A stretch of 48,745 nucleotides of DNA. It comes from a virus. Positions 1-48,745 of the stretch are shown here, piece by piece. How positions within the stretch are numbered: the stretch's first letter is position 1; each line of letters opens with the position of its first letter. The translations under genes were made by a program, and so were the position numbers. The notes below the pieces were generated by a model. It did not search any database. It was not told the origin of the DNA and was given only the letters and a program-made list of their open reading frames with translations. Location: IMG/VR virus record IMGVR_UViG_3300036046_000008. The stretch is one strand, 5' to 3'.

Positions 1-127
1 AGATTGACTACCGCCCCAAAAGCATCCACAGCGTATCTGGGGACTTCGGGGATCCTTCGAAAACCGGTCAACGAACCTCCTCGATCGGATGGAAATTAAC
101 GGTTTTGTAGGGTCGGGAAAAAGGGTC
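1..127. repeat. Window-end duplication: identical to 48619..48745 (terminal redundancy or circular-closure overlap)
   Basis: Direct reading: first 127 nt match last 127 nt exactly; repeat is truncated by the window edge so true length unknown. Confidence 0.9.
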
Positions 128-445
128 GGGAAAAACATCGATTTTCGACCCAAAAAGTTTTCTGGAGAACGTGTTTTTTTCTCTATTTTTTTTACTTTCC
201 AAAAAGTCTTAGAAAGGGGGTATATTTTTCCCGTTTTCCCGACCAAAATGTCCTAAATGTCCGATTTGTACACATTTTAGGCCCTCTTATTGACAATGAA
301 ACCCCCTGTTTTTGCACTAAAATTTTCAAATTTACCCTCTTTTTGGCCCTTTTTTGGCCAACATTTTTCCCGATTTCCCGACCAGTTTTCAAAAACGCTT
401 GGTATCTCATATTTTTCCCGACCCGAAATGTCCGTTTTGTCCTTT
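108..445. repeat. Non-coding AT-rich region with iteron-like repeats (GGGTCGGGAAAAA x2 direct; TTTTCCCGACC x3 inverted; AAATGTCC repeats)
   Basis: Seen in sequence at about 110-135, 228-252, 366-385, 413-442; no credible ORF; lies between last and first gene of the circularised map. Confidence 0.6.
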
Positions 446-508
446 TTTTAGCCTGGAAGATAAAACTAAAATGCCGTGTGGGCACCTTAGTTTTTTGGGG
501 GTGTGAGA

Positions 509-778
509 TCACTTCAGCTCTTCGTTAGCGATAATGATCTCCCATTTAAACTCGCTCATGAGTGTTTCTGCGTCTGGGGCATACTTCAATCCGTGAATGT
601 CAAGTTTGTCGTTGACTCGTCGGCCGGCGAGCTTGATCGCGGCAAGCTCTCGATAATGGTTCTCAAGAATCTCTTCGCGTGCAGCTCGTCCCGCCTGAAC
701 GGTCTTTGCAATCTTAACACCTGCAAGGGCGGAGGATGCCCCAACAACAATCACTCGGGCAAGATAATAGGGGTTCAT
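509..778 (-). CDS. hypothetical protein
   Basis: Track ORF 89 aa; ATG with GAAAGGACC RBS; conserved promoter element immediately upstream. Confidence 0.55.
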   Translation of the reverse strand: MNPYYLARVIVVGASSALAGVKIAKTVQAGRAAREEILENHYRELAAIKLAGRRVNDKLDIHGLKYAPDAETLMSEFKWEIIIANEELK

Positions 779-796
779 CTCGGTCCTTTCAAATAG

Positions 797-833
797 TAGG
801 GGGTCTCATTATATGCCCTGCAATTTTCGCGCG
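797..833 (-). promoter_or_regulatory. Conserved promoter-like element copy (TATAATGAGACCCCCTAC core)
   Basis: Minus strand reads CGCGCGAAAATTGCAGGGCATATAATGAGACCCCCTAC; abuts the tRNA 3' end and precedes gene 509..778. Confidence 0.6.
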
Positions 834-906
834 TGGGCCCCGTGGGACTCGAACCCACACCTTACGGATTAAAAGTCCGCTACTCTGCCAATTGAGCTAG
901 AGGCCC
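834..906 (-). tRNA. tRNA-Lys (anticodon UUU)
   Basis: Manual cloverleaf fold: 7-bp acceptor stem GGGCCTC/GGGGCCC, D-loop AATTGGCA, anticodon loop CTTTTAA, T-loop TTCGAGT, discriminator A; no encoded CCA. Confidence 0.85.
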
Positions 907-913
907 AAACCCC

Positions 914-2062
914 TTACAAATATGCCGAGCGACTAGACTCGTTGAAAGAACGCTTTCGCCGAAGCGCTTCGCGAATTGCCCGATCCAGAGGCGCCGCACT
1001 CATCAACGTGTAGTAATATAACTTCTCATGCTGTGAGTCAAGACGATCGATTCGTCCTTGCGCTTGCTTATACATGCGATACGAATAAGTAAGCGAATAA
1101 AAGCACATAGCGTTAGTCTCAGTGCAATTCCATCCTTCGGCCCCGGCCAGATACTGCACCAAATATACCCAGGAATCTGAGGTCGGGATGTCTTCATGAC
1201 GATGCCCGTTCCATTCCGCAACTGCTACATCTTCGGCAAGCTCCCGCAGGATCGCAAGCTCATAGTCAAAGTTGTAGAATATAACTAAACGGGGATGTTT
1301 TTCCAGCAAAGCCCTCACCGCAAGGAACCTTGTCTCGTCCGTATTCAAGACCTTTCTTGCTACGTAGAAGGTGTTGGAGATAGTCTCGATCGGTGCCTCT
1401 TTGAAGACGTCCCAACGATCCCGCCACACCTGAATATACTTCTCACGGTCGTATTGCACAGGTGTTTCAACGAACTCTCGGTCAAGATGCGATCGGTAAG
1501 TCATCCCCACAAGAATCTGCGCACGCAGCTTGTACAGTTTGGTAAGACCAACGTAGCGATCGACTTTAGGGAACTTGGTAAAAGTATTGTACACGGCATG
1601 TTGCCGGGTGAAATCCGTCTTGTTCTTGTAGAACCCATTTGCGATAAAGACCGGAACGTAATCCATCCATGTGTCGCCCGGCGTTGCCGACAACAAAATC
1701 CAAGGGTTGTCTTTGACGACCTTCAGAAACGCCTTGACCCAGGCCCCATACCCAACCAGTCGCTGTTCGTCCGCAATGAGAAATATACCCTCAGCATCCG
1801 TATATTTCGCCAAGTTCTGCCAACTGTCGACGGTCAACTCCGTTACTCCTACCAAAGCCGCCTCTCGTTCCCAGTCACCGCTGTCCCGCTTCTTCGCAGT
1901 GGTGATGACAAGCAGCTTACGGTCACTGTGGTTCCGCTGGTAATATACCAGAGCGGTCAACGTCTTGCCCGAACCCACAGGACCATACAGAATCTTGCCC
2001 GTCGACAACTTCGCGAGAGCCTCCTCCTGATGCGGATATAGCTTCACGTGTCCGAGGTCCAT
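914..2062 (-). CDS. ATP-dependent helicase (SF2-like)
   Basis: Track ORF 382 aa; Walker A GPVGSGKT, Walker B-like LIADEQ, helicase motif VI-like QGRIDR; start overlaps upstream gene by 19 nt. Confidence 0.6.
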   Translation of the reverse strand: MDLGHVKLYPHQEEALAKLSTGKILYGPVGSGKTLTALVYYQRNHSDRKLLVITTAKKRDSGDWEREAALVGVTELTVDSWQNLAKYTDAEGIFLIADEQRLVGYGAWVKAFLKVVKDNPWILLSATPGDTWMDYVPVFIANGFYKNKTDFTRQHAVYNTFTKFPKVDRYVGLTKLYKLRAQILVGMTYRSHLDREFVETPVQYDREKYIQVWRDRWDVFKEAPIETISNTFYVARKVLNTDETRFLAVRALLEKHPRLVIFYNFDYELAILRELAEDVAVAEWNGHRHEDIPTSDSWVYLVQYLAGAEGWNCTETNAMCFYSLTYSYRMYKQAQGRIDRLDSQHEKLYYYTLMSAAPLDRAIREALRRKRSFNESSRSAYL

Positions 2063-2355
2063 GCAAGATTGGACGCGTTGTTGTAGAACGTATCCCCGTC
2101 CAGATGCGCGACAAGCCCGCCCGGCTCAAAACCAGGAACGAACGCCTTTGCGACGAGGCGGTGCACTACGCGCCAGGTGCGCCCGTCTGCATTGGTCAGT
2201 TGTACGGTCAAATAGGACGTCGTCGTGGCCCCTTCCTGCAACTTGAGCAAAGCGTATGGGACTAGCCTCTTCTTTTGAATATCGTAGACGCGCCCCCAGT
2301 CGCTCACAAGGTAGTTGGGGAATTCGGGGATCGCCAACCACTGCTCGAGATCCAT
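2044..2355 (-). CDS. HNH homing endonuclease (NUMOD4-like N-terminus)
   Basis: 103 aa; IPEFPNYLVSDWGRV N-terminal motif and C-terminal HLDGD...NN..NL HNH-like motif; paralog of 48153..48689; RBS GAAAGGAAG. Confidence 0.6.
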   Translation of the reverse strand: MDLEQWLAIPEFPNYLVSDWGRVYDIQKKRLVPYALLKLQEGATTTSYLTVQLTNADGRTWRVVHRLVAKAFVPGFEPGGLVAHLDGDTFYNNASNLAWTSDT

Positions 2356-2369
2356 CGCACTTCCTTTCA

Positions 2370-2396
2370 GTAGGGGGTCTGATTATATGCTCGCAA
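2370..2396 (-). promoter_or_regulatory. Conserved promoter-like element, partial copy
   Basis: Minus strand TTGCGAGCATATAATCAGACCCCCTAC then GAAAGGAAG and ATG of 2044..2355. Confidence 0.5.
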
Positions 2397-2423
2397 GGCC
2401 GGCGGACAAAACTGTACCCCCAT

Positions 2424-2460
2424 GTAGGGGGTCTCATTATACAACATGTGATTCCCGCGA
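2424..2460 (-). promoter_or_regulatory. Conserved promoter-like element copy
   Basis: Minus strand TCGCGGGAATCACATGTTGTATAATGAGACCCCCTAC; overlaps stop codon of 2437..2895. Confidence 0.55.
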
Positions 2461-2895
2461 GACCGGCCAATAATATGGTAGATCCGCTGGCACCCCCGGC
2501 CACATCAGACTGTATCGACCTGGATCCTTCCGGATGAGATTGCTCTGATGCGAGCGATGAAATTCTTTGATCCCGTGCCACCACGGAACCTGGCGATCCG
2601 GGTATTCCTTTAGCATCTGTGTGAAATATGGCAGTAGAGAGTCTGCGTATCCACGGGTTCGCCAGACTCGGCAGGAGATCAGCCCATATGCGCAAAGCGA
2701 TCCCTCGTAGCCTTGCCACATGCGAGCTGCGGGATGCGTGCGCCACCCCTTAGTCTCCCCACGCAAAGCCTTGAGGATCTGCATCGTCTCGACCCGCTGC
2801 TTTCCAAGGCGTTTTTGGTCTAGACGTGTGAGTGATTCATAATAACCAATCTCAGGCAGAAAAGTGTTGACCATAAATATCTCCCTCCGAGGCAA
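2437..2895 (-). CDS. hypothetical protein
   Basis: Track ORF 152 aa; no motif recognised. Confidence 0.5.
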   Translation of the reverse strand: MPRREIFMVNTFLPEIGYYESLTRLDQKRLGKQRVETMQILKALRGETKGWRTHPAARMWQGYEGSLCAYGLISCRVWRTRGYADSLLPYFTQMLKEYPDRQVPWWHGIKEFHRSHQSNLIRKDPGRYSLMWPGVPADLPYYWPVSRESHVV

Positions 2896-2927
2896 AACTA
2901 AAACCCCTTGTGAGAGTTTTAGTTTTT
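2893..2927 (-). terminator. Terminator-like hairpin (conserved-loop family)
   Basis: Plus AAACTAAAAC-CCCTTGTGAGA-GTTTTAGTTT; between stop of 2938..3195 and start of 2437..2895. Confidence 0.45.
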
Positions 2928-2937
2928 GGCGTCGGCG

Positions 2938-3195
2938 CTACGGCTGCTTACCGTCTACCGCACGTTGGATAGCTCGAGCAATACGTAGAACTCGCATGTC
3001 ATCGTCCATCCAAGCTGCAGAGCTGTCCAAACCAAGTTCGCTAATTAACTCGACTTGCCCGCGCAAATACTCACGACGCATCAGTTGGTCAGCCGTGTGG
3101 TTCAAGGCACAATGCTCGTGCAGACAGATGTCTGTTAGGTCAACACCATCCCATGCACGAGCCGCTGCGTTGACTGCGTCTTGATACGAAACCAT
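2938..3195 (-). CDS. hypothetical protein
   Basis: Track ORF 2938..3303 trimmed to internal ATG with GGAG RBS, because upstream 36 codons overlap 3222..3434. Confidence 0.4.
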   Translation of the reverse strand: MVSYQDAVNAAARAWDGVDLTDICLHEHCALNHTADQLMRREYLRGQVELISELGLDSSAAWMDDDMRVLRIARAIQRAVDGKQP

Positions 3196-3221
3196 AGAAG
3201 TCTCCAAATATAGGTCGGTGA

Positions 3222-3434
3222 TTAGTGGCGAAAAATGGGGTCCAGAGAGAGGAGAACGAATTTGTGCCCTCTGGGTGTGACGTTGGTTCGAATTCCATCC
3301 CAAATAGTGCCTTTAGGCAGGGACAGCGCTCTTTCTGCTTCAGTCACGCTTGCGTAGAGAGTGTTGGTCGTCTTGTCATAGACCATACTCTTAACGCGCC
3401 TGTCAGTCGGATACGGGACGCGGTTTGATCTCAT
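3222..3434 (-). CDS. hypothetical protein
   Basis: Track ORF 70 aa; strong RBS GGAGGA before ATG. Confidence 0.5.
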   Translation of the reverse strand: MRSNRVPYPTDRRVKSMVYDKTTNTLYASVTEAERALSLPKGTIWDGIRTNVTPRGHKFVLLSLDPIFRH

Positions 3435-3447
3435 TAGGTCCTCCGAT

Positions 3448-3480
3448 TTCGTTACACAAGAAGGGGGTTGGTTTTATTCT
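3448..3480 (-). promoter_or_regulatory. Degenerate copy of promoter-like element
   Basis: Minus strand CGCGCAAAACAGAATAAAACCAACCCCCTTC upstream of 3222..3434; weaker match. Confidence 0.3.
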
Positions 3481-3683
3481 GTTTTGCGCGGAGCTGAATT
3501 TGTTTTAACAGGGCCCGGACGATAGCAAATTAAGACGACAACTGATCGAAGTTTGAGCAAATAACCGATACGACGCGTTCCGTCCCAAACCACGCCCGAA
3601 TACAGGTGAGGGTTGTTTGTTTGATAAATATCAATCGTCCGCCCCAAGAGATTTATGTACACCCAATTACGCTGTTTCCGCAT
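3474..3683 (-). CDS. hypothetical protein
   Basis: Track ORF 69 aa; AAGGAGA RBS. Confidence 0.35.
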   Translation of the reverse strand: MRKQRNWVYINLLGRTIDIYQTNNPHLYSGVVWDGTRRIGYLLKLRSVVVLICYRPGPVKTNSAPRKTE

Positions 3684-3948
3684 CTCCAGTCTCCTTAAGA
3701 ACGTCGATTTGATACCAGCGCCCTACCGAGAAGTCATACTTGGGAAACGCAATTGTCCGCGCGTCTTGCGTGCGCATTACAACGTGCATTGGTAGAATAT
3801 ACTCGATCACACCCTGATAGAGCTCGATACTTCCCTGATGCGGCTCGGGACCATCGGGCAGCCAGAGAGTGACTTGCAAGACTGTATTGTTCTTGGCCCA
3901 AATCGCGATTTGCTTATCCATGTCCACGGCGCTTCGGTCAAAGCTCAT
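3667..3948 (-). CDS. hypothetical protein
   Basis: Track ORF 3667..4005 trimmed to ATG at 3948 directly after upstream stop. Confidence 0.45.
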   Translation of the reverse strand: MSFDRSAVDMDKQIAIWAKNNTVLQVTLWLPDGPEPHQGSIELYQGVIEYILPMHVVMRTQDARTIAFPKYDFSVGRWYQIDVLKETGDAETA

Positions 3949-3949
3949 T

Positions 3950-4174
3950 TCAGATTCCCTCCGGTAACGAGATCTCTTCGGGCGTGATGATAACGAGACC
4001 GCCAATTATGCGATCCTTCGTATGGGGGCCAATTCGCAAAAAGTTCTGTTCCTCTTGCGTCAACAAGATATAGCGCAACCACGGGTTATTATCGCGCGCG
4101 GCTATCATCTTGGCGTAGATGGCGCGTCCTAACAATCTGTCAAGAATGATTCGTGTCGGGTCCGATGATTCCAC
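3950..4174 (-). CDS. hypothetical protein
   Basis: Track ORF 74 aa; GTG start with AGGTGAAG RBS. Confidence 0.45.
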   Translation of the reverse strand: MESSDPTRIILDRLLGRAIYAKMIAARDNNPWLRYILLTQEEQNFLRIGPHTKDRIIGGLVIITPEEISLPEGI

Positions 4175-4186
4175 GTCTTCACCTGT

Positions 4187-4438
4187 CTAGTTAAATTTGG
4201 GACGGATTTTACTTTGCTGGTCGGACAAATATCCGCGGTCGTTCGGTTTCTTGCCCGACGGTGTCACACGCACCCATTCGCCTCGGGCGATCATCTTCTC
4301 TTCGTCCTCGGTTGCTGGCCGACGTTTGATCACGGGACCGGCTGCGGTTCCAGCTCCGCCTTTTGTTCCGGGCCGACCTGTGAAAACGACTTCGGGTGTT
4401 CGCCGATTCTTGTACCAGATCAAATCGTGGGTGGACAC
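4187..4438 (-). CDS. hypothetical basic protein
   Basis: Track ORF 83 aa; GTG start 5 nt after GGTAGGAGG RBS; preferred over overlapping Arg-rich frame 4209..4490. Confidence 0.5.
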   Translation of the reverse strand: MSTHDLIWYKNRRTPEVVFTGRPGTKGGAGTAAGPVIKRRPATEDEEKMIARGEWVRVTPSGKKPNDRGYLSDQQSKIRPKFN

Positions 4439-4657
4439 AGCGCCTCCTACCGGATAATCGTGAATATAACCAGGATCCAGACCAAGACAATGAACGTGAT
4501 GACTAGCACGAATAGCAGGTCTTCCACATTTTGCTCTTTTCGCCGCAGGGGTTCCGGGCGCCTGTTGGTCGTTTAAGAGCCGCAGCTAGGTGCGAAACTT
4601 CTTCTGCGGATCCCCGACGAAAAATATAGACCATTGTTCAACGACTAAACAGTCGTT

Positions 4658-4690
4658 GTGGTCTCATTATAGACGATGTAAAATTCGCGA
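4658..4690 (-). promoter_or_regulatory. Conserved promoter-like element copy
   Basis: Minus strand TCGCGAATTTTACATCGTCTATAATGAGACCAC; adjacent perfect 8-bp hairpin at about 4638..4657; no ORF of 60 aa or more downstream. Confidence 0.5.
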
Positions 4691-4692
4691 GG

Positions 4693-4938
4693 CTAGCGCA
4701 TCTTTCTTACCGCCCGTCGAAACGCAACATACCGTTCCTCATGCTTTTCGCTCCACGTCCGTCGAACCGCAGACACGACTACCACGCCAACTCGGGTATA
4801 GCTTCGGGCAGCCCACTCGCAATTTTCCCATTCCGTCTGCCATGTCCGGCGCCATATCGGTTTTTCCCGTTGCACGCGGTAAATAGTAAGATCGGACAAG
4901 TCAACAAGATTACGCCAGAATCGTTTAACCCACATCAA
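4693..4938 (-). CDS. hypothetical protein
   Basis: Track ORF 81 aa; start overlaps upstream stop. Confidence 0.4.
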   Translation of the reverse strand: MMWVKRFWRNLVDLSDLTIYRVQREKPIWRRTWQTEWENCEWAARSYTRVGVVVVSAVRRTWSEKHEERYVAFRRAVRKMR

Positions 4939-5141
4939 CGACTGCGCCCCTGCAAAGTTAGGGCTTCTTGGCGGCCGGCCTCAATAGCGCGTTGGAACCA
5001 GACGGTTAGAGTTTTGTGGTCGGGGACACTCCCCTGAATGCGATCGCCAAAAACCGCGAGAAAATGAGTAGCCCAGTCGCTTGGGTCAGTGTTGAACTCA
5101 TCCATCATCGCCCACATTTTGCTTAGGTGCGACTCGCACAT
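4935..5141 (-). CDS. hypothetical protein (start uncertain)
   Basis: Track ORF 4935..5228 trimmed to first internal ATG; no clear RBS. Confidence 0.3.
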   Translation of the reverse strand: MCESHLSKMWAMMDEFNTDPSDWATHFLAVFGDRIQGSVPDHKTLTVWFQRAIEAGRQEALTLQGRSR

Positions 5142-5310
5142 AATGCTTGTTTGGAACGGCCCAGGTAACGCCGGCCGCAACGCCAAAAGCCACCACAGCT
5201 TGCAGGATCTCACTCCATAGCAGTCCATCGTCGACCAGCGGCACCAGATATGCGATGGCAGCGAACAAGCCCGATAGAAGGGCTTTTCTCGACTCGAGCA
5301 CCAAGTCCAT
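5098..5310 (-). CDS. hypothetical membrane protein
   Basis: Track ORF 5098..5328 starts at TTG; ATG at 5310 has AAAGGAG RBS; hydrophobic segments. Confidence 0.4.
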   Translation of the reverse strand: MDLVLESRKALLSGLFAAIAYLVPLVDDGLLWSEILQAVVAFGVAAGVTWAVPNKHYVRVAPKQNVGDDG

Positions 5311-5404
5311 GACTAATCTCCTTTGCAAGTAGAATATAGGGCGCTCTGTTGAGTCGTTTAAGATGAGCGGTACCGGCGCCGCTCCATCCCCTATCTTTCC
5401 TGTC

Positions 5405-5743
5405 TCAGCTAGTGTGACTGAAGACCTTGACTTCAGGCTCCGGATTGATGAGAACGAGCTCCTCGCCCAGATCAGTCACCGGCTCGAAGTTGCTCTCGAA
5501 TGCGCGAGTGGTATACACCTTGAAGCCTCGTCCCGCGTAGAGAACCCAGTCCCCAGCAAACGCTCGAGTCTGCCCCGTCGACAAGGGGCGCTGCACGTTC
5601 ACCTTGACGAACGGCGTCCTCGATGCGGTGTAACGCACCTCGCCATCGCACCAATCGGCGACATCCTCCAGGTTGTCCTCGGTGACCTGAACGGCCTCGA
5701 CCTCGAACGGCTTACGCTTGTACAGCTCCGGGCTGACACCCAT
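5405..5743 (-). CDS. hypothetical protein
   Basis: Track ORF 112 aa; strong RBS AGGAGA. Confidence 0.65.
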   Translation of the reverse strand: MGVSPELYKRKPFEVEAVQVTEDNLEDVADWCDGEVRYTASRTPFVKVNVQRPLSTGQTRAFAGDWVLYAGRGFKVYTTRAFESNFEPVTDLGEELVLINPEPEVKVFSHTS

Positions 5744-5764
5744 TTGACTTTCTCCTCTTGTGAG

Positions 5765-6043
5765 TCAACGATAATAGACGCCGGCAACGACGACGCCTTT
5801 CCAACGCACTGGCCCAGCGTGCACCTTAGTGGACCAGCTTTTACATTGTGCGAGAACAGGGCAATCGTAGCAGATGTTCTGGGCCTGCCTTACAAGACCC
5901 TGGCGCGCCCAGTTACCTCTGCCGTCAAATATAAACGAGTCTGGAAACTGCGCGCACAACGCATCTCCCATCCATTCATACTTTTTTACAACTTCGAACA
6001 AAGGGCTATATACGTCGCTGTCAAACACTAGCCTCATCCCCAT
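5765..6043 (-). CDS. WhiB-like (Wbl) Fe-S transcription regulator
   Basis: Four-Cys pattern C-x27-C-x2-C-x5-C (DALCAQ ... ICYDCPVLAQC), size typical of Wbl; ATG second codon of track ORF. Confidence 0.55.
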   Translation of the reverse strand: MGMRLVFDSDVYSPLFEVVKKYEWMGDALCAQFPDSFIFDGRGNWARQGLVRQAQNICYDCPVLAQCKSWSTKVHAGPVRWKGVVVAGVYYR

Positions 6044-6509
6044 CAAACTCTGCGTACTTCAGAGCCAATGGGTCTTCGATAATAGTCACGTAGAGCGACT
6101 GCAAATATGCCTTGATTCCGCTTTTACCCTGGACTTTCCATTCATACGGACGGACAATAAGATCGCAGCTCTTAATATCGACCCAATCCAGCATCTCCAC
6201 ATCTGCCTCGGAGAGACGCGTCTGTCCACGAGACGTGATCTGGATGACGGTAGGGGGCCGGCCTTTGAAATTAACCGCGACTGGCAGCCACGGCTGATCA
6301 AGATCGCCTTCCTCTCTTGCCCGCAGGTATTTAATGTTGTAGCCGCAGTCCTCAAGGTGGTCTGCTTCAGACTGCGACGGAATCAGAACGCCGAAGTTTC
6401 GATCTCCTTCTCGATTATACATCCCCTCCTTCCCTGAGAAGTTGCGGAAAATAAGCCGCACATCTTGCATCACAACAGTTGGCTCGCAAGCGCGAAGCTC
6501 ACTACCCAT
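6021..6509 (-). CDS. hypothetical protein
   Basis: Track ORF 162 aa; ATG with AGGAGG RBS. Confidence 0.6.
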   Translation of the reverse strand: MGSELRACEPTVVMQDVRLIFRNFSGKEGMYNREGDRNFGVLIPSQSEADHLEDCGYNIKYLRAREEGDLDQPWLPVAVNFKGRPPTVIQITSRGQTRLSEADVEMLDWVDIKSCDLIVRPYEWKVQGKSGIKAYLQSLYVTIIEDPLALKYAEFDGDEASV

Positions 6510-6523
6510 CTATTCCTCCTGCG

Positions 6524-9500
6524 TTAGCTAACGAACGCTTCGAACGAGCCGAAACGTTCAATGGTGTCTACGGCGTCTTCGACCAGAGCTTGATAGAACG
6601 ATTTATCGATGTTCTGCCATTCCGATGGACCCAATTCCTTAACGACGGCGGCCTCCTTCCAGAAATATCCCTTTGTCCCAGACAGCGCGTACTTGCGCCC
6701 GTCTTTGACTCGGTAAAGCGTACCGCCGCCTGTGCCTTCGCGGACCGGAACGAAGCTTCCAGACCGTCCGACAAAGTGCATACGCTCGTCGCCGAAATCG
6801 ATGTAGATGGCGCCATTGGTTACCGAACGGACTTCGCACAAGTCTTGGAGGTGGATCTCGTCATGCGTGAACAAAGTTCGATAGACATATGGGTGTTGGA
6901 ATTGAGCGCCGACAGCGTCCCATTTGTCGCCTTCTCGGGCGATGTAAACGGCGTCGTTGACAAGACAGAATTTCTCGTATGTCTTCTCGTGGTCGAACGT
7001 GTACCCGTATCGCTCGCCAAATTCGGTTACAAACTGAATAATATCGGGCGTGGCATTAGGGATCTTGACTGAGTCCGTCTTAATATGCACTACCGGGAAG
7101 CCTTGTTCCTGGATGGCATGCTTGAGATCAATCATGAACAAAGCGCCACGCTTCGCGACGATGTTGTCTTTATTTCGAGGATCGCGGAACACCGTATCAA
7201 ATTTGGCACTGGTTAGGCCATAGACAATATTGATGACGATCTTCAACGCATGAGACAAGTCTTTGGCGGACTGGGTATCAGCGTCTGAGATAAAAGAAGC
7301 TAATTTTCCATCTAGCATCTGCGCCGCAGCAGAATAATCGCCTTTCTTAATGGCGAGCCGCGCGTCGAGCAGATCGTTAAAGTTCTTTGTATAAGGCCCG
7401 AACAAATTTAGAAGGCGAATAGACGTCGGGTGCATCGAGGCAACGTCAAGAACCGCAACATTCTCGTACATCCCTGGTTCAGCGTATACGTACCCGCCTT
7501 CACTAGGATCCTCGCCACGGTAAGAGCTTTTGCCGCCCTCGAAAATATAACCCGGAAACAACTCGCTGAGATCTGTATAGACGAATGAGCCTTGAGGAGA
7601 GGGGTCTCCCTCAAATACGATTCGCGCCGTGTGCTTCTGCGTAGTGTCGTTGACGCTGAGCCCGCTGATCGAAGCGAGAATCTGTCTCGCGACAAAGTCC
7701 TGGGCCCTGGACTCCGCGACTTTCTCCGTTGCAACGACATCGTTGGCGCAATAGTCGGCAACTTCGATCCAACGCTCCTCTGGCACCGGCTCGTCCCACG
7801 GGTGGTCGAGCTCTTTGTGGACGATGCCGAGCTCGATCTGGAACTTCTTCAGTCCTTGCTTCTTGGACGAGTAGTCGTACACATCGGCGTAAGATAGCCC
7901 ATACGCCTCGCCGAAGGTGGCGTTGCGGTTCTTGTCCACAATCAAAGCTTGACTGAGTCTATACAAACGCTCATTGTCGTAACCCAAGAACGCAGCGTAC
8001 AAAATATGGTTGTCATAGCGTCTGTTGTTGAACCCCACGAGCTTTTGAGCAAGAAGAGGTTCGATGTCATCGGGCTTCGGATTGATCATCCGCACAACAG
8101 GGTGATCGCCCTCAAACTTCCAACACAACACGAACAGGTTAGGGTACACCTCAACGTCGAAATATACGAGCGCGTCGCCTTCTCCGGAGATAGAGACTGT
8201 ACGATCCTCCGACTTAAACTTCATCTCCCTGACAAGCCGCAGACATTCCAACGGTCGGTTCGTGCTGTTGTTGGCGAAAGCCACGATCGAGGACCGCAGA
8301 TCTGTGACATCATAGCTCAAGTCAGAAGAATATGCGTCATCCAAGACCTTCTTGATGAAGTCGATTGACGACTTCGTGTTAGGATGAATCTCCTTTCTCA
8401 AATTTCGAGCAATCATCTCTCGAAGCCCGCGCTCAGATTTGATCTGTTTGACATCGATCATCTTTCTCTCCTTCATAGGCAACCCGCTTGTGATTTGCGC
8501 AACTTCATGGTCGTTGCATCGCGACAGCCTACGGCGAAGAGACGAGTCCCCGAGCAAAGTTTTAATCTCAATGCCCGGAGAGTACTCGTTATCTAGTTCT
8601 TTGATGTCGCCGTTGTAAATATAATGCAGATGCAGCCCTTTCCCGCTCATACTCAACTCAGTATAGGTTGGCGGCCACGCACTAGCAGCTTCAAGATTCT
8701 TATCGAGGGACTTCTCTCCACTTTCATCGCGCAAATCGAAATCGATCACAATATGATTCTTAGGAATCTTGACGTAATGCACCAGCGAAGTGTCCAGATC
8801 GGTCAGGGTGGTCTTGACTAAGCCCCAACGCTTACTAGGCTTACCTGTTTCTGTGGCGTACTGAGCCGGCATGTCTGCCAAAATATCGTCAAGCAACGAT
8901 CGGCGTTGAGCCAGATTGATTGAGAACGATTTAGGCGACGACGGAGCGACCCCAGTCAACTTCTCCAGCTTGAAGTCTTTGAACAAGCTGTACACCTCCT
9001 GACCGTCGACCATCGTTCTCTCTACGAAATTCTCGTAGTAATTCATCATCTCGTTACGAAATATCTGCATCTGCATCGGTTTGTTGTTTGACTCGGTGCA
9101 GAATTCCTTATACAAAGCATAGGCCCTTTTAAGGGTAATCCCGTCCGGCGCTTTCAACTCGGGCAAATATGCTTCGACGAAGTTGTAGAACACGTTGGTT
9201 GAATACATCATCTTCGTGGGGCGGTAGTTGTCATAATAATTCTTGCCCATGCTTTGATACACTCGAAGACAGTGCGATGCAATAGCGCCGAGTTCAAATT
9301 CGATCCTCGACATCAACACTTGATAATGATCAAACGTGTGCAAATTTCCGGTTGGTTGGACATCGATCAGTCGCCGCAATAAACCAGACCGAGAGTCACT
9401 AATCTTGACGGGGTTGTTAGTGCCCATAAACAGAAACGTGTTGATGCGTACATTATACTGAGATTTATACTTCTCGTTGATCACCATATTCTCATGAGAG

Positions 9501-10225
9501 ACCAACGAATTCAACCTGGTGTTGTCCTCAATCCGGGACAAATCGCCATCGTGTTGGATTCCCACCAACGGGTTCTCTTTGAAGACCTCCAAGGCAAAAG
9601 AGGTCCCGTTGGACCCGAGCGCCTTCGCGTCAAAGACGTTCGTATAGCCGGAGAATAGACGCTCAATAATATGAAGGACTGTGGATTTACCGGTCTTCGC
9701 GGAGCCATAAAGCACAATAAACTTCTGAATGTCGACAGAGTCTCCCGCCACAACGGAGCCGATTGCCCACTCAATCTTAGCGAGCTCCTCCTCAGAATAT
9801 AGCTTTCCAACCAGTTCGTCCCATGCGTCGTGTGCACCATCCTCTAGGGCGTAGTCAAGACGATGGCTGATGTAGTCGGTCTTCTTGACTTTCGTATTGG
9901 AGAACGCCAGGAACTGGTTCAACTGATGATAATTGTTCTCGTTGTTCCGCACATAGCGCAAAAATGCGTCATGCGACCCGGTAGAGTGCTCTTCCATCCA
10001 GCGAATATAAGGCTGATCAAACTCCGCGGCGACTCGGCGGAGCTCTGCATCGACAAGCTCAACCACCCTGTAAATATCCGTCGACCAGAGCCCCGCTTCC
10101 TCGTCCCAGATGGCATAAAACTTCCCGCCGCGCGTCATCAAGTCTCGCGACTTACGACTGAGGAATTCAGGGTAGACTTCGGTCTTCTTTCCGTTCTTTC
10201 GAACCTTTGCCTTGAAGAAGTCCAC
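6524..10225 (-). CDS. Multidomain replicase: P-loop (SF3-helicase-like) + primase-polymerase (AEP-like) + family B DNA polymerase with 3'-5' exonuclease
   Basis: 1233 aa; Walker A GSAKTGKST and LFMGTNNP; AEP-like VIDFDLRD and SGKGLHLHY; exo motifs FDVEV, GFNNRRYD, YCAND; pol motifs DVASMHPT, KIVINIVYG, KTDS; GTG start with GAAGGAGGGAG RBS. Confidence 0.7.
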   Translation of the reverse strand: MDFFKAKVRKNGKKTEVYPEFLSRKSRDLMTRGGKFYAIWDEEAGLWSTDIYRVVELVDAELRRVAAEFDQPYIRWMEEHSTGSHDAFLRYVRNNENNYHQLNQFLAFSNTKVKKTDYISHRLDYALEDGAHDAWDELVGKLYSEEELAKIEWAIGSVVAGDSVDIQKFIVLYGSAKTGKSTVLHIIERLFSGYTNVFDAKALGSNGTSFALEVFKENPLVGIQHDGDLSRIEDNTRLNSLVSHENMVINEKYKSQYNVRINTFLFMGTNNPVKISDSRSGLLRRLIDVQPTGNLHTFDHYQVLMSRIEFELGAIASHCLRVYQSMGKNYYDNYRPTKMMYSTNVFYNFVEAYLPELKAPDGITLKRAYALYKEFCTESNNKPMQMQIFRNEMMNYYENFVERTMVDGQEVYSLFKDFKLEKLTGVAPSSPKSFSINLAQRRSLLDDILADMPAQYATETGKPSKRWGLVKTTLTDLDTSLVHYVKIPKNHIVIDFDLRDESGEKSLDKNLEAASAWPPTYTELSMSGKGLHLHYIYNGDIKELDNEYSPGIEIKTLLGDSSLRRRLSRCNDHEVAQITSGLPMKERKMIDVKQIKSERGLREMIARNLRKEIHPNTKSSIDFIKKVLDDAYSSDLSYDVTDLRSSIVAFANNSTNRPLECLRLVREMKFKSEDRTVSISGEGDALVYFDVEVYPNLFVLCWKFEGDHPVVRMINPKPDDIEPLLAQKLVGFNNRRYDNHILYAAFLGYDNERLYRLSQALIVDKNRNATFGEAYGLSYADVYDYSSKKQGLKKFQIELGIVHKELDHPWDEPVPEERWIEVADYCANDVVATEKVAESRAQDFVARQILASISGLSVNDTTQKHTARIVFEGDPSPQGSFVYTDLSELFPGYIFEGGKSSYRGEDPSEGGYVYAEPGMYENVAVLDVASMHPTSIRLLNLFGPYTKNFNDLLDARLAIKKGDYSAAAQMLDGKLASFISDADTQSAKDLSHALKIVINIVYGLTSAKFDTVFRDPRNKDNIVAKRGALFMIDLKHAIQEQGFPVVHIKTDSVKIPNATPDIIQFVTEFGERYGYTFDHEKTYEKFCLVNDAVYIAREGDKWDAVGAQFQHPYVYRTLFTHDEIHLQDLCEVRSVTNGAIYIDFGDERMHFVGRSGSFVPVREGTGGGTLYRVKDGRKYALSGTKGYFWKEAAVVKELGPSEWQNIDKSFYQALVEDAVDTIERFGSFEAFVS

Positions 10226-10228
10226 CGG

Positions 10229-10774
10229 CTAAACTCCCTCCTTCTCGATGACGTAAGCATTCATCTGATACCAGATTTCTGTATTTCGTTGGTCTCGGGG
10301 CGGATGCATCAGTGGAAACAACCCTCCCGATCCATTGTAATCGTAGGTTCGCCAAATAAACCGATCCAGAATCTCGTCGATCTCCCTTTCTACGGCAGGG
10401 TTACGACTATAATCCCGATCGGAACACGGCGGAAACGACAAATTACGGAGAAAAAGCCAAAAATGGTTACGCGGATCTCCCCCGGCGAGAAAAGCAAAGC
10501 GGCGTGTAAGCGCCACTAGCATCTCAAGGACGGAGCATTTTTGGCCAGGCCAGAACAAATCGGCTTCGGAAATATCATGTGTGTCCAAGAATTCTTCGCG
10601 CAGCACTCGTCCGTCTTCTAGACGGTTATCATCGTTGGGGATAAACCAGATAAACTCCTTGAGATAAAGCTGATTAAACAGACGATGACACGTGCGATTG
10701 GGATTCTTGACGCGCGACGACAGAATGAGCTCATAGAGCCACTCCAAATATCGATCGTCAAGGTATTGGCTCAC
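10229..10774 (-). CDS. hypothetical protein
   Basis: Track ORF 181 aa; ATGA-type overlap with upstream gene. Confidence 0.6.
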   Translation of the reverse strand: MSQYLDDRYLEWLYELILSSRVKNPNRTCHRLFNQLYLKEFIWFIPNDDNRLEDGRVLREEFLDTHDISEADLFWPGQKCSVLEMLVALTRRFAFLAGGDPRNHFWLFLRNLSFPPCSDRDYSRNPAVEREIDEILDRFIWRTYDYNGSGGLFPLMHPPRDQRNTEIWYQMNAYVIEKEGV

Positions 10775-11550
10775 CCATCATCACTCCGAAACTTTCGGAC
10801 TTTCCGGAAGGCGCGTGCTGCATCGTGCTGCAGACTATCTTCCTCGTCATACCCCAGAACGTTCTTCTCCCACGAGCCGTAGTCGATAGTGATCAGAACG
10901 TCTAGGCGAAGCTGGTCGTTACGAATATAGACACAAACATTGTCGTCCGAATACTCGTCGAAACGACTGAGATCGGCGTATTCCCCAATTGTGCGCTCAG
11001 GCAACGAGACGACGGTATCTGTCTCATCGACTAGAGCTCCGTCTTCTTCGTAATAGGTCCACTCGACCTGAGCATTGCTGGGTTCGTTGTAGCGAAACTC
11101 TTCTTCTGTGATCAAATATGGAGTGCGGCCCGGCTCTGGGCGTTCGTCCGATACCGGATGATAAGACGCTTCTTGCAGTTTTTCGAGTGGGATCGGATCG
11201 TCCTTATTGGGGCCGTCGGCGTTAGAACGCTCCGGCACTGTATAGAGTCGGGCGTAATCTGTATAGACTGCGTAATCGGTGTCGACCTCTCCCAGCGGTG
11301 CCGGCTTGGCGTTCTCCTCGCCGTTTGGGGCCGGCACGACCTCGTATTCCTCTCGCTTATACAGAGTTTTGTAATATAGCTGGGCTCGTTTCACCTCCTT
11401 TTGCAGAATATCCTCAGAGCGCTCTGCCATAGCTTGCCGCACGAGAATTCCGCCCACGGTTGCTCCGACGCCGAGCCCCAACGCGTAGAAGCCAAACGGG
11501 GACGTTACCCTATGAGCAAGCATCGCCCGAATCAGGTTCATAGAATTCAC
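10771..11550 (-). CDS. hypothetical membrane-anchored protein
   Basis: 259 aa; N-terminal hydrophobic helix then acidic domain. Confidence 0.55.
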   Translation of the reverse strand: MNSMNLIRAMLAHRVTSPFGFYALGLGVGATVGGILVRQAMAERSEDILQKEVKRAQLYYKTLYKREEYEVVPAPNGEENAKPAPLGEVDTDYAVYTDYARLYTVPERSNADGPNKDDPIPLEKLQEASYHPVSDERPEPGRTPYLITEEEFRYNEPSNAQVEWTYYEEDGALVDETDTVVSLPERTIGEYADLSRFDEYSDDNVCVYIRNDQLRLDVLITIDYGSWEKNVLGYDEEDSLQHDAARAFRKVRKFRSDDG

Positions 11551-12500
11551 ACCTCTCGAAAGTTAACTCGGTCGACAATGACGCCATCCACGTTAAAATC
11601 GAGAAACACGGACAGCTCGCGCCCGTTTACAAAATCCCGCAAACGCGGATCATCTCCGTGCAGGAACCCGAAGTCAATATAGTTGTCTCCGGTTCCGTCC
11701 TCGTTGATGCGCCAGCCAACAACCTGCCCAGCTTTGGACCGTTCCATTCCGAGCATGTCGTAGACCTCGTTCAGGAACACATGTCCCTTTGCCTTAAGCA
11801 AATCGTTCGCATAGTTCTGCTGAGCGCGCAGGAACAGATAGTTGGCGTGCGGCACGTCCTGCCAATGCTGGTTGTACTCGTCAAAGAAACGAGCATACGG
11901 CGAATATGCGGTCTCTCCGATACGCTTACGCTCAACTACCTCTTTCGAACCTGTGTCTTTGTTCTCGATCGCCACGCGCTCAGAATATGCGTCGTAACGC
12001 AGGTCACGCTCAACTTCCTCACCGAATTCCTGCCGAACCCGATCGCGATACAGCTTGAACGCCCGGTCCAGTCCATTGTATGCCACCGTCAGGGCAGCCA
12101 CACGAGTGTTGAGGATGAAGTGCGCACGAGCAAACGCGGCGACGGTCAGGGTGCCCACCAAGATTGTGGGGGCGTACAGCCGACCCACGTCAACAAAGGT
12201 CCGCGTGTAAATATAGATGCGATCCCGCAGTGCATCTTCCTCCGTATAGTGATGCTTGGCCACCATCTCGGAGTCTTGCTCGACAGTGCGCACGTTCTGC
12301 AGGTCCTGCTGCGTCTTCTGCAGAACCTCATCGACGCGGAGAGTCGCCCGCGACGCCAGAACGGTGGTTGCCGCAAATCCTACCACGCCCGCACCGAACA
12401 GAATATGAGGCGAGTTAACCTTGCCCGCCAAGACCAGCCGCCCCATCTTTTGGGAGACGGCTGGTGACATGGCTTTTCTAATAAGTTGCAACTTGTTCAT
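11547..12500 (-). CDS. membrane protein, paralog of 15329..16117
   Basis: Track ORF trimmed to ATG at 12500 with GAAAGGA RBS; shares N-terminal TM pattern and C-terminal blocks with 15329..16117. Confidence 0.55.
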   Translation of the reverse strand: MNKLQLIRKAMSPAVSQKMGRLVLAGKVNSPHILFGAGVVGFAATTVLASRATLRVDEVLQKTQQDLQNVRTVEQDSEMVAKHHYTEEDALRDRIYIYTRTFVDVGRLYAPTILVGTLTVAAFARAHFILNTRVAALTVAYNGLDRAFKLYRDRVRQEFGEEVERDLRYDAYSERVAIENKDTGSKEVVERKRIGETAYSPYARFFDEYNQHWQDVPHANYLFLRAQQNYANDLLKAKGHVFLNEVYDMLGMERSKAGQVVGWRINEDGTGDNYIDFGFLHGDDPRLRDFVNGRELSVFLDFNVDGVIVDRVNFREV

Positions 12501-12510
12501 CTTAGTCCTT

Positions 12511-13197
12511 TCAGTCCAGTGGTTCGGGTTGCGAGAGATCGAGCAAATATCCGGACGAGATCCGCCGGACTTTGGCGCCACTTAGATCGTACCAACCCCA
12601 ATTGGCGTCGGTGTACGCCGGAGTCAGATCCAGCAGGTTGTAGAGATCTGAGACGGACACGTGCTGATAGCGATCGAGCAGATCATACATCCGATCCAGG
12701 ACTTCGTGCGCCTCGGCCCGTGTTGTTAGAACCACCTCTTCAAAATTGTGGCTAGTACGGGCTCTCCGACTCAACTCTCGGCGAGGCTGTCTGTCGTCCG
12801 GAAAAGGCGGACGCGTTCGGCTACCACGCCCGGCGTACTGCTCGTACTGAGTGTAAACTCGCGGTCGGCCACCACGCCCAGACCGAACTCTCGGATTGTA
12901 GTAGTGACTGTCCCCGAATAAGAGCCGCTCAATTCCGCCGCTCACCGCATCAGTGATCATGTCTTTCGCAGCGGGAATAAGCACGTCAAGAACCACATAC
13001 TGTCGAACGTTCTGCGCATCGGCCCCTAGGAACGTCTCACGGACTCGACTGCCAAGAGACCGTTTTCTACGAACCACACGGTTGACAACGACCTTCTCGA
13101 TCTTCTTGTCTTCAGCCGGCGGGGCGGGAGGAGGCGCCGGCTGCTGGAACGCTGTGCGCGTGTTTGGAGGAAACTCTTCCATAATATAACCTTCCAT
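12511..13197 (-). CDS. hypothetical protein
   Basis: Track ORF 228 aa; Pro-rich N-terminus. Confidence 0.5.
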   Translation of the reverse strand: MEGYIMEEFPPNTRTAFQQPAPPPAPPAEDKKIEKVVVNRVVRRKRSLGSRVRETFLGADAQNVRQYVVLDVLIPAAKDMITDAVSGGIERLLFGDSHYYNPRVRSGRGGRPRVYTQYEQYAGRGSRTRPPFPDDRQPRRELSRRARTSHNFEEVVLTTRAEAHEVLDRMYDLLDRYQHVSVSDLYNLLDLTPAYTDANWGWYDLSGAKVRRISSGYLLDLSQPEPLD

Positions 13198-13202
13198 TAG
13201 TC

Positions 13203-13239
13203 AAAAATAAAAACTAAAGATCCTTGTGGGGATCTTTAG
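13203..13239 (-). terminator. Intrinsic-terminator-like hairpin (conserved-loop family)
   Basis: Plus CTAAAGATCC-TTGTGG-GGATCTTTAG preceded by A-run, so U-tract on minus-strand RNA; downstream of 13253..13516. Confidence 0.55.
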
Positions 13240-13252
13240 CTCTGAGAGGTTC

Positions 13253-13516
13253 TCAGGGGGTAGGGGTGTCCTCAGTCGTTCCAGAGGTGTCAGGATCGAG
13301 GATCGTGCACAGTGCATTGTCAACATAGTTGGCAGCGTACTGTCCGGCAATCGCGCCCAACGTGATGGAGCCGATAGCAATCTGCATTTTCTGCAAAGGG
13401 CTATCGTCTTCCATTCCGTTAGACGAGAAAGTCCGGCTAGTAGCGCCAGCCACACTAGAGGCGACGACATACCGTACAAACGATCGAGCGATCCGAATTT
13501 TGGTCTCGGTGCGCAT
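13253..13516 (-). CDS. hypothetical protein
   Basis: Track ORF 87 aa; promoter element and GAAAGGAAG RBS upstream. Confidence 0.55.
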   Translation of the reverse strand: MRTETKIRIARSFVRYVVASSVAGATSRTFSSNGMEDDSPLQKMQIAIGSITLGAIAGQYAANYVDNALCTILDPDTSGTTEDTPTP

Positions 13517-13533
13517 GGGGATGCTTCCTTTCT

Positions 13534-13570
13534 GTAGGGGGTCTCATTATACGGCATGCAATTTTCGCGA
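13534..13570 (-). promoter_or_regulatory. Conserved promoter-like element copy (closest to consensus)
   Basis: Minus strand TCGCGAAAATTGCATGCCGTATAATGAGACCCCCTAC then GAAAGGAAG then ATG. Confidence 0.6.
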
Positions 13571-13649
13571 GAGACGGGCGCATGTTCAACTCGTGGCGTG
13601 GGCGGTAGCTACGCCAACAGGTTCTTCGGCTGTCGTTTAAAACCAGCAT

Positions 13650-13680
13650 CCGGTATAGGGGCCAACCCCCTACAGGAAAA
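13650..13680 (-). terminator. Hairpin downstream of 13711..14223 (different family)
   Basis: Plus TAGGGG-CCAA-CCCCTA palindrome. Confidence 0.35.
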
Positions 13681-13710
13681 CCCCTTGCTGGCTCCCGTCA
13701 TGCCCTGTGC

Positions 13711-14223
13711 TTACGCGCGATTCTGAAGGTGCGCGAGAAGCTGCTCTCTCGACATCGACTCCAACTCCGCTTGCGACAGTGTCGTCTCTGTGATCTCGGG
13801 CTCAGCCAAAGGAACGGTTTCGACCGTAGCGCGCTGCGCCTGCTGAATAAGATCGTTAGGCATCACCGCCAACATGAACTGAGCGGCCTTCTCCGGATTT
13901 TCGAACAAAGAGAACAGAAACGCGTCATACGCCGCGGTGTCCTTGAACGCCATCCAAATATCATCCGACTTAGAGAAGCGCTGCCCGTCAGCGCTACGCT
14001 CCCCGTAGGATAGCCGCACAATCTCCTTGACCAGTGCCAAAATCTTGGTAAGTTCCGGCAGAGTTACCTCGCGAACGTCCCCCTCGAGCATGGACTGGAT
14101 TTCCTGCATCTTCTCTCCAAGATGCAGATGGTCGACTAGCTCAGTCTTGGTGATGTTGAAATATAGCGTGCTTGTCTGCGTATTCCCGTTGAAATCTTCG
14201 TAGGTGATAGTCTGCTTATACAT
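13711..14223 (-). CDS. hypothetical protein
   Basis: Track ORF 170 aa. Confidence 0.6.
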   Translation of the reverse strand: MYKQTITYEDFNGNTQTSTLYFNITKTELVDHLHLGEKMQEIQSMLEGDVREVTLPELTKILALVKEIVRLSYGERSADGQRFSKSDDIWMAFKDTAAYDAFLFSLFENPEKAAQFMLAVMPNDLIQQAQRATVETVPLAEPEITETTLSQAELESMSREQLLAHLQNRA

Positions 14224-14566
14224 CCTCGTCCTCCGTGTCGTCTGGGTCTGTCCGCGGCGGGTTCAGTTCCTCAACCAGAATCGCATATAACAAAATCAGA
14301 TAGTTAATATGATCGATAATCTTTTCGTCCCACTCTTCGAGCGAGTGGGTATGAGGAGACTTCGCCATATCAAATATCGACACCGTATGCTTCGCCAGCA
14401 TCCCCGCAAGGGCGCCCGGGCGACTTGTATGCTGCAGATTCGCAGCGGTAGTAAAGTTCGCTAGAACGTCGACCTCCTTGGCGTACTCGCCTCGTTTAAA
14501 AGTTAAGACTGACGAGACTTGTTGGAAAATATGCCCCAACAAGGCGTCAAACTCTGCTTTCCTCAA
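14216..14566 (-). CDS. hypothetical protein (start inferred, TTG)
   Basis: Track ORF 14216..14773 has N-terminus overlapping gene 14628..14855 and a hairpin; trimmed to TTG after GGAGGAG RBS. Confidence 0.4.
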   Translation of the reverse strand: MRKAEFDALLGHIFQQVSSVLTFKRGEYAKEVDVLANFTTAANLQHTSRPGALAGMLAKHTVSIFDMAKSPHTHSLEEWDEKIIDHINYLILLYAILVEELNPPRTDPDDTEDEDV

Positions 14567-14580
14567 AACAACTCCTCCCA

Positions 14581-14616
14581 AAGAAAAACTAAAGAGCCTT
14601 GTTAGGGGCTCTTTAG
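14581..14616 (-). terminator. Intrinsic-terminator-like hairpin (conserved-loop family)
   Basis: Plus CTAAAGAGCC-TTGTTAGG-GGCTCTTTAG; U-tract follows on minus strand. Confidence 0.55.
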
Positions 14617-14627
14617 CTTTTGTGGAC

Positions 14628-14855
14628 TCAGATCTCGTCGGGGGTCGACTCGTCCGTCTTCTCCGGCTTGTTCTCGCAGTCGTCCGACTCCTCGGAGGTC
14701 GTCGACGTGAGAGCGTAGCCGAGCAGAAGGCCGGCGGCAAGCGTACCGCCAACAATGGCGACGCGCTTCCCAAGGGCCTTCCAGTCGACCACGATCACGG
14801 TCTTCGACTCGCTAGGAGCGTCGGCCGCGGGAGCGGGGGTCGGGGTGTGGGACAT
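14628..14855 (-). CDS. small membrane protein
   Basis: Track ORF 75 aa; central hydrophobic helix; promoter element upstream. Confidence 0.55.
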   Translation of the reverse strand: MSHTPTPAPAADAPSESKTVIVVDWKALGKRVAIVGGTLAAGLLLGYALTSTTSEESDDCENKPEKTDESTPDEI

Positions 14856-14871
14856 GGTGTTTCCTTCCTGT

Positions 14872-14912
14872 GAGGGGGTTTGGTCTCACTATAGAGGATG
14901 TAATTTTCGCGA
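14872..14912 (-). promoter_or_regulatory. Conserved promoter-like element copy (variant TATAGT)
   Basis: Minus strand TCGCGAAAATTACATCCTCTATAGTGAGACCAAACCCCCTC. Confidence 0.5.
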
Positions 14913-15290
14913 TTACTCGGTCTCGCAGAGCTCGAGAATATACGCTCCCGCCTCGTCAACGACGTCGCCAATTGTCAGATCCTCCGGCAACTTTGCCAGA
15001 AGGTCGTTGTCTGGCGCGAGCTCGGATACCTCACTAACCAAGGTGTCGCGATCCGGCAACTCATCACCCGCAAAGGTGAACAACATGGCGCCCATCTGCT
15101 CTGACGTGTCCACGCCAAAGAAAGCCAGCGCCTGGCAGAATTCCTCGGGGTCCTGCCCACCCTCGTAGAACACCTCATCCAGCTCGGCCCGCATTTCTTC
15201 TTGCCAAGTGGGGCCGCTATCCGCGCAGCCCGCCAAGGTCAAGATGCCGACCGTGGTAATTGCCGCGTACTTGCCAATCTTCTTCCACAT
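14913..15290 (-). CDS. putative lipoprotein
   Basis: 125 aa; signal peptide with lipobox LTLAGC; acidic mature part. Confidence 0.6.
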   Translation of the reverse strand: MWKKIGKYAAITTVGILTLAGCADSGPTWQEEMRAELDEVFYEGGQDPEEFCQALAFFGVDTSEQMGAMLFTFAGDELPDRDTLVSEVSELAPDNDLLAKLPEDLTIGDVVDEAGAYILELCETE

Positions 15291-15304
15291 TGTGATGCTC
15301 CTTT

Positions 15305-15335
15305 AAATATAGGGGGTTTAAATGTTGTCTAACTC
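15305..15335 (-). promoter_or_regulatory. Degenerate copy of promoter-like element
   Basis: Minus strand CATTTAAACCCCCTATATTTAAAGGAGCA before ATG of 14913..15290. Confidence 0.3.
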
Positions 15336-16117
15336 ACACGGTTGTAGTGTCGTGTCGGACTCACCATAAAATCCATGACAATGCACGGCCGATCGTCGTC
15401 TGCCATGGTGGTAGAGAACCGCAACTCCAAGAGCAGGTCTGAATTCCAACCGATGTCGTCAGAGAACTTCGTTAGATCTAGACCAAGTTGATTGTACAGA
15501 TCGCTCAGAGACGCGTAGAAGTCGTTGATGATCTTCTTGTTAATGTAGTTTTCTGCTCTCCTCATTGCCTCCATATCACTGTAGAAATATCGCCCTGCGT
15601 AGAGGTCATAGCACAGCACTGTGCCTACACCTTGAATAATGGGTTGATTGCGAACAGGGTTATCACGTACCCGATCTTGCGCAATCTCGTCTCTCAGTGC
15701 CCGTTCTTTACTTGAGCCCAGCTGCTCGGTAACCTTGTGCTTATACTCGGTGAACGCGCGCTCTGTCAGAGAATATGCAGCGACCATGGCGGCTGTCCGA
15801 CGATTACTGACATATACGGCGGCGATCAGGCACGCGCAAGAGACTACACCACTTGCTACCGCGGGAATATAAAGACGCCACGTCAACGAGACGATGTCTT
15901 CTTGAGCCAACGGTTCGGCAACGACATAGTTCTGAGCTGCGTCGTCTGCCCGCCGGTCTTTCTCCTCCTCGAGAATATAGGCGGCTCGAAAACCGGCTTG
16001 TGACGCAAGCACCGTCGTTGTAACAACCCCGGCAAGCCCTACAGTTGCAAGTAATGTAGGCGCATTGTCGACGAGAAACTTTTGCGACATCCGCATCACA
16101 TCAGTCAACATCGTCAC
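15329..16117 (-). CDS. membrane protein, paralog of 11547..12500 (start uncertain)
   Basis: Track ORF 262 aa; shared TM and C-terminal blocks with 11547..12500. Confidence 0.55.
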   Translation of the reverse strand: MTMLTDVMRMSQKFLVDNAPTLLATVGLAGVVTTTVLASQAGFRAAYILEEEKDRRADDAAQNYVVAEPLAQEDIVSLTWRLYIPAVASGVVSCACLIAAVYVSNRRTAAMVAAYSLTERAFTEYKHKVTEQLGSSKERALRDEIAQDRVRDNPVRNQPIIQGVGTVLCYDLYAGRYFYSDMEAMRRAENYINKKIINDFYASLSDLYNQLGLDLTKFSDDIGWNSDLLLELRFSTTMADDDRPCIVMDFMVSPTRHYNRVS

Positions 16118-16283
16118 TCCTCTCCATCATCTGTTCTAATAGTCGAATTTCACGTTCACGCTTTATTTGGTAATAATATGCTCGCGTCAATAAGACCGTG
16201 ACAAACGAGCATAAGAGAAACGACGTACTGAGAAAGATATATGCCGCTAAAACCCAGATGTCGCCTGGAACCGACGATCTCAC
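16101..16283 (-). CDS. small membrane protein
   Basis: 60 aa; GTG start after AGGAGGA RBS; hydrophobic core. Confidence 0.5.
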   Translation of the reverse strand: MRSSVPGDIWVLAAYIFLSTSFLLCSFVTVLLTRAYYYQIKREREIRLLEQMMERSDDVD

Positions 16284-16399
16284 TGGTCCTCCTGTAGTTG
16301 TCGGCGGTGACGCAGTTCGATCAGATCTTCAGCCATGAGCGACAGGAAATATGGCCCGAACATCAACAGAAGAATAATGGCGGAAATGACGTCGCCCAT
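16280..16399 (-). CDS. small hydrophobic protein (39 aa, not in track)
   Basis: Manual translation MGDVISAIILLLMFGPYFLSLMAEDLIELRHRRQLQEDQ; GAAGGGAAG RBS; stop overlaps next start as GTGA; coordinates approximate. Confidence 0.35.
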   Translation of the reverse strand: MGDVISAIILLLMFGPYFLSLMAEDLIELRHRRQLQEDQ

Positions 16400-16415
16400 T
16401 TGTGCTTCCCTTCAA

Positions 16416-16456
16416 ACAAAAAAAAGAAAACCTTAGCCCCGTGTTAGGGGGCTAAA
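16416..16456 (-). terminator. Intrinsic-terminator-like hairpin (conserved-loop family)
   Basis: Plus A-run then TTAGCCCC-GTGTTA-GGGGCTAA; just downstream of stop of 16461..16643. Confidence 0.5.
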
Positions 16457-16460
16457 GTCA

Positions 16461-16643
16461 TCAGACCTCCAGGTCCTCAAGAGCAGCCTTGAGCTTGGAG
16501 ACGGTCTTGTTCGTCTTGGTCTTCAGATCAGCAACCTCTTGCTCAACCTGCTGCTTACCCTTGACGGCTGCGTATGCAATGCCCAGGGTGGCGGCGAGGT
16601 TGGTAGTGGTCACGATCAGGAGTGCGACGGTGGAGCCGTTCAT
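16461..16643 (-). CDS. small membrane protein
   Basis: Track ORF trimmed to ATG at 16643 (MNGSTVALL...); the track N-terminus is translated promoter sequence. Confidence 0.55.
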   Translation of the reverse strand: MNGSTVALLIVTTTNLAATLGIAYAAVKGKQQVEQEVADLKTKTNKTVSKLKAALEDLEV

Positions 16644-16659
16644 TTCAATCTTCCTTTCG

Positions 16660-16696
16660 GTAGGGGGTCTCATTATACAGCATGCGATTCTCGCGA
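16660..16696 (-). promoter_or_regulatory. Conserved promoter-like element copy
   Basis: Minus strand TCGCGAGAATCGCATGCTGTATAATGAGACCCCCTAC then CGAAAGGAAG. Confidence 0.6.
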
Positions 16697-16709
16697 TGCC
16701 ATCGGCTCC

Positions 16710-16744
16710 AAAAACAAAACCATAGATCCTTGTGGGGATCTATA
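16710..16744 (-). terminator. Intrinsic-terminator-like hairpin (conserved-loop family)
   Basis: Plus ATAGATCC-TTGTGG-GGATCTAT with flanking A-run. Confidence 0.5.
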
Positions 16745-16760
16745 GCTTTAGAACTACTGG

Positions 16761-16904
16761 TTAACGGGTCTTGGCCAAACGGCGCCGAGCAACGATGAGC
16801 AGTCCAACGACGGCCGCGCCGTACGCAACAGTGATAGTGTTGTGAACGGTCGGGCTCTGGTTGTAGTGGTCAACGTTCTTCTGGCAGAGTTCAGTCCAGG
16901 TCAT
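16761..16904 (-). CDS. small protein with C-terminal hydrophobic segment (47 aa, not in track)
   Basis: Manual translation MTWTELCQKNVDHYNQSPTVHNTITVAYGAAVVGLLIVARRRLAKTR; AAGGAGAAG RBS; coordinates approximate. Confidence 0.4.
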   Translation of the reverse strand: MTWTELCQKNVDHYNQSPTVHNTITVAYGAAVVGLLIVARRRLAKTR

Positions 16905-16920
16905 GGTCTTCTCCTTAAGT

Positions 16921-16955
16921 AGTGGGTCTCATTATATGGCATGCAATTTTCGCGA
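16921..16955 (-). promoter_or_regulatory. Conserved promoter-like element copy
   Basis: Minus strand TCGCGAAAATTGCATGCCATATAATGAGACCCACT. Confidence 0.55.
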
Positions 16956-16961
16956 CCTAAC

Positions 16962-16995
16962 CAAGACTAAGACTCCGTGTGGGAGTCTTGTCTTA
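16962..16995 (-). terminator. Hairpin (conserved-loop family)
   Basis: Plus AAGACTCC-GTGTGG-GAGTCTT. Confidence 0.4.
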
Positions 16996-17001
16996 AGACG
17001 G

Positions 17002-17121
17002 CTATCGAACGACAGCCATGTCTTCGATCCGGCGGGTTGCGCGGGTCTGGCGACGCTTCTCTCTAAGGTCTTCGTCAAAGAGATAGGTCACCACAGTCGC
17101 GCGAGCGGCGGAAAGGGTCAT
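17002..17121 (-). CDS. small basic protein (39 aa, not in track)
   Basis: Manual translation MTLSAARATVVTYLFDEDLREKRRQTRATRRIEDMAVVR; GAAAGG RBS; coordinates approximate. Confidence 0.35.
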   Translation of the reverse strand: MTLSAARATVVTYLFDEDLREKRRQTRATRRIEDMAVVR

Positions 17122-17138
17122 GGTCTTTCCTTTCATTA

Positions 17139-17175
17139 GTAGGGGGTCTCATTATACTACGTGTTATTTCCGCGA
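17139..17175 (-). promoter_or_regulatory. Conserved promoter-like element copy
   Basis: Minus strand TCGCGGAAATAACACGTAGTATAATGAGACCCCCTAC. Confidence 0.55.
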
Positions 17176-17235
17176 CCTTCCTACAATTTTTGCTCCGGGG
17201 AATTTTTAGATTTTCAATTTATCCGAAGTGTGGGC

Positions 17236-17268
17236 AAAAGCTAAAACTCCTTGTAGGGAGCTTTAGCC
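17236..17268 (-). terminator. Hairpin (conserved-loop family)
   Basis: Plus CTAAAACTCC-TTGTAG-GGAGCTTTAG; downstream of 17296..17580. Confidence 0.45.
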
Positions 17269-17295
17269 TTTACCTTCAATCGTCCGGGGTTACGG

Positions 17296-17580
17296 TCAGC
17301 GCAGAATACGCAAGAAAGGCAGAGCCTTCGAGGTGATGACGTGAGTTCGTTCATAACCGACAATCACCAGAATTCCGGCAAGGTTACCAAGTACGGCAGC
17401 CCAAGCGTCCGGGCTCACGCGCTGAGGGCGGTCAATTTCCTTCAGCGCATAAAGCTTCGTTAGCTGGTCTGCCATCGCGGCATACTCGTCAGAGTCTGAT
17501 GTCAAGCCGGCCATTTCCGAGAAAATCTCGTCAATAGCCTCATCAAGCTTCGACTTCTCTTTAGTCTTACGGCGCAACAT
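17296..17580 (-). CDS. hypothetical protein
   Basis: Track ORF trimmed to ATG at 17580 (MLRRKTKEK...); upstream codons are translated promoter sequence. Confidence 0.55.
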   Translation of the reverse strand: MLRRKTKEKSKLDEAIDEIFSEMAGLTSDSDEYAAMADQLTKLYALKEIDRPQRVSPDAWAAVLGNLAGILVIVGYERTHVITSKALPFLRILR

Positions 17581-17593
17581 GGTGCTCCTTTCG

Positions 17594-17630
17594 GTAGAGG
17601 GTGTCATTATATGACGTGTATCAATCGCGG
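17594..17630 (-). promoter_or_regulatory. Conserved promoter-like element copy (variant)
   Basis: Minus strand CCGCGATTGATACACGTCATATAATGACACCCTCTAC then GAAAGGAGCACC ATG. Confidence 0.5.
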
Positions 17631-17824
17631 TCAGACCGCTCTACCGAAAATATAACGCGTTTCTTATGCTCCATGTCTAACGGATCGACATTAAGCTCCA
17701 AACTGAACAACTTTTTACCATCATGTTCAGTGATCAAAATAACACCGTCTGTTTTGCGCCGATGATAATACAAATATAACAGATTCAGACCGAGAAGCAC
17801 TAGAATTACTAGATACATTTCCAC
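17621..17824 (-). CDS. small membrane protein
   Basis: 67 aa; N-terminal TM helix; GTG start after TAGGAG. Confidence 0.45.
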   Translation of the reverse strand: MEMYLVILVLLGLNLLYLYYHRRKTDGVILITEHDGKKLFSLELNVDPLDMEHKKRVIFSVERSDRD

Positions 17825-17833
17825 GCTAAACTC

Positions 17834-19018
17834 CTATAGGTATGTAAACGCCGGATATGCCTCAAACCCCTCAGGGGTATCAGTACGAATATACTCAGTA
17901 ACACGAGCACGCACCATAGGCGTATATCGGCCACGGACCGAGACAATATCCCCCAGAAAATAATCCTGCCCGTAGACCCATTGCGATCGTGTAGACACCT
18001 CGCCGTCGACAGCTTGCAGTTTTAGATGGGCTTCGAGAATACGTTCGCCTTCGTCAACATTATGCTCGTTCCACTCAGTGTTATCATACCCTTCTTCGGG
18101 ATCGCCCCCGTCAATATAAAACACTCGACGACTAAGACCGGTTAGCTGCCCTTCCGGGCGACGAGCAATAACGATGCCGTTATTAACAAGAATCGCTGCC
18201 TCGTTATGGTAAATATCCATAGAGAAGGTATAGTTCGGCCGGATCAAATCGTCGATCTCAGTGTCAAAGATCACAATGGCGTACGTAGTCTGGCCATGGC
18301 TCTTGTTAAATCCGCGATACACGTCCCACCGCAGGGCAGTAATGTTTGTATTTGTCGCGCCCGTAACAGCACCTGTAGACGAATCAATATCTATTACGCG
18401 CCCTGAGGAAGGCGGTCGGATCGTCCGAAAACCATAAGGGCGATACCGTAAAAATTTCTGAACTTCGGGCAGCGCTGGGCCCGGACGAATAAACCGTTGC
18501 TTGATCGGCCCCGCGTTGCCGCTCGTAATATCGGTGGTGCTATCCGTGACGACAGTGTTTAAGACTCCATCGTTCGAATTCTTCGCGCTCACAACCGGAG
18601 GCTGCCGAGTATAGTCATACGTGGACCGTTCATGTAGGGCATGGTAAATCAATCGTAAAGCTGATGCAAGCGGTGAGTGCGAGAATGCTTTGTACCGCTG
18701 AGCTCGCTTTCTCCCCAAGACGCGATGATTCAGAAATGACGTGATAGATCTCCCAGACACAATAAGCTTCTCAATGCCGGCGTCATCCGTTTCAATGCGG
18801 ATATTCTCGACCATCATTACCTCAGTTGTCTGGCGCAGACTGACTAGGGTTTCCATGGGCAACACAGCCAAAGTCTTACGAACCGCATACGTCTCTAGCT
18901 GAAACTCGCCAGGCTCGGCGAAGCGCTCAGTCCAGATCAATGAATGATAATGCGTAATCGGATCGCCCACTGGCAAAAAGGTCGACGAGCTCAAAACAAG
19001 GAAATCTAAAGTAGACAT
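17834..19018 (-). CDS. minor tail protein (tail-tip, Tal-like position)
   Basis: 394 aa; second gene after tape measure; start abuts upstream stop. Confidence 0.5.
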   Translation of the reverse strand: MSTLDFLVLSSSTFLPVGDPITHYHSLIWTERFAEPGEFQLETYAVRKTLAVLPMETLVSLRQTTEVMMVENIRIETDDAGIEKLIVSGRSITSFLNHRVLGRKRAQRYKAFSHSPLASALRLIYHALHERSTYDYTRQPPVVSAKNSNDGVLNTVVTDSTTDITSGNAGPIKQRFIRPGPALPEVQKFLRYRPYGFRTIRPPSSGRVIDIDSSTGAVTGATNTNITALRWDVYRGFNKSHGQTTYAIVIFDTEIDDLIRPNYTFSMDIYHNEAAILVNNGIVIARRPEGQLTGLSRRVFYIDGGDPEEGYDNTEWNEHNVDEGERILEAHLKLQAVDGEVSTRSQWVYGQDYFLGDIVSVRGRYTPMVRARVTEYIRTDTPEGFEAYPAFTYL

Positions 19019-19840
19019 CTAGATCCCCCAATGCCGGCTACGATACTCAAAAGAGATCCATTCAAACTGCGAGGGATTGGATGTCTGAACGACGTGCGTG
19101 CCGCCATGTAGCGTTAACCATTTCGATTCTGCTGTCAGCATCTCCAAAAATCGGATAAACGAAGCCTCTCTTTTTAGTTTAACCTGTCGCGTGGCCTGAT
19201 TCGTATCAACAATCAGACGATCGTTTACTGCAAAAGCCGATTGGAAGTCCATAAAGGTTCCATTTTGAATTGCGATAGAGAAAGTCGAAACGGCTGTCAG
19301 AAATTTAATCTCAAAGGCCACGCCGGTAGGAGCGAGCCCCACATTGTCAATTGTCCACGTACTTGTTGCCGGCGGGATAAAACGGGTTACGTCCGGCTTT
19401 TCCAGATAAGGTCCTAGACAATCGATCGTAATCTGGACTTCTGGTTTCTTATTGAACGGAACAATCTCAATACGCTTAACGTAACCAACCGTCTCAACAA
19501 CAGCTTCGTTCTGGGAGAGAAAAACCACGCGAATGGACTGATTTGCCGGATCAACGCCCGGACTCAGCAGCCCGTACAGATAGTAACGCAAATCGGAGAC
19601 TGTTTGGCCAATCTTGTAATCAGGGTTAAGGCCCACCCGAGCAACAATCTGCCTGCCTTGCGAGCGCCGATCTACAAACACCCCGCCCGGAGTATGCGTC
19701 TCGGCGAGAACGACATCGAGTTCAGGCGGACCTAAACCGTCGATATGAGCAACTTGATACGGGTCGGTCGCCTTGACCCCAAAGATCGGCAAGTCGATCT
19801 CGGTCAGACCAATGAGCCGGACTGCGTCAAATACAATCAT
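19019..19840 (-). CDS. minor tail protein (distal-tail, Dit-like position)
   Basis: 273 aa; immediately downstream of tape measure with ATGA overlap. Confidence 0.5.
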   Translation of the reverse strand: MIVFDAVRLIGLTEIDLPIFGVKATDPYQVAHIDGLGPPELDVVLAETHTPGGVFVDRRSQGRQIVARVGLNPDYKIGQTVSDLRYYLYGLLSPGVDPANQSIRVVFLSQNEAVVETVGYVKRIEIVPFNKKPEVQITIDCLGPYLEKPDVTRFIPPATSTWTIDNVGLAPTGVAFEIKFLTAVSTFSIAIQNGTFMDFQSAFAVNDRLIVDTNQATRQVKLKREASFIRFLEMLTAESKWLTLHGGTHVVQTSNPSQFEWISFEYRSRHWGI

Positions 19841-22800
19841 AGCTGACTCAAAGCCTCCTTTGCGAGATCCAATTGATTGCGCGTATTCCGATAGATTTCC
19901 AAAGCGCTCAGAGCCTTGGGCGAGTTGTTGTACTGCTTAAATTCTACGCGAGCTTGCCGAGCGAGCTCCGCTTGCTGCGCAAACGCCTGAGCACTTACCG
20001 CCCGCGCTTGAGCAATATCTCCGGCCCGATTCACAGAGACCTGAGGGGTAAGCCTACCATTACGAAGCAACGCGTTGGCTGTCGCTGCGTCTTTACGGAA
20101 CGAAGTAAGGTCTAGAACAGGCGCCACGACTGGGCGAATATTCAGATCGCCGTCCATCATCTTGTCCATGTCTTTCAACGACGCCTTCATCGCACTAATA
20201 GCAGCATTCCCGACCCGCGCGGCAGACTTCTGAACCTGCTTGGAATTGTTATCCAGCCCGACAACGAGGCCGTCGTCGAAATATCGGCCCAGAAGCATTG
20301 TTTCTCGCGCCGGCGAGTTGATGCCAAACACATCCTTGGCAGCCTGAAGGGCGGCAATGGCGATTCGACGCGCTTCGGCCACAACTCGACCAACTCCGCT
20401 CGCAAGCCCACCCGTCATGCCATCAATGATTGCGCCAGCCAGATTTGCACCCGCCGCGCGCAAGTCGCCCGAACGATTTCTGATAGTGGTCGCGACGCCA
20501 TTGATAAACTTAATCACCGCATCGGCGCCCTCGTTCACCAATTTATTTGCTCCCTGACTAACCTCTCGAATGAACCGAGTAATAAGATTGATCCCAGCGT
20601 TCACGACCCGCGACATATTGTTGGACACACCGTTGATAAACTTTACCACAACGTTGACGCCAGCCGTAACAATCCGGTTCATGTTGCTCGCCAGACCGTT
20701 CAAGAAACGAACAACAATATCGCTGCCCAGCCGGACAATTTGCGGAATATTATCCCGGATCCCACGCATCAGACGAACCAACATCTCGAAGCCAACAGTG
20801 ATCAACGTCGGGAACAAGGCCCGAATATTCTTAATTCCTTCGAGCACTAGAGTGCGGAATGCTTGACCCATCTTTGGGACGTTCTGGATGACCGCGTCCA
20901 AAAGTGCGCCCAACAAGGCAGAGAACGCCTTTACCAGTTCTGTGGCACCTTTCCCAATCGTCGCGACGAACTCGATCATGCCTCTGGCCAAGGCGTTCGC
21001 AAGCCGCGGGATTGCTGTGGCCACATGCTCGAATCCGTCGCGAATAATTTGAACGCCCACCTGAACTGCTTTGATCGCGACATAGAAGGCTGCGGCAAAT
21101 ATAAGAGACGCTGCGCCTACAGCAGATAGGCCCAACCCAAACACAATCAGTGCCGCCCCACCAGCCGCAATCAAAGGGGCAGCGGATCCAAAGGCAACGC
21201 CCGCCGCAAAGAGCAAAGTCATTGCGATCGTAAAGGAGATAAGCGACTTTACCAGGTCGCCCCAACTCAATTCGCTCAATGACGTAATAACTGGGATAAA
21301 TATAGCAATGGCGGCTGCCGCTACAAGCAACGCGCCTGCGCCTGCCATGGTACCCGACATAGCTGCCAAAGCAACACCAATAATAGTCAGCGCCAACGCA
21401 AGCGTAATAAGACCTTTAGCAATCTCGCCGATTGACATCCCGCCAAACGTCTGAACAACTTTGCTGATGATGAGGAGAGCGCCAGACAACACGAGCAAGG
21501 CTGCCGCGTTCGCAAGCATGTTGGTAGGCATTTTGCTCATAGCTTTCGCCAAAATAACTAAGGCGGCGGCCATCACCAGCAAGCCCTTGCCCGACTCTTT
21601 AAGCTCTGGCCCCGCAAAAGACTGAATTGCTTTGGAGAGAAGGAGCAACGCTCCTGCAATAATAACCAGACTCACAGCCTGCCCTTTAAGGGGCGGCATC
21701 ATCTTCATGCCTTGACTGATGACGATCAAAGCCGCGGCTACAGCAGTCAGGCCTCGGGCAAGGTCACTCCAACTCAACGCGGCCAAGTCTTCTAGAGCCT
21801 GCGCAAGAATAACCATTGCCGTCGCAATTGCGATAATCCCGAGCCCGGCTCTAATCAACCCCTTGGGGTCCTTGGCCAAGGCATTGGCCGCCTTCGTCAG
21901 GGCAAGCAAACCGCCCGCAATGCCAACAAGACCTTTAGCAATCTCTTCCCAGCTGAGGCCGCTCAACCGCTTTAGAGCAGCCGCAAGAATAAGCAAGGAC
22001 GTTGACAACAGGACAAGGCCCGCCGCGAGCGCCGGCATCTTAACAGCTGCGGGGGAGTCAACAATTCGGTCCATGATTGCCATGCCGCCAAGCAACACTG
22101 CAAATCCCGCAGACATCGCTCCAATCGCTTTCGCTAGATCTGCGGCGTTGATCATAGACAAGATTACTAGCGCCCCTGCTAGAATCGCGATAGCCCCAGC
22201 GATCTTGAGCAGAGCATTGGCTTTCAGATTTTGCTGCATGCCTTCGAGAACGCCGGTCAGCCCCTGCAACGAGTCCTTGACGCTGTCCAAGAACCCACCA
22301 GACAGATCCAACGACACCCCGAAGCCTTCGCTGACAAGTTTGCGGATCGCTACCGCCAGAGCCCCTGCCCCGGCTGCGCCGCCCAGCGTAAATATAGACG
22401 ACCAGTCGATGCCGGCAAATACCTCAGAAAAGCGTTCTCTAACAGACTTGCCGAACTCTCCAATTTGCGAAAGGATTGGCGCAACAAAATCGCCAAAGCG
22501 CTTGAAAGCGTCACTCAACCCTTGAACACCTGTGGTAACACTTTCGACAACACCACTCAGCACACTAACCTGAGGTACCCCATCGTCAACCTTCTTGAAG
22601 AAATCGCCCACCTTAGCCGCGATCTCGAGGAAGCCGCCCGACGCGCCAAACAGCGCCGCAGCCAAGTCAAATATAAAGCCCGCAATACCCTTGATGACTT
22701 TGATGCCGATCGACAAGGCTGAGAAGACCCCTGTAGCAATGCGCCCGATTTGTTCAAGGGTTTCCTGAGACGGAATGAGCCCTTCGGTGAACTCTCGGAA

Positions 22801-24081
22801 TCGCGCCGTCATATTAACGAGATCGTCAACTGTCGTACGTGGAAATACATCACGGAATGCTTCGCGTACCGTTTGCAATACCGATCCGAGCCCCTTGAAA
22901 ATATTCGCGAGGCCTTCGATCAGATCAGTGCGACCACCGGCTTTAGCCCAGCCGCTCAGCAGCTCATTTCGCGCGCTCGACGACTCTTCAGTAATATTGC
23001 CAAATACAGTACTAATACGCGTGAACAGGTTCGTTGCCTGATTAAAGTTACCGATAACTGTACGGAAAGATTCCGACCATCCTGAGGCAACGGCTTCTTT
23101 GGCCGTATCCATAAGTTGAGTAAAAGTTCTTACCTTAGTCGCAGCCTCAACACCGGTTTTACCCAACTCTTGAATCTGAGCAATTTGCTCGGCAGTAAAG
23201 CCTTTCGCCTGAAGTTCAGCCTTGGACATCTCCCCAGTGAAGCCTTGGAGAGTGGTTGTTAGAACTTCACTAGTAACCCAACCCTTCTCCAAGGACCCCC
23301 GAAATGTATTGCCTGCGTCGGTCCACTGCTTGAAAGTCGTATCAATGGGAACATTTTCGATCGTTCCGAGTGCCTTGCCCGTCTCGAACAAAGCTTTCTG
23401 GAAGACCTGCCCACCCATACCCGCGTTGACGACCGAATTCCAGTCCATCAACTTGACGCTGCCAGCGGCAATCGCCTGTGACAACTGATACATTGCAGTG
23501 GACGCTTGCTGCGAGGATGACCCTGAGATCGCCGCCAGGTTCGCCAGGCCCTTGATCGACTGAACTGAGGTGTCGAGGTTCACGCCTGCTGCGGTGAACG
23601 TACCAATATTCCGAGTCATCTCGGCAAAGTTATAAATCGTCTTGTCGGCGTACTCGTTCAGCTCATCAAGCGCATCATTAACCTGGCGCAAGTTTGTGTC
23701 ATTAGTGTTTGCCAAAATAGTCTGAATAGACCGAATATTTAGCTCGTACTCTTGAAAACCTTGCATGACGGGCTCAAGAGTAAGAGATTTAACAAGACTA
23801 ATCCCGGCGTCGACGGCCCGATTTGTGATGTTTGCCAACGCCGTAATAGCAACCGTCGCCATGCCGAGGAAGGCGGTACTCACTCGACCAGCCGACTGCT
23901 CCAAATTGTTCAAATTCACTTTAGACGCTTCGGCCCCCACATTTTGAAGCGCTTTTTGTGAAGAACCAAAGTTCATGGCGTCTTTAAGCTTGCTGATGGC
24001 AGCCATCGTGACCGACGCCGCAGTTAGAAAATCTTTGTTGTCGAATTTCATCGTGAGAATTCGACTTTCAACGGTTGCCAT
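19837..24081 (-). CDS. tail tape measure protein
   Basis: About 1414 aa; Ala/Gly/Leu-rich with long hydrophobic stretches typical of TMP; start set to ATG overlapping upstream stop (TGATG). Confidence 0.8.
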   Translation of the reverse strand: MATVESRILTMKFDNKDFLTAASVTMAAISKLKDAMNFGSSQKALQNVGAEASKVNLNNLEQSAGRVSTAFLGMATVAITALANITNRAVDAGISLVKSLTLEPVMQGFQEYELNIRSIQTILANTNDTNLRQVNDALDELNEYADKTIYNFAEMTRNIGTFTAAGVNLDTSVQSIKGLANLAAISGSSSQQASTAMYQLSQAIAAGSVKLMDWNSVVNAGMGGQVFQKALFETGKALGTIENVPIDTTFKQWTDAGNTFRGSLEKGWVTSEVLTTTLQGFTGEMSKAELQAKGFTAEQIAQIQELGKTGVEAATKVRTFTQLMDTAKEAVASGWSESFRTVIGNFNQATNLFTRISTVFGNITEESSSARNELLSGWAKAGGRTDLIEGLANIFKGLGSVLQTVREAFRDVFPRTTVDDLVNMTARFREFTEGLIPSQETLEQIGRIATGVFSALSIGIKVIKGIAGFIFDLAAALFGASGGFLEIAAKVGDFFKKVDDGVPQVSVLSGVVESVTTGVQGLSDAFKRFGDFVAPILSQIGEFGKSVRERFSEVFAGIDWSSIFTLGGAAGAGALAVAIRKLVSEGFGVSLDLSGGFLDSVKDSLQGLTGVLEGMQQNLKANALLKIAGAIAILAGALVILSMINAADLAKAIGAMSAGFAVLLGGMAIMDRIVDSPAAVKMPALAAGLVLLSTSLLILAAALKRLSGLSWEEIAKGLVGIAGGLLALTKAANALAKDPKGLIRAGLGIIAIATAMVILAQALEDLAALSWSDLARGLTAVAAALIVISQGMKMMPPLKGQAVSLVIIAGALLLLSKAIQSFAGPELKESGKGLLVMAAALVILAKAMSKMPTNMLANAAALLVLSGALLIISKVVQTFGGMSIGEIAKGLITLALALTIIGVALAAMSGTMAGAGALLVAAAAIAIFIPVITSLSELSWGDLVKSLISFTIAMTLLFAAGVAFGSAAPLIAAGGAALIVFGLGLSAVGAASLIFAAAFYVAIKAVQVGVQIIRDGFEHVATAIPRLANALARGMIEFVATIGKGATELVKAFSALLGALLDAVIQNVPKMGQAFRTLVLEGIKNIRALFPTLITVGFEMLVRLMRGIRDNIPQIVRLGSDIVVRFLNGLASNMNRIVTAGVNVVVKFINGVSNNMSRVVNAGINLITRFIREVSQGANKLVNEGADAVIKFINGVATTIRNRSGDLRAAGANLAGAIIDGMTGGLASGVGRVVAEARRIAIAALQAAKDVFGINSPARETMLLGRYFDDGLVVGLDNNSKQVQKSAARVGNAAISAMKASLKDMDKMMDGDLNIRPVVAPVLDLTSFRKDAATANALLRNGRLTPQVSVNRAGDIAQARAVSAQAFAQQAELARQARVEFKQYNNSPKALSALEIYRNTRNQLDLAKEALSQL

Positions 24082-24470
24082 CAGGAAGTCACCACCTTCC
24101 AAGCCTCAGCGGCCATCGCGTCAAATATCGGACGAATTGCGGGGTTAATGTAGTCACGGCCTTGAACATACCCGCCGTTTCGAGTGCCATGGCCTACCTG
24201 CAGTAGAACCGCGATGGGCGCCCCATCCACCACGTGTGAATTGCCCCAGATGATGGAATAGGTATCACGTTCTTTCTTAATTTCATAGTACCACGACTGG
24301 GCGGTAACACCACTGTCAACAGGGGTAGCCGCCTGCAACGCTGCAACGCCGATGTCGCCATACTTTGCCAGAATATCTAAGGCTTGTCCGGCCGCCATCT
24401 TTTGCAGGAGAGCCTCCGTCTTCTGAAAGGAGCCCGAGGACGAAAACGAAAACACAATTGCTCCCTTCAA
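24081..24470 (-). CDS. tail-module protein (HK97 gp10-like size and position)
   Basis: 129 aa, immediately upstream of TMP. Confidence 0.45.
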   Translation of the reverse strand: MKGAIVFSFSSSGSFQKTEALLQKMAAGQALDILAKYGDIGVAALQAATPVDSGVTAQSWYYEIKKERDTYSIIWGNSHVVDGAPIAVLLQVGHGTRNGGYVQGRDYINPAIRPIFDAMAAEAWKVVTS

Positions 24471-25085
24471 TCAAGCATTGAACAAGGAGACCACTTCCGC
24501 AACCGGCGGCAGTCTGGGATGAGCCTCGTCAGACCCATAGAGAATCTTTTCAATCTCGTAGATCTTGGAGGAGTTGGCTTCATTTGAGTCAACAAAAATA
24601 TGAGAGGAGGGACGAGCCCCAGCAATTGGCACTGGAGTGGTTCTAAATATAAAGGTAAACGGTTTCAAAGTGGGTGTAGCACTGATTGTTTCGTAAGACG
24701 TTGTTTCGATGGTCGCAACCACATTGTAGACAATATGAATCCGATACCCTTCGCCAGTGCGCGTACGATAACTGAATCCGAACACGGACGAAGGCGACTG
24801 ATCCCCCACGAAAGTACGACCGTCGCAAAGAGCCAGAATGTGATCCTCGAGCATGTAGGGATAAATATACGCGCCGACCTTAGCAGAGTAATCTGACAGA
24901 TCTTGTTCAACGTTGTAGCAAATCCCGTCAAAATATAGTGGGTTCCCTGGGACCGCCGCAACATCCTCTGTCAAGGACACCAAGCCGTTCCACTCGACAG
25001 ACTCATTGTTATCGAAAAACAAAACTCCCCGATCGATCCCGGATTCAAAAGTCCTAGGAAGAGTCTCCCAAGAGAGTCGTGTCAT
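24471..25085 (-). CDS. tail protein, member of 3-gene paralog family (major tail subunit candidate)
   Basis: 204 aa; shares W..YE.GVD.GV, FGFSYRT, GY.IH.VYN and LYG...P.LP blocks with 25094..25783 and 26365..27024; TAGGAGA RBS. Confidence 0.55.
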   Translation of the reverse strand: MTRLSWETLPRTFESGIDRGVLFFDNNESVEWNGLVSLTEDVAAVPGNPLYFDGICYNVEQDLSDYSAKVGAYIYPYMLEDHILALCDGRTFVGDQSPSSVFGFSYRTRTGEGYRIHIVYNVVATIETTSYETISATPTLKPFTFIFRTTPVPIAGARPSSHIFVDSNEANSSKIYEIEKILYGSDEAHPRLPPVAEVVSLFNA

Positions 25086-25093
25086 GAGGTCTC

Positions 25094-25783
25094 CTAACGC
25101 AACATCTCGATCAATTCAGAAGGCGCGGGAAGCTCGGGCTCAGTCTGGCTCGTTCCGTACAGAACATCCTCGACGTAAGCAAGTTTTTCGGGACTGACAC
25201 TTCGAGAAGAAACAACAAAGTAAGCCCCGGGTGCAAATATCCCCCGCTTCCGTCGATACGTATAATCGTCTTGAGGATCGAACCAAGTAAACTCATGCTT
25301 ATGATACGGAATTGTCAGCACCTGCCACTCTTTCAGAGTTGGCTCGGCAGAAGACGTCAATGTAGCATACACGGTCTCCGTCGAAAATGCTACCGCATTG
25401 TGGACGATATGAATTTTATAGCCGTAATCCTGACCGCGCGCCGCGTTTCCCACCAATGTGCGGAAAGAAAACCCAAAACGTTCTCGAGGCTGATGTGTTG
25501 CATATACCCCCGGGGCCAACTTGGCTAGACCGTCATAAGCAGCAAATCCAGCCGGGGCGGCATAGGCACCGATCCGCAGCTGGATGTCGGCACGATCGAA
25601 ATCCGTAGCAAATTTTTGTCCCTCAAAATACTTATCGGCTAGATTCTGGTTCGCGTTGATAGTATCAATCACCCGAAGGCCCGGCCATGCCACACCAGGC
25701 CCATCCGGAGGATAAAATACGCCGCGGTCGACGCCCAATTCATATGTCTTTTCATTTAACAACCCCCAAACTAACCGAGGCAT
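25094..25783 (-). CDS. tail protein, member of 3-gene paralog family
   Basis: 229 aa; same conserved blocks; GGAAGGAG RBS. Confidence 0.55.
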   Translation of the reverse strand: MPRLVWGLLNEKTYELGVDRGVFYPPDGPGVAWPGLRVIDTINANQNLADKYFEGQKFATDFDRADIQLRIGAYAAPAGFAAYDGLAKLAPGVYATHQPRERFGFSFRTLVGNAARGQDYGYKIHIVHNAVAFSTETVYATLTSSAEPTLKEWQVLTIPYHKHEFTWFDPQDDYTYRRKRGIFAPGAYFVVSSRSVSPEKLAYVEDVLYGTSQTEPELPAPSELIEMLR

Positions 25784-25796
25784 GATTTACTCCTTC

Positions 25797-26339
25797 CTAG
25801 CCTCTCGTATGGAGCGCGGCTTTACGTCGGGCGTTCAACTCGCGATTCCGCGCAAGAATATCGGACTGCCTCATCTTCTTCGGTGGCTGGGTCTTCGCAG
25901 TACACACCTTAATCAAAGTCAGTAATCGATTTAGATGCCAAGTTTCACAACTGAACGGGATCGCAAAGGAAGTCATCCAATAATAGATGACCTCGGCGGT
26001 CACGATCTCAGAATCCGATTTTTTCGGTTTTTCGGAGAACCATGTGGCTGTCATCTTCCGGTCAATGTAGTTTGTGATTGCATTGTAATGATCAGACGTT
26101 AAAAGCTTAACGAACTCCGGAGGAACGTCTTCCGGAGCCATAACCATGCAAGAGATGTACGACCGAACTTCTTCATCGGTCTTTTCAGAATTTGTAAGGA
26201 ACGGCTTTTCGTGCAGAGACTCCCATTTTGACAGGGAGAGCAGAGAGTGCTCCAACTGAAGAGTCAAACCCGGAGACGTGAAGAAGGTTTGATCGCTCTC
26301 GTTAAAGAATTCCTGTTCCGGCAACTGGATGACAAGCAC
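25797..26339 (-). CDS. hypothetical tail-module protein
   Basis: 180 aa between paralogs; basic C-terminus. Confidence 0.45.
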   Translation of the reverse strand: MLVIQLPEQEFFNESDQTFFTSPGLTLQLEHSLLSLSKWESLHEKPFLTNSEKTDEEVRSYISCMVMAPEDVPPEFVKLLTSDHYNAITNYIDRKMTATWFSEKPKKSDSEIVTAEVIYYWMTSFAIPFSCETWHLNRLLTLIKVCTAKTQPPKKMRQSDILARNRELNARRKAALHTRG

Positions 26340-26364
26340 TCTCTACTCTCCTATCGTCTGTTCT

Positions 26365-27024
26365 TTATGGTGTCACCAGGGTGATGACCTCATCCGGCAA
26401 GGGAAGCCGCGGCTCCTCCGGGACCACGTCGTCACCATAGAGAATTGCCTCGAGCTCGGCCAAGGCAGTGTCGTCTGTAGTCCGACTGTCAATCGTCAAA
26501 CTGGAGACTGGATTGTAACCAATCACGGGCACCGGAGTCGTACTAATCTCCCAACTGAAAGTAATAGCCTCTGGCGAATCATTTACGGTAGTATAGCTCT
26601 TCTCCGTCGGAGCCGCCAAGCACCCATAAACAAGATGCAGCTTGTAACCCAGAGCATTGTTCTCAAGGTCGTTACCCACGATCGTTCGATAAGACAGCCC
26701 AAACAAGCGGCGAGGTTGCTGGCCGAGGAACAAACCAGGAGTGGGCTCCGCCGAGCCATCACACTGAGCAAACTCGTCCGGGTAAGTAAAAGCTTCGATC
26801 GTGCACCCAAACTCCTCAGCAGAGATCAGGTTCAGATACTTGATGTTATCGGCATACTGAGCCGAAGCTTCAGCACCCGAAGGGGACTCAGTGACGGAAA
26901 CCAGCCCGTTCCAAGCGAACCCCGTGTCATACTCTCCTGCCGTCAGCAGATAGAGCACGCCATGGTCAACGCCGGTCTCATAGAACCTCTCTCCAGGCTG
27001 ATCCCAAGTCAGAAGCTGTGCCAT
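26365..27024 (-). CDS. tail protein, member of 3-gene paralog family (major tail subunit candidate)
   Basis: 219 aa; same conserved blocks; TAGGAGGAA RBS. Confidence 0.55.
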   Translation of the reverse strand: MAQLLTWDQPGERFYETGVDHGVLYLLTAGEYDTGFAWNGLVSVTESPSGAEASAQYADNIKYLNLISAEEFGCTIEAFTYPDEFAQCDGSAEPTPGLFLGQQPRRLFGLSYRTIVGNDLENNALGYKLHLVYGCLAAPTEKSYTTVNDSPEAITFSWEISTTPVPVIGYNPVSSLTIDSRTTDDTALAELEAILYGDDVVPEEPRLPLPDEVITLVTP

Positions 27025-27035
27025 TTCTATTCCTC

Positions 27036-27350
27036 CTAGAAATAGAGCGAGAAAACGTCATGATTCAGATTGTCGGCGGTAAAGAAAGTGTCGTGGGTAC
27101 ACCGCGGCAGCGCCGCAACGGCGCTAACAAGACTGGTATCAGGATCCCGAGCAATGATCGTTACCGTATACTGCCGCGTATGAGTATACGGGTTATTATC
27201 TGCAAAATTAGTATCCATGCGAGATCGTTTATAAATAATGCATGGGTACTGAAGCTGGATGTTTGTAGGCGGCTGAAAATAGACTTCACTCGAGCCCAGC
27301 ACTTGTTCTAACCTTTGTTGCAACTCAAGCCGTCGGGCCATTATAAACAC
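27036..27350 (-). CDS. head-tail connector-like protein
   Basis: 104 aa, position between capsid and tail genes. Confidence 0.45.
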   Translation of the reverse strand: MFIMARRLELQQRLEQVLGSSEVYFQPPTNIQLQYPCIIYKRSRMDTNFADNNPYTHTRQYTVTIIARDPDTSLVSAVAALPRCTHDTFFTADNLNHDVFSLYF

Positions 27351-27648
27351 CTCCGAGCCTAAGAAGAAGGCGGGGGCTTTGAACTTCGACCTCTGTCACA
27401 GTCCACTTAGCCCCCGCCCACTCCACGTAACGGATGGCAAAGAAGTGTTCAAATGCGTAAGGATCGGCAAGAATACTAATCGAGTTCGTTACCGAAATAT
27501 CATTGTTGAGGTATTGGCCCACGTCAGACCGTTTCACATTTCGAACAACGTCTCCAAAATATAGCCGCTCAACAATCTGATCTACCCAAACGCCGGGGGC
27601 CGTCTGGACGTTTTGCCCGTAACCGACAACCCCAGAAAACTTTGCCAT
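27325..27648 (-). CDS. head-tail connector-like protein
   Basis: 107 aa, immediately after capsid gene; GAGGAG RBS. Confidence 0.5.
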   Translation of the reverse strand: MAKFSGVVGYGQNVQTAPGVWVDQIVERLYFGDVVRNVKRSDVGQYLNNDISVTNSISILADPYAFEHFFAIRYVEWAGAKWTVTEVEVQSPRLLLRLGGVYNGPTA

Positions 27649-27669
27649 CTCAGCTCCTCAAAATATAAA

Positions 27670-29625
27670 TCAGCTTCCGGTCGGGCGGAGGTAGCTCCAC
27701 TGAGTACGACTGCCCGGCGCCACGTAGTAGCCATCGCCAGCCACGGCATAGACCGTCAGAACCTCCCCAGCGTCAAGAACCTGAGCGCCCGTGAGCTCGT
27801 CACCGTTGGAGTCCTGGTAAACCACGCCGGTCTGCGTCGGAATCGTCACCGTGTAGGTAGAGCTGTCCCACGTCGGAGCGTTTGGCTTCACCTCGTCATC
27901 GGCTGCTCCGGAGTTGCGCACAACCAGAGCCGAATGCGGCTTGTTCAGAGCGCCACACAGCCGCGCCTCGATGAGATACTTGTACTGGTTGTAATCAATA
28001 TCAAAGTCATCGAAGAGACTCGTCTGGCCGCCTCGATCGGCGCCAATAACATAGTCCGTAAGATTGACGACAACGCCAACCAGCGACGGATCAGACTCGA
28101 ACGCCTCCACCTCGACAATGTTAGCGACGCGCATCGCGGTAGCCGCCTCAGCAACGGTCTTGTAAAGGCGCTTCCCGTCGCCGTCTTTAACCAGCATGAT
28201 CTCGGAAAGGACAGTCTCAGAGGTGTAGAATGTTGGCGTACCACTGCCCTTATAGAGACGACGGGCCCGAACCAAGGCGTCAACCAGCTCCTCGTACGAG
28301 GAGTCAGCGTCACCAAGGTTGACCGTCACAGGCACTGCGAAGAACGGGTGGTCTTTCGCAATGGGACGAATATGAGTCTCGAGAATCTTGTCCTCGTCGC
28401 CCGGGTCACGCCCGTCACCAATAAAGATGGCGCGGGCAATCTCCTCCTCGAGCATCAGACGCATCTCGCCCTTCATGAACGCGACAACGTCCAGGTCCAC
28501 AATATCAATCACGTCATCGCGATCGAGCTTCTGCTTCTTATAGACGGTTTGGGGAGTGGTGACGCGGCGCGAGAGCGAGAAAAACTCTTCCTTCTTCATC
28601 GTCCCCTTGACGTAGCCCTTCGCACGAGCCTCGTCAAACTTCAGATCGGCGCTCACGGACTTAATCCGAGAGAAGGGACTCTTCCGAACCCCAGACATCA
28701 CGCCCGAAACCCACTCGGTCCGACGGGAATCAAGCTGAATCTCGCCGACCATCTTGGCGTCTGGGAACAACACGTCGAGATTCTCCACACCGTGCTGCAG
28801 AGCGTAGTTCTCGAACGCGGTACGAAGCGACCCGACGCGCTGAGCGTCTGCCACAATTGCCTGAAGATCACTGTGCGAAAGAACTGGGCCCGACGAGGGC
28901 GTGGAGTCCTGCTCGAAAACGTTACGGGTCATTTCGGTGTCACCTTCCATGTGAGAATGTGTAAGCTGGTCTTGCTCTTCGCTGTCTGCCGACTGGGCCA
29001 CATTGTCGGACTCTTCGGCTGCCTGCTCAAGCGCCGCCCCCACCATATAATGCAGGACATCCTTCTGCTCTTGAGTCATTGAGTCATAAACATCCTGAAT
29101 AGTGAGCTCCTTCTCGGAGCCACTCTCGGTTTTCTCCACGTGTGCAACCTCCGGGTTCAAAGACTCGTGTTCGAGAAGTAGTCCAGTGTAGATGACGGCC
29201 TCGTCTTCCAAATGTTCAATCTCACCGTCCGCGTGGGCAACGGCTACATAATCGATAAGGGCTCCGGGATTGGCGCCGGACAGGACCAGACTGACCTCAG
29301 TAATGGCGCCGTGCAAAACCTGCTTCGCTCGCTCGACTAGGCGATTTGCATAGATAGACATGCGGGTAATATCACCGTGCTGCACCAAAGTCTTAGCATT
29401 CAAACCAGATGGGCTTGAATTAAAGAAACCATACGCGTACATGCCATCGTCACGAGCTTCGAGAATTGCATGTCCCAAAACATTCTCAGGGGACTTATGG
29501 CCATGCTGCCAAACTAGCGGCACGCGATGCCCATCCATGTGCTTGAAAGCATCAGGCGTAATGACTCGGCCGTCGGAGCACTTGAGACCCGCCTTCGTGG
29601 CGTAACCGCTGAAATCAGCTTCCAT
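27670..29625 (-). CDS. prohead protease (HK97 family, U35-like) fused to HK97-fold major capsid protein
   Basis: About 651 aa; N-terminal VPLVWQHGH...LGHAIL protease-like block, acidic linker, capsid-like C-terminal half; ATG with GGAAGGAGA RBS. Confidence 0.6.
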   Translation of the reverse strand: MEADFSGYATKAGLKCSDGRVITPDAFKHMDGHRVPLVWQHGHKSPENVLGHAILEARDDGMYAYGFFNSSPSGLNAKTLVQHGDITRMSIYANRLVERAKQVLHGAITEVSLVLSGANPGALIDYVAVAHADGEIEHLEDEAVIYTGLLLEHESLNPEVAHVEKTESGSEKELTIQDVYDSMTQEQKDVLHYMVGAALEQAAEESDNVAQSADSEEQDQLTHSHMEGDTEMTRNVFEQDSTPSSGPVLSHSDLQAIVADAQRVGSLRTAFENYALQHGVENLDVLFPDAKMVGEIQLDSRRTEWVSGVMSGVRKSPFSRIKSVSADLKFDEARAKGYVKGTMKKEEFFSLSRRVTTPQTVYKKQKLDRDDVIDIVDLDVVAFMKGEMRLMLEEEIARAIFIGDGRDPGDEDKILETHIRPIAKDHPFFAVPVTVNLGDADSSYEELVDALVRARRLYKGSGTPTFYTSETVLSEIMLVKDGDGKRLYKTVAEAATAMRVANIVEVEAFESDPSLVGVVVNLTDYVIGADRGGQTSLFDDFDIDYNQYKYLIEARLCGALNKPHSALVVRNSGAADDEVKPNAPTWDSSTYTVTIPTQTGVVYQDSNGDELTGAQVLDAGEVLTVYAVAGDGYYVAPGSRTQWSYLRPTGS

Positions 29626-29702
29626 TTTGACTGTCTCCTTCCTGGTTAGTGTCAACGGCCTGGAGTGCCGTTTCGGATTTGATAAGACTCATTAGAACCC
29701 CT

Positions 29703-30278
29703 CTAATCACTAGGTTGCTGAGCTTTTCTCTCTCGCCGTTGGGCAGACTTTCTCTTGGCCGTTTCTAACGCCTCTTTAATTTTAACTCTCGTCTCCGCAA
29801 TTTTGCGTTCCAACTCGAGAAGTTCTTGGGAAGGGTTGGTTTTCTGTTCTTTCTCTCGAGCTTCCTTGGCCCGCTCGGCGGCTTCTTTCTTTTCCCGAGG
29901 AGTCAATTTCTCTGCTTTATCTTTAGGCGTGTTTGCGGGTTTCTTTGGCGAGGGCTTAACTTTTTCCGGGTCCTGACCCGACCGCAGTTTAGCTTCAGCA
30001 ACTAGTTTTTTTAGAACCTCATCTAAACGGGCAAGTTTTGTTTCCAAGCGCTTAATCTGCGCCTCAACGGCTTCCCTACGAACTCTGGACGCCTCCTGTC
30101 GCGCCTTCAAGTCTGATTTAAATGTTGATTGACCGCGATCTTTCGGACCCGACGGCTCGTTAGATCGCCCCGTCTTTCGCCCCTTTAACTCGCGGGTCCG
30201 TAGATAGTACTCTCGGCTTTTTTGTGGGTCATACGGCCGATCGGCATGAGCTAGGATAAATGCTTGGGCGTCGAGCAT
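29703..30278 (-). CDS. scaffolding-like protein (highly charged coiled coil)
   Basis: 191 aa, K/E/R-rich, between portal and capsid. Confidence 0.45.
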   Translation of the reverse strand: MLDAQAFILAHADRPYDPQKSREYYLRTRELKGRKTGRSNEPSGPKDRGQSTFKSDLKARQEASRVRREAVEAQIKRLETKLARLDEVLKKLVAEAKLRSGQDPEKVKPSPKKPANTPKDKAEKLTPREKKEAAERAKEAREKEQKTNPSQELLELERKIAETRVKIKEALETAKRKSAQRRERKAQQPSD

Positions 30279-30284
30279 GACAGT

Positions 30285-31577
30285 TTATCCTCCGAACTCT
30301 GCCAGTGCTGAGTCCAACGTCCCTTCGAGCGCAGCCAAAGCCGCATCGACTTCGTCCGCCTCAACATCCCCGCTTGAGGGCACCTCATCTGCGTGAGGCA
30401 TGTTACTGTTTCGGAGTTGATCCGCCTTCGGATCGAGGGCTGGACGCATTCCCAAGAGCTGCCGCACTTCATTCGACGTCAGGATCTCGTTTCGAGTGAA
30501 CTTATCGGCGAGTTCGGCCATAAGACTCACCGGAACGAGGCGGAACGGACTTGTGAAGGCCATGACAAGCTGTTTTTGTGATCGCGCGGTCTTTGTGAGG
30601 AAGGCCCGAGACATAGCTTCAGTAATCGCGGCGAGCACGGGTTCAATCGTCCGATTCATATAGTTCGTCATAGTCTTCTCGTCCGCTGTGCCATTCATCA
30701 CACTATCATTAATACCGAGCTGAGTATACAGAAGTTTTGTCAGGTACTCGACTTGTTCGAGCAAATTATTCTCAACCGGGCGATTCAACTGAACTACTTT
30801 TTCAGTGGCGTCAGTATAGGCGATTCCGTACTGGCTACGGCGCAACTGAAACTCAATATCAGTTCGACGTTGCTCCGCCTGCTGGCGCCGAGCTTCTGAC
30901 TTGATGACGTAGGGCAGTTGAATAAGCAGATCCAACTTTCCGGAACTGAACTCTTTGTCAACCGTATCCAACATGCCCAATTTCAGGATCAGTCGCTGTA
31001 AGGTGGAATTTGGTTCATTCATTACTGAATATAGCGGATTTTCAACAATTGCAACCATCCGCTTGGCTAGAACGATATCTTCCCGTCGGCCAATCTTTTC
31101 GTTATAAAGCCGGACCTGGACGTGCTCCGGGTACCAAGAAAGAATCTCACCGACCCGCAAGTTACGAATATCATAGCCACCGGTTTCGTTAGGGCTCACC
31201 GATGTTTCAACCGGAACGACCGCCGCGACACCTTTATCAAAAAGTGTAAGAGCAATGTCCTGCCGGAGCGCTCGCGCGGCTTGATCAATGTTGGCTTCAT
31301 GCCTTAGACAATAATTGAGACCGCTGTCAATCTCTTCCACAAATCGATCGTCATGATCCAAGCGCACATGTCGAATGGGATACGCCGCTACATCGACACT
31401 CATTTGCGTCAAGATAGACGAAAGCAAAGATCGCTCGTTTGCTACTACAATTCGTGTCCGATCCGGTCGCAGACTACTATACGAAACGGACACTGGCTGC
31501 TCGTATGCAGGAGGTTCCTCTGGTCTCCCGTTAAACGCATTCCATGCGTGTTTGAGTTTACTAGAAATAAGCGCCAT
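30285..31577 (-). CDS. portal protein (candidate)
   Basis: 430 aa; position between terminase and scaffold/capsid; acidic C-terminus. Confidence 0.5.
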   Translation of the reverse strand: MALISSKLKHAWNAFNGRPEEPPAYEQPVSVSYSSLRPDRTRIVVANERSLLSSILTQMSVDVAAYPIRHVRLDHDDRFVEEIDSGLNYCLRHEANIDQAARALRQDIALTLFDKGVAAVVPVETSVSPNETGGYDIRNLRVGEILSWYPEHVQVRLYNEKIGRREDIVLAKRMVAIVENPLYSVMNEPNSTLQRLILKLGMLDTVDKEFSSGKLDLLIQLPYVIKSEARRQQAEQRRTDIEFQLRRSQYGIAYTDATEKVVQLNRPVENNLLEQVEYLTKLLYTQLGINDSVMNGTADEKTMTNYMNRTIEPVLAAITEAMSRAFLTKTARSQKQLVMAFTSPFRLVPVSLMAELADKFTRNEILTSNEVRQLLGMRPALDPKADQLRNSNMPHADEVPSSGDVEADEVDAALAALEGTLDSALAEFGG

Positions 31578-31616
31578 TCTTCACCTCCCTTCCTTACAAC
31601 CGCCGTCTACCCTGGA

Positions 31617-32489
31617 TTACCGTCTGGGCCGAGTTGCACCAACCACAAACAGCGCGGCCCCCGCCCCTAGAAGCCATTTTTCGCCTGTTGTACGTCTCTG
31701 AGCAATTTTGAGTTCGGGCGAATTAGCAAATTCCTTGGCGTCACGACGCAAAATGCGGAAGGCCTCTTTTCTCCCGCCAGTAACTAGCGATTTATAAAAA
31801 TTCAATTCGTTCCGAAGAGACCGAACTTGATACGCTTGGACTGTTTTCCGGGCAGCCAAAATTTCGGCGTCCCGAGCCTGTCTCCTTTGCGCACGAGTCG
31901 GGCCGGATGGGCCGCTAGATGACGCTCGATCCTTTCTCACGCCCCAGCGCATTCCTTTGACCCCGTAATGCGCGAGCTCTTCTGAAAAACGTTGGGCCTC
32001 ATTTGCCGACGGTTCAGAATCCATGCCAAGTCCTTTCGTCAAGGTAAACAGAGGTTCATACCTAAATTTTCGATTGGAGATTTCTGTTAAACTTTCGCCC
32101 CTGGCCATTCCTTTAACGCCGTAATGAGCCAATGAGCTATCCGACAGACTCCGCACGGATTCAGGTACAGGCTGAACCATCTGCTCATAAAGCTTCACAA
32201 GCGTTCGCGCCGCTTTTGTTTTCTCGTCTTTCGTCGCCTGCAAAGGCGCACGAGCTCCTGCAAGTGCAGCCGCAGCCGCAAATATTGCGTTCTTATTCAG
32301 CACGCCGCTGGGCGTCTTCACTGGCAGCTTGCATTGGGCTTTGGAGCGCAATTCATTCCGAGCCGGACGAATCAAACACGCCTCATACCATTGCTCTAGA
32401 GTGTAATCAGACGGCGAATATCTGATCCAGGGGGGTAGTGTCCACCAACTTTCCTCCTTACGCAATAGCAATAGACCATCCCGTGCCAT
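31617..32489 (-). CDS. head-module protein with two LAHYGVKGM(R)WG motifs and C-terminal TM (start uncertain)
   Basis: Track ORF 31617..32597; N-terminal 36 codons look non-coding and overlap 32458..33195; motif repeated at aa about 158 and 193 of track ORF. Confidence 0.45.
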   Translation of the reverse strand: MARDGLLLLRKEESWWTLPPWIRYSPSDYTLEQWYEACLIRPARNELRSKAQCKLPVKTPSGVLNKNAIFAAAAALAGARAPLQATKDEKTKAARTLVKLYEQMVQPVPESVRSLSDSSLAHYGVKGMARGESLTEISNRKFRYEPLFTLTKGLGMDSEPSANEAQRFSEELAHYGVKGMRWGVRKDRASSSGPSGPTRAQRRQARDAEILAARKTVQAYQVRSLRNELNFYKSLVTGGRKEAFRILRRDAKEFANSPELKIAQRRTTGEKWLLGAGAALFVVGATRPRR

Positions 32490-33195
32490 TACCTGACGAA
32501 GCCGACCAGGTGACACTAGCAGCGGGAATTGTTCCGGCAGAGGAAATAGGCGCCTGCGCGGCAACCGCATGGGCGCTCGATCCAGACGACGCGGCAAGAG
32601 CCTGATTTATTAAGGTGTGACCGGCTGGCAGAGTAACGGACGTCGACTTATTGTCTTTGCGAACCCAAAGTCTAACCAACAGCCCTTCGCCGTCGGCCGT
32701 GACCGCTGGGGCGGGCGCTACCGTGTTCGTATCTGGCTGGTTTTGGGTAGATCGAACAAACGACGTCAGGTTACGCACAGCCACGCAAACGTGGCTACAT
32801 TTTCGACTAGCAGAAAGAGACCAAGACGGCATCTCAAGGCCGTCAAAATATGTTGCTACATAAAGCGCTCTTTGGGTGGTCCCCTGGTTTGAAAGCAAAT
32901 TATCCTCAGTCCAATCCGAATGGTCGGACGTTACGGTCACACCACCCGAAGAATCAGATACTGACATCCCGCACACCAACCAGTCTCCATCCTGCAGACC
33001 GGAAGGAAGATCGGGGGTATAAGATGTTAAAAAGTTTGTGGCAGACGCAGACGAGCCTACAACGATAGGCTCGGTAGGAGGCTCCGGCTCTTCGCCGCTC
33101 TCATAAATAAGATTAGTCCCCACATAAGCCTTTAGAAGAGGAGAAGTTCCCGCGTACATTGCGGTCACACTCGAACTACCAGCACGAACAGTCAT
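32458..33195 (-). CDS. hypothetical Ser/Thr-rich protein
   Basis: 245 aa; ATGA overlap with terminase stop. Confidence 0.5.
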   Translation of the reverse strand: MTVRAGSSSVTAMYAGTSPLLKAYVGTNLIYESGEEPEPPTEPIVVGSSASATNFLTSYTPDLPSGLQDGDWLVCGMSVSDSSGGVTVTSDHSDWTEDNLLSNQGTTQRALYVATYFDGLEMPSWSLSASRKCSHVCVAVRNLTSFVRSTQNQPDTNTVAPAPAVTADGEGLLVRLWVRKDNKSTSVTLPAGHTLINQALAASSGSSAHAVAAQAPISSAGTIPAASVTWSASSGNGTGWSIAIA

Positions 33196-34937
33196 TCGAA
33201 CAACCCCTTATGAACTTTGTAAGCTACGTAGGCATCCAGCAAGGCCGAGAAATTATCGATTTTTGCATCTTTTCGCTTCTTGTAGAGCTTGCGATTGCCG
33301 TTCGTGTCTTCCAATGTTACCGCATTGCCCATCGCAAACGACATCAGTAACTCATCAAATATAAGCAATCGCTCATCCGCAAGATTTCGTAACTCGCCAA
33401 GCGGAACTGATTCGGTACGGACGCCCTGCGGAACTTTCTCCACACCAAACGGACCATTTTCTGAGATCCATCGATCAATGAACTCTTTCGCATTATACGG
33501 GTCATACCCTACCGCCCGAATATCGTAGTCTTGAGCGGCAATAAACTCATCGAGGTCTTCATAAACTTCCATCAGATCAAGAACCGCTCCATCTAAAACA
33601 TGGAGACTACCCTCAGAAATAAACTCGTCGTACTTCAGACGCATTGCCGCTGGAAGCTTCATCATTGTTAAAGAGGTAATATAACTACGAGTCTTGACGC
33701 CCCACGAACCATCCCGTAACGGGAATAAAAACGTAAAAGCACAGAAATCGTCGCCTTGGGAAAGATCGACGCCCATACTACAGGCCATCTTCCAGAAAGT
33801 CCGCGACGAATGCGGCAACGTCTGTTCGTAAGTGAAGAAGTAAGTGAACCCCTCCATGGGAATACCAAAACGCTTCGCTAAAATATCGTTTCGAGCAGCG
33901 GGCACCTTTTCAGCTCGCTCTACATCCAAATGATACGTGTCATAGCTTACCGTGATGCCAAGATTGGGGTTAGCTTTTACCCAAAGCTCCGGGTGATTTA
34001 CCTCGTCGAGAGTATCAAGTTTATAATGCCAAATCGAAACATGAGGCGCATAATACTCCCCTTTGAGAATTGATGCAAGTTCAAGCTTAACAGTGTCGCC
34101 CGAGCCGTTCCGCACCGTTCCTTCAGAACTAATCGCAACGATAACATAATCGTCAATTTTAGACGCACCTTGCTCCAGCGCCCCGATAATATCTTCGCGC
34201 AAATCGCCGGACAACCACTCGTCAATTGTATTAACTTTCGATCGAAGCCCTTGAACTTTATCAATGGTCATCGGGCGAATCTCGAGAAGCGAACCCGTCA
34301 AGAAATTCTCGATCCCGCGTTTGGTTGCGACGAGTTTCTGTCTGAGAGCACGATTACCAGTAGTGTTCTGAAGCGAGCCCTCGGTCAAAAACTTGAACAA
34401 AGGGCCACGGGCCCGAACAATGGACGTACGGATAGGAGACAAGACCTCTTCGGCTTGTTTCATCGTAAGCGCAGTTGTCACTTGATGCGTAGTGGTTGGG
34501 TCCACATTTAAAAAATAACTTTGAATGACGGAGGCGTACATAGACTTGGCTGCGCCCCGCGCCACGATCAAATACTGTTTATTTGTCAAGCGTTTCTTGA
34601 TAACCTTATGAACATAGTGACCGCCGCGCCCGTCTTCGTTAGGCTGATAGACGGTGCGATCCACAAAATAATACCATCCTAGTAACTGTTCAACCCAAAC
34701 TTTAAAAGAAAGCATAAGCCACAAATTACGCCCATCAGTCAGAGTCAGTTCATTCTCGCAATAACGAATAAAGCCCTCGACCGGCCCGTCGTCGTAATAA
34801 ATATTAGGGTTTGCAATAAGCTCGTCAATCCGGTTCATCTCAAGCGAAATTTCCCGATTCACAGGGATCTCGCCTCGGAGCACCGCGGATCTAAATTCAT
34901 CATAATATACGGGAACCGCAGTATTAGACAAGCTCAT
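33192..34937 (-). CDS. terminase large subunit
   Basis: 581 aa; N-terminal ATPase-like region (LIVARGAAKS) and C-terminal nuclease-like region; AGGTGGTGA RBS. Confidence 0.75.
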   Translation of the reverse strand: MSLSNTAVPVYYDEFRSAVLRGEIPVNREISLEMNRIDELIANPNIYYDDGPVEGFIRYCENELTLTDGRNLWLMLSFKVWVEQLLGWYYFVDRTVYQPNEDGRGGHYVHKVIKKRLTNKQYLIVARGAAKSMYASVIQSYFLNVDPTTTHQVTTALTMKQAEEVLSPIRTSIVRARGPLFKFLTEGSLQNTTGNRALRQKLVATKRGIENFLTGSLLEIRPMTIDKVQGLRSKVNTIDEWLSGDLREDIIGALEQGASKIDDYVIVAISSEGTVRNGSGDTVKLELASILKGEYYAPHVSIWHYKLDTLDEVNHPELWVKANPNLGITVSYDTYHLDVERAEKVPAARNDILAKRFGIPMEGFTYFFTYEQTLPHSSRTFWKMACSMGVDLSQGDDFCAFTFLFPLRDGSWGVKTRSYITSLTMMKLPAAMRLKYDEFISEGSLHVLDGAVLDLMEVYEDLDEFIAAQDYDIRAVGYDPYNAKEFIDRWISENGPFGVEKVPQGVRTESVPLGELRNLADERLLIFDELLMSFAMGNAVTLEDTNGNRKLYKKRKDAKIDNFSALLDAYVAYKVHKGLFE

Positions 34938-34947
34938 TGGTCACCAC

Positions 34948-35358
34948 CTAACCCTTTTTTTTCTGCAACGCCGCTTCTACCTGCGCGTTGAGAGCTTTTG
35001 TTCCCTGCGCAGTGACAACACCCTTAAGAATTTGCTTCCCTGAGTCGAGTGTGATCTCACGCACAAATTTTTGCCCCTCTTTTTTAAATCGACTTCCCCG
35101 GGAAGCACTACGATCAGCTGCCCTCCCAACAAGCTCATTATAAGTTCGTTCTAGCTGGAGACGACGATTAAACGCTTCCAATTCTTTGTTTGAGAGCGGG
35201 TCGGTACTCCCACGATTACGACGAATTTTGTCTGTTGTAGCTTTAACCGCAACTACATCAGGTGAATCGGAGTCGATTTGGGCACGAGTTCGACGAACGC
35301 CCCACTTCATACCTTTGATGCCGTAGTGAGCCAGAATATCAGAATCAGCCATTGTCAC
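34948..35358 (-). CDS. hypothetical protein with N-terminal AHYGIKGMKWG motif (terminase small subunit position)
   Basis: 136 aa immediately upstream of terminase large subunit; motif shared with 31617..32489 and the N-terminus of 44540..47221. Confidence 0.45.
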   Translation of the reverse strand: MTMADSDILAHYGIKGMKWGVRRTRAQIDSDSPDVVAVKATTDKIRRNRGSTDPLSNKELEAFNRRLQLERTYNELVGRAADRSASRGSRFKKEGQKFVREITLDSGKQILKGVVTAQGTKALNAQVEAALQKKKG

Positions 35359-35974
35359 TCCTTGCTGGTCGCCAAAGAAAAGTCACAATTACGGCCCGAT
35401 GGTCGGCGTTTCGGGGTTTATGCGTCTGGGTTTGAATTGGAAACCATCGCCCCGTTTTAACAGCTCCAACGTAGTCAATCGATTGGCCCTTTGGGCCGGA
35501 AGGAACGGGTTTGGACCAGCGACCCAAAGGCGACAGATGGCGCAGACGGGGCGCGCCGATTTTCCCGTTAAAATCTCCGCCTAAGATCCGATCAGAATTG
35601 CCTTCGAACCATCGAGCGACTTTCAGTTCCTGTTTATCGTATTCAATCCGATTGCGTGGTTTTCTGTTATAAAAAGCAGGCAAATGGACCGCCCCGATTC
35701 GAGCATGTCGGTTCGCCTTCAAAAAATGCTGCCAGATCAGCCAACGCTCACTGTAAAACGTTGGCGATGAAAGTCTAAAGTAACCATTATAAATAGCATT
35801 AATCCTGCGCGGGTCCCAATAGAGCACGTTGCTACGGGCCGGCGCAGGACGGAAGTATCGGCAACCATCCGGAACATTTCTTGCCGGGTCCCGATCCGTA
35901 TTTTCTTGCCCCAGCACAACATCGCAACGGTATTTTTCAAAAAGAATCTTATAATCGTGTGCGTGCGGCATCAA
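35345..35974 (-). CDS. endonuclease/exonuclease/phosphatase (EEP) family protein
   Basis: 209 aa; LGQENTD, GGDFNG and ADHRAV motifs in EEP order. Confidence 0.5.
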   Translation of the reverse strand: MMPHAHDYKILFEKYRCDVVLGQENTDRDPARNVPDGCRYFRPAPARSNVLYWDPRRINAIYNGYFRLSSPTFYSERWLIWQHFLKANRHARIGAVHLPAFYNRKPRNRIEYDKQELKVARWFEGNSDRILGGDFNGKIGAPRLRHLSPLGRWSKPVPSGPKGQSIDYVGAVKTGRWFPIQTQTHKPRNADHRAVIVTFLWRPARSDNG

Positions 35975-36045
35975 CCGATGCGCACTGTTAAACGTGGCGA
36001 CAATTAGTTTAGGGGGCGGACTTTCGCCCGGTTCTCCGCCCCCGT

Positions 36046-36270
36046 CTAAGGGCGTTCAATGCAATCGCCGACATCAAGATTGTTAGGATCCAAACCAGGA
36101 TTTGCTTCCTTGATTTGATCAACGGTCACTCCCCACTCTTTGCTCAAGGACCAAAGCGTATCGCCTTTCTTGACCACATGCCCATCGCACGCCTCAGGAG
36201 TGACGTCTTCAATCGCGTCCGCAGTATCCCGAAGACCCTGAAGGAGAGCTCTCCATCGGGCATTACTCAT
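36046..36270 (-). CDS. LysM domain protein
   Basis: 74 aa; VVKKGDTLWSLSKEWGVTVDQIKEANPGL LysM-like block. Confidence 0.6.
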   Translation of the reverse strand: MSNARWRALLQGLRDTADAIEDVTPEACDGHVVKKGDTLWSLSKEWGVTVDQIKEANPGLDPNNLDVGDCIERP

Positions 36271-36309
36271 AGTACACAGTCTCCTTTGTTTGGACGGACG
36301 ACAAGATTA

Positions 36310-37131
36310 TTAGCCATCTTCTTCCATTTTGACCAGCTTGGCTTCAAGACGTTGAACCGTCTTCTCGATCTGCCGCAACCGCGCGTTCCCCATCATCGGA
36401 CTTGGATTGTTGGGGTCTCTCTTCTCGCCCTTAGCATTGTAGTCTCCTAGGGTCCGATTAATTCTTGCCGCAATAGCTTCAATGTCTTTCTCACTGAGAG
36501 CCACGTCTGTTTCGCCTCCTTCTTCCGAATTCCCTTGAGCAAGTCTGAGAACCTGGGGTAGATTCAACGCGCCAGTGTCCCAGTGCGAATTCTCTGGAAC
36601 CGAGGCATGCGGCAAATGGCCGCGAAAGGCTTTATAGGCTTGACCGGACAACCTCTGAGGCGCGCTCAGCCCATACCTGGGGTTGCGAGTAAACTTTGGT
36701 ACGAGAGCCAGAGGAATCCCCCAATGTTTATTCAACCAGAGCGCAATGCGAGCCAGAAACGCTAGGTGCTTCTCAGTGAAGTCTCCGACCCAAAGTCCTC
36801 GGTAACGATCGGACAGAACACGATCCGAAAACGAAATGACCTCAATCTGAAAAGCACGATCCGTGTTAGTCTCCACGCCGCCTGGCAGATTTGCCAAGGC
36901 GCGAGAAGACATATTAGCCGGGAAATGTTGACGAATCTGTTCAGTACGAGGATCAATGGTGATAGTTGGAGCGGTAGAGCCCCCAGAATAGCCCGGCCAG
37001 GAAGTACCCTCTGTCGTATGCCAGACACACTTGTACAACGCGTCCGACCAGACGACGCCGCGGTACTTATTCGCATACCACTGCGAAGACCGGTCTGCTC
37101 CAGGCAAATAGAGTTCAGTCATCGGCTTCAC
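36310..37131 (-). CDS. putative endolysin (amidase-like peptidoglycan hydrolase) with C-terminal coiled coil
   Basis: 273 aa; WHTTEG and NSHWDTG blocks; adjacent to LysM gene. Confidence 0.45.
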   Translation of the reverse strand: MKPMTELYLPGADRSSQWYANKYRGVVWSDALYKCVWHTTEGTSWPGYSGGSTAPTITIDPRTEQIRQHFPANMSSRALANLPGGVETNTDRAFQIEVISFSDRVLSDRYRGLWVGDFTEKHLAFLARIALWLNKHWGIPLALVPKFTRNPRYGLSAPQRLSGQAYKAFRGHLPHASVPENSHWDTGALNLPQVLRLAQGNSEEGGETDVALSEKDIEAIAARINRTLGDYNAKGEKRDPNNPSPMMGNARLRQIEKTVQRLEAKLVKMEEDG

Positions 37132-37315
37132 TCGCTTCGTCGAGTACGTCAGAGTCGACGGTCAGATCACTGTAATCCTCGTCCTCGACCGCCATATAGG
37201 CGTACTCCTTGTCGGAGAGTTCACGATCCGCATGAGCAGACGCAGACTCGAACGCGATTGGCTCATCTTCGATCACGGCGAACACCTCAATCTGTTGTAG
37301 GGAGGGAGAGGCCAT
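37115..37315 (-). CDS. small acidic protein
   Basis: Track ORF 66 aa, very acidic. Confidence 0.3.
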   Translation of the reverse strand: MASPSLQQIEVFAVIEDEPIAFESASAHADRELSDKEYAYMAVEDEDYSDLTVDSDVLDEASEADD

Positions 37316-37568
37316 ACGGCCAATTTTCGGACTGATTGACCCTTATTGAATCCATTATCACCTTAACCTCATGGTCAAATATCTGCAACCACACTAACGA
37401 CACAGCACAAACAAGACTAAGAACCAATGCCGAGACTAGGATTAAAGAAGCATCAGTAACAAGATGATGACCACCAGGATCAAAGTCATCACGCCAATAA
37501 AATCCGAACGCACCGATCTCACCTCCAGCCGTAGACGACGATCTACCCATACTTATGCTAACCCCCAA
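37287..37568 (-). CDS. membrane protein (holin candidate by position)
   Basis: Track ORF 93 aa with one long hydrophobic helix; just upstream of the amidase-like gene. Confidence 0.3.
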   Translation of the reverse strand: MGVSISMGRSSSTAGGEIGAFGFYWRDDFDPGGHHLVTDASLILVSALVLSLVCAVSLVWLQIFDHEVKVIMDSIRVNQSENWPYGLSLPTTD

Positions 37569-38710
37569 GTATTAGCCTTGGCGGCTTGTACCACATAGTT
37601 CCAAGACCACGACAAACGGAGCCGACCATCCGTAAACTGCGCGTAATCGGCTGCACCATCGTTACGTAGCATCAAGCTGGAAAAAGAGCCATCGCCAAGG
37701 CGTTGCCCATTAGCGTCGGAGATGTTGTACCACTTACCGTTCCCACCAGACGTGGAGGTTCTGGAGACGGAGTTCTGTCCACCAGGCTCTGGTCCTCCGG
37801 CGTCCGAATTCGAGACATGGATATTCGTTGTTACCGTTCCACTTGTACCAACGCCCGCCTTCTTGAACAAATATACCTCAGCGCTCGTGCAAGATCCTTT
37901 TAACTGACGATCCACACCGTTCGTGCCGAGACGATCGCGTAAGGCTCCGCGGACACCGTTACTACCATAGAAAATAACACCCTTATAGTTTCCGTAGGCG
38001 GCTGTGAAATAACCCTGTGCCGCGATGTTTGCTAGCCAAGACCAGCCATCAACTGGACGCCAAGAATCGACTTTACTCGGCTCAAAGACCATGTCCTGTC
38101 GGCTACCTTGATCGCGCTCCTCAGACCGCCCCGAATAGTAGGTGTAAATAGAACTGTTCAGCCCAAGAATCCCATTTCGGAACGGTCGGACATAAATATT
38201 GATAGATGTGTCTTCAGAAGTCGACACAGCTTTGCTGGTGCCGGTCTGAGTGCCAATAACAACGTTGTTCCGGCGAATTTCATAATGCGTCGCGCCAGGA
38301 ACGACGGCCCAAGACACGGTCACATTCGTCAGCGTTCTGGAAGAGGCTGAAAGCGCGCCAACTTTCCCTTTGGGAATTACCGCATTAATACTTACTGGCG
38401 ACTCAGTCCCAGGGACGCCAAATATGATCGGCGTAACCCGGTATGAGTAAGACGCACCCCAATCTAACCCGGAATCATTGTAAATGCGGCCGACTTGAGT
38501 CGCGATAAGCTCACCATTTCTACGAAGCTCATACAACTCAGCGTTAACCACTTCGTCCCAAGACACAGACAGTGTGCCCGCCGAAGACACCGAACTAATC
38601 TTGGGTTGCCCACCTTCGGCGAGGGGCCAAACTAGATCCTGCCCAAGCGCCACGAATAAGATTTGTTGCTCGCCGAGCTTGACATCGTCCGCAGTATTGA
38701 GAAGAGGCAT
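37553..38710 (-). CDS. minor tail protein with two fibronectin-III-like repeats
   Basis: 385 aa; repeated SVSWDEVVNAELYELRRNGELIATQ / VSWAVVPGATHYEIRRNNVVIGTQ blocks. Confidence 0.5.
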   Translation of the reverse strand: MPLLNTADDVKLGEQQILFVALGQDLVWPLAEGGQPKISSVSSAGTLSVSWDEVVNAELYELRRNGELIATQVGRIYNDSGLDWGASYSYRVTPIIFGVPGTESPVSINAVIPKGKVGALSASSRTLTNVTVSWAVVPGATHYEIRRNNVVIGTQTGTSKAVSTSEDTSINIYVRPFRNGILGLNSSIYTYYSGRSEERDQGSRQDMVFEPSKVDSWRPVDGWSWLANIAAQGYFTAAYGNYKGVIFYGSNGVRGALRDRLGTNGVDRQLKGSCTSAEVYLFKKAGVGTSGTVTTNIHVSNSDAGGPEPGGQNSVSRTSTSGGNGKWYNISDANGQRLGDGSFSSLMLRNDGAADYAQFTDGRLRLSWSWNYVVQAAKANTWGLA

Positions 38711-38713
38711 GAG

Positions 38714-39220
38714 TCACCCCACAACGACATAAAGCGTATCAGGATCTTTAGTAACAATCGCGTCATACTCGGCAAGGGTCCCGCTCCACCATTGGCCTGC
38801 CTCACCTTGAGGCCCCTGCTCACCTTGAGGCCCCTGCTCACCTTGAGGCCCCTGCTCACCTTGAGGCCCCTGCATCGGCCCGATGTTGACCCAATCAGAA
38901 CCATCCCAAATATAACCGTTGTTGGTGTCTTCGGTAATGTACAAATCGTTCAGATCAGCGCTAACCGGCAAATTTGCAAACGATGGCACAACTCCTACAA
39001 TAGTAACGCCCTCTCCACGAGGCCCAGGCGGACCGACAGGACCTTGGATGCCCTGAGGACCAGTCGCCAACGCTTCGCCGAGCTCTGAGAAGGGCGTAAT
39101 TCCATCCCCAATATAAAAAACTCTAAGATCGGTAACGAACCCGATCTCACCGTCTAGCAAGATAGGATTTGAGTTGAGCCATTCGCTTTCAGTTCCTCGC
39201 CGAATTCGAATTACATACAT
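38714..39220 (-). CDS. tail fibre protein with collagen-like (GPQGEQ)x4 repeat
   Basis: Track ORF trimmed to ATG with AAGGAG RBS; N- and C-termini paralogous to 40245..41804. Confidence 0.6.
   Translation of the reverse strand: MYVIRIRRGTESEWLNSNPILLDGEIGFVTDLRVFYIGDGITPFSELGEALATGPQGIQGPVGPPGPRGEGVTIVGVVPSFANLPVSADLNDLYITEDTNNGYIWDGSDWVNIGPMQGPQGEQGPQGEQGPQGEQGPQGEAGQWWSGTLAEYDAIVTKDPDTLYVVVG
38801..38872. repeat. Perfect tandem repeat, 18 bp x 4 (CTCACCTTGAGGCCCCTG)
   Basis: Seen in sequence; encodes GPQGEQ collagen-like triplets in 38714..39220. Confidence 0.9.
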
Positions 39221-39240
39221 CAAACGCTCCTTACCCGTAG

Positions 39241-40224
39241 CTACTTGGAGAGCCACGCACAATCGGAAGAAGCCAGCGACTTAAGAAATTCCCGCGTCCG
39301 TGGTTCACCATCAGCCAGATACCAATTAACGCCCGGACGGTTATTCCGCGTCGAATTAAACCAAGCCACAGTCATAAATCGTTTGGAAGCCACGATAACC
39401 GACCAAGTAGAAACCCATTCGTCAGCAGTATGCGTACCAGTTTCGCCGAAACCAAACAAACCAGCGTACCGAGCCCGCTCTGCCCACTTCAGAATTCGGC
39501 CCACGCGGTTTGCGGGCCCATCTTTGGGGTCGCTAAGGGTGCCGCCGTGATAGACGTCCATTCCTAAAAGCTTCCAGCGCTCCAACAAATCTTGGGGGAA
39601 CCATTCAGCAATCTCAGTGTCAGTCCACGTGTCATGCGCGCCCCAAGGAAATCCATTCATGATAGGGCACAACGTTACTTGGCCAGTGCCACCAAGCCGA
39701 TCCGCAACATCCAGAAGACGCCGCCAGGTACGTGTATAGTGATCATACGTCATGTCGCCCACGGGCTCATGCGCCCACGTGATCAATGCCGGTTGAGACC
39801 ATGTCTGGTACTCCAAAACCCGACGCTCAAAATCAGCGTCAGTAAAATTAAGGCCCGAAAACGATCCCCACGGCAACGAGCCCCGTGCCCACGCCGTCTG
39901 CGCCACTGACCGTTCTTTTTCAAGCTCGGTCGGCTTACAATAATAACGCTGCACACCAGGCAAGCCTAGACGAGCAACTTCATCTTCGTAAGTAGGCAGA
40001 GGGTGGGCCCATCCGAGATAAATCTTGCTCGGCTGATGACCCGGGATCACCCCTTCGGAAGGCTCGCCGTCACCGGGATCGGAACCGCCGTCTTCGTCAG
40101 GCTCGTCTAGACGGGCAAGTACTTCCATTTTGAAGTCCAAAAACTGCTTTTCAAAATTCTCTTGCTGCGCCTTTGCGCTGGCCTTATACTCTTCAAACTC
40201 AGCCGAGGTCGGGACTTCAACCAC
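39241..40224 (-). CDS. tail-associated protein, possible glycoside hydrolase-like domain
   Basis: 327 aa, Trp-rich; between two fibre genes; function is a guess. Confidence 0.35.
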   Translation of the reverse strand: MVEVPTSAEFEEYKASAKAQQENFEKQFLDFKMEVLARLDEPDEDGGSDPGDGEPSEGVIPGHQPSKIYLGWAHPLPTYEDEVARLGLPGVQRYYCKPTELEKERSVAQTAWARGSLPWGSFSGLNFTDADFERRVLEYQTWSQPALITWAHEPVGDMTYDHYTRTWRRLLDVADRLGGTGQVTLCPIMNGFPWGAHDTWTDTEIAEWFPQDLLERWKLLGMDVYHGGTLSDPKDGPANRVGRILKWAERARYAGLFGFGETGTHTADEWVSTWSVIVASKRFMTVAWFNSTRNNRPGVNWYLADGEPRTREFLKSLASSDCAWLSK

Positions 40225-40244
40225 AACGATCTCCTTTGACGGGG

Positions 40245-41804
40245 CTAGACGATTGCATACAATGTGTTTGGATCTTTAGTGCCAATTGCATCATAAGCGG
40301 CCTGGGACCCTACCCATTGACGCCAAACCGTCTGGCCATCTTCTTTAATGCGGCCACCAACGAGATTCACGTCGTTAGCTGGAGTAAGCTGCAAATCCCC
40401 GCCAGTTAACTGCTCGACAACCGTCTGGTCAGCCTCTGTAGAATTTCGAATCTCCAAAGTGCTGCCCACGGTACGAATGCCTTTGTTGAAGTTAACTCGC
40501 CCAAGAACCCCAATCCGCATTTGAACAGCGCCAGCGAGATTCAAAACTTCGAGCATGTTGCCGGAGCCGCCCTCGGCTTGATCCCGAGCAATGATCTTCA
40601 TAGCCACTTCACCAGGAGCGGCGTCATTCGACGTCCTAAGGTTCCCCTTCTCGTTGACCCACGTCGCTCGTTTACCCCCGTACCGAATGTCCACAATGTC
40701 AGCGTCGGTAATGGTGGTGGACGTCGCCGTCCGCTCAACCACCAAACCGCCTACATCTTTACTCGAATTGATGATTGTCATCTTGCGGCGCAGCGTCGTT
40801 CCGTTTAGGCCCACACCCATAATAATGTCCCCAACATTACGGGCCTCGCGGACCTCAAAGAAGTCACCCAGAGAAGCTGGTGTCGACCCACTCTTGAACC
40901 CATGCACACGCAAAGCCACAGTGCTATCTTTGGCCGGATCGAACCTGCCTTCGCCGAACTCATTAAATCCACCAGTGCGGACACCATCGTACTTGAAATG
41001 CAACCGATCAGGCCAGTTCGCAGCCGGCGACGCATCGTTCACAATATTGAACTGTGCAACCTGCATGTTCGTGGGGTCGGTAATGGCATAATCCGCGTCA
41101 GTCTTGGGGCGCTGTTGCCACAAATATCGAGCGTTAGCGGTGCCCTCAGTGATACCGCTGCCGCCAACCAGAATAGCCCAGGCCCCGTTCTGTCTTACAT
41201 ACTGTTGGCCATCATTAGGAGCCTCCTCGACTGCGTCGTCTGGGGCGACTGTTACAGCCCAAGTCCCGTTTTGCCGCACGTATTGCGATCCATTACTTGG
41301 GGCGTCTCTCAAATATTGCGTATGAGGATTGGTGGCAGCGGTGTGCTGCGACAGCAAAGTCGACGCCACGCCGACGTTCTCTTTCCCGGCCAGAGCAGTA
41401 TTAAAAACCGCGCCGTCGGCAACGGACAAATATCGCTCATCAATATCCAGCCAGAAATTGTTATACCGCGCATAGATGGTGCCATCGGCGGGGGCATCGG
41501 TAATTCCAGCCCCTCCCCCACCGACTACGGCAGTCCAGGTCCCATCTCGCCGAGCGTATTGTTCGCCATCCAGGGGTGCTTCTTCAACAGGTCCTGGCGG
41601 GCCAACCGGTCCGTCTTCACCGGGAGGACCAGGAATCCCTGTAGTATAAGGGAGCTCAGTCCAAGGAGTAACCCCATCACCGATCTTGAACTGATTAAGA
41701 TCTGTGACATATGCAGGTTCACCGGAACTGAGAATTGGGTTAGCCAGAGTCCACTGTGCATCGGTGCCCCGGCGAAGACGAATAGTGAAAGGTTGAATTG
41801 TCAT
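40245..41804 (-). CDS. tail fibre protein with short collagen-like segment and triple DG.QYVRQNG.WA repeats
   Basis: 519 aa; GIPGPPGEDGPVGPPGP; three internal repeats; termini paralogous to 38714..39220. Confidence 0.6.
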   Translation of the reverse strand: MTIQPFTIRLRRGTDAQWTLANPILSSGEPAYVTDLNQFKIGDGVTPWTELPYTTGIPGPPGEDGPVGPPGPVEEAPLDGEQYARRDGTWTAVVGGGGAGITDAPADGTIYARYNNFWLDIDERYLSVADGAVFNTALAGKENVGVASTLLSQHTAATNPHTQYLRDAPSNGSQYVRQNGTWAVTVAPDDAVEEAPNDGQQYVRQNGAWAILVGGSGITEGTANARYLWQQRPKTDADYAITDPTNMQVAQFNIVNDASPAANWPDRLHFKYDGVRTGGFNEFGEGRFDPAKDSTVALRVHGFKSGSTPASLGDFFEVREARNVGDIIMGVGLNGTTLRRKMTIINSSKDVGGLVVERTATSTTITDADIVDIRYGGKRATWVNEKGNLRTSNDAAPGEVAMKIIARDQAEGGSGNMLEVLNLAGAVQMRIGVLGRVNFNKGIRTVGSTLEIRNSTEADQTVVEQLTGGDLQLTPANDVNLVGGRIKEDGQTVWRQWVGSQAAYDAIGTKDPNTLYAIV

Positions 41805-41813
41805 GAGCTTCTC

Positions 41814-42206
41814 CTAGGGGCTGCCGCCGTCGATCAGCACAGTGTCAAACGGGAGGGGTGGACTCCAAGCATTGCCCTCGCGATAAACGTTTAGGCGCCA
41901 TTCCATCTCTCGGAGCTGGTCCTCAAGCGCATTGATGAGGAACGACGTATTCGGAGGATCGAAAAGTAGACGCACGCGAAGATAGACGTAAGACTTAACC
42001 GGATTGAGCATCTGAGAATTGCCCAGAAGCTCTTCCCAAGTCGTTTCGGGCCCTTCGACAGAGAACCCCTCTGCAGGGCCGATCCCCAACTGACTTACGT
42101 ACATCAACGCCGAATTAATGTGCGTCATAATGTCTAAGTCGAAGACGGTGTACTCCTCGGCAAGACCAAGAATCTTCTTTGTACTGGTCAAGATACTGTC
42201 AGTCAT
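41814..42206 (-). CDS. hypothetical protein
   Basis: Track ORF 130 aa. Confidence 0.5.
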   Translation of the reverse strand: MTDSILTSTKKILGLAEEYTVFDLDIMTHINSALMYVSQLGIGPAEGFSVEGPETTWEELLGNSQMLNPVKSYVYLRVRLLFDPPNTSFLINALEDQLREMEWRLNVYREGNAWSPPLPFDTVLIDGGSP

Positions 42207-42245
42207 TGGGGCGAACCTCCTTAAAAGCTTCCATTTTGATTGGTG

Positions 42246-42653
42246 CTACCAAAGCTTAGTATCATTAGGACGGCGGGGAACATAGGGTTTCGGGAGTAAA
42301 TTCCGATCGCCGTAATGGATTGCGTTATGAGTATCATGAGTCGTAGTGATCAAGAACTCCGGATCCAAAACCTCGTCCCGTCCGTGAACTAAATCTTCGA
42401 CAGTGACTGGGTTCATATGATGAATGTAAGCACGCTCATAAATCTCATACCCGACGACACCAAGATCACAACCCAGATCTCTTGCAATGACGTGGGTCCG
42501 AAGTGCTCGCCATTGAGCCGACATGTAGAAGCGTTGATTCAACCAACGATCGTGTCCGAACGTAGACAACCCAACAGATCCACGCAGAACCAAATAGTCA
42601 AATCTATCTTCAAACTGACTCATCTGAATCAGCTCGGTATAACGTCTAACCAT
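42246..42653 (-). CDS. HNH endonuclease
   Basis: IHHMNP ... HDTHNAIHYG HNH-like motif; track ORF 42246..42710 trimmed to ATG with GAGG RBS. Confidence 0.55.
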   Translation of the reverse strand: MVRRYTELIQMSQFEDRFDYLVLRGSVGLSTFGHDRWLNQRFYMSAQWRALRTHVIARDLGCDLGVVGYEIYERAYIHHMNPVTVEDLVHGRDEVLDPEFLITTTHDTHNAIHYGDRNLLPKPYVPRRPNDTKLW

Positions 42654-42975
42654 TGTATGCCTCGTCAGTGTGACCGGAATACGACCGCATAGCGTCGAGA
42701 ACGCTTTCATAGAGCTCTTCTACTCGCTTGGCCGACTCCAACAACTCCGTCTTAGAATCTAGCAACTTGTTCTCACGGGCCAGCTTTTCCTGTTCCAAGG
42801 CTTCACGAGTGGACCCAAGACGCAGATAGTGAGTAATCACTTGCGCGGTGGCAGTACCATCTCGGAGCTGCTTCTCAGCGAGATTAGTAGCTAACAACAC
42901 GAGGCGCTGCTCTTGTTCTTCAGGAGTCCGTGCCGGCGGGCGCCGCGGTTCCGACTCCTTGCGGCGTTGCGCCAT
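42646..42975 (-). CDS. hypothetical protein (charged, coiled-coil)
   Basis: Track ORF 109 aa. Confidence 0.45.
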   Translation of the reverse strand: MAQRRKESEPRRPPARTPEEQEQRLVLLATNLAEKQLRDGTATAQVITHYLRLGSTREALEQEKLARENKLLDSKTELLESAKRVEELYESVLDAMRSYSGHTDEAYNG

Positions 42976-42987
42976 AACAACTCCTTT

Positions 42988-43422
42988 CTATCCTTTGTGG
43001 CGACGGAGTGTCTTTCGTCCCCCATGCTCAATGTGCATCGAGGTCGCCACCAAACCGCCGGTCAGAATTAGAAGCAAGACCACGACTTCGCCGACGCCAT
43101 CGATCAAGTTAGTTTCGAGCCCTGAGAAGAATAAGATGATGGTTAAGATCGCTCCGAAAACCATCATCAGATAGGCCCAACGAGTCACAACGACAAAGCG
43201 ATTAAAACTATGGCCCCACATAAATACCAATGCAACCACCGACAACGTACCCACGAAATACTCAAGAGTCCGTTCGGCGGAGCCTACGATAAAAAACGTT
43301 GGCGAGAAACCAAACACGATCAACGCAAGGTTGTAAGCCGTCAGAGAACACACAGCGGTCCAAAAAGCTTGCTCACGGCCAAACAAAGCAAAGAAACGCT
43401 GCTCAATCGGTTTTGGAGTCAT
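42988..43422 (-). CDS. multi-pass membrane protein (paralog of 43597..44046)
   Basis: Track ORF 42988..43590 trimmed to ATG with GAGAAGGAAAG RBS; shares WAYL block. Confidence 0.45.
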   Translation of the reverse strand: MTPKPIEQRFFALFGREQAFWTAVCSLTAYNLALIVFGFSPTFFIVGSAERTLEYFVGTLSVVALVFMWGHSFNRFVVVTRWAYLMMVFGAILTIILFFSGLETNLIDGVGEVVVLLLILTGGLVATSMHIEHGGRKTLRRHKG

Positions 43423-43594
43423 CTTTCCTTCTCTCTGGCAAGGGATGTTTGGCCTCCCAAAGATCCATTCGATGTTTGATCCACCTGCGTAGAGTCTCGA
43501 TGAGAATCGTAACCAACCCAGCCAACGCAAAGTAGAGAAGAGCCAAAGGATCCGTTCCTGAAGGCGGTGCCTGAAAAAACAGTAAAACAACCAT
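43403..43594 (-). CDS. small membrane protein
   Basis: Track ORF 63 aa; ATG after GGAGG RBS; TM helix then charged tail. Confidence 0.4.
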   Translation of the reverse strand: MVVLLFFQAPPSGTDPLALLYFALAGLVTILIETLRRWIKHRMDLWEAKHPLPERRKDDSKTD

Positions 43595-43596
43595 GG

Positions 43597-44046
43597 CTAC
43601 CTCCGCCTGAGATAGCGATCAAGTTGAGAAGAAAGAGGACGACCAGCGCCACCGTCTAGCAAGTGCGCTCCTGCCGCCCCGACAATGCCGATACAAATTG
43701 TAAAACCAATTACAATTTTAGCGTTAGGCGGGACAATGACCTGAGTAGGTGCAACTATCAGGAACGCCACAAGGACAGTAAGCCCATAACCCACAACAAA
43801 GAGATAGGCCCACTGGTTCAGAAAAATATAGGGGCGCTCCAACAAACGGCCTATGAGAAGAATCGTAAGAACCACGCCAACAACCGCAAACACGATTTCG
43901 ATGGACGTCAACGTGTTAACTTCCGGTTCGAGCCCGGGCAATGGTCTAAAAATAGGAAGAAGCACAAACAAGATCAGAGTGATCTGATAGATAACAAGGT
44001 CCGCAATGATAGCTATGACCGTTGTTACGTCTCTACGGAGTTTCAA
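43597..44046 (-). CDS. multi-pass membrane protein
   Basis: 149 aa, 3-4 hydrophobic helices; TTG start after TAAGGAGGGG. Confidence 0.5.
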   Translation of the reverse strand: MKLRRDVTTVIAIIADLVIYQITLILFVLLPIFRPLPGLEPEVNTLTSIEIVFAVVGVVLTILLIGRLLERPYIFLNQWAYLFVVGYGLTVLVAFLIVAPTQVIVPPNAKIVIGFTICIGIVGAAGAHLLDGGAGRPLSSQLDRYLRRR

Positions 44047-44267
44047 GGAGCCCCTCCTTAAAAGTTTTGAGGCACTTCGACAGGGGTTTTACACACTTTC
44101 TACGACCAAAAATCAACTTTTAAGGACCGTCAAGTCTGCGAAGAAAGCTTTTGGCATAGTTTGGCCCCACTTTTACCCCCTCAAACGACCCGCCGGAGAA
44201 ATTTTAGGGACGCGGCGATATGGAGGGGGTCTCGGTTTTGGCGGGCCCTCCCCCCTATTTTAATTTT

Positions 44268-44531
44268 TTAATTCGTTGTTTGCGACGAGGAGTAAACTTT
44301 TCGGTATTTACCTAAAAGGTTGTAGGTCACAATCTCGTCAATAGCTTGCTGTACTGCTTCTTTCTGTTGTTCTTCTGAAAGTTCGAAGGAAACTCTCGCG
44401 ACTCGAGCCAGCAGGCTAAGAGTGTGGTACCCCGATCGACGATCAAAAGCTTCCCACTCTTTGAAGTGGGTGAAAGGATTCCACGGATTGTCAGTAGTAG
44501 TTAACATCGCGTAAGTGTTATCACTCATCAC
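44268..44531 (-). CDS. hypothetical protein
   Basis: Track ORF 87 aa; GTG start, TAGGAGAA RBS. Confidence 0.55.
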   Translation of the reverse strand: MMSDNTYAMLTTTDNPWNPFTHFKEWEAFDRRSGYHTLSLLARVARVSFELSEEQQKEAVQQAIDEIVTYNLLGKYRKVYSSSQTTN

Positions 44532-44539
44532 TCGTTCTC

Positions 44540-47221
44540 CTAAGCGAGACTAGTCTTAAGAGTGGTGAGACTTACCCCAATAGCGTCAGCCACTTCTGCC
44601 TGAGTGTAGCCCTGCTTAAGCAAAGCCTTAGCCTGAGAGGTCTTCGTAGAAGTCATCAAAAGAGATGTACGTGGAGTGGCCAATTCCTTTACCTTCTTTG
44701 CATCGGAGTTCCTTAGAATTGATTCGAGCTTACTAGTTGTGATAGCGCCTGCTTGAATCGCTTCCCATTCCTTAGGCGAGATGTCGATACGAGCTTTCCC
44801 TGCACCAGTCCTAGCTCTCGCCTCGACCAACGCCATACCATCGATCTTCTTCTTCTCCTCCCGAGTCATGTCGGGATTGTCGCGCCGTTTTGCAGCCCGG
44901 ATAGCATTGGCTACAATTTGAGCCTGGCGTTCTCGAGGGGCGTTCTTCTCAGCCAGGTTAAGCTTGGCATCCAGCGACTTAACTTCTTTCTCATACACCT
45001 TCTTAGCTGAGGGAGAATAGGGAATGTTTTTGACCGCAAGACTTTCTTTCCTAGCCCGATTCGCAAGCGCTTTCATCCGATTGGAGTAAGTCGCATACTC
45101 AGTCTCAATTCGCGTCCCCGCAGACAGCGTAAATGCGTCGTCGGTTTCCGCAAGCTTCTCGCTTCGTTGTGTCTTCGAGACGACTTTACCAGTCTTGTCG
45201 ACGTAGGTACGGCCAGTGTACTCATACACTTTACGTCCTGTGGCGGGATCAATCGGGCCACCTTTAGACATACGCCGCGGCTGGCGTTCGGGAACATCAA
45301 CGCGAGAACCTGCAAGAGAGATCAACGTGGATGCGCCTTTATCGGATCGCCCCAGATACTTCTCTTTTAGAGCAGGGATTCCGTTGTCTAGATACGATTG
45401 TTTGTAATTCAGATTGTGTTTCTCAGCATCGATAACAACCATGGAATGTTTAACAGCTCTAGCAATTTCCGTTTGTGTTGCGCCCATGATAGTCATGTCA
45501 GTAATCAGATTTGAGATGGAACCCATCTCCATCTGTTTACGATCACTGCGCATCGTCGGCATACCCTCATAGGCGGGATACTCTCTGATGGGATCGAAGT
45601 TCTGCAACGCCTTCAGAGGCGGAGAGGTTTTGACTTGCCCTCGATCGTTCGGAATGACAATGACCGTATCCCCATCAAAGTCTGCACCAGACAAACGCTT
45701 AGCTACCTCAGCGTTGATACCAATCGCGTCTGGGGCGTTACCCAACAGTTTCTTTGTTGCCGGGTCCCGATTGTTAACTACCAACTCAGGAATCTCAAAC
45801 GTCCCACCGTGAGGGTGCCGGACTAGCACCACACGTTCGCCATTACGATACGTAGGAGCATACACCTCAGTAGGCTTCATCGAATTCGACGGAATAAGAA
45901 CTTTAGTAGACTGCCTTGGCATGGCGGCCGCAGCAAGATGTACGGCGGCGGCGTCGGCCTCATCACCGAACTTCCGCAACAGGTCGCGCTTGATGACAGG
46001 ATTTGTCAACGACATAATCTCATCGAGCGCAGTTTCGTTTTTATTGTAGAGAAAATCAAGCTGCTGCCTGGCAAGCTTTACATCCTGCTTAGAAAGAAAC
46101 TGAGATGACAACTGTCGGTTCCAAGTGTCCCAGGTTCCTTCTTCATAGATGAGGTTCATAGCAGATGTAACTTTTGGCTTGCCATCCGCACCCAGCGAGA
46201 TGATTTGGCGATTAATGGATGAACCGAATGGGTTGTCCATGTCAATCTCACCCGTCTTGCCGACGGTCTTCATAGGCTTCATAGCGTCAAGCTTATTGCC
46301 CGTACTCGACTTATTAGTATTAAAAACCAAGTCGACGCCGGCAGGCAGATCATCTTTGTAGACAGCCATCCCTTTGAGAAAGTGCGTCCCATCAACAGCA
46401 ACCCGGACCTGCGCGTAATTACCTCCACCAAGTGACAAATCAGCCACGCCCGGGCGCACAAAGATCACACCATCGGCATCGGCGCCGCCATCTTCTGCGT
46501 AATTAATTCCAATTCGCTTTGAATCCACCGACAATGGAGGAAGAAGGCCAAGGTTTGTGCGACCTCCATCATCAGAGAACTCATTGATCTGACGTAGATT
46601 CGCACGGTTTGCCCACGCTTCCTTCTGCGTTACCGACTCAGGAACCAGTACTTTATACTCGGTCAACAAGCCAGTTCCAACCTGCTCAATCTTGAACGAC
46701 CGAGTTGCATAACCTTCCTCGGAAAGCATTGCAACGGCCGCCGCAAGCTTTTCCTTACTGATACCCAACTGACGCTCGACGCCGGTACCAATATCGATCA
46801 TACCTTTTTCGTCAACGTTTGACTTCAACACGTCTGCAATGTTGCGCAACTGCTGAGTCTTATCAAGCTGGCCGGCTTTTAACAGCTCTCTAACAGAACT
46901 CTCATTGATACCCAACCGCTCCCCGATGACCGTATTCGCGGCGCCTTTTGCTTTGAGGCGCTGCGCAAACGTAATATCAGCCGCTCTTGCTTCCGCCTTA
47001 GCAATCGACTTCAGCGCCCGAAGTTCTTTAGTCGTGAGACCAACGCCTTCCGCAACCTGAGCTTCTGTCATCCCTTGCTTCTGCATTGACGATACGTAAT
47101 CCAAAAAAGATTTACTACGATTTGCGACGTTGCCGCCGGAGCCCCAAGGATAACGACCAGAACGACGAAGAATGCCGTAATGCTGAAGGGAATTGGTCTC
47201 ATCTTCCGTAATAACGAACAA
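44540..47221 (-). CDS. Non-canonical RNA polymerase-like protein (multisubunit-RNAP beta-prime-like double-psi beta-barrel motifs, YonO-like) with N- and C-terminal HTH-like segments
   Basis: 893 aa; VRHPHGGTFEIPELVV ... GADFDGDTVIVIP at aa 466-523 resembles beta-prime R.P..H..FEP...NADFDGD; GRSDKGAST at aa 624-632 resembles beta GRHGNKGVIS; HTH-like segments at aa 50-115 and 865-893; TTG start with GAGAGGAGA RBS. Confidence 0.55.
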   Translation of the reverse strand: MFVITEDETNSLQHYGILRRSGRYPWGSGGNVANRSKSFLDYVSSMQKQGMTEAQVAEGVGLTTKELRALKSIAKAEARAADITFAQRLKAKGAANTVIGERLGINESSVRELLKAGQLDKTQQLRNIADVLKSNVDEKGMIDIGTGVERQLGISKEKLAAAVAMLSEEGYATRSFKIEQVGTGLLTEYKVLVPESVTQKEAWANRANLRQINEFSDDGGRTNLGLLPPLSVDSKRIGINYAEDGGADADGVIFVRPGVADLSLGGGNYAQVRVAVDGTHFLKGMAVYKDDLPAGVDLVFNTNKSSTGNKLDAMKPMKTVGKTGEIDMDNPFGSSINRQIISLGADGKPKVTSAMNLIYEEGTWDTWNRQLSSQFLSKQDVKLARQQLDFLYNKNETALDEIMSLTNPVIKRDLLRKFGDEADAAAVHLAAAAMPRQSTKVLIPSNSMKPTEVYAPTYRNGERVVLVRHPHGGTFEIPELVVNNRDPATKKLLGNAPDAIGINAEVAKRLSGADFDGDTVIVIPNDRGQVKTSPPLKALQNFDPIREYPAYEGMPTMRSDRKQMEMGSISNLITDMTIMGATQTEIARAVKHSMVVIDAEKHNLNYKQSYLDNGIPALKEKYLGRSDKGASTLISLAGSRVDVPERQPRRMSKGGPIDPATGRKVYEYTGRTYVDKTGKVVSKTQRSEKLAETDDAFTLSAGTRIETEYATYSNRMKALANRARKESLAVKNIPYSPSAKKVYEKEVKSLDAKLNLAEKNAPRERQAQIVANAIRAAKRRDNPDMTREEKKKIDGMALVEARARTGAGKARIDISPKEWEAIQAGAITTSKLESILRNSDAKKVKELATPRTSLLMTSTKTSQAKALLKQGYTQAEVADAIGVSLTTLKTSLA

Positions 47222-47235
47222 GATCTTATCTCCTC

Positions 47236-47796
47236 TCAGGATCGGGCTTCTTCCTTAATGGATTCGATGCGCTTGTCAAAAGTGATAATCCGATCCATGA
47301 CGTGAAAGATAACGTCAGCATCAGGATGGTGTACACGCACCTCATTGTTCTGGTAGATCCGCAGCTCAGTTTCAAAGTCTACGGGGTTCATCTTATATTC
47401 AAGGCAGAAGAGGCCCACGTAAATCTCGAGTTGATGATACGAGGCGGGAACCGTCCCAGTCTTCAAATCATGGACACGAAGGACATTACGTCGAAAAGAA
47501 ATACAGTCCGCGTGCCCAAACGCATTATCCGAGTAATATAGTGGTTGCTCAGGCGTCATGCGGTAGCCGATTCCGTCGTTCACGTAACTGTTCAATGAAC
47601 CGGAAGTATCCGGAAGTCTAACGCCGAGACGGATCGCTTGATGCGCAAAACTATGCAACTCTGTTCCACGTTTCGCAGCTTGCGAAGCCAAGAACGCCCG
47701 GTCAAGTTTCTCGTCCGAGTAGTTTAACCAGTGGTACCGGCTCGGACTTAAAAACGCATGCTGATCCCTAATGCGTGAATGCATATTGAAGATCAT
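47236..47796 (-). CDS. PD-(D/E)xK nuclease (RecB/Cas4/YqaJ-like)
   Basis: 186 aa; GHADCISF ... VHDLKTG ... YHQLEIY motif order. Confidence 0.45.
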   Translation of the reverse strand: MIFNMHSRIRDQHAFLSPSRYHWLNYSDEKLDRAFLASQAAKRGTELHSFAHQAIRLGVRLPDTSGSLNSYVNDGIGYRMTPEQPLYYSDNAFGHADCISFRRNVLRVHDLKTGTVPASYHQLEIYVGLFCLEYKMNPVDFETELRIYQNNEVRVHHPDADVIFHVMDRIITFDKRIESIKEEARS

Positions 47797-48064
47797 TCAA
47801 AACCTCTTCTTCATTCTCGGGAGAGATAAAAGCCGCAAACGACATCTGGCCGAGCATCTGGACGTAGTATGCTTGATTAGGACGACGACGAGAATTTAAG
47901 GATGACTTAACCTCAAGCATCGCCCATCGTGACCCAAACAAAACCAAAAGATCAGGCAACCCCTGACGGTTTTGCGGATCGTTCTTAATCACAACGCAAC
48001 CAGGAAACATTTGCTTGAGCGCGTCAACGACGTGGCGTTGAAAGCGCGACTCACGAACAGCCAT
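47768..48064 (-). CDS. VRR-NUC-like PD-(D/E)xK nuclease
   Basis: 98 aa; GLPDLLVLFG ... AMLEVKS. Confidence 0.45.
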   Translation of the reverse strand: MAVRESRFQRHVVDALKQMFPGCVVIKNDPQNRQGLPDLLVLFGSRWAMLEVKSSLNSRRRPNQAYYVQMLGQMSFAAFISPENEEEVLNDLQYAFTH

Positions 48065-48152
48065 CGAACCTCCCTCGCCCGACGAAAGAGCAAAATCAAA
48101 AAGGCTTTATCTAGGTCCTTTATCTATTATATGCGAGGTATGCGCCGGGAGG

Positions 48153-48689
48153 TTATATGCTTTTTTGGTCAGATCGCGCGAAGAACGCAAAACGGTAAGA
48201 AGTTGGGAACGCCGGCTCGCCTTCTTGAATAGACGCAAAAAGATCATGAAGGAGGATCCCGTAGAACATGCACGTGATCCAAGCGTTCCCCACAACCTCG
48301 TTCGTGTCCAAGTTGATCACTTGTTTACGTCGCACCCACGAATATGGCCAGAACGTATATAGACCAAGACGATGACCTTGATGGTGGTACTTCATCGCGA
48401 ACCATCGAGGGCGCCAAGACAAATTATCGACATGCGAGTTCGATAGGTCGTAATCGTGATGTATGACACTATCAAAGTATTCGGACGGCGGGGGATCTAA
48501 GAAAGCGCGTGCCACAAGAAACGCAACCGGGCAAATGCGTCGCTCACCGTTGACATACAAACCCACATAGTAACGACCCTGTTGGTTTGAGCAAGGACGG
48601 AGCAGTCGATCTGTGTCGAGATTGACTACCGCCCCAAAAGCATCCACAGCGTATCTGGGGACTTCGGGGATCCTTCGAAAACCGGTCAA
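48153..48689 (-). CDS. HNH homing endonuclease (NUMOD4-like N-terminus)
   Basis: 178 aa; IPEVPRYAVDAFGAVVN and HHDYDLSNSHVDNL; TTG start after GAGGAGG RBS; 5' end lies inside the terminal duplication. Confidence 0.6.
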   Translation of the reverse strand: MTGFRRIPEVPRYAVDAFGAVVNLDTDRLLRPCSNQQGRYYVGLYVNGERRICPVAFLVARAFLDPPPSEYFDSVIHHDYDLSNSHVDNLSWRPRWFAMKYHHQGHRLGLYTFWPYSWVRRKQVINLDTNEVVGNAWITCMFYGILLHDLFASIQEGEPAFPTSYRFAFFARSDQKSI

Positions 48690-48745
48690 CGAACCTCCTC
48701 GATCGGATGGAAATTAACGGTTTTGTAGGGTCGGGAAAAAGGGTC

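Follow-up and report, generated by a model that had tools for sequence, protein, structure and literature searches.

Several viruses use nested in-frame genes for head assembly, among them phage lambda (C/Nu3), phage Mu (I/Z) and herpes simplex virus (UL26/UL26.5). In these pairs the long product has a maturation protease at its N-terminus, and the shorter product, presumably the more abundant one, shares its C-terminus. The shared C-terminal part is the scaffold, and it brings the protease into the procapsid. In herpesvirus, the short product is made from an internal promoter. HK97 uses two genes, one for the protease (gp4) and one for the capsid protein (gp5), and its protease is recruited non-covalently. 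The N-terminal delta domain of gp5 faces inward and is removed by the protease.

Klyczek et al. 2017 (PMC5513430) described fusions of a protease with a capsid protein, as did the Giantsbane preprint (10.1101/2020.01.10.891226), and the fusion gene is treated as one product in annotations and in the literature (PMC5513430; 10.1101/2020.01.10.891226). Culturable phages carrying relatives of the gene studied here infect Arthrobacter, Gordonia, Streptomyces, Rhodococcus or Lactococcus.

The window, meaning the whole stretch of DNA analysed, is an entire metagenomic contig of 48.7 kb, and the region under study is the head-assembly core of a siphovirus genome. Genes follow each other in the order terminase, portal, (small gene), fusion, DUF7253 protein, tail terminator, paralogous major tail proteins and tape measure; from terminase to tail tube, by way of portal, (small gene), fusion, DUF7253 protein and tail terminator, this order is conserved in relatives. 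A nucleotide search of the region against phage genomes gave no match, so the contig represents a new phage at the DNA level. [quoted passage not shown] It differs in coming from an uncultured new member and in carrying a single linker helix module, compared with at least three in some relatives. Compared with HK97, protease family, catalytic residues and capsid fold are the same, but the protease is covalently attached upstream of a linker, and no similarity is detectable between the delta domain and the linker helix.

The protease-capsid fusion gene

An earlier note, made on this DNA from its letters and open reading frames, had described a protease-capsid fusion with an acidic linker in 27670..29625 and a highly charged helical neighbour in 29703..30278. 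Both ORFs were found at these positions, on the minus strand, and the strings VPLVWQHGH and LGHAIL that it had quoted are present in the translation of the first one. The features of the fusion gene are as follows.

27670..29625, minus strand: protease-capsid fusion ORF, 651 aa, 71.4 kDa, from the ORF listing
29637..29642, minus strand: SD sequence GGAAGG of the annotated fusion start (ATG at 29625, spacer of 11 nt)
29176..29625, minus strand: HK97-type (S78-like) prohead serine protease domain, residues ~1-150, from Pfam, NCBIfam and PHROG matches
28933..29175, minus strand: acidic linker, residues 151-231, net charge -19
29011..29106, minus strand: amphipathic helix module (TIQDVYDSMTQEQKDVLHYMVGAALEQA) of the linker, residues ~174-205, a conserved alignment block
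27916..28779, minus strand: HK97-fold capsid core, residues ~283-570, PF05065, pLDDT 80-94
27673..27903, minus strand: C-terminal all-beta domain, residues ~575-651, beta strands at pLDDT 84-92

From N- to C-terminus, the protein consists of an HK97-type prohead protease, the acidic linker, an HK97-fold major capsid protein and a small C-terminal beta domain. The stop-to-stop ORF also permits a TTG start at 29655; ATG 29625, with GGAAGGAG placed 11 nt upstream, is probably the true start for that reason.

The N-terminal part matched Peptidase_S78 (PF04586, residues 5-127, E 5.8e-4, 20.5 bits against a cut-off of 21), TIGR01543 proheadase_HK97 (E 1.4e-7, 31.7 bits against a cut-off of 59) and PHROG 80 "head maturation protease" (E 1.2e-12). 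The match is real, yet it falls under the curated Pfam and NCBIfam cut-offs, and we therefore consider the domain a divergent member. In the profile of the family N-terminus, His41 aligns with His65 of HK97 gp4 and Ser90 with Ser114, which we take to be the catalytic residues of gp4. His41 and Ser90 are invariant in 45 homologues and are the candidate catalytic residues of the fusion protease, as placed by this alignment. As regards a herpesvirus-protease-like fold, pLDDT in the AlphaFold model is 60-77 for residues 20-90 and below 50 for residues 94-174; half of the protease domain is poorly modelled, and a fold search (Foldseek) with the fusion was dominated by the capsid domain, so that the structure does not confirm the protease fold. 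A computational attempt to find a cleavage site in the fusion did not locate one.

Within and around the linker, two stretches with pLDDT below 50 (residues 134-174 and 206-245) flank a helix modelled at residues 176-205 with a pLDDT of ~80. This helix module is present in one copy here and as tandem repeats in some relatives, with several copies in phage Qui and about three in Teacup and Sporto.

The capsid part scored above the cut-off of Phage_capsid PF05065 (residues 328-567, 25.2 bits against 24.2) and slightly under that of TIGR01554 (E 2.8e-5). It is modelled at pLDDT 80-94 across residues 300-650, and the model establishes the capsid fold: phi29 gp8, Gordonia phage Cozz, the HK97 prohead, a GTA capsid and encapsulin shells were all matched by Foldseek at a probability of 1.00 (E about 1e-8 to 1e-7), among 229 matches at E ≤ 0.001. 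A sequence search of the fusion against the PDB returned one weak capsid match only (9sz9, E 0.0044). The C-terminal all-beta domain had no Pfam match, and it is missing or replaced in some homologues, whose matches end near residue 569. Phi29 gp8, the best fold match, also bears a C-terminal Ig-like domain, and judging from the model the all-beta domain is probably an outward-facing decoration domain. With a protease profile match at the N-terminus, PF05065 at the C-terminus and a linker of net charge -19, the fusion is organised as the earlier note had described it.

The gene belongs to a large family. Residues 2-606 of 651 align to positions 4-601 of the 603 of PHROG 3270 (E 4.5e-238), full-length homologues occur in 244 phage records, and coverage reaches 99-100% against proteins of Streptomyces, Rhodococcus, Gordonia and Arthrobacter phages. 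Of at least 8000 metagenomic protein clusters, each of the best 120 has the single-ORF fusion at full length.

A long ORF of this kind could in principle result from an assembly or sequencing error fusing separate protease and capsid genes, and a sequencing frameshift was the check that had been proposed for this locus. Two relatives have an organisation that fits such a reading. In the Streptococcus prophage Javan400, a distant homologue (26% identity over residues 5-487), the protease (Javan400_0016) and the capsid protein with a coiled-coil N-terminal extension (Javan400_0015) are in the same reading frame, but are split into two genes by a single stop codon that directly follows the protease domain; the Javan400 capsid gene retains the whole helical linker, whereas the internal start described below sits after the linker. 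In relative L122, protease and capsid are in different frames. Against an error stand the 244 independently sequenced phage genomes and at least 8000 protein clusters with the fusion, its uninterrupted ORF in 89 of 90 further loci, and the identical protein on 4 contigs from two sources. Because the one-ORF architecture recurs full-length in the phage records and metagenomic clusters, a frameshift artefact is excluded, and we give this reading practically no credence; the breadth of independent full-length homologues already refutes it. The fusion is typical of its large protease-capsid family, which already has a name, and is neither new nor an artefact. An antisense ORF (27613..29082, plus strand, 489 aa) was without credible family match and was regarded as spurious.

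A conserved, predicted internal start in the fusion gene

The most interesting feature of the gene, absent from the earlier note, is a conserved internal ribosome-binding site and apparent start between the linker and the capsid part.

28943..28948, minus strand: internal SD sequence GGAAGG, 10 nt upstream of the Met232 codon, under synonymous-site constraint in homologues
28930..28932, minus strand: predicted internal start ATG (Met232), the aligned codon being ATG, GTG or TTG in 162/162 homologues
27670..28932, minus strand: capsid protein alone as the predicted nested product, 420 aa, 46.2 kDa, from the conserved SD and start codon

The predicted product is in frame with the full-length protein, and the C-terminus is common to both. 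The codon aligned with Met232 was scored in 162 homologues of 36-72% identity and a GC content of 0.32-0.62, which share descent, so that the counts at this site are not independent events. It is ATG in 140 of them, GTG in 21 and TTG in 1. When the residue is valine, the codon is always GTG (21/21), a triplet making up 17-19% of the valine codons of these genes. An SD-like motif lies 7-10 nt upstream: in a first set of 84 genes GAAGG was found in 69 and any SD-like motif in 82, and such a motif was likewise present in 96/98 further loci and in 71/71 genome/MAG loci.

This conservation is visible at synonymous positions of the RNA. The Glu227 codon is GAA in 68/71 genes (96%), versus 33% gene-wide and 7-68% at 15 other conserved Glu columns, and the Gly228 codon is GGA in 63%, versus 0-37% at 28 other conserved Gly columns. 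Peptide variants over the SD (KD, EED, KET, SKGG, EGG) still encode an SD-like RNA. The motif itself is GGAAGGA in actinophage-like genes but AAAGGAGG or GAAGGAG in those of low GC, AAGGAGG replacing GGAAGGA in low-GC relatives. Predicted pairing with the 3′ tail of 16S rRNA reaches -9.6 and -11.1 kcal/mol in two sets of genes; annotated starts give -10.2, and random codons about -3 (p 1e-45 and 6e-43). In 55/84 and 49/71 genes, the site pairs more strongly than any other of the roughly 24 in-frame internal ATG/GTG codons. Local RNA structure is weaker there (-7.0 versus -11.7 kcal/mol, p 1.5e-14). In the window, the GGAAGG hexamer also precedes, with the same spacing, the starts of the portal (31577), the fusion and a tail-tube paralogue (25783).

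An acidic, glycine-containing linker is written in purine-rich codons, which favour SD-like strings by chance. Such an origin was rejected on sequence evidence: the synonymous-codon test argues against it, and so does a control within the purine-rich linker, where the internal site still had the strongest pairing in 99/155 genes. An internal promoter in the style of herpesvirus UL26.5 was also considered and rejected, the region having no promoter-like or terminator-like site on the minus strand. Disorder is predicted for the stretch around the Met232 site (residues 206-245). The residues that follow it (N235, F237 and V/I/L at 236) are conserved as protein, and conservation near Met232 is therefore partly at the peptide level. 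In L122, which has two separate genes, the TGA of the protease ORF overlaps an ATG (ATGA) exactly at the position of Met232, a split that could be a 1-nt assembly error. Full-text searches of the literature turned up neither a description of an internal start in such fusion genes nor proteomic or ribosome-profiling data showing two products with a common C-terminus. We conclude that the conserved ribosome-binding site and start suggest that the gene also yields a protease-free capsid protein.

The small basic protein upstream of the fusion

The gene between portal and fusion begins 6 nt after the portal gene.

29703..30278, minus strand: small basic helical protein, 191 aa, 22 kDa, pI 10.1, net charge +19, matching PHROG 12541
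30174..30239, minus strand: motif conserved at the N-terminus of the small protein (PYDPQKSREYYLRTRELKGRK), residues 14-35

As the earlier note had it, this neighbour is highly charged and helical: 45% of its residues are charged (K29, R23, E24, D9), and the prediction is helical throughout, with a central helix of 48 residues (53-100) and a C-terminal hairpin (127-187) in a model that looks elongated (pTM 0.27). In the N-terminal motif, which phage homologues have too, Y16, D17, K20, E23, Y24, Y25, T28, L31, K32, G33 and R34 are invariant in 13 homologues. All homologues examined are basic, with net charges from +15 to +37. The two PHROG families matched, 12541 and 11413, are both of unknown function. 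Pfam gave a sub-threshold Prefoldin_2 match only, sequence and profile searches of the PDB gave generic coiled coils only, Foldseek gave nothing below E = 7, and no enzymatic, DNA-binding or other family domain was found in Pfam or NCBIfam.

The small gene was detected by tblastn in 137 of 265 phage records carrying the fusion. It occupies the corresponding place in Kardashian, FortCran, GoCrazy, ReqiPepy6, Qui and Daddyjeff, and is absent from Scap1, Teacup, Sporto and P118, which have the fusion. The portal directly abuts the fusion, without small gene, in 43/74 viral-contig relatives and 61/65 genome/MAG relatives. The combination of a fusion with a separate charged gene had been called uncommon, which is not supported, many relatives having the small gene at the same place. 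The locus as first described is ordinary for its lineage; the apparent internal start is what is new. The linker is somewhat more acidic in the presence of the small gene (-25 with it, -20 without it, p 0.004). Neither linker length nor helix repeats were greater where the small gene is absent (median length 121 versus 130 residues), and there is therefore no sign of compensation.

What the small protein does was considered from these data. The earlier note had called it a scaffold; its place next to the capsid gene, its helical and elongated form and the lack of an enzymatic domain agree with that label, but it has no scaffold-family match and is missing from most relatives, and the protein is at most a putative scaffold. 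Acting in that way for this capsid, it would occupy the procapsid interior, attach to the shell by charge and exit or be degraded at maturation. A gene in the head module immediately upstream of the capsid gene, a long central helix with a C-terminal helical hairpin, and a positive charge complementing the acidic linker and the capsid protein, with the linker more acidic alongside it, would all fit, and we retain this as a tentative possibility. Against it, however, no homology to scaffold families was seen by sequence or by fold, most relatives with the same capsid-protease gene and gene order lack the small gene without having a longer linker, the correlation of charges may merely reflect shared ancestry, and a net charge of +19 is equally compatible with a DNA-binding or packaged internal protein. 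The latter reading, in which the small protein is packaged in the head, or associated with DNA or the portal, and is not an assembly scaffold, agrees with its pI and the basic character of its homologues, with its position just after the portal gene and with its optional presence in the fusion family, accessory internal proteins being often optional. No DNA-binding domain or other family match was found in it, however, and we consider this reading unlikely. Judging from sequence and distribution, this capsid family does not require the small protein as a scaffold; the protein appears as an optional, lineage-restricted accessory of the head module; it most likely acts as a charge-driven assembly helper, which would bind the acidic linker or the inner surface of the shell.

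A proposed nested gene pair, or a polyprotein

The explanation that we consider quite probable, given the sequence comparisons, is that the fusion gene is a predicted nested gene pair and not an obligate polyprotein, the small basic protein being a lineage-restricted accessory. The inferred pair consists of a protease-capsid protein of 71 kDa and a capsid protein of 46 kDa. Initiation at ATG 29625 would produce the former, with its protease (His41/Ser90), acidic linker with the conserved helix and HK97-fold capsid protein, and initiation at the internal GGAAGG (28948..28943) and ATG 28932 would produce the capsid protein alone. Long and short products would co-assemble through their common capsid domain, and protease and linker would therefore be tethered inside the procapsid, like the HK97 delta domain. 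The ratio of the two initiation rates would set the dose of protease in the procapsid. After assembly, the protease would cut itself and the linker off. Against this reading, a majority of capsid protein free of linker would leave the scaffolding of the shell unexplained in the many relatives without the small gene.

The current annotation and description of the family (PMC5513430; 10.1101/2020.01.10.891226) imply instead an obligate polyprotein. The gene would make the 651-aa protein only, and each capsid subunit would carry its own protease and linker, removed after assembly; the conserved (Q/K)EG..M peptide would be a protein-level signal, for instance a cleavage site, or the SD-like string would merely slow ribosomes. 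The unbroken ORF in the further loci and the protein-level conservation of N235, F237 and V/I/L at 236 are in keeping with this. A peptide signal, however, fails to account for a valine that is GTG in every case when 17-19% is expected, or for a sole leucine encoded by TTG, and it leaves the excess of GAA at Glu227 unaccounted for. Moreover, the peptide upstream is free to vary, yet the RNA stays complementary to the 16S tail, with a motif that tracks genome GC. We regard the obligate polyprotein as rather unlikely.

Returning to the nested pair, the locus resembles lambda C/Nu3 in having a conserved in-frame internal start with its own ribosome-binding site, whose pairing equals that of annotated starts. 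The predicted shared part, however, is the capsid protein itself and not a scaffold as in lambda C/Nu3, Mu I/Z and UL26/UL26.5: the shorter product is a predicted HK97-fold capsid protein. The locus would therefore work like the lambda C/Nu3 class without being a strict member of it. It differs also from the herpesvirus pair, where an internal promoter is used, in having an internal ribosome-binding site, from which two products are predicted only.

Extending this further, we think it on balance probable that tailed phages' widespread "capsid-protease fusion" genes are not simple polyproteins but two-product nested genes. Most capsid protein would be made protease-free, from an internal ribosome-binding site, and a minority of full-length chains would bring protease and scaffold-like linker into the shell as an N-terminal extension, covalently joined to an otherwise ordinary capsid subunit. 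Use of the internal start would mean that one gene product is missing from hundreds of annotated phage genomes and from thousands of metagenomic genes, and that the accepted description of this capsid family, with one polyprotein per subunit, is wrong. The protease-to-capsid ratio would be settable by two translation starts in one ORF, and the principle of lambda C/Nu3 and herpesvirus UL26/UL26.5 would reach beyond scaffolds to the capsid protein itself. Carriage of the protease on a capsid subunit would be a third way of delivering it, next to docking without a covalent bond (HK97) and the nesting of protease and scaffold (lambda, Mu and herpesviruses).

A similar arrangement may exist elsewhere. 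In the Microbacterium cluster EE phages, which are small siphoviruses (Anseraureola gp5, Efeko gp6), a protease is likewise fused upstream of the capsid protein, but no significant similarity to the capsid part studied here was found. An SD-like motif followed by ATG is present just past the protease domain in 2/2 sequences (GAGAGGA...ATG and CAGGAGGA...ATG), a comparison of two sequences only and hence a lead and not a result; the peptide differs, and the candidate start precedes a coiled-coil segment, unlike the start at Met232. Because these unrelated fusions show an SD and an ATG at the junction, the nested two-product design may have arisen more than once.

Head-tail gene order and the fusion gene family

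In this region all genes lie on the minus strand, in the following order:

33192..34937 (-), terminase, first in gene order, followed by two small genes
30285..31577 (-), portal
29703..30278 (-), charged protein of 191 aa, between portal and fusion
27670..29625 (-), fusion ORF of 651 aa, followed by a DUF7253 protein, the tail terminator, three paralogous tail-tube-like genes and the tape measure
26365..27024 (-), tail-tube-like gene
25094..25783 (-), tail-tube-like gene
24471..25085 (-), tail-tube-like gene

Both ORFs on which the earlier note had commented, the 651-aa fusion and its charged 191-aa neighbour, are present. A protein identical to the 651-aa product is recorded from a JGI contig of 48,745 bases, which makes the window a complete metagenomic contig. 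The fusion probably starts at the ATG at 29625, which has GGAAGGAG 11 nt upstream; read from stop to stop, the ORF would also permit a TTG start at 29655. The N-terminus matched HK97-type prohead protease profiles PF04586 (E 5.8e-4) and TIGR01543 (E 1.4e-7), both with scores below the curated cut-offs, as well as PHROG 80 (E 1.2e-12). Using a profile of the family N-terminus, His41 and Ser90 aligned with His65 and Ser114 of HK97 gp4, and both residues were invariant among 45 homologues. The C-terminal part scored above the Pfam Phage_capsid cut-off, and its structure model (pLDDT 80-94) matched HK97-fold shells of the PDB, including phi29 gp8, Gordonia phage Cozz, HK97, GTA and encapsulins. 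Between the two lies an acidic linker (residues 151-231, net charge -19) with one conserved amphipathic helix (residues 176-205). A small beta domain at residues ~575-651 is missing from some homologues. The whole ORF matched PHROG 3270 from end to end (E 4.5e-238). The gene is almost certainly a protease-capsid fusion, as the earlier note had proposed, and belongs to a known family; a sequencing frameshift joining two genes, which that note had named as one refuting case, was excluded.

Full-length fusions were detected by tblastn in 244 phage records, with hosts among Arthrobacter, Gordonia, Streptomyces, Rhodococcus, Curtobacterium, Microbacterium and Lactococcus, and a metagenomic protein search returned at least 8000 clusters of relatives. 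The fusion and a duplicated tail protein have already been noted (PMC5513430; 10.1101/2020.01.10.891226), and the present locus is a new, uncultured member of this family. Compared to the duplicated major tail protein described for relatives, the tail-tube-like gene appears to be present in three copies in the window. Their N-termini are alike; the product of 26365..27024 matched PHROG 2645, 'major tail protein' (E 2e-103), and is 31% identical to that of 25094..25783 (E 2e-29).

Two other ORFs of the region deserve mention. Upstream from the portal, a 326-aa protein (31617..32597, minus strand) carries two copies of a 25-residue DUF7211 motif (HYGVKGMxxG...). As listed from a TTG, it overlaps the preceding 245-aa ORF (32458..33195, minus strand) by 140 nt, and its true start is therefore uncertain. 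Antisense to the capsid gene runs a 489-aa ORF (27613..29082, plus strand) with no credible family match, which probably just reflects the codon composition of the other strand.

The charged neighbour of the fusion gene

The 191-aa protein is 45% charged and strongly basic (pI 10.1, net charge +19), and its predicted structure is all-helical, the central helix spanning 48 residues and the C-terminus forming a helical hairpin. Its homologues are all basic (net +15 to +37), and their N-termini share a sharply conserved motif, YDPxKxxEYYxRTxxLKGR. Searches against Pfam, NCBIfam, PHROG, PDB sequences and PDB profiles, and a fold search, yielded no homologue with a known function. The gene sits between portal and fusion in phages Kardashian, FortCran, GoCrazy, ReqiPepy6, Qui and Daddyjeff; with this and the wide occurrence of the fusion, the combination is not uncommon, contrary to the earlier note. 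In Gordonia phage FortCran the small gene is gene 18 and the fusion gene 19, in ReqiPepy6 the small gene is gp023, and in Arthrobacter phage GoCrazy the fusion is gene 11. In Scap1, Teacup, Sporto and P118 the portal adjoins the fusion directly, as it does in 43 of 74 relatives on viral contigs and 61 of 65 in genomes or MAGs. We looked for a longer linker where the small gene is missing and found none; the linker is slightly more acidic in relatives that have the gene. In the record of Lactococcus phage P118, the gene at the portal position directly upstream of the fusion (2650..3945) is called 'tail length tape-measure protein', probably a mis-annotation.

The scaffold function proposed in the earlier note is an unproven, if reasonable, guess given the position and shape of the protein. 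Yet many relatives carry the fusion without the small gene; the protein is thus a lineage-restricted accessory, and this capsid family does not depend on it as a scaffold. A basic internal protein packaged in the head is about as possible as a scaffold.

A putative translation start inside the fusion gene

In the alignment of homologues, one methionine, Met232 (codon at 28932..28930), is invariant within a disordered stretch that otherwise varies. The window has GGAAGGTGACACCGAA-ATG at this codon, and GGAAGGAGACAGTCAAA-ATG at the fusion's own start. Homologous DNA was collected from 83 viral contigs and phages, 7 more, divergent isolated phages, and 71 genome or MAG loci with a GC content of 0.32 to 0.62. 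The codon aligned with Met232 was ATG in 140 sequences, GTG in 21 and TTG in 1 (162 sequences, 7 of which needed a one-codon alignment shift). Valine at this position was always encoded by GTG, compared to 17-19% of the valine codons in these genes.

A GAAGG sequence, mostly 7-10 nt upstream of the codon, was found in 69 of 84 genes of the first set, and some Shine-Dalgarno (SD)-like motif in 82 of them; the genome/MAG set had such a motif in all 71 loci, and a further group of 98 loci had one in 96. GAA encodes Glu227 in 96% of cases; its share is 33% gene-wide and ranges from 7 to 68% over 15 other columns of conserved Glu. For Gly228, GGA is used in 63%, compared to 0-37% over 28 other columns of conserved Gly. 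This codon usage indicates that the motif is held at synonymous positions. The peptide upstream of Met232 varies between relatives while the RNA stays SD-like; low-GC genes have AAAGGAGG or GAAGGAG where actinophage-like genes have GGAAGGA.

At the site, the 16S 3′ tail is predicted to pair with -9.6 and -11.1 kcal/mol in two sets, as strongly as at annotated starts (-10.2) and far more strongly than at codons picked at random (about -3; p 1e-45 and 6e-43). By pairing strength, the site ranked first among in-frame internal ATG and GTG codons in 55 of 84 genes of one set and 49 of 71 of the other; among sites of the purine-rich linker it ranked first in 99 of 155 genes. RNA folding around this position is weaker. 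In the window, the portal, fusion and tail-tube starts are preceded by the same hexamer as the internal site, with equal spacing. The simplest reading of these sequence features is that the site is a functional translation start, which we consider rather probable. Full-text literature searches retrieved no earlier mention of an internal start for such fusion genes; as far as we found, its conservation in the fusion family is unreported.

Predicted nested products

Use of both starts would yield two in-frame products with a common C-terminus: a protein of 71 kDa that comprises protease, linker and capsid, and a capsid protein of 46 kDa. By analogy with known nested genes, the longer product may co-assemble through its capsid domain and would thereby bring protease and linker into the shell, in an amount governed by the rates of initiation at the two starts. 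The protease would then release itself by cleavage. Nested in-frame products sharing a C-terminus are known for lambda C/Nu3, Mu I/Z and herpesvirus UL26/UL26.5. In these systems the shared part is the scaffold, whereas here it is predicted to be the capsid protein. If the internal start is used, the family would extend the principle of nested protease and assembly genes in a new form.

Natural variants of the junction

In viral contig IMGVR_UViG_3300037827_000002 (around 5538), the protease-linker and capsid parts are separate genes. At precisely the Met232 equivalent, the TGA of the first overlaps the ATG of the second (ATGA), and AAAGGAGGA lies upstream. Either the fusion has split naturally here or the contig contains a 1-nt assembly error. 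In the distant Streptococcus prophage Javan400, the protease gene (3941..4474) and the capsid gene (4475..5740) share a reading frame, and just one stop codon, right behind the protease domain, lies between them. The capsid gene begins at once behind this stop, and its product retains a long coiled-coil extension at the N-terminus. Such an arrangement suggests how the fusion may have arisen.

Independent fusion families also exist in clusters AN, EE and CF and in Rhodococcus phage RRH1. Two capsid-protease fusions of cluster EE, which is an unrelated family, likewise have an ATG with an SD-like motif right behind the protease domain, with a different peptide. With two sequences, we take this as a lead only:

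Microbacterium phage Anseraureola, 3807..5393, GAGAGGAcacccccaacATG
Efeko, 101..1690, CAGGAGGAcaacaccATG

The linker helix module (TVKDVFDSMSEKQKNVVYFMIGEALE), present once in the window, is repeated in tandem at three loci:

Arthrobacter phage Qui, 2486..4918, several copies
Teacup, 2495..4654, about three copies
Sporto, 2501..4657, about three copies

Immediately ahead of the last repeat, all three carry another SD-like motif with an ATG (in Teacup at codon 242, gaagggggcacc-ATG), which hints at a possible third nested product.

Follow-up and report, generated by a model that had tools for sequence, protein, structure and literature searches.

A short peptide shared by head-module proteins and an RNA polymerase of a siphovirus, a possible virion-incorporation tag

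Why would a phage RNA polymerase start with a peptide that is also carried by proteins encoded next to the packaging genes? This question is raised by a viral stretch of 48,745 nucleotides (IMG/VR record IMGVR_UViG_3300036046_000008), the whole of which we call the window. A first-pass annotation had noticed an HYG-type motif in three open reading frames, 34948..35358, 31617..32489 (two copies) and 44540..47221, and had suggested a capsid-targeting or ejection signal. All three frames lie on the minus strand, and their translation confirmed the motif and returned the peptide strings given there. The gene neighbours had also been described correctly. DUF7211 genes lie on both flanks of the large terminase subunit gene (33192..34937, minus strand; PF20441, E 1.2e-32), which is directly downstream of 34948..35358. 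The interval between it and the portal gene (30285..31577, minus strand; PF04860, E 4.6e-13) holds 31617..32489 and one further ORF of 245 aa (32458..33195).

Both head-module proteins are members of the Pfam family DUF7211 (PF23847; curated cut-off 27 bits). The small one, 136 aa long with its GTG start and 134 aa long with an ATG start at 35352, scores 47.1 bits and carries the canonical tag ILAHYGIKGMKWGVRR at residues 8-23 (35290..35337, minus strand). The other, of 290 aa, has a hydrophobic segment at its C-terminus and contains DUF7211 twice, both times inside the chain. Its 69.4-bit match, in two stretches, was obtained with the 326-aa stop-to-stop ORF extending to 32597, and the local domain scores of the copies are 35.5 and 51.9 bits. 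One tag copy, LAHYGVKGMARG (32097..32132, minus strand), is degenerate and lacks the Trp, the other, LAHYGVKGMRWGVRK (31932..31976, minus strand), is canonical. The polymerase has a variant with a longer loop, LQHYGILRRSGRYPWGSG, at residues 12-29 (47135..47188, minus strand). A six-frame search of the 48.7 kb with H[YFW]G.{1,12}[WYF]G gave matches confined to these three proteins. In the small protein, the tag was modelled without secondary structure (AF2 pLDDT 50-61). A second conserved element, the helix LSNKELEAFNRRLQLERTYNEL (35131..35196, minus strand; pLDDT 88-92), has R64, L67 and E68 invariant in 64 homologues, and is also found in ORF7 of Lactococcus phage 1706, in the DUF7211 protein of FP_oengus and in gp15 of Gordonia phage Untouchable. 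This minimal protein has no obvious cargo, and could itself serve in head structure or assembly.

The product of 44540..47221 had been called RNAP-like, and rightly so. It is an 893-aa, single-chain, two-barrel RNA polymerase of the QDE-1/YonO type (PHROG 4291, 1280 bits; weak match to the RdRP family PF05183), from a known family of 1706-like and actinobacteriophage siphoviruses. It has the catalytic metal-binding loop GADFDGD (45668..45688, minus strand; S511-D518 invariant in alignment A3), an invariant RxP (VRHPHG, 45806..45823, minus strand; R468 and P470 invariant in the same alignment) and HTH domains at both ends, the C-terminal one being sigma region-4-like. Searching the PDB with its AF2 model (mean pLDDT 75.9), Foldseek retrieved QDE-1 (E 2e-8) and, at about 2-4e-7, P74 gp62 and the gp64 RNA polymerase entry 8f72. 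HTH-flanked RdRP/YonO-like polymerases are known from an actinobacteriophage-Firmicutes supercluster (Koert et al., bioRxiv 10.1101/842583; Ruprich-Robert and Thuriaux 2010, PMC2919709). They form the family of the window polymerase, with a DxDGD loop, HTH at both ends and a location at the right genome end after an exonuclease gene; the passages of these two sources that were consulted contain no description of the N-terminal peptide, a link to the head module or a virion association. The polymerase gene is followed by that of an 87-aa protein similar to 1706 ORF76 (44268..44531, minus strand; PHROG 4303, E 1.6e-32), and an ORF76-like gene always comes next after the polymerase gene in the window, 1706, Count, Paella, BitterVaud1 and FP_oengus.

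The N-terminal tag is near-invariant across all 131 polymerase sequences examined. Among homologues of about 60% identity, all 120 listed keep it (HYG in 119, HFG in one), and it is also present in 11 more distant polymerases; residues 14-29 include 11 invariant columns (alignment A3). Residues 1-30 were modelled as disordered (pLDDT 30-39), low AF2 confidence not being proof of disorder. For both tagged classes the prediction is thus an unstructured tag, and the HYG…WG peptide may well be a short linear motif, which the models predict to be disordered on its own.

The canonical, DUF7211 form reads [DE]x[FL]LxH[YFH]G[VI]KG[MQ][KR]WGVR[RK], and the polymerase form, with its longer middle loop, LxHYG[ITV]x(R/H)x(0-5)SGRYPWGSG. 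A comparison of the polymerase N-termini profile with the DUF7211 profile in hhalign gave a probability of 95% and a score of 30.5, against a mean of 8.0 (sd 2.4, maximum 22.9) for 200 column shuffles. When all ORFs of the window with 40 aa or more were scanned with each profile, the best non-member matches were the other tagged class. A profile search with the motif had been suggested in the first-pass annotation: the polymerase-derived profile recovered the DUF7211 motif from 67 out of 150 independent proteins (E<0.01) and hit 0 of 150 reversed decoys at this threshold, and 210 of its 222 above-decoy matches coincided with DUF7211 motifs. With the Pfam DUF7211 model, all five polymerase N-termini scanned went unmatched even at E<=10, so that the polymerase peptide lies outside this model and is linked to it solely via profile-profile comparison. 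Aligning the two forms requires indels, and the strongly shared part covers only about 10 residues plus WG. The six-frame search, the PF23847 scores, the shuffles and the decoy-controlled scans all speak for a sharing beyond chance, and we regard the two tags, on these sequence comparisons, as specifically related.

DUF7211 has no assigned function and no mention in the literature searched. An exhaustive search found 42,982 representative proteins (clusters) at E<=0.001. The best 150 carry 1-5 spaced tag copies each, mostly 2-4, and in a sample of 13 of them the bodies between the copies are mostly mutually unrelated. Domains in 66 scanned DUF7211 proteins comprise 2H/LigT phosphoesterase (nine), GNAT (four), a glutamine-deamidase toxin and a sulfatase (one each). 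In ReqiPoco6, 6/6 genes in the terminase-portal interval start with FLAHYGVKGMKWG. The tag is not always N-terminal, as it is found at module starts inside the chain in the 290-aa protein and many relatives, and inside the chain of enzyme fusions too (e.g. ReqiPoco6 gp015). Where tag copies have the same residue, 43-61% of the positions use different codons, which shows that the peptide is under selection at the protein level, and it is far better conserved than the attached bodies. The first-pass annotation had offered a common enzymatic or binding motif as an alternative. An enzymatic role is unlikely, because the peptide is disordered, only about 15 residues long and attached to unrelated bodies, whereas a shared motif for binding would agree with a tag.

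The gene position of the family is just as characteristic. Of 157 tag copies in 65 IMG/VR loci, 96 are encoded upstream of the terminase, 59 between terminase and portal and two after the portal, and the genes recurring around DUF7211 are Phage_connect_2, TerL, portal and the protease-capsid fusion. In the window, this prohead protease-major capsid protein fusion (27670..29655, minus strand; PHROG 3270, 793 bits; PHROG 7080) belongs to the head module accompanying DUF7211. A Peptidase_S78 and Phage_capsid fusion adjoins multi-DUF7211 genes in loci L017 and L019, and PF24829 genes adjoin DUF7211 genes in loci L011 and L019.

Orthologues of the window proteins are encoded, in the same gene order, by phage 1706 (EU081845; Garneau, Tremblay and Moineau 2008). 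ORF75 is a full-length orthologue of the polymerase (37% identical, E 3e-177). The small-protein family alignment A5 matches residues 25-105 of ORF7 with 97% probability; ORF7 has 462 aa, and in its two tag copies H-Y-G is replaced by H-R-G and H-K-G. Both are labelled "structural protein" in the authors' GenBank record, which reserves "putative" for genes predicted from similarity alone, and this annotation supports both tagged classes being virion components in 1706. Through these labels, the suggestion of the first-pass annotation that the window polymerase may be packaged gains experimental support, of an indirect kind. In the literature searched, ORF7 and ORF75 were not linked through a common peptide and ORF75 was nowhere termed a packaged polymerase. 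The virion structural protein at 41814..42206 (minus strand; PHROG 4247, E 6e-47) is paired by gene position with 1706 ORF6, also a "structural protein" in EU081845, and, again by position, with genes carrying Pfam Phage_connect_2 in relatives.

Both tag forms co-occur in 11/11 fully checked genomes (the window, Scap1, ReqiPoco6, ReqiPepy6, 1706, BitterVaud1, Count, Paella, Untouchable, FP_oengus and MT835495), and tag and polymerase co-occur in 13/13 IMG/VR loci spanning the genome junction. This siphovirus lineage is very large and includes 1706-like Firmicutes phages and phages of Streptomyces, Arthrobacter, Gordonia, Rhodococcus, Microbacterium, Curtobacterium and Bifidobacterium. The co-occurrence may reflect the shared ancestry of this lineage and nothing more.

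The explanation that we prefer, tentatively and with a probability of roughly 45%, is that HYG…WG serves as a portable tag for virion incorporation or ejection, and that the polymerase is therefore packaged. Both the signal function and the docking partner are what we infer. During head assembly, the tag would dock onto a portal or neck component or inside the procapsid. Our first-guess candidate is the portal dodecamer, because of the gene adjacency and because each genome has few tagged modules. The polymerase and accessory tagged proteins would thereby be enclosed in the head, in a few copies, and upon infection would exit via the tail, with the DNA or ahead of it. The polymerase, with its own HTH and sigma-region-4-like domains, could then start phage transcription independently of the host enzyme, and the tagged enzyme modules of relatives would be injected effectors. 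If true, the tag marks proteins that are packed in the particle and delivered to the host alongside the DNA. The targeting or ejection signal as first suggested fits the near-invariant, predicted-disordered peptide, the unrelated modules and the terminase-flanking genes, but these are not proof and the tag is not strictly N-terminal.

A precedent for such a signal is found in T4. Its capsid-targeting peptide, always at the N-terminus, attaches to the scaffolding core and is cut off by the prohead protease; we know of no sequence similarity between it and the window tag. As reportedly found by Mullaney and Black in 1996, this sequence of the T4 internal proteins directs unrelated proteins into the head, and the mechanism proposed here is alike in that a short peptide is common to otherwise unrelated proteins. 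Unlike the T4 peptide, the window tag may sit inside the chain and be repeated. The SPP1 gp7/MuF proteins are minor head proteins whose genes adjoin the portal gene; they are carried in the capsid and ejected, and in some phages they are fused to variable toxin or enzyme domains. The DUF7211 proteins are likewise encoded next to the portal and have enzyme or toxin fusions. However, the folded MuF domain spans about 100 residues or more and its gene follows that of the portal, whereas the DUF7211 tag is only about 15-25 residues long and its genes lie ahead of the portal gene and around the terminase gene; domain scans of the window and of 66 DUF7211 proteins gave no MuF match.

Virion RNA polymerases, carried in the particle for early transcription, are the likeness that we propose for the window polymerase. 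They include N4 gp50, gp66 of the crAss-like phi14:2 and gp96 of Thermus phage P23-45 (10.1101/2020.03.07.982082; PMC10770324), and the latter two are, as the window polymerase, relatives of the cellular two-barrel polymerases. All three reside within giant proteins of 2,000-5,000 residues or tape measure protein fusions, whereas the window polymerase is a free chain of 893 aa, bears a short tag that looks detachable and belongs to an ordinary siphovirus of about 48.6 kb. The Thermus phage structures closest to it (P74 gp62 and the gp64 entry 8f72) are non-virion enzymes.

Three other readings are each unlikely. The motif could be a recognition or cleavage site of the prohead protease, and the multi-module DUF7211 proteins polyproteins cut during head maturation. 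The motif opens each module in proteins with 2-5 copies, the same modules are separate genes in ReqiPoco6 and fusions in other phages, and DUF7211 is always accompanied by the Peptidase_S78-capsid fusion (L017 and L019). We nevertheless find this improbable, as the best-conserved part is a 15-residue aromatic and basic block, unlike a short cleavage site, and as a cut in the polymerase would remove little, the motif being at residues 12-29. Cleavage could be combined with targeting, as in T4. It is similarly doubtful that the peptide has no loading role and binds a partner after ejection or in the infected cell, such as the membrane, cell wall, DNA, host polymerase or the ORF76-like phage protein. 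Its basic, aromatic-rich and predicted disordered character, the hydrophobic C-terminal segments of some tagged proteins and the resemblance of the enzyme modules to host-directed effectors would suit such a function, yet the near-exclusive adjacency to terminase and portal genes and the "structural" labels of both 1706 tagged classes are left unexplained.

There is also little likelihood that the polymerase N-terminus resembles DUF7211 by convergence or superficially and serves the enzyme itself, in DNA or promoter contact or autoregulation. The failure of the Pfam model on the polymerases, the SGRYPWGSG half without counterpart in DUF7211 and the HTH domain immediately following the peptide point this way. 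Against it stand profile comparisons that are specific both ways with clean decoy and shuffle controls, an overlap (Y, R) at the second motif position between polymerases (H[Y/R/T/I/E]G) and DUF7211 (H[Y/F/H/W/R/K]G), and the strict co-occurrence in all genomes checked. Least probable is that the small protein acts as the small terminase subunit, with the motif serving the packaging motor by binding terminase or DNA. Its gene occupies the classic slot right before the large subunit, the remainder of the protein is helical in the AF2 model, and no small terminase is annotated in the lineage. However, the 1706 orthologue carries a structural label, which conflicts with small terminases, to our knowledge, not being virion components, and a terminase subunit would not be expected in as many as seven or eight copies at one locus, some of them enzyme-fused. 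Another candidate for this role is a conserved 109-aa helical protein whose gene (42646..42975; PHROG 4259) adjoins the HNH gene.

A motif of the HYG(V/I)KGM(K/R)WG type had been proposed, in the first-pass annotation, to link two head-module proteins to the N-terminus of the RNAP-like protein. All four motif strings are present where they had been placed, and a six-frame search of the window with H[YFW]G.{1,12}[WYF]G matches only these three proteins. Two of them carry PF23847 (DUF7211), a 25-position Pfam model with a curated gathering cut-off of 27 bits. The small protein (136 aa, 34948..35358, on the minus strand, which carries all main genes) scores 47.1 bits, and the 326-aa ORF at 31617..32597, covering the two-copy gene (31617..32489), scores 69.4 bits over two stretches. 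One copy in the window, LAHYGVKGMARG, is degenerate. On the polymerase, the Pfam model gives no match at E ≤ 0.1 over the full 893 aa, and none even at E ≤ 10 on five polymerase N-termini. The link between polymerase and DUF7211 thus rests on custom profiles, and the relationship was therefore tested in three other ways.

Alignment with hhalign of a profile of polymerase N-termini to a DUF7211 profile gave a probability of 95% and a score of 30.5, against a mean of 8.0 (sd 2.4, maximum 22.9) for 200 column shuffles. In scans of all window ORFs of 40 aa or more, the DUF7211 profile ranked the polymerase, at its motif, first among non-members (E 0.25, with noise starting at 3.3), and outside its own protein the polymerase profile matched the two DUF7211 proteins best (E 0.003 and 0.006, with noise starting at 2.2). 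A profile search had also been suggested as a check on the motif, and it was positive: the polymerase-derived profile matches 67 of 150 independent multi-DUF7211 proteins (E<0.01) and none of 150 reversed decoys, with 210 of its 222 above-decoy matches in the 150 proteins sitting exactly on DUF7211 motifs. Common to both forms are an acidic lead-in, L-x-H-aromatic-G-[IVT], a loop of variable length, and W-G; their alignment requires a gap in the canonical HYGVKG-MKWG opposite HYGILRRSGRYPWG. Beyond the peptide, the small tagged proteins and the polymerase have nothing in common. When a 40-column motif profile was used in a word-indexed protein search, the yield was just 32 short fragments, none giving a domain architecture. 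Neither the motif profile nor the polymerase matched any sequence in the PDB.

The RNAP-like character of the 893-aa protein (44540..47221), which had been read from the sequence, was borne out by family, residue and fold comparisons. PHROG 4291, annotated as RNA-dependent RNA polymerase, matches its whole length with 1280 bits. There is a weak Pfam RdRP match, and helix-turn-helix matches lie at both ends, the C-terminal one being sigma-70 region 4. The loop GADFDGD (residues 512-518) and VRHPHG (467-472) provide the DxDGD and RxP elements, and are invariant in 50 homologues. The positions of the universal two-barrel residues, taken from the list in PMC2919709, were matched by spacing only. 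In Foldseek, the AlphaFold2 model (mean pLDDT 75.9) matches QDE-1 (E 2e-8, probability 1.00), the Thermus phage polymerases P74 gp62 and PDB entry 8f72 (gp64) (about 2-4e-7), and also plant RDR2, with low TM-scores of ~0.3 throughout. The protein is a predicted two-barrel (double-psi beta-barrel) RNA polymerase of the QDE-1/YonO-like kind. Phage 1706 has been placed among the YonO-like proteins by Ruprich-Robert and Thuriaux (PMC2919709), and the polymerase family was shown by Koert et al. (10.1101/842583) to be a signature of a supercluster of Streptomyces, Arthrobacter, Gordonia and Rhodococcus phages together with Lactococcus and Faecalibacterium phages. By tblastn, the polymerase occurs in 250 phage records, every one below 60% identity to the window, and at least 8,000 relatives are present in the protein database.

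The peptide is kept in all homologues among the matches listed (120 of 120; 119 with HYG and one with HFG). Distant polymerases carry it too, namely those of 1706 (LQHYGTKRHSGRYPWGSG), P092 (LLHYGTPRHSGRYPYGSG), Oral contig 89 (LKHYGTKRHSGRYPWGSG), D_HF5_2C (LLHRGTPHQGNVPHSGRYSWGSG), BitterVaud1 (MAHTGIPHTGSVPHSGRYKWGTG), Count (LAHIGVLRRSGRYPWGSG), Paella (IRHEGILRKSGRYPWGSG) and FP_oengus (ILEHYGTKRHSGRYPWGSG), and its length varies only between its two halves. Within residues 14-29 of the polymerase, eleven columns are invariant in an alignment with an overall identity of ~60%. In the AlphaFold2 model, residues 1-30 are the least confident region (pLDDT 30-39). Near-invariance in a peptide that is not part of the folded protein is typical of partner-binding short linear motifs.

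Proteins with DUF7211 are numerous and modular. At E ≤ 0.001, an exhaustive profile search recovered 42,982 representative proteins. The best 150 of these 42,982 have 220-1570 aa and 1-5 copies, mostly 2-4, spaced by 150-300 residues, and 90 of them carry the first copy inside residues 1-40. Among 13 of the best 150 taken as a sample, the bodies between copies are mostly unrelated to one another, apart from a few tandem paralogues. A Pfam scan of 66 DUF7211 proteins identified a 2H/LigT phosphoesterase in nine, a GNAT acetyltransferase in four, a papain-fold glutamine deamidase toxin domain in one and a sulfatase domain in one, and DUF7211 alone in the remainder. The 2H/LigT, GNAT and glutamine-deamidase modules are candidate injected effectors. 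Each of the six genes that separate terminase and portal in the Rhodococcus phage ReqiPoco6 starts with FLAHYGVKGMKWG, and the pre-terminase gene of this phage encodes a LigT domain followed by the motif. Four tagged proteins are encoded by the Gordonia phage Untouchable. Between tag copies of one genome, the codon differs at 43-61% of the identical-residue positions. Therefore, selection acts on the peptide and not on a DNA repeat, and on the same grounds we rejected a DNA-level repeat or recombination boundary as the nature of the motif.

One tagged protein per genome has a conserved helix, LSxxELxxxxxRLQLExxY; of this core protein, the window's 136-aa protein is the minimal form. AlphaFold2 models the helices of the 136-aa protein at pLDDT 88-92 and its tag at 50-61. 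Pre-terminase proteins repeatedly have a 2H/LigT-type domain fused upstream of a DUF7211 copy (2248-3864 in L002, the ReqiPoco6 locus, and 7492-9204 in L016, the Untouchable locus). The tagged protein between terminase and portal often has a second conserved block, DAxEFAxAKMxYGxGAG, and a hydrophobic C-terminal segment, WLLGAGAALFVVGA in the window (L016 11809-12351; the DUF7211 proteins P0122, P0147 and P0149; window 31617-31800), which hints at membrane insertion after ejection.

The position of the tag in the genome is restricted. Across 65 IMG/VR loci with both a terminase and a portal gene, tag copies number 96 on the upstream side of the terminase gene, 59 in the interval from terminase to portal, and two beyond the portal. 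The recurrent neighbours of DUF7211 genes are a Phage_connect_2 protein, the large terminase, the portal and a Peptidase_S78-capsid fusion. Among isolate phages, the tblastn matches of DUF7211 belong to the same genera as those of the polymerase, and the apparent exceptions (BitterVaud1, Count, Paella and the gut contig MT835495) all have the polymerase. In all 13 IMG/VR loci that span the genome junction, the polymerase gene precedes the DUF7211 gene by a few kb and shares its strand. A search for DUF7211 phages lacking the polymerase gave no clear case among the genomes and loci checked; in three IMG/VR loci no polymerase was seen in the 7.7-10 kb of sequence upstream of DUF7211.

Annotations of the Lactococcus phage 1706 connect both tagged classes with the particle. 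In its original GenBank record (EU081845), orf6, 7, 11, 12, 17, 20, 21, 71 and 75 are labelled "structural protein" and orf13 "major structural protein", while functions inferred by similarity are written as "putative". ORF75 is the polymerase, with 37% identity to the window protein over the full length (E 3e-177). ORF7 contains DUF7211 twice; the match between its N-terminal module and the family of the small window protein has 97% probability. The records of ReqiPepy6 and ReqiPoco6 repeat the 1706 structural labels. The structural proteins of 1706 were reportedly identified by gel and mass spectrometry, in the phage's paper of 2008. This orthologue annotation supports both tagged classes being particle components in 1706.

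A peptide that is specific, conserved at the protein level, disordered according to the AlphaFold2 prediction, modular, linked to the region of terminase and portal and inherited together with the polymerase is best read as a tag for incorporation into the particle, a reading to which we assign a probability of roughly 45%. The tag would dock on the portal, the neck or the procapsid interior, and the tagged proteins would leave the particle together with the DNA. Once in the cell, the polymerase would start phage transcription using its own DNA-binding domains. A wider and more tentative version takes DUF7211 and the polymerase variant as one universal portable tag of a siphovirus lineage that is among the largest (about 43,000 protein clusters), a tag which docks at the portal or neck, loads and ejects, and marks each carrier as an effector delivered by the virion.

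Other functions would account for parts of the same evidence. The motif could be a protease-processing site, which is compatible with targeting, and a peptidase-capsid fusion is a recurrent neighbour; we consider this reading unlikely. The motif could also act after ejection, or bind a partner for reasons unrelated to loading. Given the terminase-portal position of the tag and the structural labels in 1706, we find this improbable. The resemblance between the polymerase peptide and DUF7211 could be superficial, with the former serving the enzyme itself. The silence of the Pfam model would agree with this; the hhalign score above every shuffle, the reciprocal matches in the window and the shared phage genera speak for a real relationship, and we consider a superficial resemblance unlikely. 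That the small pre-terminase DUF7211 protein is the small terminase subunit seems very improbable. Its place beside the large terminase (33192..34937) would fit, and no small terminase is annotated in the lineage; the conserved helical 109-aa protein at 42646..42975 (PHROG 4259), adjoining the HNH endonuclease gene (42246..42710), is a possible candidate for that subunit.

Loading peptides and virion polymerases are kinds of thing already known. The proposed incorporation by a tag resembles the T4 capsid-targeting sequence in that a short peptide is common to otherwise unrelated proteins, the module bodies being mostly unrelated and the peptide conserved. The T4 type is strictly N-terminal, whereas here the peptide is at the N-terminus in the polymerase and the 136-aa protein; unlike the T4 type, the DUF7211 tag is internal in the 290-aa protein of the window and in the enzyme fusions. 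That the polymerase may belong with the virion-packaged phage RNA polymerases has indirect support from the structural label of ORF75 in EU081845, repeated in the ReqiPepy6 record. The family of the polymerase, the DUF7211 entry in Pfam and the labels in 1706 were known before. Literature searches in the searchable library found no paper for the DUF7211 name or the motif string, and none in which the polymerase of 1706 is described as packaged; therefore the polymerase-DUF7211 link, the modular architecture, the terminase-portal tie and the tag hypothesis appear to be new.

If experiments confirm it, incorporation by a tag would have high practical and predictive value. To our knowledge, the phage proteins that enter the cell with the DNA are known for only a handful of model phages, and finding them usually needs virion proteomics. 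A sequence tag would make the injected proteome of thousands of uncultured phages readable from sequence, and open the question for a lineage infecting soil Actinobacteria, dairy lactococci and human gut Firmicutes. Ordinary siphoviruses of 40-60 kb would carry their own transcription enzyme, which so far has been tied, as far as we know, to N4-like, crAss-like and jumbo phages and one Thermus phage. The tagged 2H phosphoesterases, GNATs and deamidases would become candidate first-strike proteins for counter-defence or host takeover. On the universal version, the effectors would be the two-barrel RNA polymerase, able to work on its own, and the 2H phosphoesterases, acetyltransferases and deamidase toxins. 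A loading peptide of 15-25 residues would also be a practical tool for packaging foreign or chosen proteins in phage particles.

Bases 1-127 of the window are an exact 127-nt repeat of 48619-48745; the contig is thus a circular assembly of a complete genome of ~48.6 kb (about 48,618 bp). In transcription order, the exonuclease (47236..47796) comes first, followed by the polymerase, an 87-aa protein (44268..44531), membrane proteins, the 109-aa protein and the HNH endonuclease. Isolate relatives have physical cohesive ends between the 87-aa gene and the HNH region, and cohesive ends have been reported for 1706-like phages (PMC4110766). The polymerase gene stands directly upstream of the packaging/head block, across the physical end of these relatives. 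A connector-like gene for a virion structural protein (41814..42206, PHROG 4247) is followed by a tail-fibre-like block (37553..41804), and then by endolysin and LysM genes. This block, located between the connector-like gene and the lysis/terminase genes and distant from the tail module, contains a collagen-like GPQGEQ repeat (x4, 38801-38872). In FP_oengus, a comparable insertion precedes the terminase gene (6458-8539 in locus L020). None of the eight proteins compared with NCBIfam received a name from it.

Directly upstream of the small DUF7211 gene, a 209-aa ORF (35345..35974) has a weak endonuclease/exonuclease/phosphatase family match (E 1.4e-4, below the cut-off) and no PHROG match. Between the terminase and the two-copy gene, a 245-aa ORF (32458..33195) carries no tag and is without a match in Pfam, PHROG or NCBIfam; it fills a slot that relatives use for tagged modules. 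After the portal (30285..31577) come a scaffold-like protein (29703..30278), the protease-capsid fusion (27670..29655) and the tail genes, among which a 1421-aa ORF (19837..24102) is probably the tape measure protein. The scaffold-like protein (FILAH...) was considered as a third tag variant and rejected, as neither profile matched it. It is charged and helical, with a conserved N-terminal block, YDPxKxREYYLRTRxLKGRK, also present in Untouchable gp20.

A promoter-like element of 36-47 nt occurs in 8-10 copies on the coding (minus) strand, only in the non-structural region (~786-17,630). Its consensus is TCGCGAAAATTGCATGNNGTATAATGAGACCCCCTAC followed by AGAAAGGAAG, with sites also named by TATAATGAGACCCCCTAC, and 0.01 matches of the core are expected by chance. 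Copies lie at 786-832, 2360-2460, 4660-4698, 13524-13578, 14882-14920, 16650-16704, 16909-16963, 17129-17175 and 17584-17638; the one at 786-832 is upstream of the gene run whose last members are the exonuclease, polymerase and 87-aa genes. To judge from their sequence, these repeated elements look like phage-specific promoters, and may serve early or middle genes. Since the element contains a perfect TATAAT, either the host sigma factor and polymerase or the phage polymerase may be its reader. The non-structural region also has a family of terminator-like hairpins, AAAACTAAAG…CTTTAGTTTT, at 462-495, 2894-2927, 13201-13243, 16707-16747, 16963-16996 and 17228-17270, and the proximity of some of them to the promoter-like elements suggests many short transcription units.

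Follow-up and report, generated by a model that had tools for sequence, protein, structure and literature searches.

Programmed -1 frameshift signals have been described for dnaX, for the IS3/IS911 transposases and for the phage tail assembly chaperone G/GT; all combine a slippery 0-frame motif with a spacer of 5-6 nt and a stable stem-loop downstream. Their -1 ORF lacks an initiation signal, and a short product and a C-terminally extended fusion are made in a fixed ratio. The slippery motif classes referred to here, Z_ZZN and X_XXZ_ZZN, were taken from PMC4066793. In E. coli, Sharma et al. found six Z_ZZN tetramers prone to shifting, ranked A_AAG >> U_UUC > U_UUU > C_CCU = C_CCC > A_AAA, which give 0.26-5.6% frameshifting with a strong pseudoknot, C_CCU being among the weaker ones (PMC4066793). 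The phage locus described here shares this architecture with a Z_ZZN motif, and both its short product and its extended fusion are predicted from the sequence. Unlike dnaX, IS3/IS911 and G/GT, however, it lies in a lysis gene, its clade uses the weak tetramer C_CCU abutting a stop codon, and the arms of its hairpin also encode the Gly and Pro residues of a linker. With modular actinophage endolysins (LysA), such as Ms6 lysA, it shares the shuffling of enzymatic and wall-binding modules and would share the making of more than one protein per lysin locus. In mycobacteriophage Ms6, a second endolysin gene is reported to be embedded in frame within lysA (PMC3111421), whereas the second product of our locus would come from a frame change at the 3' end, and the added module would be an EEP phosphoesterase. 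A literature search for endolysin frameshifting or for EEP proteins in lysis cassettes found no precedent, and a term search of one endolysin survey (PMC9671378) shows that the word 'phosphatase' does not occur there.

The window, a stretch of 48,745 nucleotides (IMG/VR record IMGVR_UViG_3300036046_000008), is a complete, actinophage-like genome, whose late operon runs from the tail fibres through the lysis cassette to the packaging genes. All elements that a first-pass annotation had listed in this region are present on the minus strand at the coordinates it gave (Table 1). It had also considered the position of the cassette upstream of the terminase unusual, which does not hold, since lysis genes upstream of TerL represent a conserved synteny: the order is HNH-endolysin-holin-structural-hypothetical-TerL in the Gordonia Deejayvirinae and endolysin-EEP-DUF7211-TerL in all metagenomic sister loci. 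TerL shares 74-79% amino-acid identity with its counterparts in the sister loci and in Gordonia phage Untouchable. The DUF7211 gene probably starts with the ATG at 35352, which is preceded by AAGGAG, and the start of the gene overlaps the EEP stop codon (ATGGCTGA).

Table 1. Features of the lysis and packaging region of the window.
Feature	Coordinates	Strand	Remarks
Single-TM, holin-like protein	37287..37568	-	probable ATG 37550, 87 aa
Small acidic protein	37115..37315	-	66 aa; 21 D+E vs 2 K+R
Amidase_2 (PGRP-fold) N-acetylmuramoyl-L-alanine amidase endolysin with C-terminal helical module	36310..37131	-	273 aa
LysM ORF	36046..36270	-	74 aa, frame 0; Pfam LysM (PF01476) 5.1e-14
Proposed -1 slip site C_CCU within CGC_CCU_UAG	36049..36052	-	directly before LysM stop
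GC-rich hairpin, 9 bp	36012..36043	-	GGGGGCGGA / 14-nt loop / TCCGCCCCC, exactly 36043..36012; proposed frameshift stimulator
EEP-fold phosphoesterase ORF	35345..36052	-	-1 frame vs LysM; 234 codons after slip, then TGA
DUF7211 protein	34948..35358	-	Pfam DUF7211 1.5e-12
TerL, large terminase subunit	33192..34937	-	Pfam TerL_nuclease 1.2e-32; PHROG 9, 4e-104

Four proteins make up the cassette: a holin candidate with one TM segment, the small acidic protein, the Amidase_2 endolysin and LysM (74 aa). Its proposed role in lysis is borne out by the Amidase_2 endolysin fold, by homology to actinophage endolysins, by a LysM match above threshold (52.4 bits against a Pfam cut-off of 20.9) and by the single-TM protein. 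The amidase matches the endolysin PHROG (1.2e-11) and annotated Streptomyces phage endolysins (tblastn, 1e-30). Its AF2 model has a pLDDT of 85.1 overall and above 90 across the catalytic domain, and Foldseek places this model among Amidase_2 endolysins, as had been anticipated: the best 13 matches are amidase endolysins, AmpD or LytA (target-normalised TM ~0.6), and the matches include PlyP100, LysC, Ts2631, XlyA, AmpD and LytA. No Pfam PF01510 match was obtained at E<=0.1; the link to this family is transitive, via a BLASTP match (8e-10) to the PF01510-positive domain of P0016, and several homologues of the amidase carry PF01510. Residues H38, E41, E97, H175, H183 and D185 are invariant across 35 homologues and are candidates for the His/His/Asp(Cys) ligands of the zinc site and for the catalytic Glu. 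The single-TM protein has one hydrophobic segment (residues ~33-57, Kyte-Doolittle). Neither this protein nor the acidic protein matches a Pfam, PHROG or NCBIfam family or has a homologue in the sister loci; the single-TM protein also lacks homology to holin families and is a holin candidate from its position next to the endolysin and its topology only.

The protein encoded downstream had been assigned to the EEP family, and this assignment stands. The AF2 model reaches a pLDDT of 95.2 and a pTM of 0.91, with strand beta1 at residues 15-22, and Foldseek matches it with a probability of 1.0 to PDB entries including Bacteroides EEP proteins, with TM scores of 0.65-0.75 to TDP2, nocturnin, 3mpr, 3l1w and Bt3783. 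At the profile level, the window sequence alone scores 22.6-22.7 bits, below the gathering cut-off of 24.5 for Exo_endo_phos (PF03372), whereas the family as a whole is supported, as 21 of its 30 members match at E<=0.01 (best 8e-16). The catalytic set of Asn (beta1), Glu (QE), Asp-x-Asn (GDxN), Asp (IDY) and Asp-His (SDH) is present; E50, D160, N162, D193, D217 and H218 are invariant or nearly so among the 30 sequences, and ATxN occurs in every member with a complete N-terminus. The four-layer alpha/beta sandwich and the catalytic residues are those of the EEP superfamily, which includes TDP2, nocturnin, the Bacteroides mannose-6-phosphatase Bt3783 and bacterial sphingomyelinases/beta-toxin; however, identity to these enzymes is only 10-18%, and the present family is compact (~215 aa), has motifs of its own (FRP, HLPAF(K/Y), SGP.GQ.IDY) and, unlike the known EEP enzymes, occurs in phage lysis modules and secreted proteins. 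The view that an EEP protein is unusual at such a position is supported: a tblastn search with three family members against 50,697 GenBank phage records gave no match even at E<=10, and the family was found only in metagenomes. A search of PDB sequences gave no match with a four-sequence profile and weak EEP matches only with a 30-sequence profile, the NCBIfam search gave no match, and the family profile brought no further members in a second, word-indexed search of proteins. An EEP-fold protein was also noticed in Streptomyces phage Yosif.

Several relatives link the family to the cell envelope. In-frame 'Rosetta-stone' fusions join EEP domains to Amidase_2 (P0016, P0034), to M23 plus GH25 (P0014) and to M23 (P0029), and in P0035 the EEP domain is fused in frame to an amidase like that of the window. 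Members of bacterial type carry Tat- or Sec-like signal peptides, which suggests extracytoplasmic action. Stand-alone members begin with M-x(1-5)-ATxN, and beta1 is thus an integral part of the domain.

It is this strand that the earlier delimitation of the gene (35345..35974) misses. The motifs GQEN, GGDFNG and ADHRAV were confirmed in that ORF, but the frame is open back to 36055, through the hairpin, and the annotated start at 35974/35971 leaves out beta1 with the motif-I Asn, which are encoded further upstream (KLIVATFN, 36010..35987); in the window, this Asn is found only in the upstream extension. Between the in-frame TGA (36058-56) and ATFNS, no ATG, GTG or TTG is present in the window, L003, L004, L005, L044, L045 and L046; the exception is L002, which has two in-frame TTG codons. 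No Shine-Dalgarno (SD) sequence precedes any candidate start of the EEP gene (+0.7 to -2.4 kcal/mol), while most genes of the window have SD duplexes of -6 to -12.8 kcal/mol, and gene callers picked four different internal starts. The ORF is intact in all six sister sequences and is under purifying selection (dN/dS 0.09-0.16), on which ground a pseudogene was rejected. In all three lineages, its frame is -1 with respect to the endolysin or LysM gene that precedes it.

The LysM gene itself has a strong SD sequence (AAAGGAG, duplex of -8.7 kcal/mol), and its product corresponds by homology to the last 74 aa of the sister-phage endolysins, which are 607 aa long (66-68% identity to L002, L003 and L044). 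At its 3' end, CGCCCTTAG is invariant in seven loci, while neighbouring codons vary at synonymous sites; likewise, CGC_CCU_UAG is constant in the sister loci, and every third position of the adjacent codons varies. The 0-frame slip motif is C_CCU in the window, L002-L005, L044/45 and L051, and A_AAU_UUU in L046. The hairpin begins 5 nt after the CCU codon, within the ~5-9 nt expected of such signals, and a spacer of this length was also used in the construct of Sharma et al. (PMC4066793). In the window, it has a folding energy of -20.3 kcal/mol (z = -2.35 against shuffles), and in the -1 frame it codes for a GGG...PPP linker. In-register conservation is high, with 90.7% of cells paired compared to 48-57% in slid controls, and three pairs show compensatory double changes across the sister loci; the covarying pairs include C-G to U-A (columns 38/59) and A-U to C-G (columns 41/56), and all are at third codon positions. 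The stem is weak in L003 (z = -0.5) and L044 (z = -1.0), and that of the GC-rich L051 is not better than shuffles (z = 0.08). The conservation of GGG...PPP could come from a constraint at the RNA rather than the protein level. The hairpin had been regarded as an element between two genes; it sits inside the EEP reading frame, and an intrinsic terminator was rejected on account of this conserved ORF and of the lack of a U-tract (the stem is followed by UAAACUAAUUG); moreover, a terminator consensus scan does not list it. A pseudoknot between loop and downstream sequence (GGCG with CGCC) would comprise just 3-4 bp, with both partners under coding constraint, and is not claimed.

Support for this arrangement comes from about eight loci, six distinct sister sequences and two distant ones, all metagenomic. 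L051 belongs to a distant, GC-rich temperate phage, whose EEP protein is 34% identical to that of the window and whose upstream 0-frame gene encodes a different endolysin; its EEP gene lies between this endolysin and an integrase. The signal is GA C_CCU with a 9-bp stem after a spacer of 6 nt, the -1 peptide (PSEGGGEGVAPPPRVLTLATYN compared to PLDGGGEPGESPPPKLIVATFN in the window) is identical at 11 of 22 residues, and the slip site is 22 codons away from the catalytic Asn in both phages. In L046, the gene of an SLT_3 lysozyme-like endolysin carries the canonical heptamer A_AAU_UUU one codon ahead of its stop, and a GCGGUGAGG...CCUCACCGC stem (-31.3 kcal/mol, z = -3.5) follows after a spacer of 6 nt. 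L047 contains, within an Amidase_2/TM-protein cluster of a myovirus, a stand-alone EEP gene that begins with GTG and has an SD sequence. Protein-based scans of viral, metagenome and genome contig collections revealed no further sister loci, one alignment being too diverse for use, and DNA-pattern scans gave chance matches only, without LysM or EEP by tblastn.

Most likely, a programmed -1 frameshift would give rise to the EEP enzyme as a fusion to LysM. Immediately ahead of the UAG stop, some of the ribosomes translating LysM would slip at C_CCU, where tRNA-Pro would re-pair from CCU to CCC, and the 9-bp GC hairpin that follows after 5 nt would stimulate the slip. Two products are predicted in a fixed ratio, free LysM (74 aa) and a 308-aa protein in which a Gly/Pro linker connects LysM to EEP, with the junction peptide ...CIERPLDGGGEPGE...; in the sister phages, this signal would append the EEP domain to an endolysin of 607 aa (M23+PG_binding_1+Amidase_2+LysM). 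The predicted metal-dependent phosphoesterase, released through the holin and held on the wall by LysM, would most likely cut a phosphoester-linked component of the envelope; candidate substrates are teichoic-acid-type or sugar-phosphate wall polymers, their linkage to peptidoglycan, or membrane phospholipid. We lean towards this reading as a whole, a 308-aa LysM-EEP fusion made by -1 frameshifting and acting as an envelope phosphoesterase, and we infer the envelope substrate from context alone, since the closest solved structures are enzymes of nucleic acids and nucleotides (TDP2, nocturnin).

Those structures keep a small chance alive that the EEP protein, however it is expressed, is a nuclease, which degrades host or released DNA at lysis or aids DNA processing beside the terminase. 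TDP2, CdtB, LINE-1 endonuclease and ExoIII-type enzymes are among the best structural matches, and in the window clade the gene lies immediately upstream of DUF7211-TerL. The EEP gene, however, tracks the endolysin and not the terminase (endolysin and integrase in L051, Amidase_2/TM cluster in L047), the repeated fusions to M23, GH25 and Amidase_2 and the signal peptides of the bacterial-type members argue against a nuclease, and EEP enzymes acting on glycan phosphates exist (Bt3783). Somewhat unlikely, with a chance that is minor but real, is the production of EEP on its own by weak initiation before beta1, with the hairpin regulating initiation or stabilising or terminating the lysis transcript. 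It has to be reckoned with because near-cognate codons (ATT at 36004 in the window; ATC or CTG in relatives) or TTG occur 1-3 codons before ATxN in every locus, exactly where stand-alone homologues begin, and the stand-alone copy of L047 has a start and an SD sequence of its own. Yet the near-cognate codons lack an SD sequence, their position is not conserved, and as Ile or Leu codons they are expected in a hydrophobic strand anyway, while a terminating role of the hairpin conflicts with its missing U-tract. Independent initiation would also leave unexplained the invariant slip-site motif with its constant distance of 5-6 nt to the stem, the -1 frame that is conserved as open from exactly C_CCU in the window clade and L051, and the canonical heptamer of L046.

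That the annotated ORF of 208/209 aa (start 35971/35974) is the true product, or that the gene is a decaying remnant, is highly improbable. The source gene call (P0001) has 208 aa, and the window sequence alone stays below the Pfam gathering score (22.6 compared to 24.5 bits); such a product, however, would lack the central strand beta1, the catalytic Asn and an SD sequence, and intact ORFs in six sister sequences with their low dN/dS speak against decay. It is hardly credible that LysM-EEP is one in-frame gene and that its apparent frame change stems from an error of assembly or sequencing in a homopolymer run: runs of C3 and G5 do flank the junction, but the same frame relation and the in-frame TAG recur in independent assemblies from at least six samples with diverged sequences, the ground on which an assembly artefact was rejected, and two other lineages have different slip sites. 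Transcriptional slippage was rejected by inference, as the sole run before the stop is C3, and G5 follows the stop.

The preferred reading, frameshifting into a wall-anchored LysM-EEP fusion, suggests a previously undescribed accessory lysis enzyme. In mycobacteriophages, such a role is known from LysB, a mycolylarabinogalactan esterase that is a cutinase-like serine esterase and is encoded beside the endolysin. Like LysB, the EEP enzyme is proposed to accompany an endolysin and to attack a non-peptidoglycan linkage of the actinobacterial envelope; the two are not homologous and have unrelated folds, the one a cutinase-like serine esterase cleaving a carboxyl ester, the other a metal-dependent EEP enzyme acting on a phosphoester. 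It may even be speculated, although we regard this as doubtful, that slip site, hairpin-encoded linker and EEP domain form a portable recoding cassette, grafted onto the 3' ends of unrelated endolysins (LysM-, amidase- and SLT_3-ended), in which frameshifting controls how much is made of a novel class of wall-anchored phosphodiesterases that sever phosphodiester-linked wall polymers or their peptidoglycan linkage in actinobacteria.

Gene callers truncate or misplace the gene in every sister locus, so that the family escapes notice or is given wrong limits that omit the catalytic Asn. A hairpin that doubles as the code of a linker places overlapping RNA and protein constraints on a compact signal, and wall-anchored phosphoesterases are possibly useful parts for engineered lysins. 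Confirmation would make this locus the first example that we could find of programmed frameshifting building a phage endolysin, and the EEP phosphoesterase a new enzymatic module in phage lysis, pointing to an envelope target besides peptidoglycan and mycolate esters.

The window starts and ends with an exact overlap of 127 bp (positions 1-127 and 48619-48745), which indicates a circularly closed assembly and thus a complete phage genome of approximately 48.6 kb. All genes are carried on the - strand and follow the order replication/nucleic-acid genes, HNH, structural protein, tail fibres, lysis genes, TerL, portal, capsid, tape measure and DNA polymerase. The overall layout matches that of Gordonia phage Untouchable (HNH, endolysin, holin, structural protein, hypothetical protein, TerL), and TerL shares approximately 69% DNA and 74% protein identity with that of Gordonia cluster DJ phages (Deejayvirinae). 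The sister loci, all of them metagenomic, have the common order tail fibre, 385-aa protein, endolysin, endonuclease/exonuclease/phosphatase-fold (EEP) protein, DUF7211, TerL. The first-pass annotation had described a lysis cassette upstream of the terminase gene as unusual; since Untouchable and all sister loci agree in this arrangement, the position is instead typical of the lineage. The ORFs, hairpin, motifs, DUF7211 protein and TerL that had been listed for the region were all present as described.

Features of the lysis region and its downstream neighbours
Feature	Position	Strand	Remarks
Single-TM ORF	37287..37568	-	Probable start 37550; one hydrophobic segment
Very acidic 66-aa ORF	37115..37315	-	21 acidic, 2 basic residues; between TM protein and amidase, overlaps both
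Amidase-type ORF, 273 aa	36310..37131	-	PHROGs, tblastn, AF2 and PDB structure matches
LysM ORF, 74 aa	36046..36270	-	Pfam LysM, 5.1e-14
Perfect 9-bp GC-rich hairpin	36043..36012	-	-20.3 kcal/mol, z = -2.35
EEP ORF as first delimited	35345..35974	-	GQEN, GGDFNG and ADHRAV motifs
DUF7211 protein, then TerL	downstream of EEP	-	ORF listing and Pfam

The motif HYG(I/V)KGM(K/R)WGVR(R/K) of DUF7211 occurs in two TerL-flanking proteins (34948-35358 and 31617-32597, -), and several DUF7211 copies near TerL are also found in the sister loci and in Untouchable. No small terminase subunit was identified in the window. The genome further encodes a single tRNA-Lys(UUU) (833-906, -; Rfam and ARAGORN agree on it), a pair of neighbouring paralogous major tail proteins (25094-25783 and 24471-25085, -; both phrog_2645) and an 893-aa protein (44540-47221, -) with an end-to-end match to phrog_4291 (E = 0), whose family label 'RNA-dependent RNA polymerase' is odd for a dsDNA phage.

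Pfam gave no match for the 273-aa protein. In PHROGs it falls into endolysin families (1.2e-11 and 3.3e-14), and tblastn retrieved 117 phage records (up to 1e-30), with the best matches listed being mostly annotated as endolysin and one as 'N-acetylmuramoyl-L-alanine amidase domain'. An AF2 model based on 35 homologues reached a pLDDT of 85.1 (>90 over the catalytic domain), and its best PDB matches, PlyP100, LysC, Ts2631, XlyA, AmpD and LytA, are all Amidase_2-fold lysins. The amidase-like character initially read from the sequence is thereby borne out at the level of the fold, and the protein is, as judged from its predicted structure, an amidase-type endolysin. The 66-aa acidic protein, which could be a lysis regulator, has neither homologues in any library searched nor an equivalent in the sister loci. 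Counterparts of the TM protein and the amidase are likewise lacking (36310-37568 compared with L002-L005 and L044); these five loci instead encode a TM protein of 43-49 aa and an endolysin of 607 aa composed of M23, PG_binding_1, Amidase_2 and LysM domains. The recombination breakpoint is located just 5' of LysM; in the alignment, Met1 of the window LysM protein falls close to a Met (PMNDPRW) inside the endolysins of L003 and L044. The window phage has replaced the upstream part of this endolysin with these three proteins of its own (TM, acidic and amidase), and has kept the block of LysM, slip site, hairpin and EEP.

The EEP protein of the window alone falls just short of the Pfam Exo_endo_phos threshold (22.6 versus 24.5 bits). 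An exhaustive profile search yielded 42 cluster representatives; 21 of the 30 family members that were aligned match Exo_endo_phos (best E-value 8e-16), and the alignment contains the complete catalytic set ATxN, QE, GDxN, IDY and SDH. The AF2 model of the domain (pLDDT 95.2, pTM 0.91) obtains Foldseek matches with probability 1.0 and TM 0.65-0.75; the matched structures are TDP2, nocturnin and EEP proteins of Bacteroides, among them the mannose-6-phosphatase Bt3783. Profile matches, motifs and structure thus uphold the initial EEP assignment. The family appears to be rare: tblastn against 50,697 GenBank phage records found no member, and the ten members looked up derive from metagenome assemblies only. 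BFVD matches to the model include EEP-fold proteins of Streptomyces phage Yosif (232 aa) and of Citrobacter phages, one annotated as tail fiber; none of these has detectable sequence similarity to the window EEP family. A stand-alone member with its own GTG start and SD is present on the myovirus contig L047, in a cluster (1660-5669) that also encodes a Metallophos phosphoesterase, an Amidase_2 protein, a protein of 454 aa and a TM protein of 33 aa.

In the AF2 model, residues 15-22 (KLIVATFN) form the first core strand, which bears the Asn of motif I. Its coding sequence, 36010..35987, precedes the annotated TTG/ATG start (35974/35971). Those EEP homologues that have a start of their own open with M-x(1-5)-ATxN, so strand β1 is indispensable. 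The EEP frame is offset by -1 from LysM. Upstream it extends without a stop, through the hairpin, as far as a TGA at 36058-56, and no ATG, GTG or TTG occurs in it before ATFNS. SD strengths at candidate starts range from +0.7 to -2.4 kcal/mol, i.e., there is no SD, compared with -6 to -12.8 kcal/mol for most genes of this phage, and gene callers chose four different internal starts across the sister loci.

The 3' end of the LysM gene reads ...CGC CCU UAG. In all seven sister loci these nine bases (CGCCCTTAG) are unchanged, although the third position varies in each of the adjoining codons. C_CCU is one of six Z_ZZN tetramers that, with a structure downstream, gave -1 frameshifting in E. coli at no less than 4-fold over background (PMC4066793); the construct used there and the window share a 5-nt spacer, which in the window is UAGAC and precedes the 9-bp stem. 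Among six distinct sequences, 90.7% of cells pair in register, compared with 48-57% when the partner is slid, and the covariation score was reached by none of 500 shuffles. Three stem pairs show double changes, and the compensating changes C-G to U-A and A-U to C-G are located at third codon positions of the -1 frame, so that coding and structure are both preserved. A function of the hairpin as terminator was ruled out, as it lacks a U-tract and is located inside a conserved ORF. Compared with known bacterial -1 PRF signals, the signal of the window is a member-like variant. Some ribosomes translating LysM would slip by -1 at C_CCU and continue into the EEP frame, giving rise to a 308-aa protein of LysM, linker and EEP with the predicted junction peptide CIERPLDGGGEPGESPPPK, in addition to free LysM. 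In the sister phages, the same slip would lengthen the 607-aa endolysin.

Two distant loci carry comparable arrangements. In L051, a GC-rich temperate phage with an adjoining integrase, EEP is 34% identical, is again in the -1 frame and has no nearby canonical start. The upstream gene encodes a different endolysin (phrog_1493, 8.9e-12), whose C-terminus (4660-4869) is 45% identical to the C-terminal helical module of the window amidase (residues 191-266; 36334-36561) and directly precedes the slip site. The 0-frame, ...CUG GAC CCU CCG AAG GCG GCG GGG..., contains C_CCU and, after a 6-nt spacer, a 9-bp stem in which one pair is mismatched. The post-slip peptides of L051 (PSEGGGEGVAPPPRVLTLATYN) and the window (PLDGGGEPGESPPPKLIVATFN) both span 22 codons and share 11 identical residues, so the cassette starts at the slip site irrespective of the upstream gene. 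In L046, an SLT_3 lysozyme-like domain (7.4e-24) stands at the end of the upstream gene product, and the 3' end of that gene, ...CCA AAU UUU CAG UAA, contains A_AAU_UUU, a canonical heptamer. A 6-nt spacer lies between this heptamer and the GCGGUGAGG...CCUCACCGC stem (-31.3 kcal/mol, z = -3.5); in the -1 frame the sequence is FSVSGEEIWAAAFNS..., without a start codon. Furthermore, in-frame fusions occur as Amidase_2-EEP (P0016 and P0034), EEP-M23-GH25 (P0014), X-EEP-M23 (P0029) and EEP with an amidase resembling that of the window (P0035). Their linkers lack the GGG...PPP pattern, as expected if this pattern serves to encode the hairpin.

The main alternative is that translation starts weakly at a near-cognate codon ahead of strand β1; such codons are present in each locus, and L002 has two TTG codons. 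Under this reading, neither the invariance of the slip site and its spacing nor the conservation of the linker nor the heptamer in L046 would be explained. An assembly artefact as the source of the frame change was rejected, as it recurs in the sister loci, and a pseudogene was ruled out by dN/dS values of 0.09-0.16 among the sister EEP copies, which indicate a functional gene. Based on these sequence comparisons, -1 frameshifting is probably the route by which EEP is expressed. The EEP domain is repeatedly fused to or located beside peptidoglycan hydrolases, and bacterial-type family members possess Tat- or Sec-like signal peptides; together with the proposed attachment to LysM in the window clade, these features point to an extracytoplasmic, envelope-directed phosphoesterase that serves as an accessory lysis enzyme. 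An action on the envelope during lysis is, on balance, slightly favoured. Its substrate could be teichoic-acid-type or sugar-phosphate wall polymers, their phosphodiester link to peptidoglycan, or phospholipid. A role of EEP as a nuclease is less likely, though compatible with the modelled fold.

The amidase, LysM and EEP folds are already known, and the literature searched describes neither an endolysin gene that uses frameshifting nor a lysis cassette that includes an EEP module. Taken together, we lean, by a small degree, towards a -1 frameshift that would produce a LysM-EEP fusion acting as an envelope phosphoesterase in these phages.

Follow-up and report, generated by a model that had tools for sequence, protein, structure and literature searches.

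Two modular fibre genes in a putative host-recognition cassette of an uncultured actinophage-like siphovirus

Alleles of the hyaluronidase gene hylP vary in the presence or absence of a collagenous segment. The two end modules considered below, Mtd_N (PF18454) and Phage_tail_C (PF24243), are already catalogued as mobile Pfam families. In phage 80alpha, the N-terminal domain of FibU anchors a thin, ~9-nm fibre with a distal knob; the virion bears several fibres including this one, which is dispensable for laboratory infection (PMC7048315). Collagen-like repeats form a hotspot in the antireceptor of Streptococcus thermophilus phages, as summarised in a secondary account (Duplessis and Moineau 2001, cited in PMC5601072), and in the attachment gene ORF8 of the Guarani virophage (PMC7242381). 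Deletions within such repeats arise spontaneously and may accompany a change of host range (PMC5601072, PMC7242381).

The window analyzed here is a stretch of viral DNA of 48,745 nucleotides (IMG/VR record IMGVR_UViG_3300036046_000008). It has a 127-bp assembly overlap at its ends and represents a complete, circularly assembled siphovirus genome of ~48.6 kb. The virus is uncultured and actinophage-like, a distant relative of the Streptomyces Rimavirus phages. Its cassette runs from a head-tail connector-family gene through the long fibre, a GH26-like glycanase, the short collagen fibre and an FN3-like protein to the lysis genes and TerL (Table 1). The order is conserved in three uncultured relatives (L165, L167 and L168), with identities of 75-78% for TerL, 61-69% for the short fibre and 58-63% for the FN3-like protein. 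Similarity of the long fibre to these relatives (56%) is confined to aa 1-212, and the middle gene had no match in the three genomes. The connector-family gene is likewise placed in L168 and in three further phages (L163, L169 and L170). Among the genes of the window, only the two fibre genes combine the Mtd_N and Phage_tail_C end modules. Genes for Dit and for a short Tal (Sipho_Gp37, 394 aa) are also present in the genome. Immediately downstream of Tal, conserved promoter-like motifs set in, which we take to mark where the structural operon ends; accordingly, no fibre candidate is seen after Tal.

We consider it fairly probable (about 0.65) that the locus is a host-recognition cassette with two modular fibres, of which the long one is swapped and the short one is accessory, and with a repeat that reflects drift. 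Read in this way, it is an ordinary case of how phage host-recognition proteins are assembled and evolve.

Table 1. Features of the fibre cassette and its borders (positions refer to the whole window)
Feature	Position	Strand	Basis
FN3-like protein, 385 aa	37553..38710	-	FN3-like repeats and conserved C-terminal domain
Short collagen-like fibre gene, 168 aa	38714..39220	-	ORF
Short fibre Phage_tail_C module, aa 144-167	38720..38791	-	Pfam PF24243, 46.3 bits
Collagen tract 2, aa 118-144, 9 triplets	38789..38869	-	length-variable hotspot
Four perfect 18-bp units CAGGGGCCTCAAGGTGAG, (QGPQGE)x4	38801..38872	-	direct sequence, TRF
Inter-collagen knob VTIVGVVPSFANLPVSADLNDLYITEDTNNGYIWDGSDWVNIGPM, 45 aa	38873..39007	-	invariant alignment columns
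Collagen tract 1, aa 54-71, 6 triplets	39008..39061	-	orthologue alignment
Short fibre Mtd_N/HylP-type module, aa 4-42	39095..39211	-	Pfam 47.3 bits, profile 1-37
Middle gene, 327 aa, GH26-like (clan GH-A)	39241..40224	-	remote homologues, AF2, Foldseek
Long fibre gene, 519 aa	40245..41804	-	ORF
Long fibre Phage_tail_C module, aa 497-519	40248..40316	-	Pfam PF24243, 49.3 bits
Long fibre distal region, aa 215-493, mosaic	40326..41162	-	mapping against P0002-P0007
Four T4-fibritin-foldon-like beta-hairpin units	41178..41579	-	motif scan, internal tblastn, Pfam Fibritin_C, PDB
Long fibre collagen-like segment GIPGPPGEDGPVGPPGPV, 6 Pro-rich G-X-Y triplets, aa 56-73	41586..41639	-	translation
Long fibre Mtd_N/HylP-type N-terminal module, aa 8-46	41667..41783	-	Pfam PF18454
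Head-tail connector-family gene, upstream border of cassette	41814..42206	-	Pfam Phage_connect_2, E 4e-37

The long fibre protein begins with an Mtd_N module (49.0 bits over profile positions 1-37; the PF18454 profile has a length of 37 and a curated gathering cut-off of 26.3 bits), and its N-terminal domain is 77-86% identical to long-type N-domains in related phages. Six G-X-Y triplets, four foldon-like hairpins, a mosaic distal region and Phage_tail_C follow in this order. The proline-rich collagen-like segment had been pointed out in a preliminary description of the interval and is indeed present; its triplets were recognized by eye, and the segment gave no match to Pfam Collagen. The same description had also reported three units of the type DG.QYVRQNG.W. 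Such units exist, but a motif scan with DG..Y.R..G.W placed four of them, at aa 76-90, 104-118, 168-182 and 195-209; units 2 and 3 are separated by a helical NPH.QY segment. The assignment to the foldon type was made with Pfam Fibritin_C (43.6 bits, cut-off 21) and PDB matches to foldon structures (1rfo, 4ncv, 1v1h). The AF2 monomer model of the protein, of low confidence (pLDDT 36) and unusable for the distal region, places a hairpin at each unit.

Mapping against the proteins P0002-P0007 resolved the long fibre into a mosaic of four segments. Residues 215-305 resemble P0006, and residues 331-486 are 54-56% identical to P0004 and P0005; P0004 comes from an unrelated phage, L171, where its gene is part of the tail module. 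The distal region is missing from the syntenic long fibres of L167 and L168. In L167, a 63-aa orphan ORF that looks like a recombination scar shows homology to the final ~65 aa of the long fibre. At the C-terminus, the Phage_tail_C module (cut-off 23.7 bits, with the extreme C-terminus required) shares 77% identity with the C-terminal end of P0007. Judged from these alignments, the first ~210 aa are kept among relatives and the distal part, presumably the receptor-binding one, is swapped.

The ATG start codon of the short fibre gene is at 39220, with an AAGGAG ribosome-binding site ahead of it. Its product is composed of Mtd_N, a first collagen tract, a 45-aa knob, a second collagen tract and Phage_tail_C. 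The two tracts comprise 6 and 9 uninterrupted G-X-Y triplets; the Pfam Collagen match (PF01391) is marginal (28.1 bits, cut-off 27.2). Conservation of the knob extends from the orthologues to many families of phage tail fibres. It has no second copy elsewhere in the window, and aa 48-142 were matched by two PHROG tail-fibre families, 3904 and 819. BLASTP identified full-length orthologues (P0024-P0030) with 54-69% identity; across relatives, the short fibre is thus conserved as an orthologue.

The FN3-like gene lies directly downstream of the short fibre gene, separated by a gap of 3 nt. Orthologues occupy the matching position in L165, L167 and L168, and in L178 the short fibre gene is directly followed by one of ~383 aa, whose product is 59% identical in the alignment. 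The fn3 Pfam family was matched in two of five orthologues (E 1.6e-6), and the protein profile matched the Fn3-like protein in PDB entry 3mpc (E 5e-4). The 385-aa protein is a candidate fibre partner or minor tail protein.

Between the two fibre genes lies a third gene that the preliminary description did not list. Its product consists of a 33-residue N-terminal helix, an acidic disordered linker and a GH26-like TIM-barrel glycoside hydrolase. No Pfam family matched this protein or any of 42 homologues, and 92 remote homologues were collected. In 43 homologues, H152-E153 is invariant and G260-E261 near-invariant. The family profile matched Lic26A of C. thermocellum (E 4e-10), and both glutamate motifs align to the catalytic HE(A)NGD and I-A-E-F of that enzyme. 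Foldseek searches with the AF2 model (pLDDT 91.4) gave the GH26 lichenase 2cip as best match (E 9e-11, TM 0.73), followed by GH10, GH5 and GH164. The (beta/alpha)8 barrel and the two catalytic glutamates of GH26 and clan GH-A were thus both found, and the protein represents a divergent family inside clan GH-A. It is probably a surface-glycan depolymerase that degrades or binds host glycan. Its gene position is what points to a role in adsorption; the protein has no Mtd_N anchor and could instead be a lysis accessory.

The four perfect 18-bp units lie at exactly 38801-38872, where they had first been noticed. TRF called 4.3 copies at 38796-38873 with a score of 147; no other array in the window comes close (runner-up score 54), and the perfect 72-bp array far exceeds chance expectation. 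The window matches four further assemblies with 100% identity. Both other full-length assemblies (JGI, different samples) carry an identical array of exactly four units; since they are otherwise 100% identical, they are not independent. Two Logan (k-mer-graph) contigs end within the repeat, and a flank search found no more contigs. Length variation became apparent between orthologues. Tract 1 has a constant length of 6 triplets in eight of nine orthologues, and tract 2 ranges from 8 to 14 triplets over the nine, so that the suggestion of a length-variable module holds at this level. The repeats in tract 2 are lineage-specific, (GPQGEQ)4 in the window, (GIQ)4 in L168, (GAT)3 in L177 and (GDK)4 in L175. 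They represent independent tandem duplications, and the tract is a length hotspot on an evolutionary time scale. We also surveyed 80 IMG/VR loci encoding collagen-like relatives. Perfect in-frame tandem repeats of at least 18 nt were present in 60 of these, of at least 36 nt in 10, and of at least 72 nt in 2.

In the reading that we prefer, the cassette would supply two fibrous virion proteins, presumably trimeric and built from widely shared modules. The ~45-aa Mtd_N/HylP-type domain would be the end that docks at the tail tip; by analogy to anchored fibres, we infer this orientation for both proteins. Rigid trimer-forming spacers would come next, a collagen triple helix in both and, in the long protein, also the four foldon-like hairpins, for which we assume a trimerizing function. 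The 26-aa Phage_tail_C cap would mark the distal end and is a putative C-terminal element that drives trimerization and sets the register of the collagen helix. The long protein may serve as the exchangeable receptor-binding fibre, its distal part swapped by recombination between phages, and the short one as a conserved accessory collagen fibre of perhaps ~15-20 nm. The 18-bp x4 array would be a recent replication-slippage expansion in the only collagen tract where changes of length are tolerated, with each unit adding six residues or ~1.7 nm of predicted triple helix. We regard the array as evolutionary length drift rather than a demonstrated programmed switch.

Other explanations of the two genes have to be weighed against this host-recognition reading. 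The preliminary description had taken them for paralogues, and its observations are confirmed. Both ORFs exist at the coordinates given there, on the minus strand, a formal alignment shows terminal similarity around unrelated middles, and BLASTP recovers the shared N-terminal block (38/71 identical, 54%, E 4e-20) and the shared C-terminal block (15/23 identical, 65%, E 6e-07). Recent paralogues that exchange segments through conserved ends, by gene conversion or shuffling within the genome, could look like this, and the 3' ends do share 55 nt at 73% identity. However, this is the longest DNA similarity; no long exact match was found between the two genes, nothing is detectable at the 5' ends, and there is no DNA homology able to sustain recombination between them. 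N- and C-modules of the same type are 77-91% identical between phages, as against 55-64% within a genome (55-59% for long-type versus short-type N-domains), and the within-genome identity of 54-59% does not exceed the 61-63% to Arthrobacter and IMG/VR proteins from unrelated phages. The shared ends are generic Pfam modules, and their long and short types form separate orthologous lineages. Recent paralogy is therefore abandoned and intragenomic exchange is very improbable; the idea of recombination shuffling survives for the distal part of the long fibre, which has been replaced between phages. The Pfam name of the N-terminal family, Major tropism determinant N-terminal domain, which both proteins match, might suggest that one gene is the target of a diversity-generating retroelement and switches tropism as in Bordetella phage BPP-1. 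We consider this extremely improbable. The match is limited to a ~40-aa N-terminal module, Pfam and PDB searches gave no C-type-lectin variable domain, a genome-wide direct-repeat search gave no template/variable repeat pair, and no reverse transcriptase occurred in the scanned subset of ORFs. A position at the neck keeps some plausibility, because the connector-family gene adjoins the cassette and the foldon-like units recall neck whiskers. The proteins would then be whisker-like neck, collar or head fibres with a role in assembly or environmental sensing, as T4 fibritin. Consistent with this, foldon-like units occur four times in the long protein, which also matches Fibritin_C, PHROG matches include "fibritin neck whisker" families, the cassette follows a connector-family gene and lies upstream of terminase and head genes instead of after Tal, and the Bxb1 protein that shares the C-terminal module was deposited as "tail collar fibers". 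Yet that Bxb1 entry (9D93) is a tail-tip complex, and the long coiled coil that defines fibritin is missing. In cultured actinophages, the genes for Mtd_N proteins follow Dit and Tal, which is the receptor-binding position, and the products carry annotations as minor tail protein, hydrolase or esterase; in Arthrobacter phage Ranunculus, the tape measure gene is followed by two minor tail proteins and then directly by the Mtd_N protein. The genome otherwise has no fibre candidate after Tal, and the cassette includes a glycanase and varies between relatives like host-range determinants. Altogether, a neck location is unlikely.

Explanations of the array itself can be treated in the same way. It might be an assembly artefact, a collapsed or expanded repeat, and two Logan contigs do stop inside it. 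This seems highly unlikely, since the 72-bp array is shorter than the 127-bp assembly overlap and, we assume, than typical reads, the two separate JGI assemblies agree at every base, and the reading frame and conserved C-terminus are intact. Alternatively, the array could be a contingency locus, in which frequent slippage at replication would yield a mixed population of virions whose short fibres differ in 1.7-nm steps and thus hedge bets over host surface thickness or receptor depth. In favor of this idea, the units are perfect and in-frame, so that gain or loss of a unit leaves the short fibre protein intact; tract 2 ranges between 8 and 14 triplets among orthologues, with independent duplications; the 73-nt perfect array ranks within the top ~3% of the 80 related collagen genes from phages; and in the Guarani virophage, an 81-nt deletion in 27-nt collagen-like repeats occurred alongside host-range expansion (PMC7242381). 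On the other hand, both full-length assemblies, though non-independent, have exactly four units, four 18-bp copies make a short array for which we would expect low slippage, and the 80alpha analogue is dispensable. Moreover, the majority of orthologues show hardly any perfect repeat or none at all, so that variation at a high rate is not conserved as a property of this gene. A contingency locus is thus decidedly doubtful. We are equally skeptical of a bolder version, in which (GPQGEQ)n is an actively slipping length-tuner and Mtd_N and Phage_tail_C are a universal "socket and cap" pair. If this were true, one lysate would have fibres of 3, 4, 5 or more units with reach in ~1.7-nm steps, fibre reach would alter adsorption to hosts differing in surface-layer thickness, and the pair would let phages insert any spacer or binding domain between the two ends.

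The host-recognition cassette can be compared with known systems part by part. BPP-1 Mtd has the N-terminal module in common with both fibres, but the present proteins lack its C-type lectin domain, and the scanned proteins and genome repeats revealed neither a retroelement nor template/variable repeats. The N-terminal ~50 aa are homologous to those of HylP1/2/3 (PDB 2C3F, 2DP5, 2YVV, 6X3M): the long fibre matched 6x3m with E 2e-5, and the short-fibre orthologue profile matched 6x3m (E 2e-10), 2c3f, 2dp5 and 2yvv. G-X-Y triplets directly follow the N-terminal module in 6X3M, as in the present fibres. Identification of the fibres as HylP hyaluronidases was rejected, as the triple-stranded beta-helix lyase body found no match and the PDB matches cover aa 5-72 only. 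With the T4 fibritin foldon, the units of the long fibre share the motif A-P-x-D-G-x-x-Y-x-R-x-x-G-x-W. However, the long fibre has four internal tandem units and ends in Phage_tail_C, whereas fibritin has a single unit that forms its C-terminus. In place of fibritin's long coiled-coil shaft, only short helices at aa 133-166 are predicted (AF2, pLDDT 36).

Bxb1 gp4 (PDB 9D93) carries Phage_tail_C at aa 330-355 (51.3 bits on PF24243), and its gene, like the present cassette, lies upstream of lysis genes and the large terminase. The protein carries neither Mtd_N nor a collagen tract but a PTR-like repeat, and it is not an orthologue overall, with a match over the last ~24 residues only (E 0.14 in the PDB search). 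For the short fibre, this match is weaker than that to 80alpha FibU (gp68), whose C-terminus (KIWTGTENEYNYIYQKDPNTLYLIKG; PDB 6V8I, aa 365-390) matches the Phage_tail_C block of the present fibres. FibU is likewise a small collagen-like baseplate fibre, with ~10 G-X-Y triplets. Its anchor is a BppU-like Ig domain rather than Mtd_N, and it has a single collagen tract with no perfect DNA repeat reported, in contrast to the two tracts and the array of the short fibre; its C-terminal part, which bears the shared module, is unresolved in the structure. By analogy, the short fibre appears comparable to this non-essential upper fibre. For the S. thermophilus antireceptor and Guarani ORF8, variants are backed by experiment, whereas variation here was seen between lineages only; in both, in-frame repeats coding for G-X-Y triplets separate the domains of a host-recognition protein, as they do here.

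The two genes that the preliminary description took for tail-fibre paralogs were confirmed as ORFs of 519 aa (long fibre) and 168 aa (short fibre), and the interval 38714-41804 holds a third gene besides them (the middle gene). BLASTP alignment of the two proteins bore out the shared termini, with 38 of 71 identities at the N-terminus (E 4e-20) and 15 of 23 at the C-terminus (E 6e-07), as well as the differing middles: between the ends, nothing aligns except low-complexity G-X-Y sequence. The N-terminal block of both fibres is Pfam Mtd_N (PF18454; 47 bits in the short and 49 bits in the long fibre, cut-off 26), and the C-terminal block is Phage_tail_C (PF24243; 46 and 49 bits, respectively, cut-off 24). 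The DG..Y.R..G.W repeat, previously counted three times, occurs four times (aa 76-90, 104-118, 168-182 and 195-209). These units are foldon-like, with matches to numerous PDB entries of the T4 fibritin foldon and to Pfam Fibritin_C.

The shared end blocks occur outside this genome as well. The N-terminal block matches the N-terminus of streptococcal phage hyaluronidases of solved structure, and in one of these (6X3M) G-X-Y triplets follow the block as they do in the window fibres. The N-module alone was found with 52-63% identity in Arthrobacter, Gordonia, Rhodococcus and Cellulophaga phages and in cyanophages, and with slightly lower identity (~47%) in crAss-like phages; identity to other phages is as high as between the two fibre genes of the window. 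Annotations given to its carriers are minor tail protein, tail fibre, hydrolase, esterase and hyaluronidase. The C-terminal block aligns with the final 26 residues of FibU, the upper fibre of 80alpha; this block also gave a weak structure-database match to Bxb1 gp4, which scores 51 bits on PF24243. The protein database contains many sequences of ~170-200 aa with Mtd_N, Collagen and Phage_tail_C together.

Positions of the features discussed (window coordinates unless another locus is named; cassette order in minus-strand reading; identity of the window protein to its relatives)
Feature	Coordinates	Strand	Place in cassette	Identity or remark
HNH endonuclease			1st	
Connector-family protein	41814-42206	-	2nd	52%
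Long fibre	40245-41804	-	3rd	56%, aa 1-212 only
Middle protein, 327 aa	39241-40224	-	4th	no match
Short fibre	38714-39220	-	5th	61-69%; ATG start, AAGGAG before it
18-bp tandem array	38801-38872			in short fibre
FN3-like protein, 385 aa	37553-38710	-	6th	58-63%
Small membrane proteins			7th	
Endolysin, 273 aa	36310-37131	-	8th	
LysM protein, 74 aa	36046-36270	-	9th	
Two small proteins			10th	
TerL			11th, last	75-78%
893-aa protein	44540-47221	-		
Core GTAGGGGGTCTCATTATA	796-813, 2370-2387, 2424-2441, 13534-13551, 16660-16677, 16919-16936, 17139-17156, 17594-17611	+		
AAAGATCCCCACAAGGATCTTT-like stem-loops	13201-13241, 14576-14616, 16707-16747, 17228-17268			between early genes
Terminal direct repeat	1-127, 48619-48745			exact, 127 bp
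Inter-fibre gene of L168	3271-8961			1896 aa
Endolysin of L165	3505-5328			607 aa
Phage_tail_C ORF of L167	2138-2329			63 aa

The fibre genes belong to a cassette with intergenic spacing of 3-20 nt, in which a promoter/terminator scan gave matches at chance level. The order of the cassette is kept in three uncultured relatives (loci L165, L167 and L168). The slot between the fibres is its most variable part: L167 has a 235-aa protein there, and L168 a protein with BACON_2, DUF4082 and DMFA2_C matches and no 327-aa GH26-like enzyme. Shuffling extends to the lysis module: endolysin and LysM protein are encoded separately in the window, and L165 has a single M23/PG_binding endolysin, of which the C-terminal LysM is 70% and the catalytic part 24% identical to the window counterparts.

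A word-based search with the middle protein matched only itself, and no Pfam model recognises the family. Exhaustive HMMER searching recovered 92 remote homologues over aa ~50-325, in which H152-E153 is invariant and G260-E261 near-invariant. The family profile matches the GH26 enzyme Lic26A of C. thermocellum (E 4e-10), with both motifs falling on catalytic glutamate motifs. In the AF2 model, which is confident (pLDDT 91.4), a helix of 33 residues at the N-terminus leads through an acidic, disordered linker to a (beta/alpha)8 barrel. Its best Foldseek match is the GH26 lichenase 2CIP (E 9e-11, TM 0.73), and further clan GH-A enzymes come next. From profile and model, the middle gene is predicted to encode a divergent clan GH-A glycanase, with the GH26-like domain at aa ~57-327.

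The long fibre is a mosaic. Its aa 1-212 match the protein sequences P0002/P0003, aa 215-305 match P0006, aa 331-486 match P0004/P0005, and aa 494-519 match P0007; the P0004 gene follows the tail genes of an unrelated phage. For the long fibre, AF2 modelling from a mosaic alignment of 9 sequences gave a low-confidence model (pLDDT 36). In L167, the long-fibre homologue (593 aa) ends without Phage_tail_C, and a stand-alone 63-aa ORF with this domain, homologous to the last ~65 aa of the window long fibre, directly follows it. This ORF is likely a remnant of distal-domain replacement.

The view of the locus as a shuffled host-recognition module held broadly as regards a modular host-recognition locus, but not as regards shuffling between the two genes. 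Exchange between long and short fibre was rejected. At the DNA level, the two genes resemble each other only over a 55-nt stretch at their 3' ends (73% identity). Among four phages, N-domains of the long type share 77-86% identity, and C-modules of the short type share 77-91% between phages; within a genome, long and short types share 55-59% (N) and 64% (C). The two types are old lineages of the same modules that evolve separately.

The four perfect tandem units of the short fibre were confirmed as copies of CAGGGGCCTCAAGGTGAG (TRF score 147; the second-best array of the window has 54). They lie in the second of two collagen tracts. Tract 1 has 6 triplets in eight of nine orthologues; tract 2 has 8, 9, 9, 10, 10, 10, 12, 12 and 14 triplets. 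The repeat within tract 2 also differs: it is (GPQGEQ)4 in the window (18 bp x 4.1, perfect), (GIQ)4 in L168 (9 bp x 4, perfect), (GAT)3 in L177 (9 bp x 2.9), (GIQ)2 in L165 and, at the protein level only, (GDK)4 in L175, the one extra orthologue from a second metagenome scan; L167, L176 and L178 have none. The four window units show no synonymous differences, whereas orthologues use mixed codons, indicating that the expansion is recent. Among 80 IMG/VR loci with collagen-like relatives, perfect in-frame tandem repeats of at least 18 nt occur in 60, of at least 36 nt in 10, of at least 54 nt in 3 and of at least 72 nt in 2. Such repeats are thus common, and the window array lies in the upper tail. 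In published work, the domains of S. thermophilus antireceptors are separated by collagen-like repeats (PMC5601072). In the Guarani virophage, the loss of 81 nt across 27-nt collagen repeats went along with an expanded host range, and the authors of that study also cite the idea that repeats of this kind act as hotspots of recombination (PMC7242381).

Two further full-length assemblies also have four units each; both match the window at 100% identity. An assembly artefact as the source of the four-unit array is highly improbable, and active high-frequency length variation of the array, for all the variation of tract 2 among orthologues, is quite unlikely. Two Logan contigs (k-mer-graph assemblies) stop after 26 nt of the array, a break typical of de Bruijn graphs at repeats, and are uninformative on copy number; exact-flank DNA scans of metagenome and viral contigs yielded no further contigs. 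The exact short-fibre sequence was absent from a 15-billion-protein collection in which both neighbour genes of the same contigs were present. Protein indices may under-represent repeat-rich proteins.

Both fibres would be trimers, given that trimer formation is obligatory for collagen and foldon elements. Docking would occur via the N-terminal module, since the N-terminal domain of 80alpha FibU is the anchor from which the collagen fibre points outward (PMC7048315), genes for Mtd_N proteins of cultured actinophages lie at the receptor-binding position, and the part of the long fibre that is conserved with the rest of the virion is its N-terminal ~210 aa. The C-terminal 26 aa may form a distal cap that registers the three chains. 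As a rule, a collagen helix depends on a nucleation domain at one end. We propose the long fibre as the principal, exchangeable binder of the receptor and the short one as an accessory fibre of roughly 15-20 nm. In this length estimate, 18 + 27 collagen residues at 0.29 nm give ~13 nm, to which three small globular parts add; each 18-bp unit would shift the length by ~1.7 nm. Placement at the neck or collar rather than the tail tip would fit the connector gene adjoining the cassette, the foldon-like hairpins of the long fibre and the name collar fibre given to Bxb1 gp4. However, the Bxb1 entry is a tail-tip complex, and after Tal the genome has no other fibre candidate, making this placement rather unlikely. 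A diversity-generating retroelement (DGR) was rejected: neither a template/variable repeat pair nor a lectin domain is present, and the scanned proteins included no reverse transcriptase.

All long ORFs of the window lie on the minus strand, and GC is ~52%. The identical 127-bp ends, together with a second JGI assembly of the same length that is a circular permutation of the window, indicate a closed assembly of a ~48.6-kb phage genome; with the repeat as the overlap of circular closure, the true length is 48,618 bp. Structural genes encode a portal, a protease-capsid fusion, major tail protein, tape measure, Dit (19019-19840) and a short Tal of the Sipho_Gp37 family (17834-19018). TerL is, at the protein level, 74-76% identical to that of Streptomyces phages of the genus Rimavirus, which have HNH, endolysin and connector genes upstream of TerL, but no fibre genes at that place. 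Megablast with the region found no match, and so no close DNA-level relative, among GenBank phages. A genome-collection scan found no short-fibre orthologue in named bacterial genomes, and IMG/VR searches with both fibre proteins gave module-level matches only, without full-length orthologues.

The non-structural half of the genome also contains a conserved ~47-nt intergenic element, reading TCGCGAAAATTGCATGC..TATAATGAGACCCCCTAC on the coding strand, then a ribosome-binding site. Its core occurs 8 times (0 expected), never near the fibre cassette, and on the strand opposite to the genes. The element is a candidate phage-specific early or middle promoter. The 893-aa protein (PHROG 4291, labelled 'RNA-dependent RNA polymerase'; weak Pfam RdRP match, E 0.006; C-terminal helix-turn-helix) may belong to the YonO-like two-barrel RNA polymerases and could then be the enzyme that reads it. 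The similar stem-loops are probably intrinsic terminators.

Within one genome, two fibres share the N-terminal socket and the C-terminal cap, which in one case enclose a minimal collagen fibre and in the other a large mosaic, putatively receptor-binding one, and a predicted glycanase is encoded between the two; the locus neatly illustrates how phages naturally put together their host-recognition proteins. Domain content, synteny, mosaicism and tract variation were directly observed. Set against its relatives, the locus shows three distinct modes of change: in the long fibre, the distal domain is replaced; one specific collagen tract of the short fibre drifts in length, apparently by slippage; and the gene between the fibres is exchanged wholesale. 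If its trimerising role is true, the 26-aa Phage_tail_C would be a candidate for a compact tag that registers short collagen helices in engineering. Current understanding is unchanged: the features of the locus are standard phage-fibre parts, and collagen-like repeats, foldon-like units and modular tail-fibre exchange are already well documented.

Follow-up and report, generated by a model that had tools for sequence, protein, structure and literature searches.

A predicted single-chain two-barrel RNA polymerase of the phage 1706 family and the promoter-like element that accompanies it

RESULTS

Polymerase gene, neighboring genes, and family membership

The window, meaning the whole stretch of DNA analyzed here (48,745 nucleotides; virus record IMGVR_UViG_3300036046_000008), carries an open reading frame for an 893-aa protein between a pair of nuclease genes and one small gene:

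47236..48064, minus strand: VRR-NUC-type endonuclease (47768..48064) and Cas4-like exonuclease (47236..47796), the upstream neighbors (phrog_93, phrog_3953)
44540..47221, minus strand: predicted RNA polymerase gene, 893-aa single-chain two-barrel protein of the phage 1706 orf75/PHROG_4291 family
44268..44531, minus strand: small gene of 87 aa (phrog_4303), downstream of the polymerase gene and the last before the probable cos site

The polymerase reading frame opens with a TTG codon, with a GGAGA Shine-Dalgarno sequence 8 nt 5' of the start. It is the last large gene of the non-structural arm, adjoins the cos end, and closes the replication/recombination module after the helicase, HNH, VRR-NUC, and Cas4-like exonuclease genes. 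The order VRR-NUC, exonuclease, polymerase is the same in phages Scap1, Mudcat, Conley, P092, and 1706, in each of which an equivalent of the 87-aa gene follows (Scap1 gp56, Mudcat gp95, Conley gp90, P092 gp76, and 1706 orf76). A 1233-aa primase-polymerase fusion is also encoded in the window (phrog_4210 plus primase PHROGs). When about 40 window reading frames were scanned against PHROGs, no other RNA polymerase subunit, second polymerase, or sigma factor was detected, in agreement with the original prediction that the gene stands without companion subunit genes; no other conserved DNA-binding protein was found either.

The protein matches the PHROG_4291 profile over its full length (E = 0, 1280 bits; aa 4-892 aligned to positions 4-905 of the 909-position profile). 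Full-length homologs include orf75 of Lactococcus phage 1706 (37% identity by BLASTP, E 3e-177), gp55 of Streptomyces phage Scap1, and gp94 of Arthrobacter phage Mudcat, with actinophage homologs at 55-58% identity. The closest protein among the matches listed from a collection of 5.8 billion sequences is 69% identical, and the family, when clustered at 90% identity, amounts to 8,000 clusters or more. A tblastn search of phage records placed it in about 250 isolated phages, of which many are available from the SEA-PHAGES program, and a DNA-level search of the phage collection gave no close relative of the window. The Pfam RdRP family PF05183 aligns to aa 505-608 with 15.7 bits (E 0.006), below its gathering cutoff of 23.8, and 31 of 36 homologs match it at E <= 1 (best E 4.3e-5). 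Sequence searches of the PDB, whether by the single protein or by the family profile, returned HTH matches only and none in the core.

PHROGs and RefSeq name the family "RNA-dependent RNA polymerase," most GenBank records call its members "helix-turn-helix DNA-binding domain protein," and the precomputed Pfam matches are to HTH families only. The label "structural protein" that JGI attaches to a few homologs is automatic. A "1706" family of YonO-like proteins has been described before (Ruprich-Robert & Thuriaux 2010, PMC2919709), and Koert et al. (2021, bioRxiv 10.1101/842583) annotated an "HTH domain protein / putative RNA polymerase," noted its terminal HTH domains, and gave an HHpred probability of 95.7% for the RdRP match. 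The novelty implied by the original prediction was therefore overstated, as the family is already present in PHROGs, RefSeq, and both of these papers. The 893-aa protein is a real member of a class of small phage RNA polymerases that has been described before, the polymerase activity itself being predicted from sequence. What is new relative to the earlier literature is not the protein but the promoter-like element of about 37 nt that accompanies the family; the Arthrobacter and Rhodococcus genomics papers make no mention of either.

Catalytic core

Three segments make up the predicted core:

46307..46513, minus strand: beta-subunit-like double-psi barrel (DPBB-B), aa ~237-305, with D250, R273, and K283
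45647..45910, minus strand: beta-prime-like double-psi barrel (DPBB-A), aa ~438-525, with R468-x-P470 and the D514-F-D-G-D518 metal loop
45416..45547, minus strand: two long bridge-helix-like helices that follow the catalytic barrel, aa 559-602, bearing the conserved blocks MGxISNLITDM and VVIDAEKH

The two beta-prime-like signature blocks lie where the original prediction had placed them, R-x-P within VRHPHGGTFEIPELVV (aa 467-482, 45776..45823) and DxDGD within GADFDGDTVIVIP (aa 512-524, 45650..45688), and the minus-strand codons at 45668..45682 read exactly GAC TTT GAT GGG GAT. From the composition of the protein itself, DFDGD would be expected by chance 0.00025 times per protein. No variation is seen at R468, P470, or D514-F-D-G-D518 in 36 homologs of actinobacterial-type and Firmicute-phage-type lineages, or in six named or fetched phage proteins.

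The same invariance, in the 36 homologs and the six phages, holds for D250, R273, and K283, which sit in D250-G and K283-G blocks about 200 residues upstream of DFDGD and are surrounded by beta-strands in the predicted structure (252-255, 269-276, 280-288, and 298-301). They may correspond to the aspartate and two basic residues that mark barrel B of QDE-1 (D709, R738, K743) and Rpb2 (D837, K979, K987) (PMC2919709). Because this conserved block lies upstream of DFDGD, the order appears to be beta-like and then beta-prime-like, as in QDE-1 and YonO, rather than the reverse order originally proposed. That proposal had taken GRSDKGAST (aa 624-632, 45326..45352) for the lysine motif of the beta subunit, but K628 is not conserved, the family consensus being KYQGxxxxGASTLIS, and in phage 1706 the site is interrupted by an insertion of about 100 residues, which follows the bridge-like helices of orf75 and is absent from the window protein.

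The helix pair is modeled as H559-579 and H583-602 and contains the invariant residues M566, G567, N571, D575, H592, D598, and K601. None of the eight active-site residues varies between lineages whose overall identity is only about 40%, and the core is both the best-conserved part of the protein and the part modeled with the highest confidence. Its modeled fold is shared with solved two-barrel polymerases, QDE-1 being the closest, and a pTM of only 0.61 for the predicted structure counts against our reading. On the strength of residues and fold, the protein is assigned to the two-barrel (double-psi beta-barrel) superfamily; catalysis would be expected from this membership. The original prediction of a non-canonical polymerase candidate holds in this form, as a double-psi beta-barrel protein probably related to YonO, QDE-1, and the crAss-type enzymes.

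Helix-turn-helix modules and terminal peptide

Outside the core, the following terminal segments were distinguished:

47135..47188, minus strand: N-terminal conserved peptide, aa 12-29 (LQHYGILRRSGRYPWGSG), predicted to be disordered
46877..47074, minus strand: two N-terminal helix-turn-helix modules, aa 50-72 (GMTEAQVAEGVGLTTKELRALKS) and aa 93-115 (GAANTVIGERLGINESSVRELLK)
44546..44650, minus strand: C-terminal helix-turn-helix, aa 858-892 (GYTQAEVADAIGVSLTTLKTSL), resembling HTHs of sigma-70 region 4, LuxR, and resolvases

The helix-turn-helix-like segments anticipated at both termini were recovered by Pfam and PHROG matches at aa ~50-72, 93-115, and ~858-892. The N-terminal pair falls within a match to phrog_664, "DNA binding protein" (aa 43-128, E 2.4e-10), gives weak Pfam matches to HTH_31, HTH_17, and GerE, appears as helices in the model, and is conserved in six phages. 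The C-terminal module, nearly invariant in the six phages, matches HTH_7 (E 4.8e-5), HTH_23, and Sigma70_r4_2 (E 0.009). The last of these reaches 16.1 bits, short of its cutoff of 25.7, with the generic HTH_23 and HTH_7 scoring better, and matches all 36 homologs (best E 7.4e-8). We therefore describe this module as a predicted sigma-4-like HTH and not as a proven sigma domain.

The N-terminal peptide has H14, G16, S21, G22, R23, and P25 as invariant residues and lies in a region (aa 1-29) with pLDDT <50. It is similar to the DUF7211 motif found in two small reading frames of the head module. As Pfam scores DUF7211 in 0 of 36 homologs, this likeness stays a resemblance, and a role as a DUF7211 capsid-targeting tag was rejected.

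A promoter-like element in the non-structural arm

The right, non-structural arm contains about 10 copies of an element of about 37 nt with the form TCGCGA-N4-TT(G/A)CAT-N4-TATAAT-GAGACCCCCTAC, listed here in phage-sense order:

17584..17630, minus strand: copy 1
17129..17175, minus strand: copy 2
16909..16955, minus strand: copy 3
16650..16696, minus strand: copy 4
14882..14920, minus strand: copy 5, TATAGT variant
13524..13570, minus strand: copy 6, TCGCGAAAATTGCATGCCGTATAATGAGACCCCCTAC, then GAAAGGAAG and ATG
4660..4698, minus strand: copy 7
2414..2460, minus strand: copy 8, with a hairpin and T-run directly after it
2360..2406, minus strand: copy 9, partial, with the downstream half alone conserved
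786..832, minus strand: copy 10, the last before the HNH / VRR-NUC / exonuclease / RNA polymerase gene block

Copy 6 corresponds to the conserved element noted originally at 13534..13570. Each copy lies 25-35 nt upstream of a Shine-Dalgarno sequence and ATG, and TATAATGAGACCCCCTAC occurs eight times on the coding strand, with 0.01 occurrences expected. The upstream box is only 4-5 nt from the TATAAT or TATAGT hexamer, which is followed by GA(G/A)A. A -35-like hexamer at 16-18 nt is absent from 8 of 10 copies, and a TG extension was found in none. Hairpin and T-run terminators are interleaved with the elements, 30 having been found in the right arm against 17±4 expected, a layout also seen in early regions transcribed by the host. 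In the tightly packed structural arm (17834..44046), there is no element and no excess of promoters or terminators. Scans for sigma-70-type promoters and terminators around the polymerase gene and the cos region likewise gave no excess and no late-promoter candidate. The sequence GAGACCCCCTCC near cos was considered as a half element and rejected, since its 11/12 match to the downstream half is within chance (an estimated ~0.2 expected).

Homologous elements are present in all seven polymerase-bearing genomes examined (the window, Scap1, Mudcat, P092, Conley, BitterVaud1, and 1706), which span two host phyla. The HTH2 helix reads SPGSVT in P092, whose element has a TTTAAG box, and NESSVR where the box is TCGC. 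Copies were located by unbiased repeat finding; a strict regular expression missed most of them and all of those in BitterVaud1. When the consensus was compared by blastn with 50,697 phage records, 214 matched, all in polymerase-carrying genera and in no other phage group, and the counts for Gordonia (55), Streptomyces (54), Siphovirus (12), Rhodococcus (4), and Microbacterium (4) equal those of the polymerase tblastn. As all element-bearing phages share ancestry, this co-occurrence alone does not prove recognition. The copies are near-identical within a genome and drift between genomes, for example between TATAAT and TATAGT, and about 30 nt outside the hexamer are conserved across two host phyla and among phages of very different G+C content, Mudcat having 45% against 63% for its host. 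Phages of the T7 group, an analogy only given their unrelated polymerase fold, similarly carry many near-identical promoters of 20-40 nt per genome that drift between related phages, a pattern unlike that of degenerate host promoters.

DISCUSSION

Comparison with characterized polymerases

The homologs in 1706 and the actinophages have the domain order of the window protein (HTH-HTH, barrel B, barrel A, helices, HTH), the same locus position (the last large gene, after VRR-NUC and the Cas4-like exonuclease, with one small gene next), and a homologous element, and differ from it only by divergence in sequence. YonO of the Bacillus prophage SPbeta is likewise a phage-encoded single chain of about 100 kDa and shares motif order and spacing (D-G...R...KG; RxPH; DxDGD; (I/M)GxISNxIT; IDxxK). 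It differs in having a C-terminal Cys4 cluster (invariant C799, C802, C816, and C819), no terminal HTHs, and one late promoter. YonO was shown experimentally to be a processive DNA-dependent RNA polymerase of late genes, and its promoter sequence and mode of recognition were left undetermined in that study (PMC5467207). The profile comparisons suggested originally succeeded in part: the full-length PHROG_4291 match and the RdRP match below gathering score were obtained, whereas hhalign of family profiles against YonO or a YonO family profile (26 sequences) was not significant (probability 0.5-3%, E 0.014-0.11). In a relaxed alignment (-mact 0.05), the only one in which the collinear motifs appear and which serves as a map and not as proof, R468-x-P470 pairs with R492xP494, DFDGD with D535NDGD539, the helix-pair blocks with IGEYSNNIT and IDFAK, and, in its low-confidence extension, D250/R273/K283 with D249/R266/K271. 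Kinship to YonO rests on fold and collinear motifs, and the 1706-type proteins are therefore treated as a sister family and not as YonO orthologs.

Other relatives lack the DNA-reading modules. QDE-1 and the cellular RdRPs (PF05183; PDB 2J7N, 7Y7P) are eukaryotic RNA-silencing enzymes that act on RNA or single-stranded DNA and have no HTHs, and the non-virion polymerases of the Thermus phages, P23-45 gp64 and P74-26 gp62 (PDB 8F72, 8F5M; PMC10770324), are about 600 aa long without fused HTHs. In P23-45, the transcripts from which this enzyme is made come in turn from a virion polymerase fused to the tape measure, whereas no second polymerase was detected in the window. The record of phage 1706 marks orf62 and orf71 as structural proteins and not orf75, which argues weakly against delivery of the polymerase in the virion, the route taken by the packaged polymerases N4 vRNAP, crAss gp66, and P23-45 gp96.

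Proposed mechanism and alternatives

We propose that the protein is probably a single-chain two-barrel RNA polymerase of the phage 1706 branch of YonO-like enzymes that is guided by its HTHs to its own promoters, and we lean towards the element, which heads about 10 short transcription units, as its cognate promoter. In such an enzyme, the upstream beta-like barrel would supply D250, R273, and K283, facing the downstream beta-prime-like barrel with R468, P470, and the Mg-binding D514/D516/D518 loop. Promoter specificity may come from the three closely similar HTH modules, two N-terminal and one C-terminal, of the sigma-region-4/LuxR/resolvase type. More tentatively, it can be suggested that the polymerase is self-sufficient and sigma independent, that its fused sigma-region-4-like HTHs read the promoter directly, and that enzyme and promoter form a co-evolved portable unit able to work in Actinobacteria as well as Firmicutes; the upstream TCGC box, the TTRCAY box separated by only 4-5 nt from the TATAAT-like melting hexamer, and the GAGA start would then be the parts of the promoter. 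Against the whole proposal counts that searches of the literature returned no activity reports for members of the 1706-type family.

The perfect host-type -10 hexamer and the interleaved terminators count against the element as a phage-polymerase promoter. One alternative is a division of labor like that of YonO, in which the elements would be early promoters used by host sigma-A through the -10 alone, perhaps with a phage regulator on the upstream boxes, while the phage polymerase would serve the late, structural arm from an unrecognized site or by read-through across the joined cos. The sequence following the hexamer, the excess of intrinsic-terminator-like hairpins in the right arm, and the packed, element-free structural arm all agree with this, and so does the precedent of YonO, whose transcription in SPbeta is confined to the late operon (PMC5467207). 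It would also take away a bootstrapping problem that counts against the main reading: with the polymerase gene at the far end of the arm that it would serve, the cycle has to be started by another polymerase or by a copy carried in the virion. The layout of elements and terminators resembles early modules for host takeover. In Lactococcus, however, promoters lacking both the -35 and the TG extension should be poor substrates for sigma-A, and this is the state of most copies. Conservation of some 30 nt beyond the hexamer across two host phyla and phage genomes of very different G+C, confinement of the element to phages that encode this polymerase, and the empty search of the cos region for a late promoter also speak against this division of labor, which we consider doubtful.

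Very unlikely, in our judgment, is a function outside mRNA synthesis, whether in making primers or activating transcripts at a replication origin beside its gene or as the RNA-dependent RNA polymerase of the database name. The gene does close a replication/recombination module, iteron-like repeats lie upstream of the gene block with similar ones upstream of 1706 orf75, and QDE-1, the closest solved fold, has both RNA- and DNA-dependent activity (PMC9508822). The phage already has its primase-polymerase fusion, though, a context of RNA silencing is absent, and the characterized phage relatives YonO and P23-45 gp64 transcribe DNA; three HTHs of a sequence-specific type and some 10 gene-proximal elements also suit transcription better. 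That the protein is only a DNA-binding regulator with a catalytically dead, polymerase-like relic would fit most deposited annotations and precomputed Pfam matches, and it is scarcely credible given active-site residues, three aspartates among them, that do not vary between such divergent lineages and a core that is conserved and modeled better than the rest.

If the HTH-guided polymerase does use the element, one could speculate about a cascade like that of T7, in which the host polymerase makes the phage enzyme, which then uses its own promoters. In the T7 group, the polymerase gene sits close to the end of the genome that is expected to be first into the cell. In the window, the cos end next to the polymerase gene should lead if lambda-like siphophages are a guide, and it is this position that makes such a cascade plausible; the phage enzyme might further continue through the joined cos site and transcribe the structural arm, which lacks promoters. 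The parallel would not extend to the enzyme, as T7 RNA polymerase is built on a Pol-I-like right-hand fold, and its promoter is recognized by a specificity loop together with an AT-rich recognition loop rather than by HTHs.

Every cellular RNA polymerase belongs to the two-barrel group, whose minimal single-chain members, among them the characterized YonO, P23-45 gp64, and crAss gp66, are studied as models of the ancestral enzyme. The present family is abundant and combines DNA-reading modules with a sharply defined candidate promoter, so that the proposal is directly testable with one protein and a 40-bp duplex. If correct, this would be the first two-barrel polymerase for which both the promoter and the module that recognizes it are evident from sequence, and a portable polymerase-promoter unit would explain the large differences in G+C between phages and hosts. 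Should the pair work across phyla, it may lend itself to use as a compact system for orthogonal gene expression in Gram-positive bacteria.

The iteron-like repeats mentioned above occupy positions ~100-460, just upstream of the gene block, with GGTCGGGAAAA occurring about nine times; those of phage 1706 (ACTTCGGGAAAACTTCGGGATT) lie directly upstream of orf75.

The polymerase and its family

The open reading frame (ORF) at 44540..47221 on the minus strand encodes 893 amino acids from a TTG start with GGAGA ahead of it, and the protein lines up with its homologs at the N-terminus. The three motifs quoted in the original prediction of an RNA polymerase are present at aa 467-482, 512-524, and 624-632, and DFDGD, expected by chance 0.00025 times per protein of such composition, is encoded exactly where it had been placed, at 45668..45682. 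DFDGD, R468, and P470 are invariant in alignments covering actinobacterial-type and Firmicute-type homologs. Pfam returned HTH matches and a sub-threshold match to RdRP (PF05183) at aa 505-608 and nothing else, and PHROG_4291 ("RNA-dependent RNA polymerase") aligns end to end with the protein (E=0).

Full-length homologs with 37-58% identity were found by tblastn in 250 phage genomes (by host, Arthrobacter 95, Gordonia 55, Streptomyces 54, Lactococcus 13, plus others), annotated as "HTH DNA-binding domain protein" or "RNA-dependent RNA polymerase," and the family comprises at least 8,000 clusters in a large protein collection. Over the full length, the window protein shares 37% identity with Lactococcus phage 1706 orf75 (E 3e-177). 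In 2010 the 1706 protein figured among five families resembling YonO, the single-chain RNA polymerase of SPbeta (PMC2919709). For Koert et al., the family is a "signature" that marks an actinophage supercluster together with Lactococcus and Faecalibacterium phages, and they reported an HHpred match to PF05183 (95.7%), terminal HTH domains at both ends, and a DxDGD motif (bioRxiv 10.1101/842583). The window protein is therefore a further member of an already described family, for which no experimental work was found in the literature searched.

The polymerase carries three HTH modules, all of one type:

aa 50-72, HTH module 1: GMTEAQVAEGVGLTTKEL
aa 93-115, HTH module 2 (HTH2): GAANTVIGERLGINESSVREL
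aa 871-892, HTH module 3, C-terminal: GYTQAEVADAIGVSLTTLKTSL

Sigma70_r4_2 matches 36 of 36 homologs (best E 7.4e-8), generic HTH_23 and HTH_7 match as well, and the C-terminal HTH is nearly invariant from the window through Lactococcus phage P092.

An invariant N-terminal peptide predicted to be disordered, LQHYGILRRSGRYPWGSG (aa 12-29, 47135..47188), is DUF7211-like, with no Pfam score for DUF7211. The DUF7211 motif LAHYG(I/V)KGM(K/R)WGVR(R/K) is found at the start of two small ORFs that lie on either side of the large terminase gene (Pfam, E 1.5e-12 and 1.6e-19):

34948..35358, minus strand, DUF7211 ORF
within 31617..32597, minus strand, DUF7211 ORF with the motif at 31941..31976

Otherwise unrelated PHROGs have the motif at their N-termini, and Scap1 gp06 and two BitterVaud1 ORFs carry it as well. 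No literature on DUF7211 was found; the motif might act as a tag for targeting or docking that these proteins share.

Fold and catalytic residues

An AlphaFold2 model was built from 45 homologs (pLDDT 78.7, pTM 0.61). The best 22 Foldseek matches in the PDB are single-chain two-barrel polymerases only (best E-values, QDE-1 4.2e-9, P23-45 gp64 and P74-26 gp62 ~2e-7, RDR2 8e-6), and the structural matches in BFVD are phage proteins of the same two-barrel kind. The double-psi beta-barrel fold, on which the original prediction was to stand or fall, is therefore present.

Eight residues are common to all two-barrel polymerases according to Ruprich-Robert & Thuriaux (PMC2919709): the beta-like barrel contributes one Asp and two basic residues (QDE-1 D709, R738, and K743), and the beta-prime-like barrel contributes R-x-P with three aspartates (QDE-1 R962, P964, and D1007/1009/1011). 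The latter set corresponds to R468, P470, and D514/516/518 in the window protein. The candidate for the former set is an invariant D250-G ... R273 ... K283-G block about 200 residues upstream, in a segment that is beta-rich in the AlphaFold2 model (strands 252-255, 269-276, 280-288, and 298-301), and we infer that D250, R273, and K283 lie near the metal loop in space. In a relaxed hhalign comparison with a family profile of YonO, itself a proven processive DNA-dependent RNA polymerase of SPbeta late genes (PMC5467207), the family core is collinear with YonO across all blocks, at an E of 0.025 that is not statistically significant.

Residue pairing of the window protein with YonO by hhalign (E 0.025, not significant)
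D250: D249
R273: R266
K283: K271
R468xPH: R492xPH
DFDGD: DNDGD
MGSISNLIT: IGEYSNNIT
IDAEK: IDFAK

GRSDKGAST had been read as the beta-subunit lysine motif, giving a beta-prime-like-then-beta-like order, but its lysine is not conserved and a long insertion interrupts the site in phage 1706. As the conserved D250/R273/K283 block sits upstream of DFDGD, the order is beta-like first and beta-prime-like second, as in QDE-1. As such, the original interpretation is correct in kind, with one structural detail wrong.

Genome layout

Positions 1..127 and 48619..48745 form an exact 127-nt terminal direct repeat, so the contig is a circularly closed assembly, and the window is a complete phage genome of ~48.6 kb that is permuted with respect to its relatives with cos ends. 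The minus strand carries every gene. The order HNH, VRR-NUC endonuclease, Cas4-like exonuclease, polymerase, and small phrog_4303 gene is kept in Scap1, Mudcat, Conley, P092, and 1706, linear relatives in which no further large gene separates the polymerase gene from the right cos end. The polymerase gene lies near the right genome end in nearly all records listed by tblastn, an exception being the permuted BitterVaud1 sequence (1229-3994).

~44195..44235, minus strand, probable cos site, inside the 221-nt gap 44047..44267
44046 down to 17834, minus strand, structural arm (TerL, portal, protease-capsid, tape measure)
17824 down to 192, minus strand, non-structural arm (small genes, primase-polymerase, SSAP, helicase)

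The assignment of the probable cos site, directly after the small gene 3' of the polymerase gene, is made by resemblance to the Scap1 genome ends: the gap contains ATATCGCCGCGTCCCT, where the Scap1 right end terminates ...GCATCGCCGCCCT, and ...GAGACCCCCTCCATATCGCCGCGTCCCT / AAAATTTCTCCGGCGGG resembles the Scap1 ends ...CTGCATCGCCGCCCT / CTATATTTTTGCCCCGCGGG. Megablast found no DNA similarity to any phage except in a 230-bp stretch within the polymerase gene, and no second polymerase or sigma factor was found among the window genes.

A promoter-like element accompanies the polymerase

Repeat finding identified ~10 copies of an element in the window, every one of them in the non-structural arm and on the coding strand, with the consensus TCGCGAAAATTGCATGCnGTATAATGAGACCCCCTAC followed by GAAAGGA and ATG. 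The 18-mer TATAATGAGACCCCCTAC occurs 8 times with <=3 mismatches (0.01 expected). A -35-like box, TTRCAY, lies 4-5 nt from the hexamer; a -35-like hexamer at 16-18 nt is absent in 8/10 copies and a TG extension in all 10. Strong hairpin-plus-T-run terminators separate the copies, and the right arm holds 30 terminator-like sites (17±4 expected).

Every polymerase-bearing phage examined has homologous elements, oriented alike and located in the same arm.

Elements in relatives (host)
Scap1 (Streptomyces): TCGCAAGTTTTACATGCnT TATAGT GAGACCCCTAC
Conley (Gordonia): TCGCAnnAATTACAyGyCC TATAAT GAGACCCCTAy
Mudcat (Arthrobacter): CGCGTAAATTACACGGGC TATAAT GAGAAC
BitterVaud1 (Bifidobacterium): TCGCGAnnAAAACATCGCT TATAAT GAA
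P092 (Lactococcus): TTTAAGTTTTACATACCC TATAAT GAAAGGA
1706 (Lactococcus): TCCACAAGTTTTACATAyAC TATAGT AGAAAGA

A blastn search of 50,697 phage records with a 43-nt consensus (E up to 10) matched 1,077 places in 214 records. The matches listed are all on the plus strand, that of all annotated genes in the fetched relatives, and mostly intergenic. The matched genera are the polymerase-bearing genera, and no further phage group was matched in these records.

Records with the element / with the polymerase
Gordonia 55/55
Streptomyces 54/54
Siphovirus contig89 12/12
Rhodococcus 4/4
Microbacterium 4/4
Arthrobacter 76/95
Lactococcus 8/13

The TCGC/TCCAC box goes with the HTH2 helix (N/S)ESSVR in actinophages and 1706, and P092 pairs a TTTAAG box with SPGSVT, which may be a small hint of covariation among the very few phages compared.

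In the 2360..2460 region (minus strand), a full copy (hexamer 2436-2441) is directly followed by a hairpin and T-run built from the element's own conserved downstream half (ACCCCCTACATGGGGGT ACAGTTTTGT), with a partial copy 54 nt downstream; this arrangement could be an attenuator or tandem promoter. Related hairpins with A-run/T-run flanks, AAAACTAAAG-stem-loop-stem-CTTTAGTTTT, lie 3' of short non-structural-arm genes:

13201..13243, 14576..14616, 16429..16459, 16707..16750, 16963..16996, 17228..17270, 462..495, and 2894..2927, hairpin family

Mudcat, Scap1, Conley, and 1706 have analogous hairpin families. These hairpins look like intrinsic terminators co-evolved with promoter units.

Which polymerase reads the element

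Promoters of T7-group phage polymerases are near-identical within a genome, drift between genomes, and have non-sigma-70 geometry. Element copies are likewise near-identical across ~35 nt within one genome and drift between genomes (e.g., TATAAT versus TATAGT), and apart from the polymerase no conserved DNA-reading protein was found in these phages. From this copy pattern, the non-sigma-70 geometry, and the lack of another conserved reader, the element is a candidate cognate promoter, a reading we favor by a little. Difficulties are that the hexamer matches a host -10 element perfectly, that the terminators have a host-type look, and that the arm which the enzyme would transcribe has the polymerase gene at its distal end. 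The first polymerase would then have to be made by host RNA polymerase, or the enzyme be virion-borne. A host start is favored by a 390-nt AT-rich non-coding region ahead of the window gene block and a TTGGGA-17-TATAAT site ahead of orf75 in 1706. By analogy with lambda, the right genome end should be the first into the cell. Virion delivery is weakly argued against by the 1706 record, in which orf62 and orf71 are labeled structural proteins and orf75 is without that label.

The main rival is a YonO-like scheme, in which the elements would serve host RNA polymerase, leaving the 26-kb structural arm to be transcribed by the phage enzyme. That arm is without the element and without an excess of promoters or terminators. 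We consider the scheme rather improbable. The additions made here are a corrected map of the domains and the finding that the polymerase is tightly associated, across phyla, with a defined promoter-like element; together they bring promoter finding by a minimal two-barrel polymerase down to a one-protein, one-oligonucleotide experiment.

Other repeats and paralogs

Between the terminator at 462-495 and the HNH/nuclease/polymerase block, the non-coding region at 100..460 (minus strand; AT-rich, ~390 nt) holds (G)GTCGGGAAAA / CGGGAAAA about 9 times, with copies in either orientation, and the genome has no other such cluster. Similar ACTTCGGGAAAACTTCGGGATT repeats lie in a 450-nt gap directly upstream of the polymerase gene in phage 1706 (sequence L009, 3639..4046), and Scap1 has different iterons, TTGTCAAA, in the equivalent place. 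The region could be a replication origin or regulatory region.

Within the ORF 38714..39262 (minus strand), an 18-nt unit is repeated exactly, four times in tandem, at 38801..38872 (detected as three overlapping 36-nt matches). The unit reads CTCACCTTGAGGCCCCTG on the plus strand and CAGGGGCCTCAAGGTGAG on the coding strand; the repeat would be collagen-like Gly-X-Y if the frame is the one that gives QGPQGE. Nearby ORFs, e.g., 40245..41804, match tail-fiber families.

In the non-structural arm, 15329..16117 and 11547..12581 (both minus strand) are paralogs of each other within phrog_2152, a family of unknown function (E 8e-78 and 1.5e-75). A 28-nt repeat, CACAGCGTATCTGGGGACTTCGGGGATC, occurs at 27..54 / 48645..48672, in the 5' end of the HNH gene 48153..48689, and at 2305..2332, in the ORF 2126..2746, with 82% identity between the two sites.
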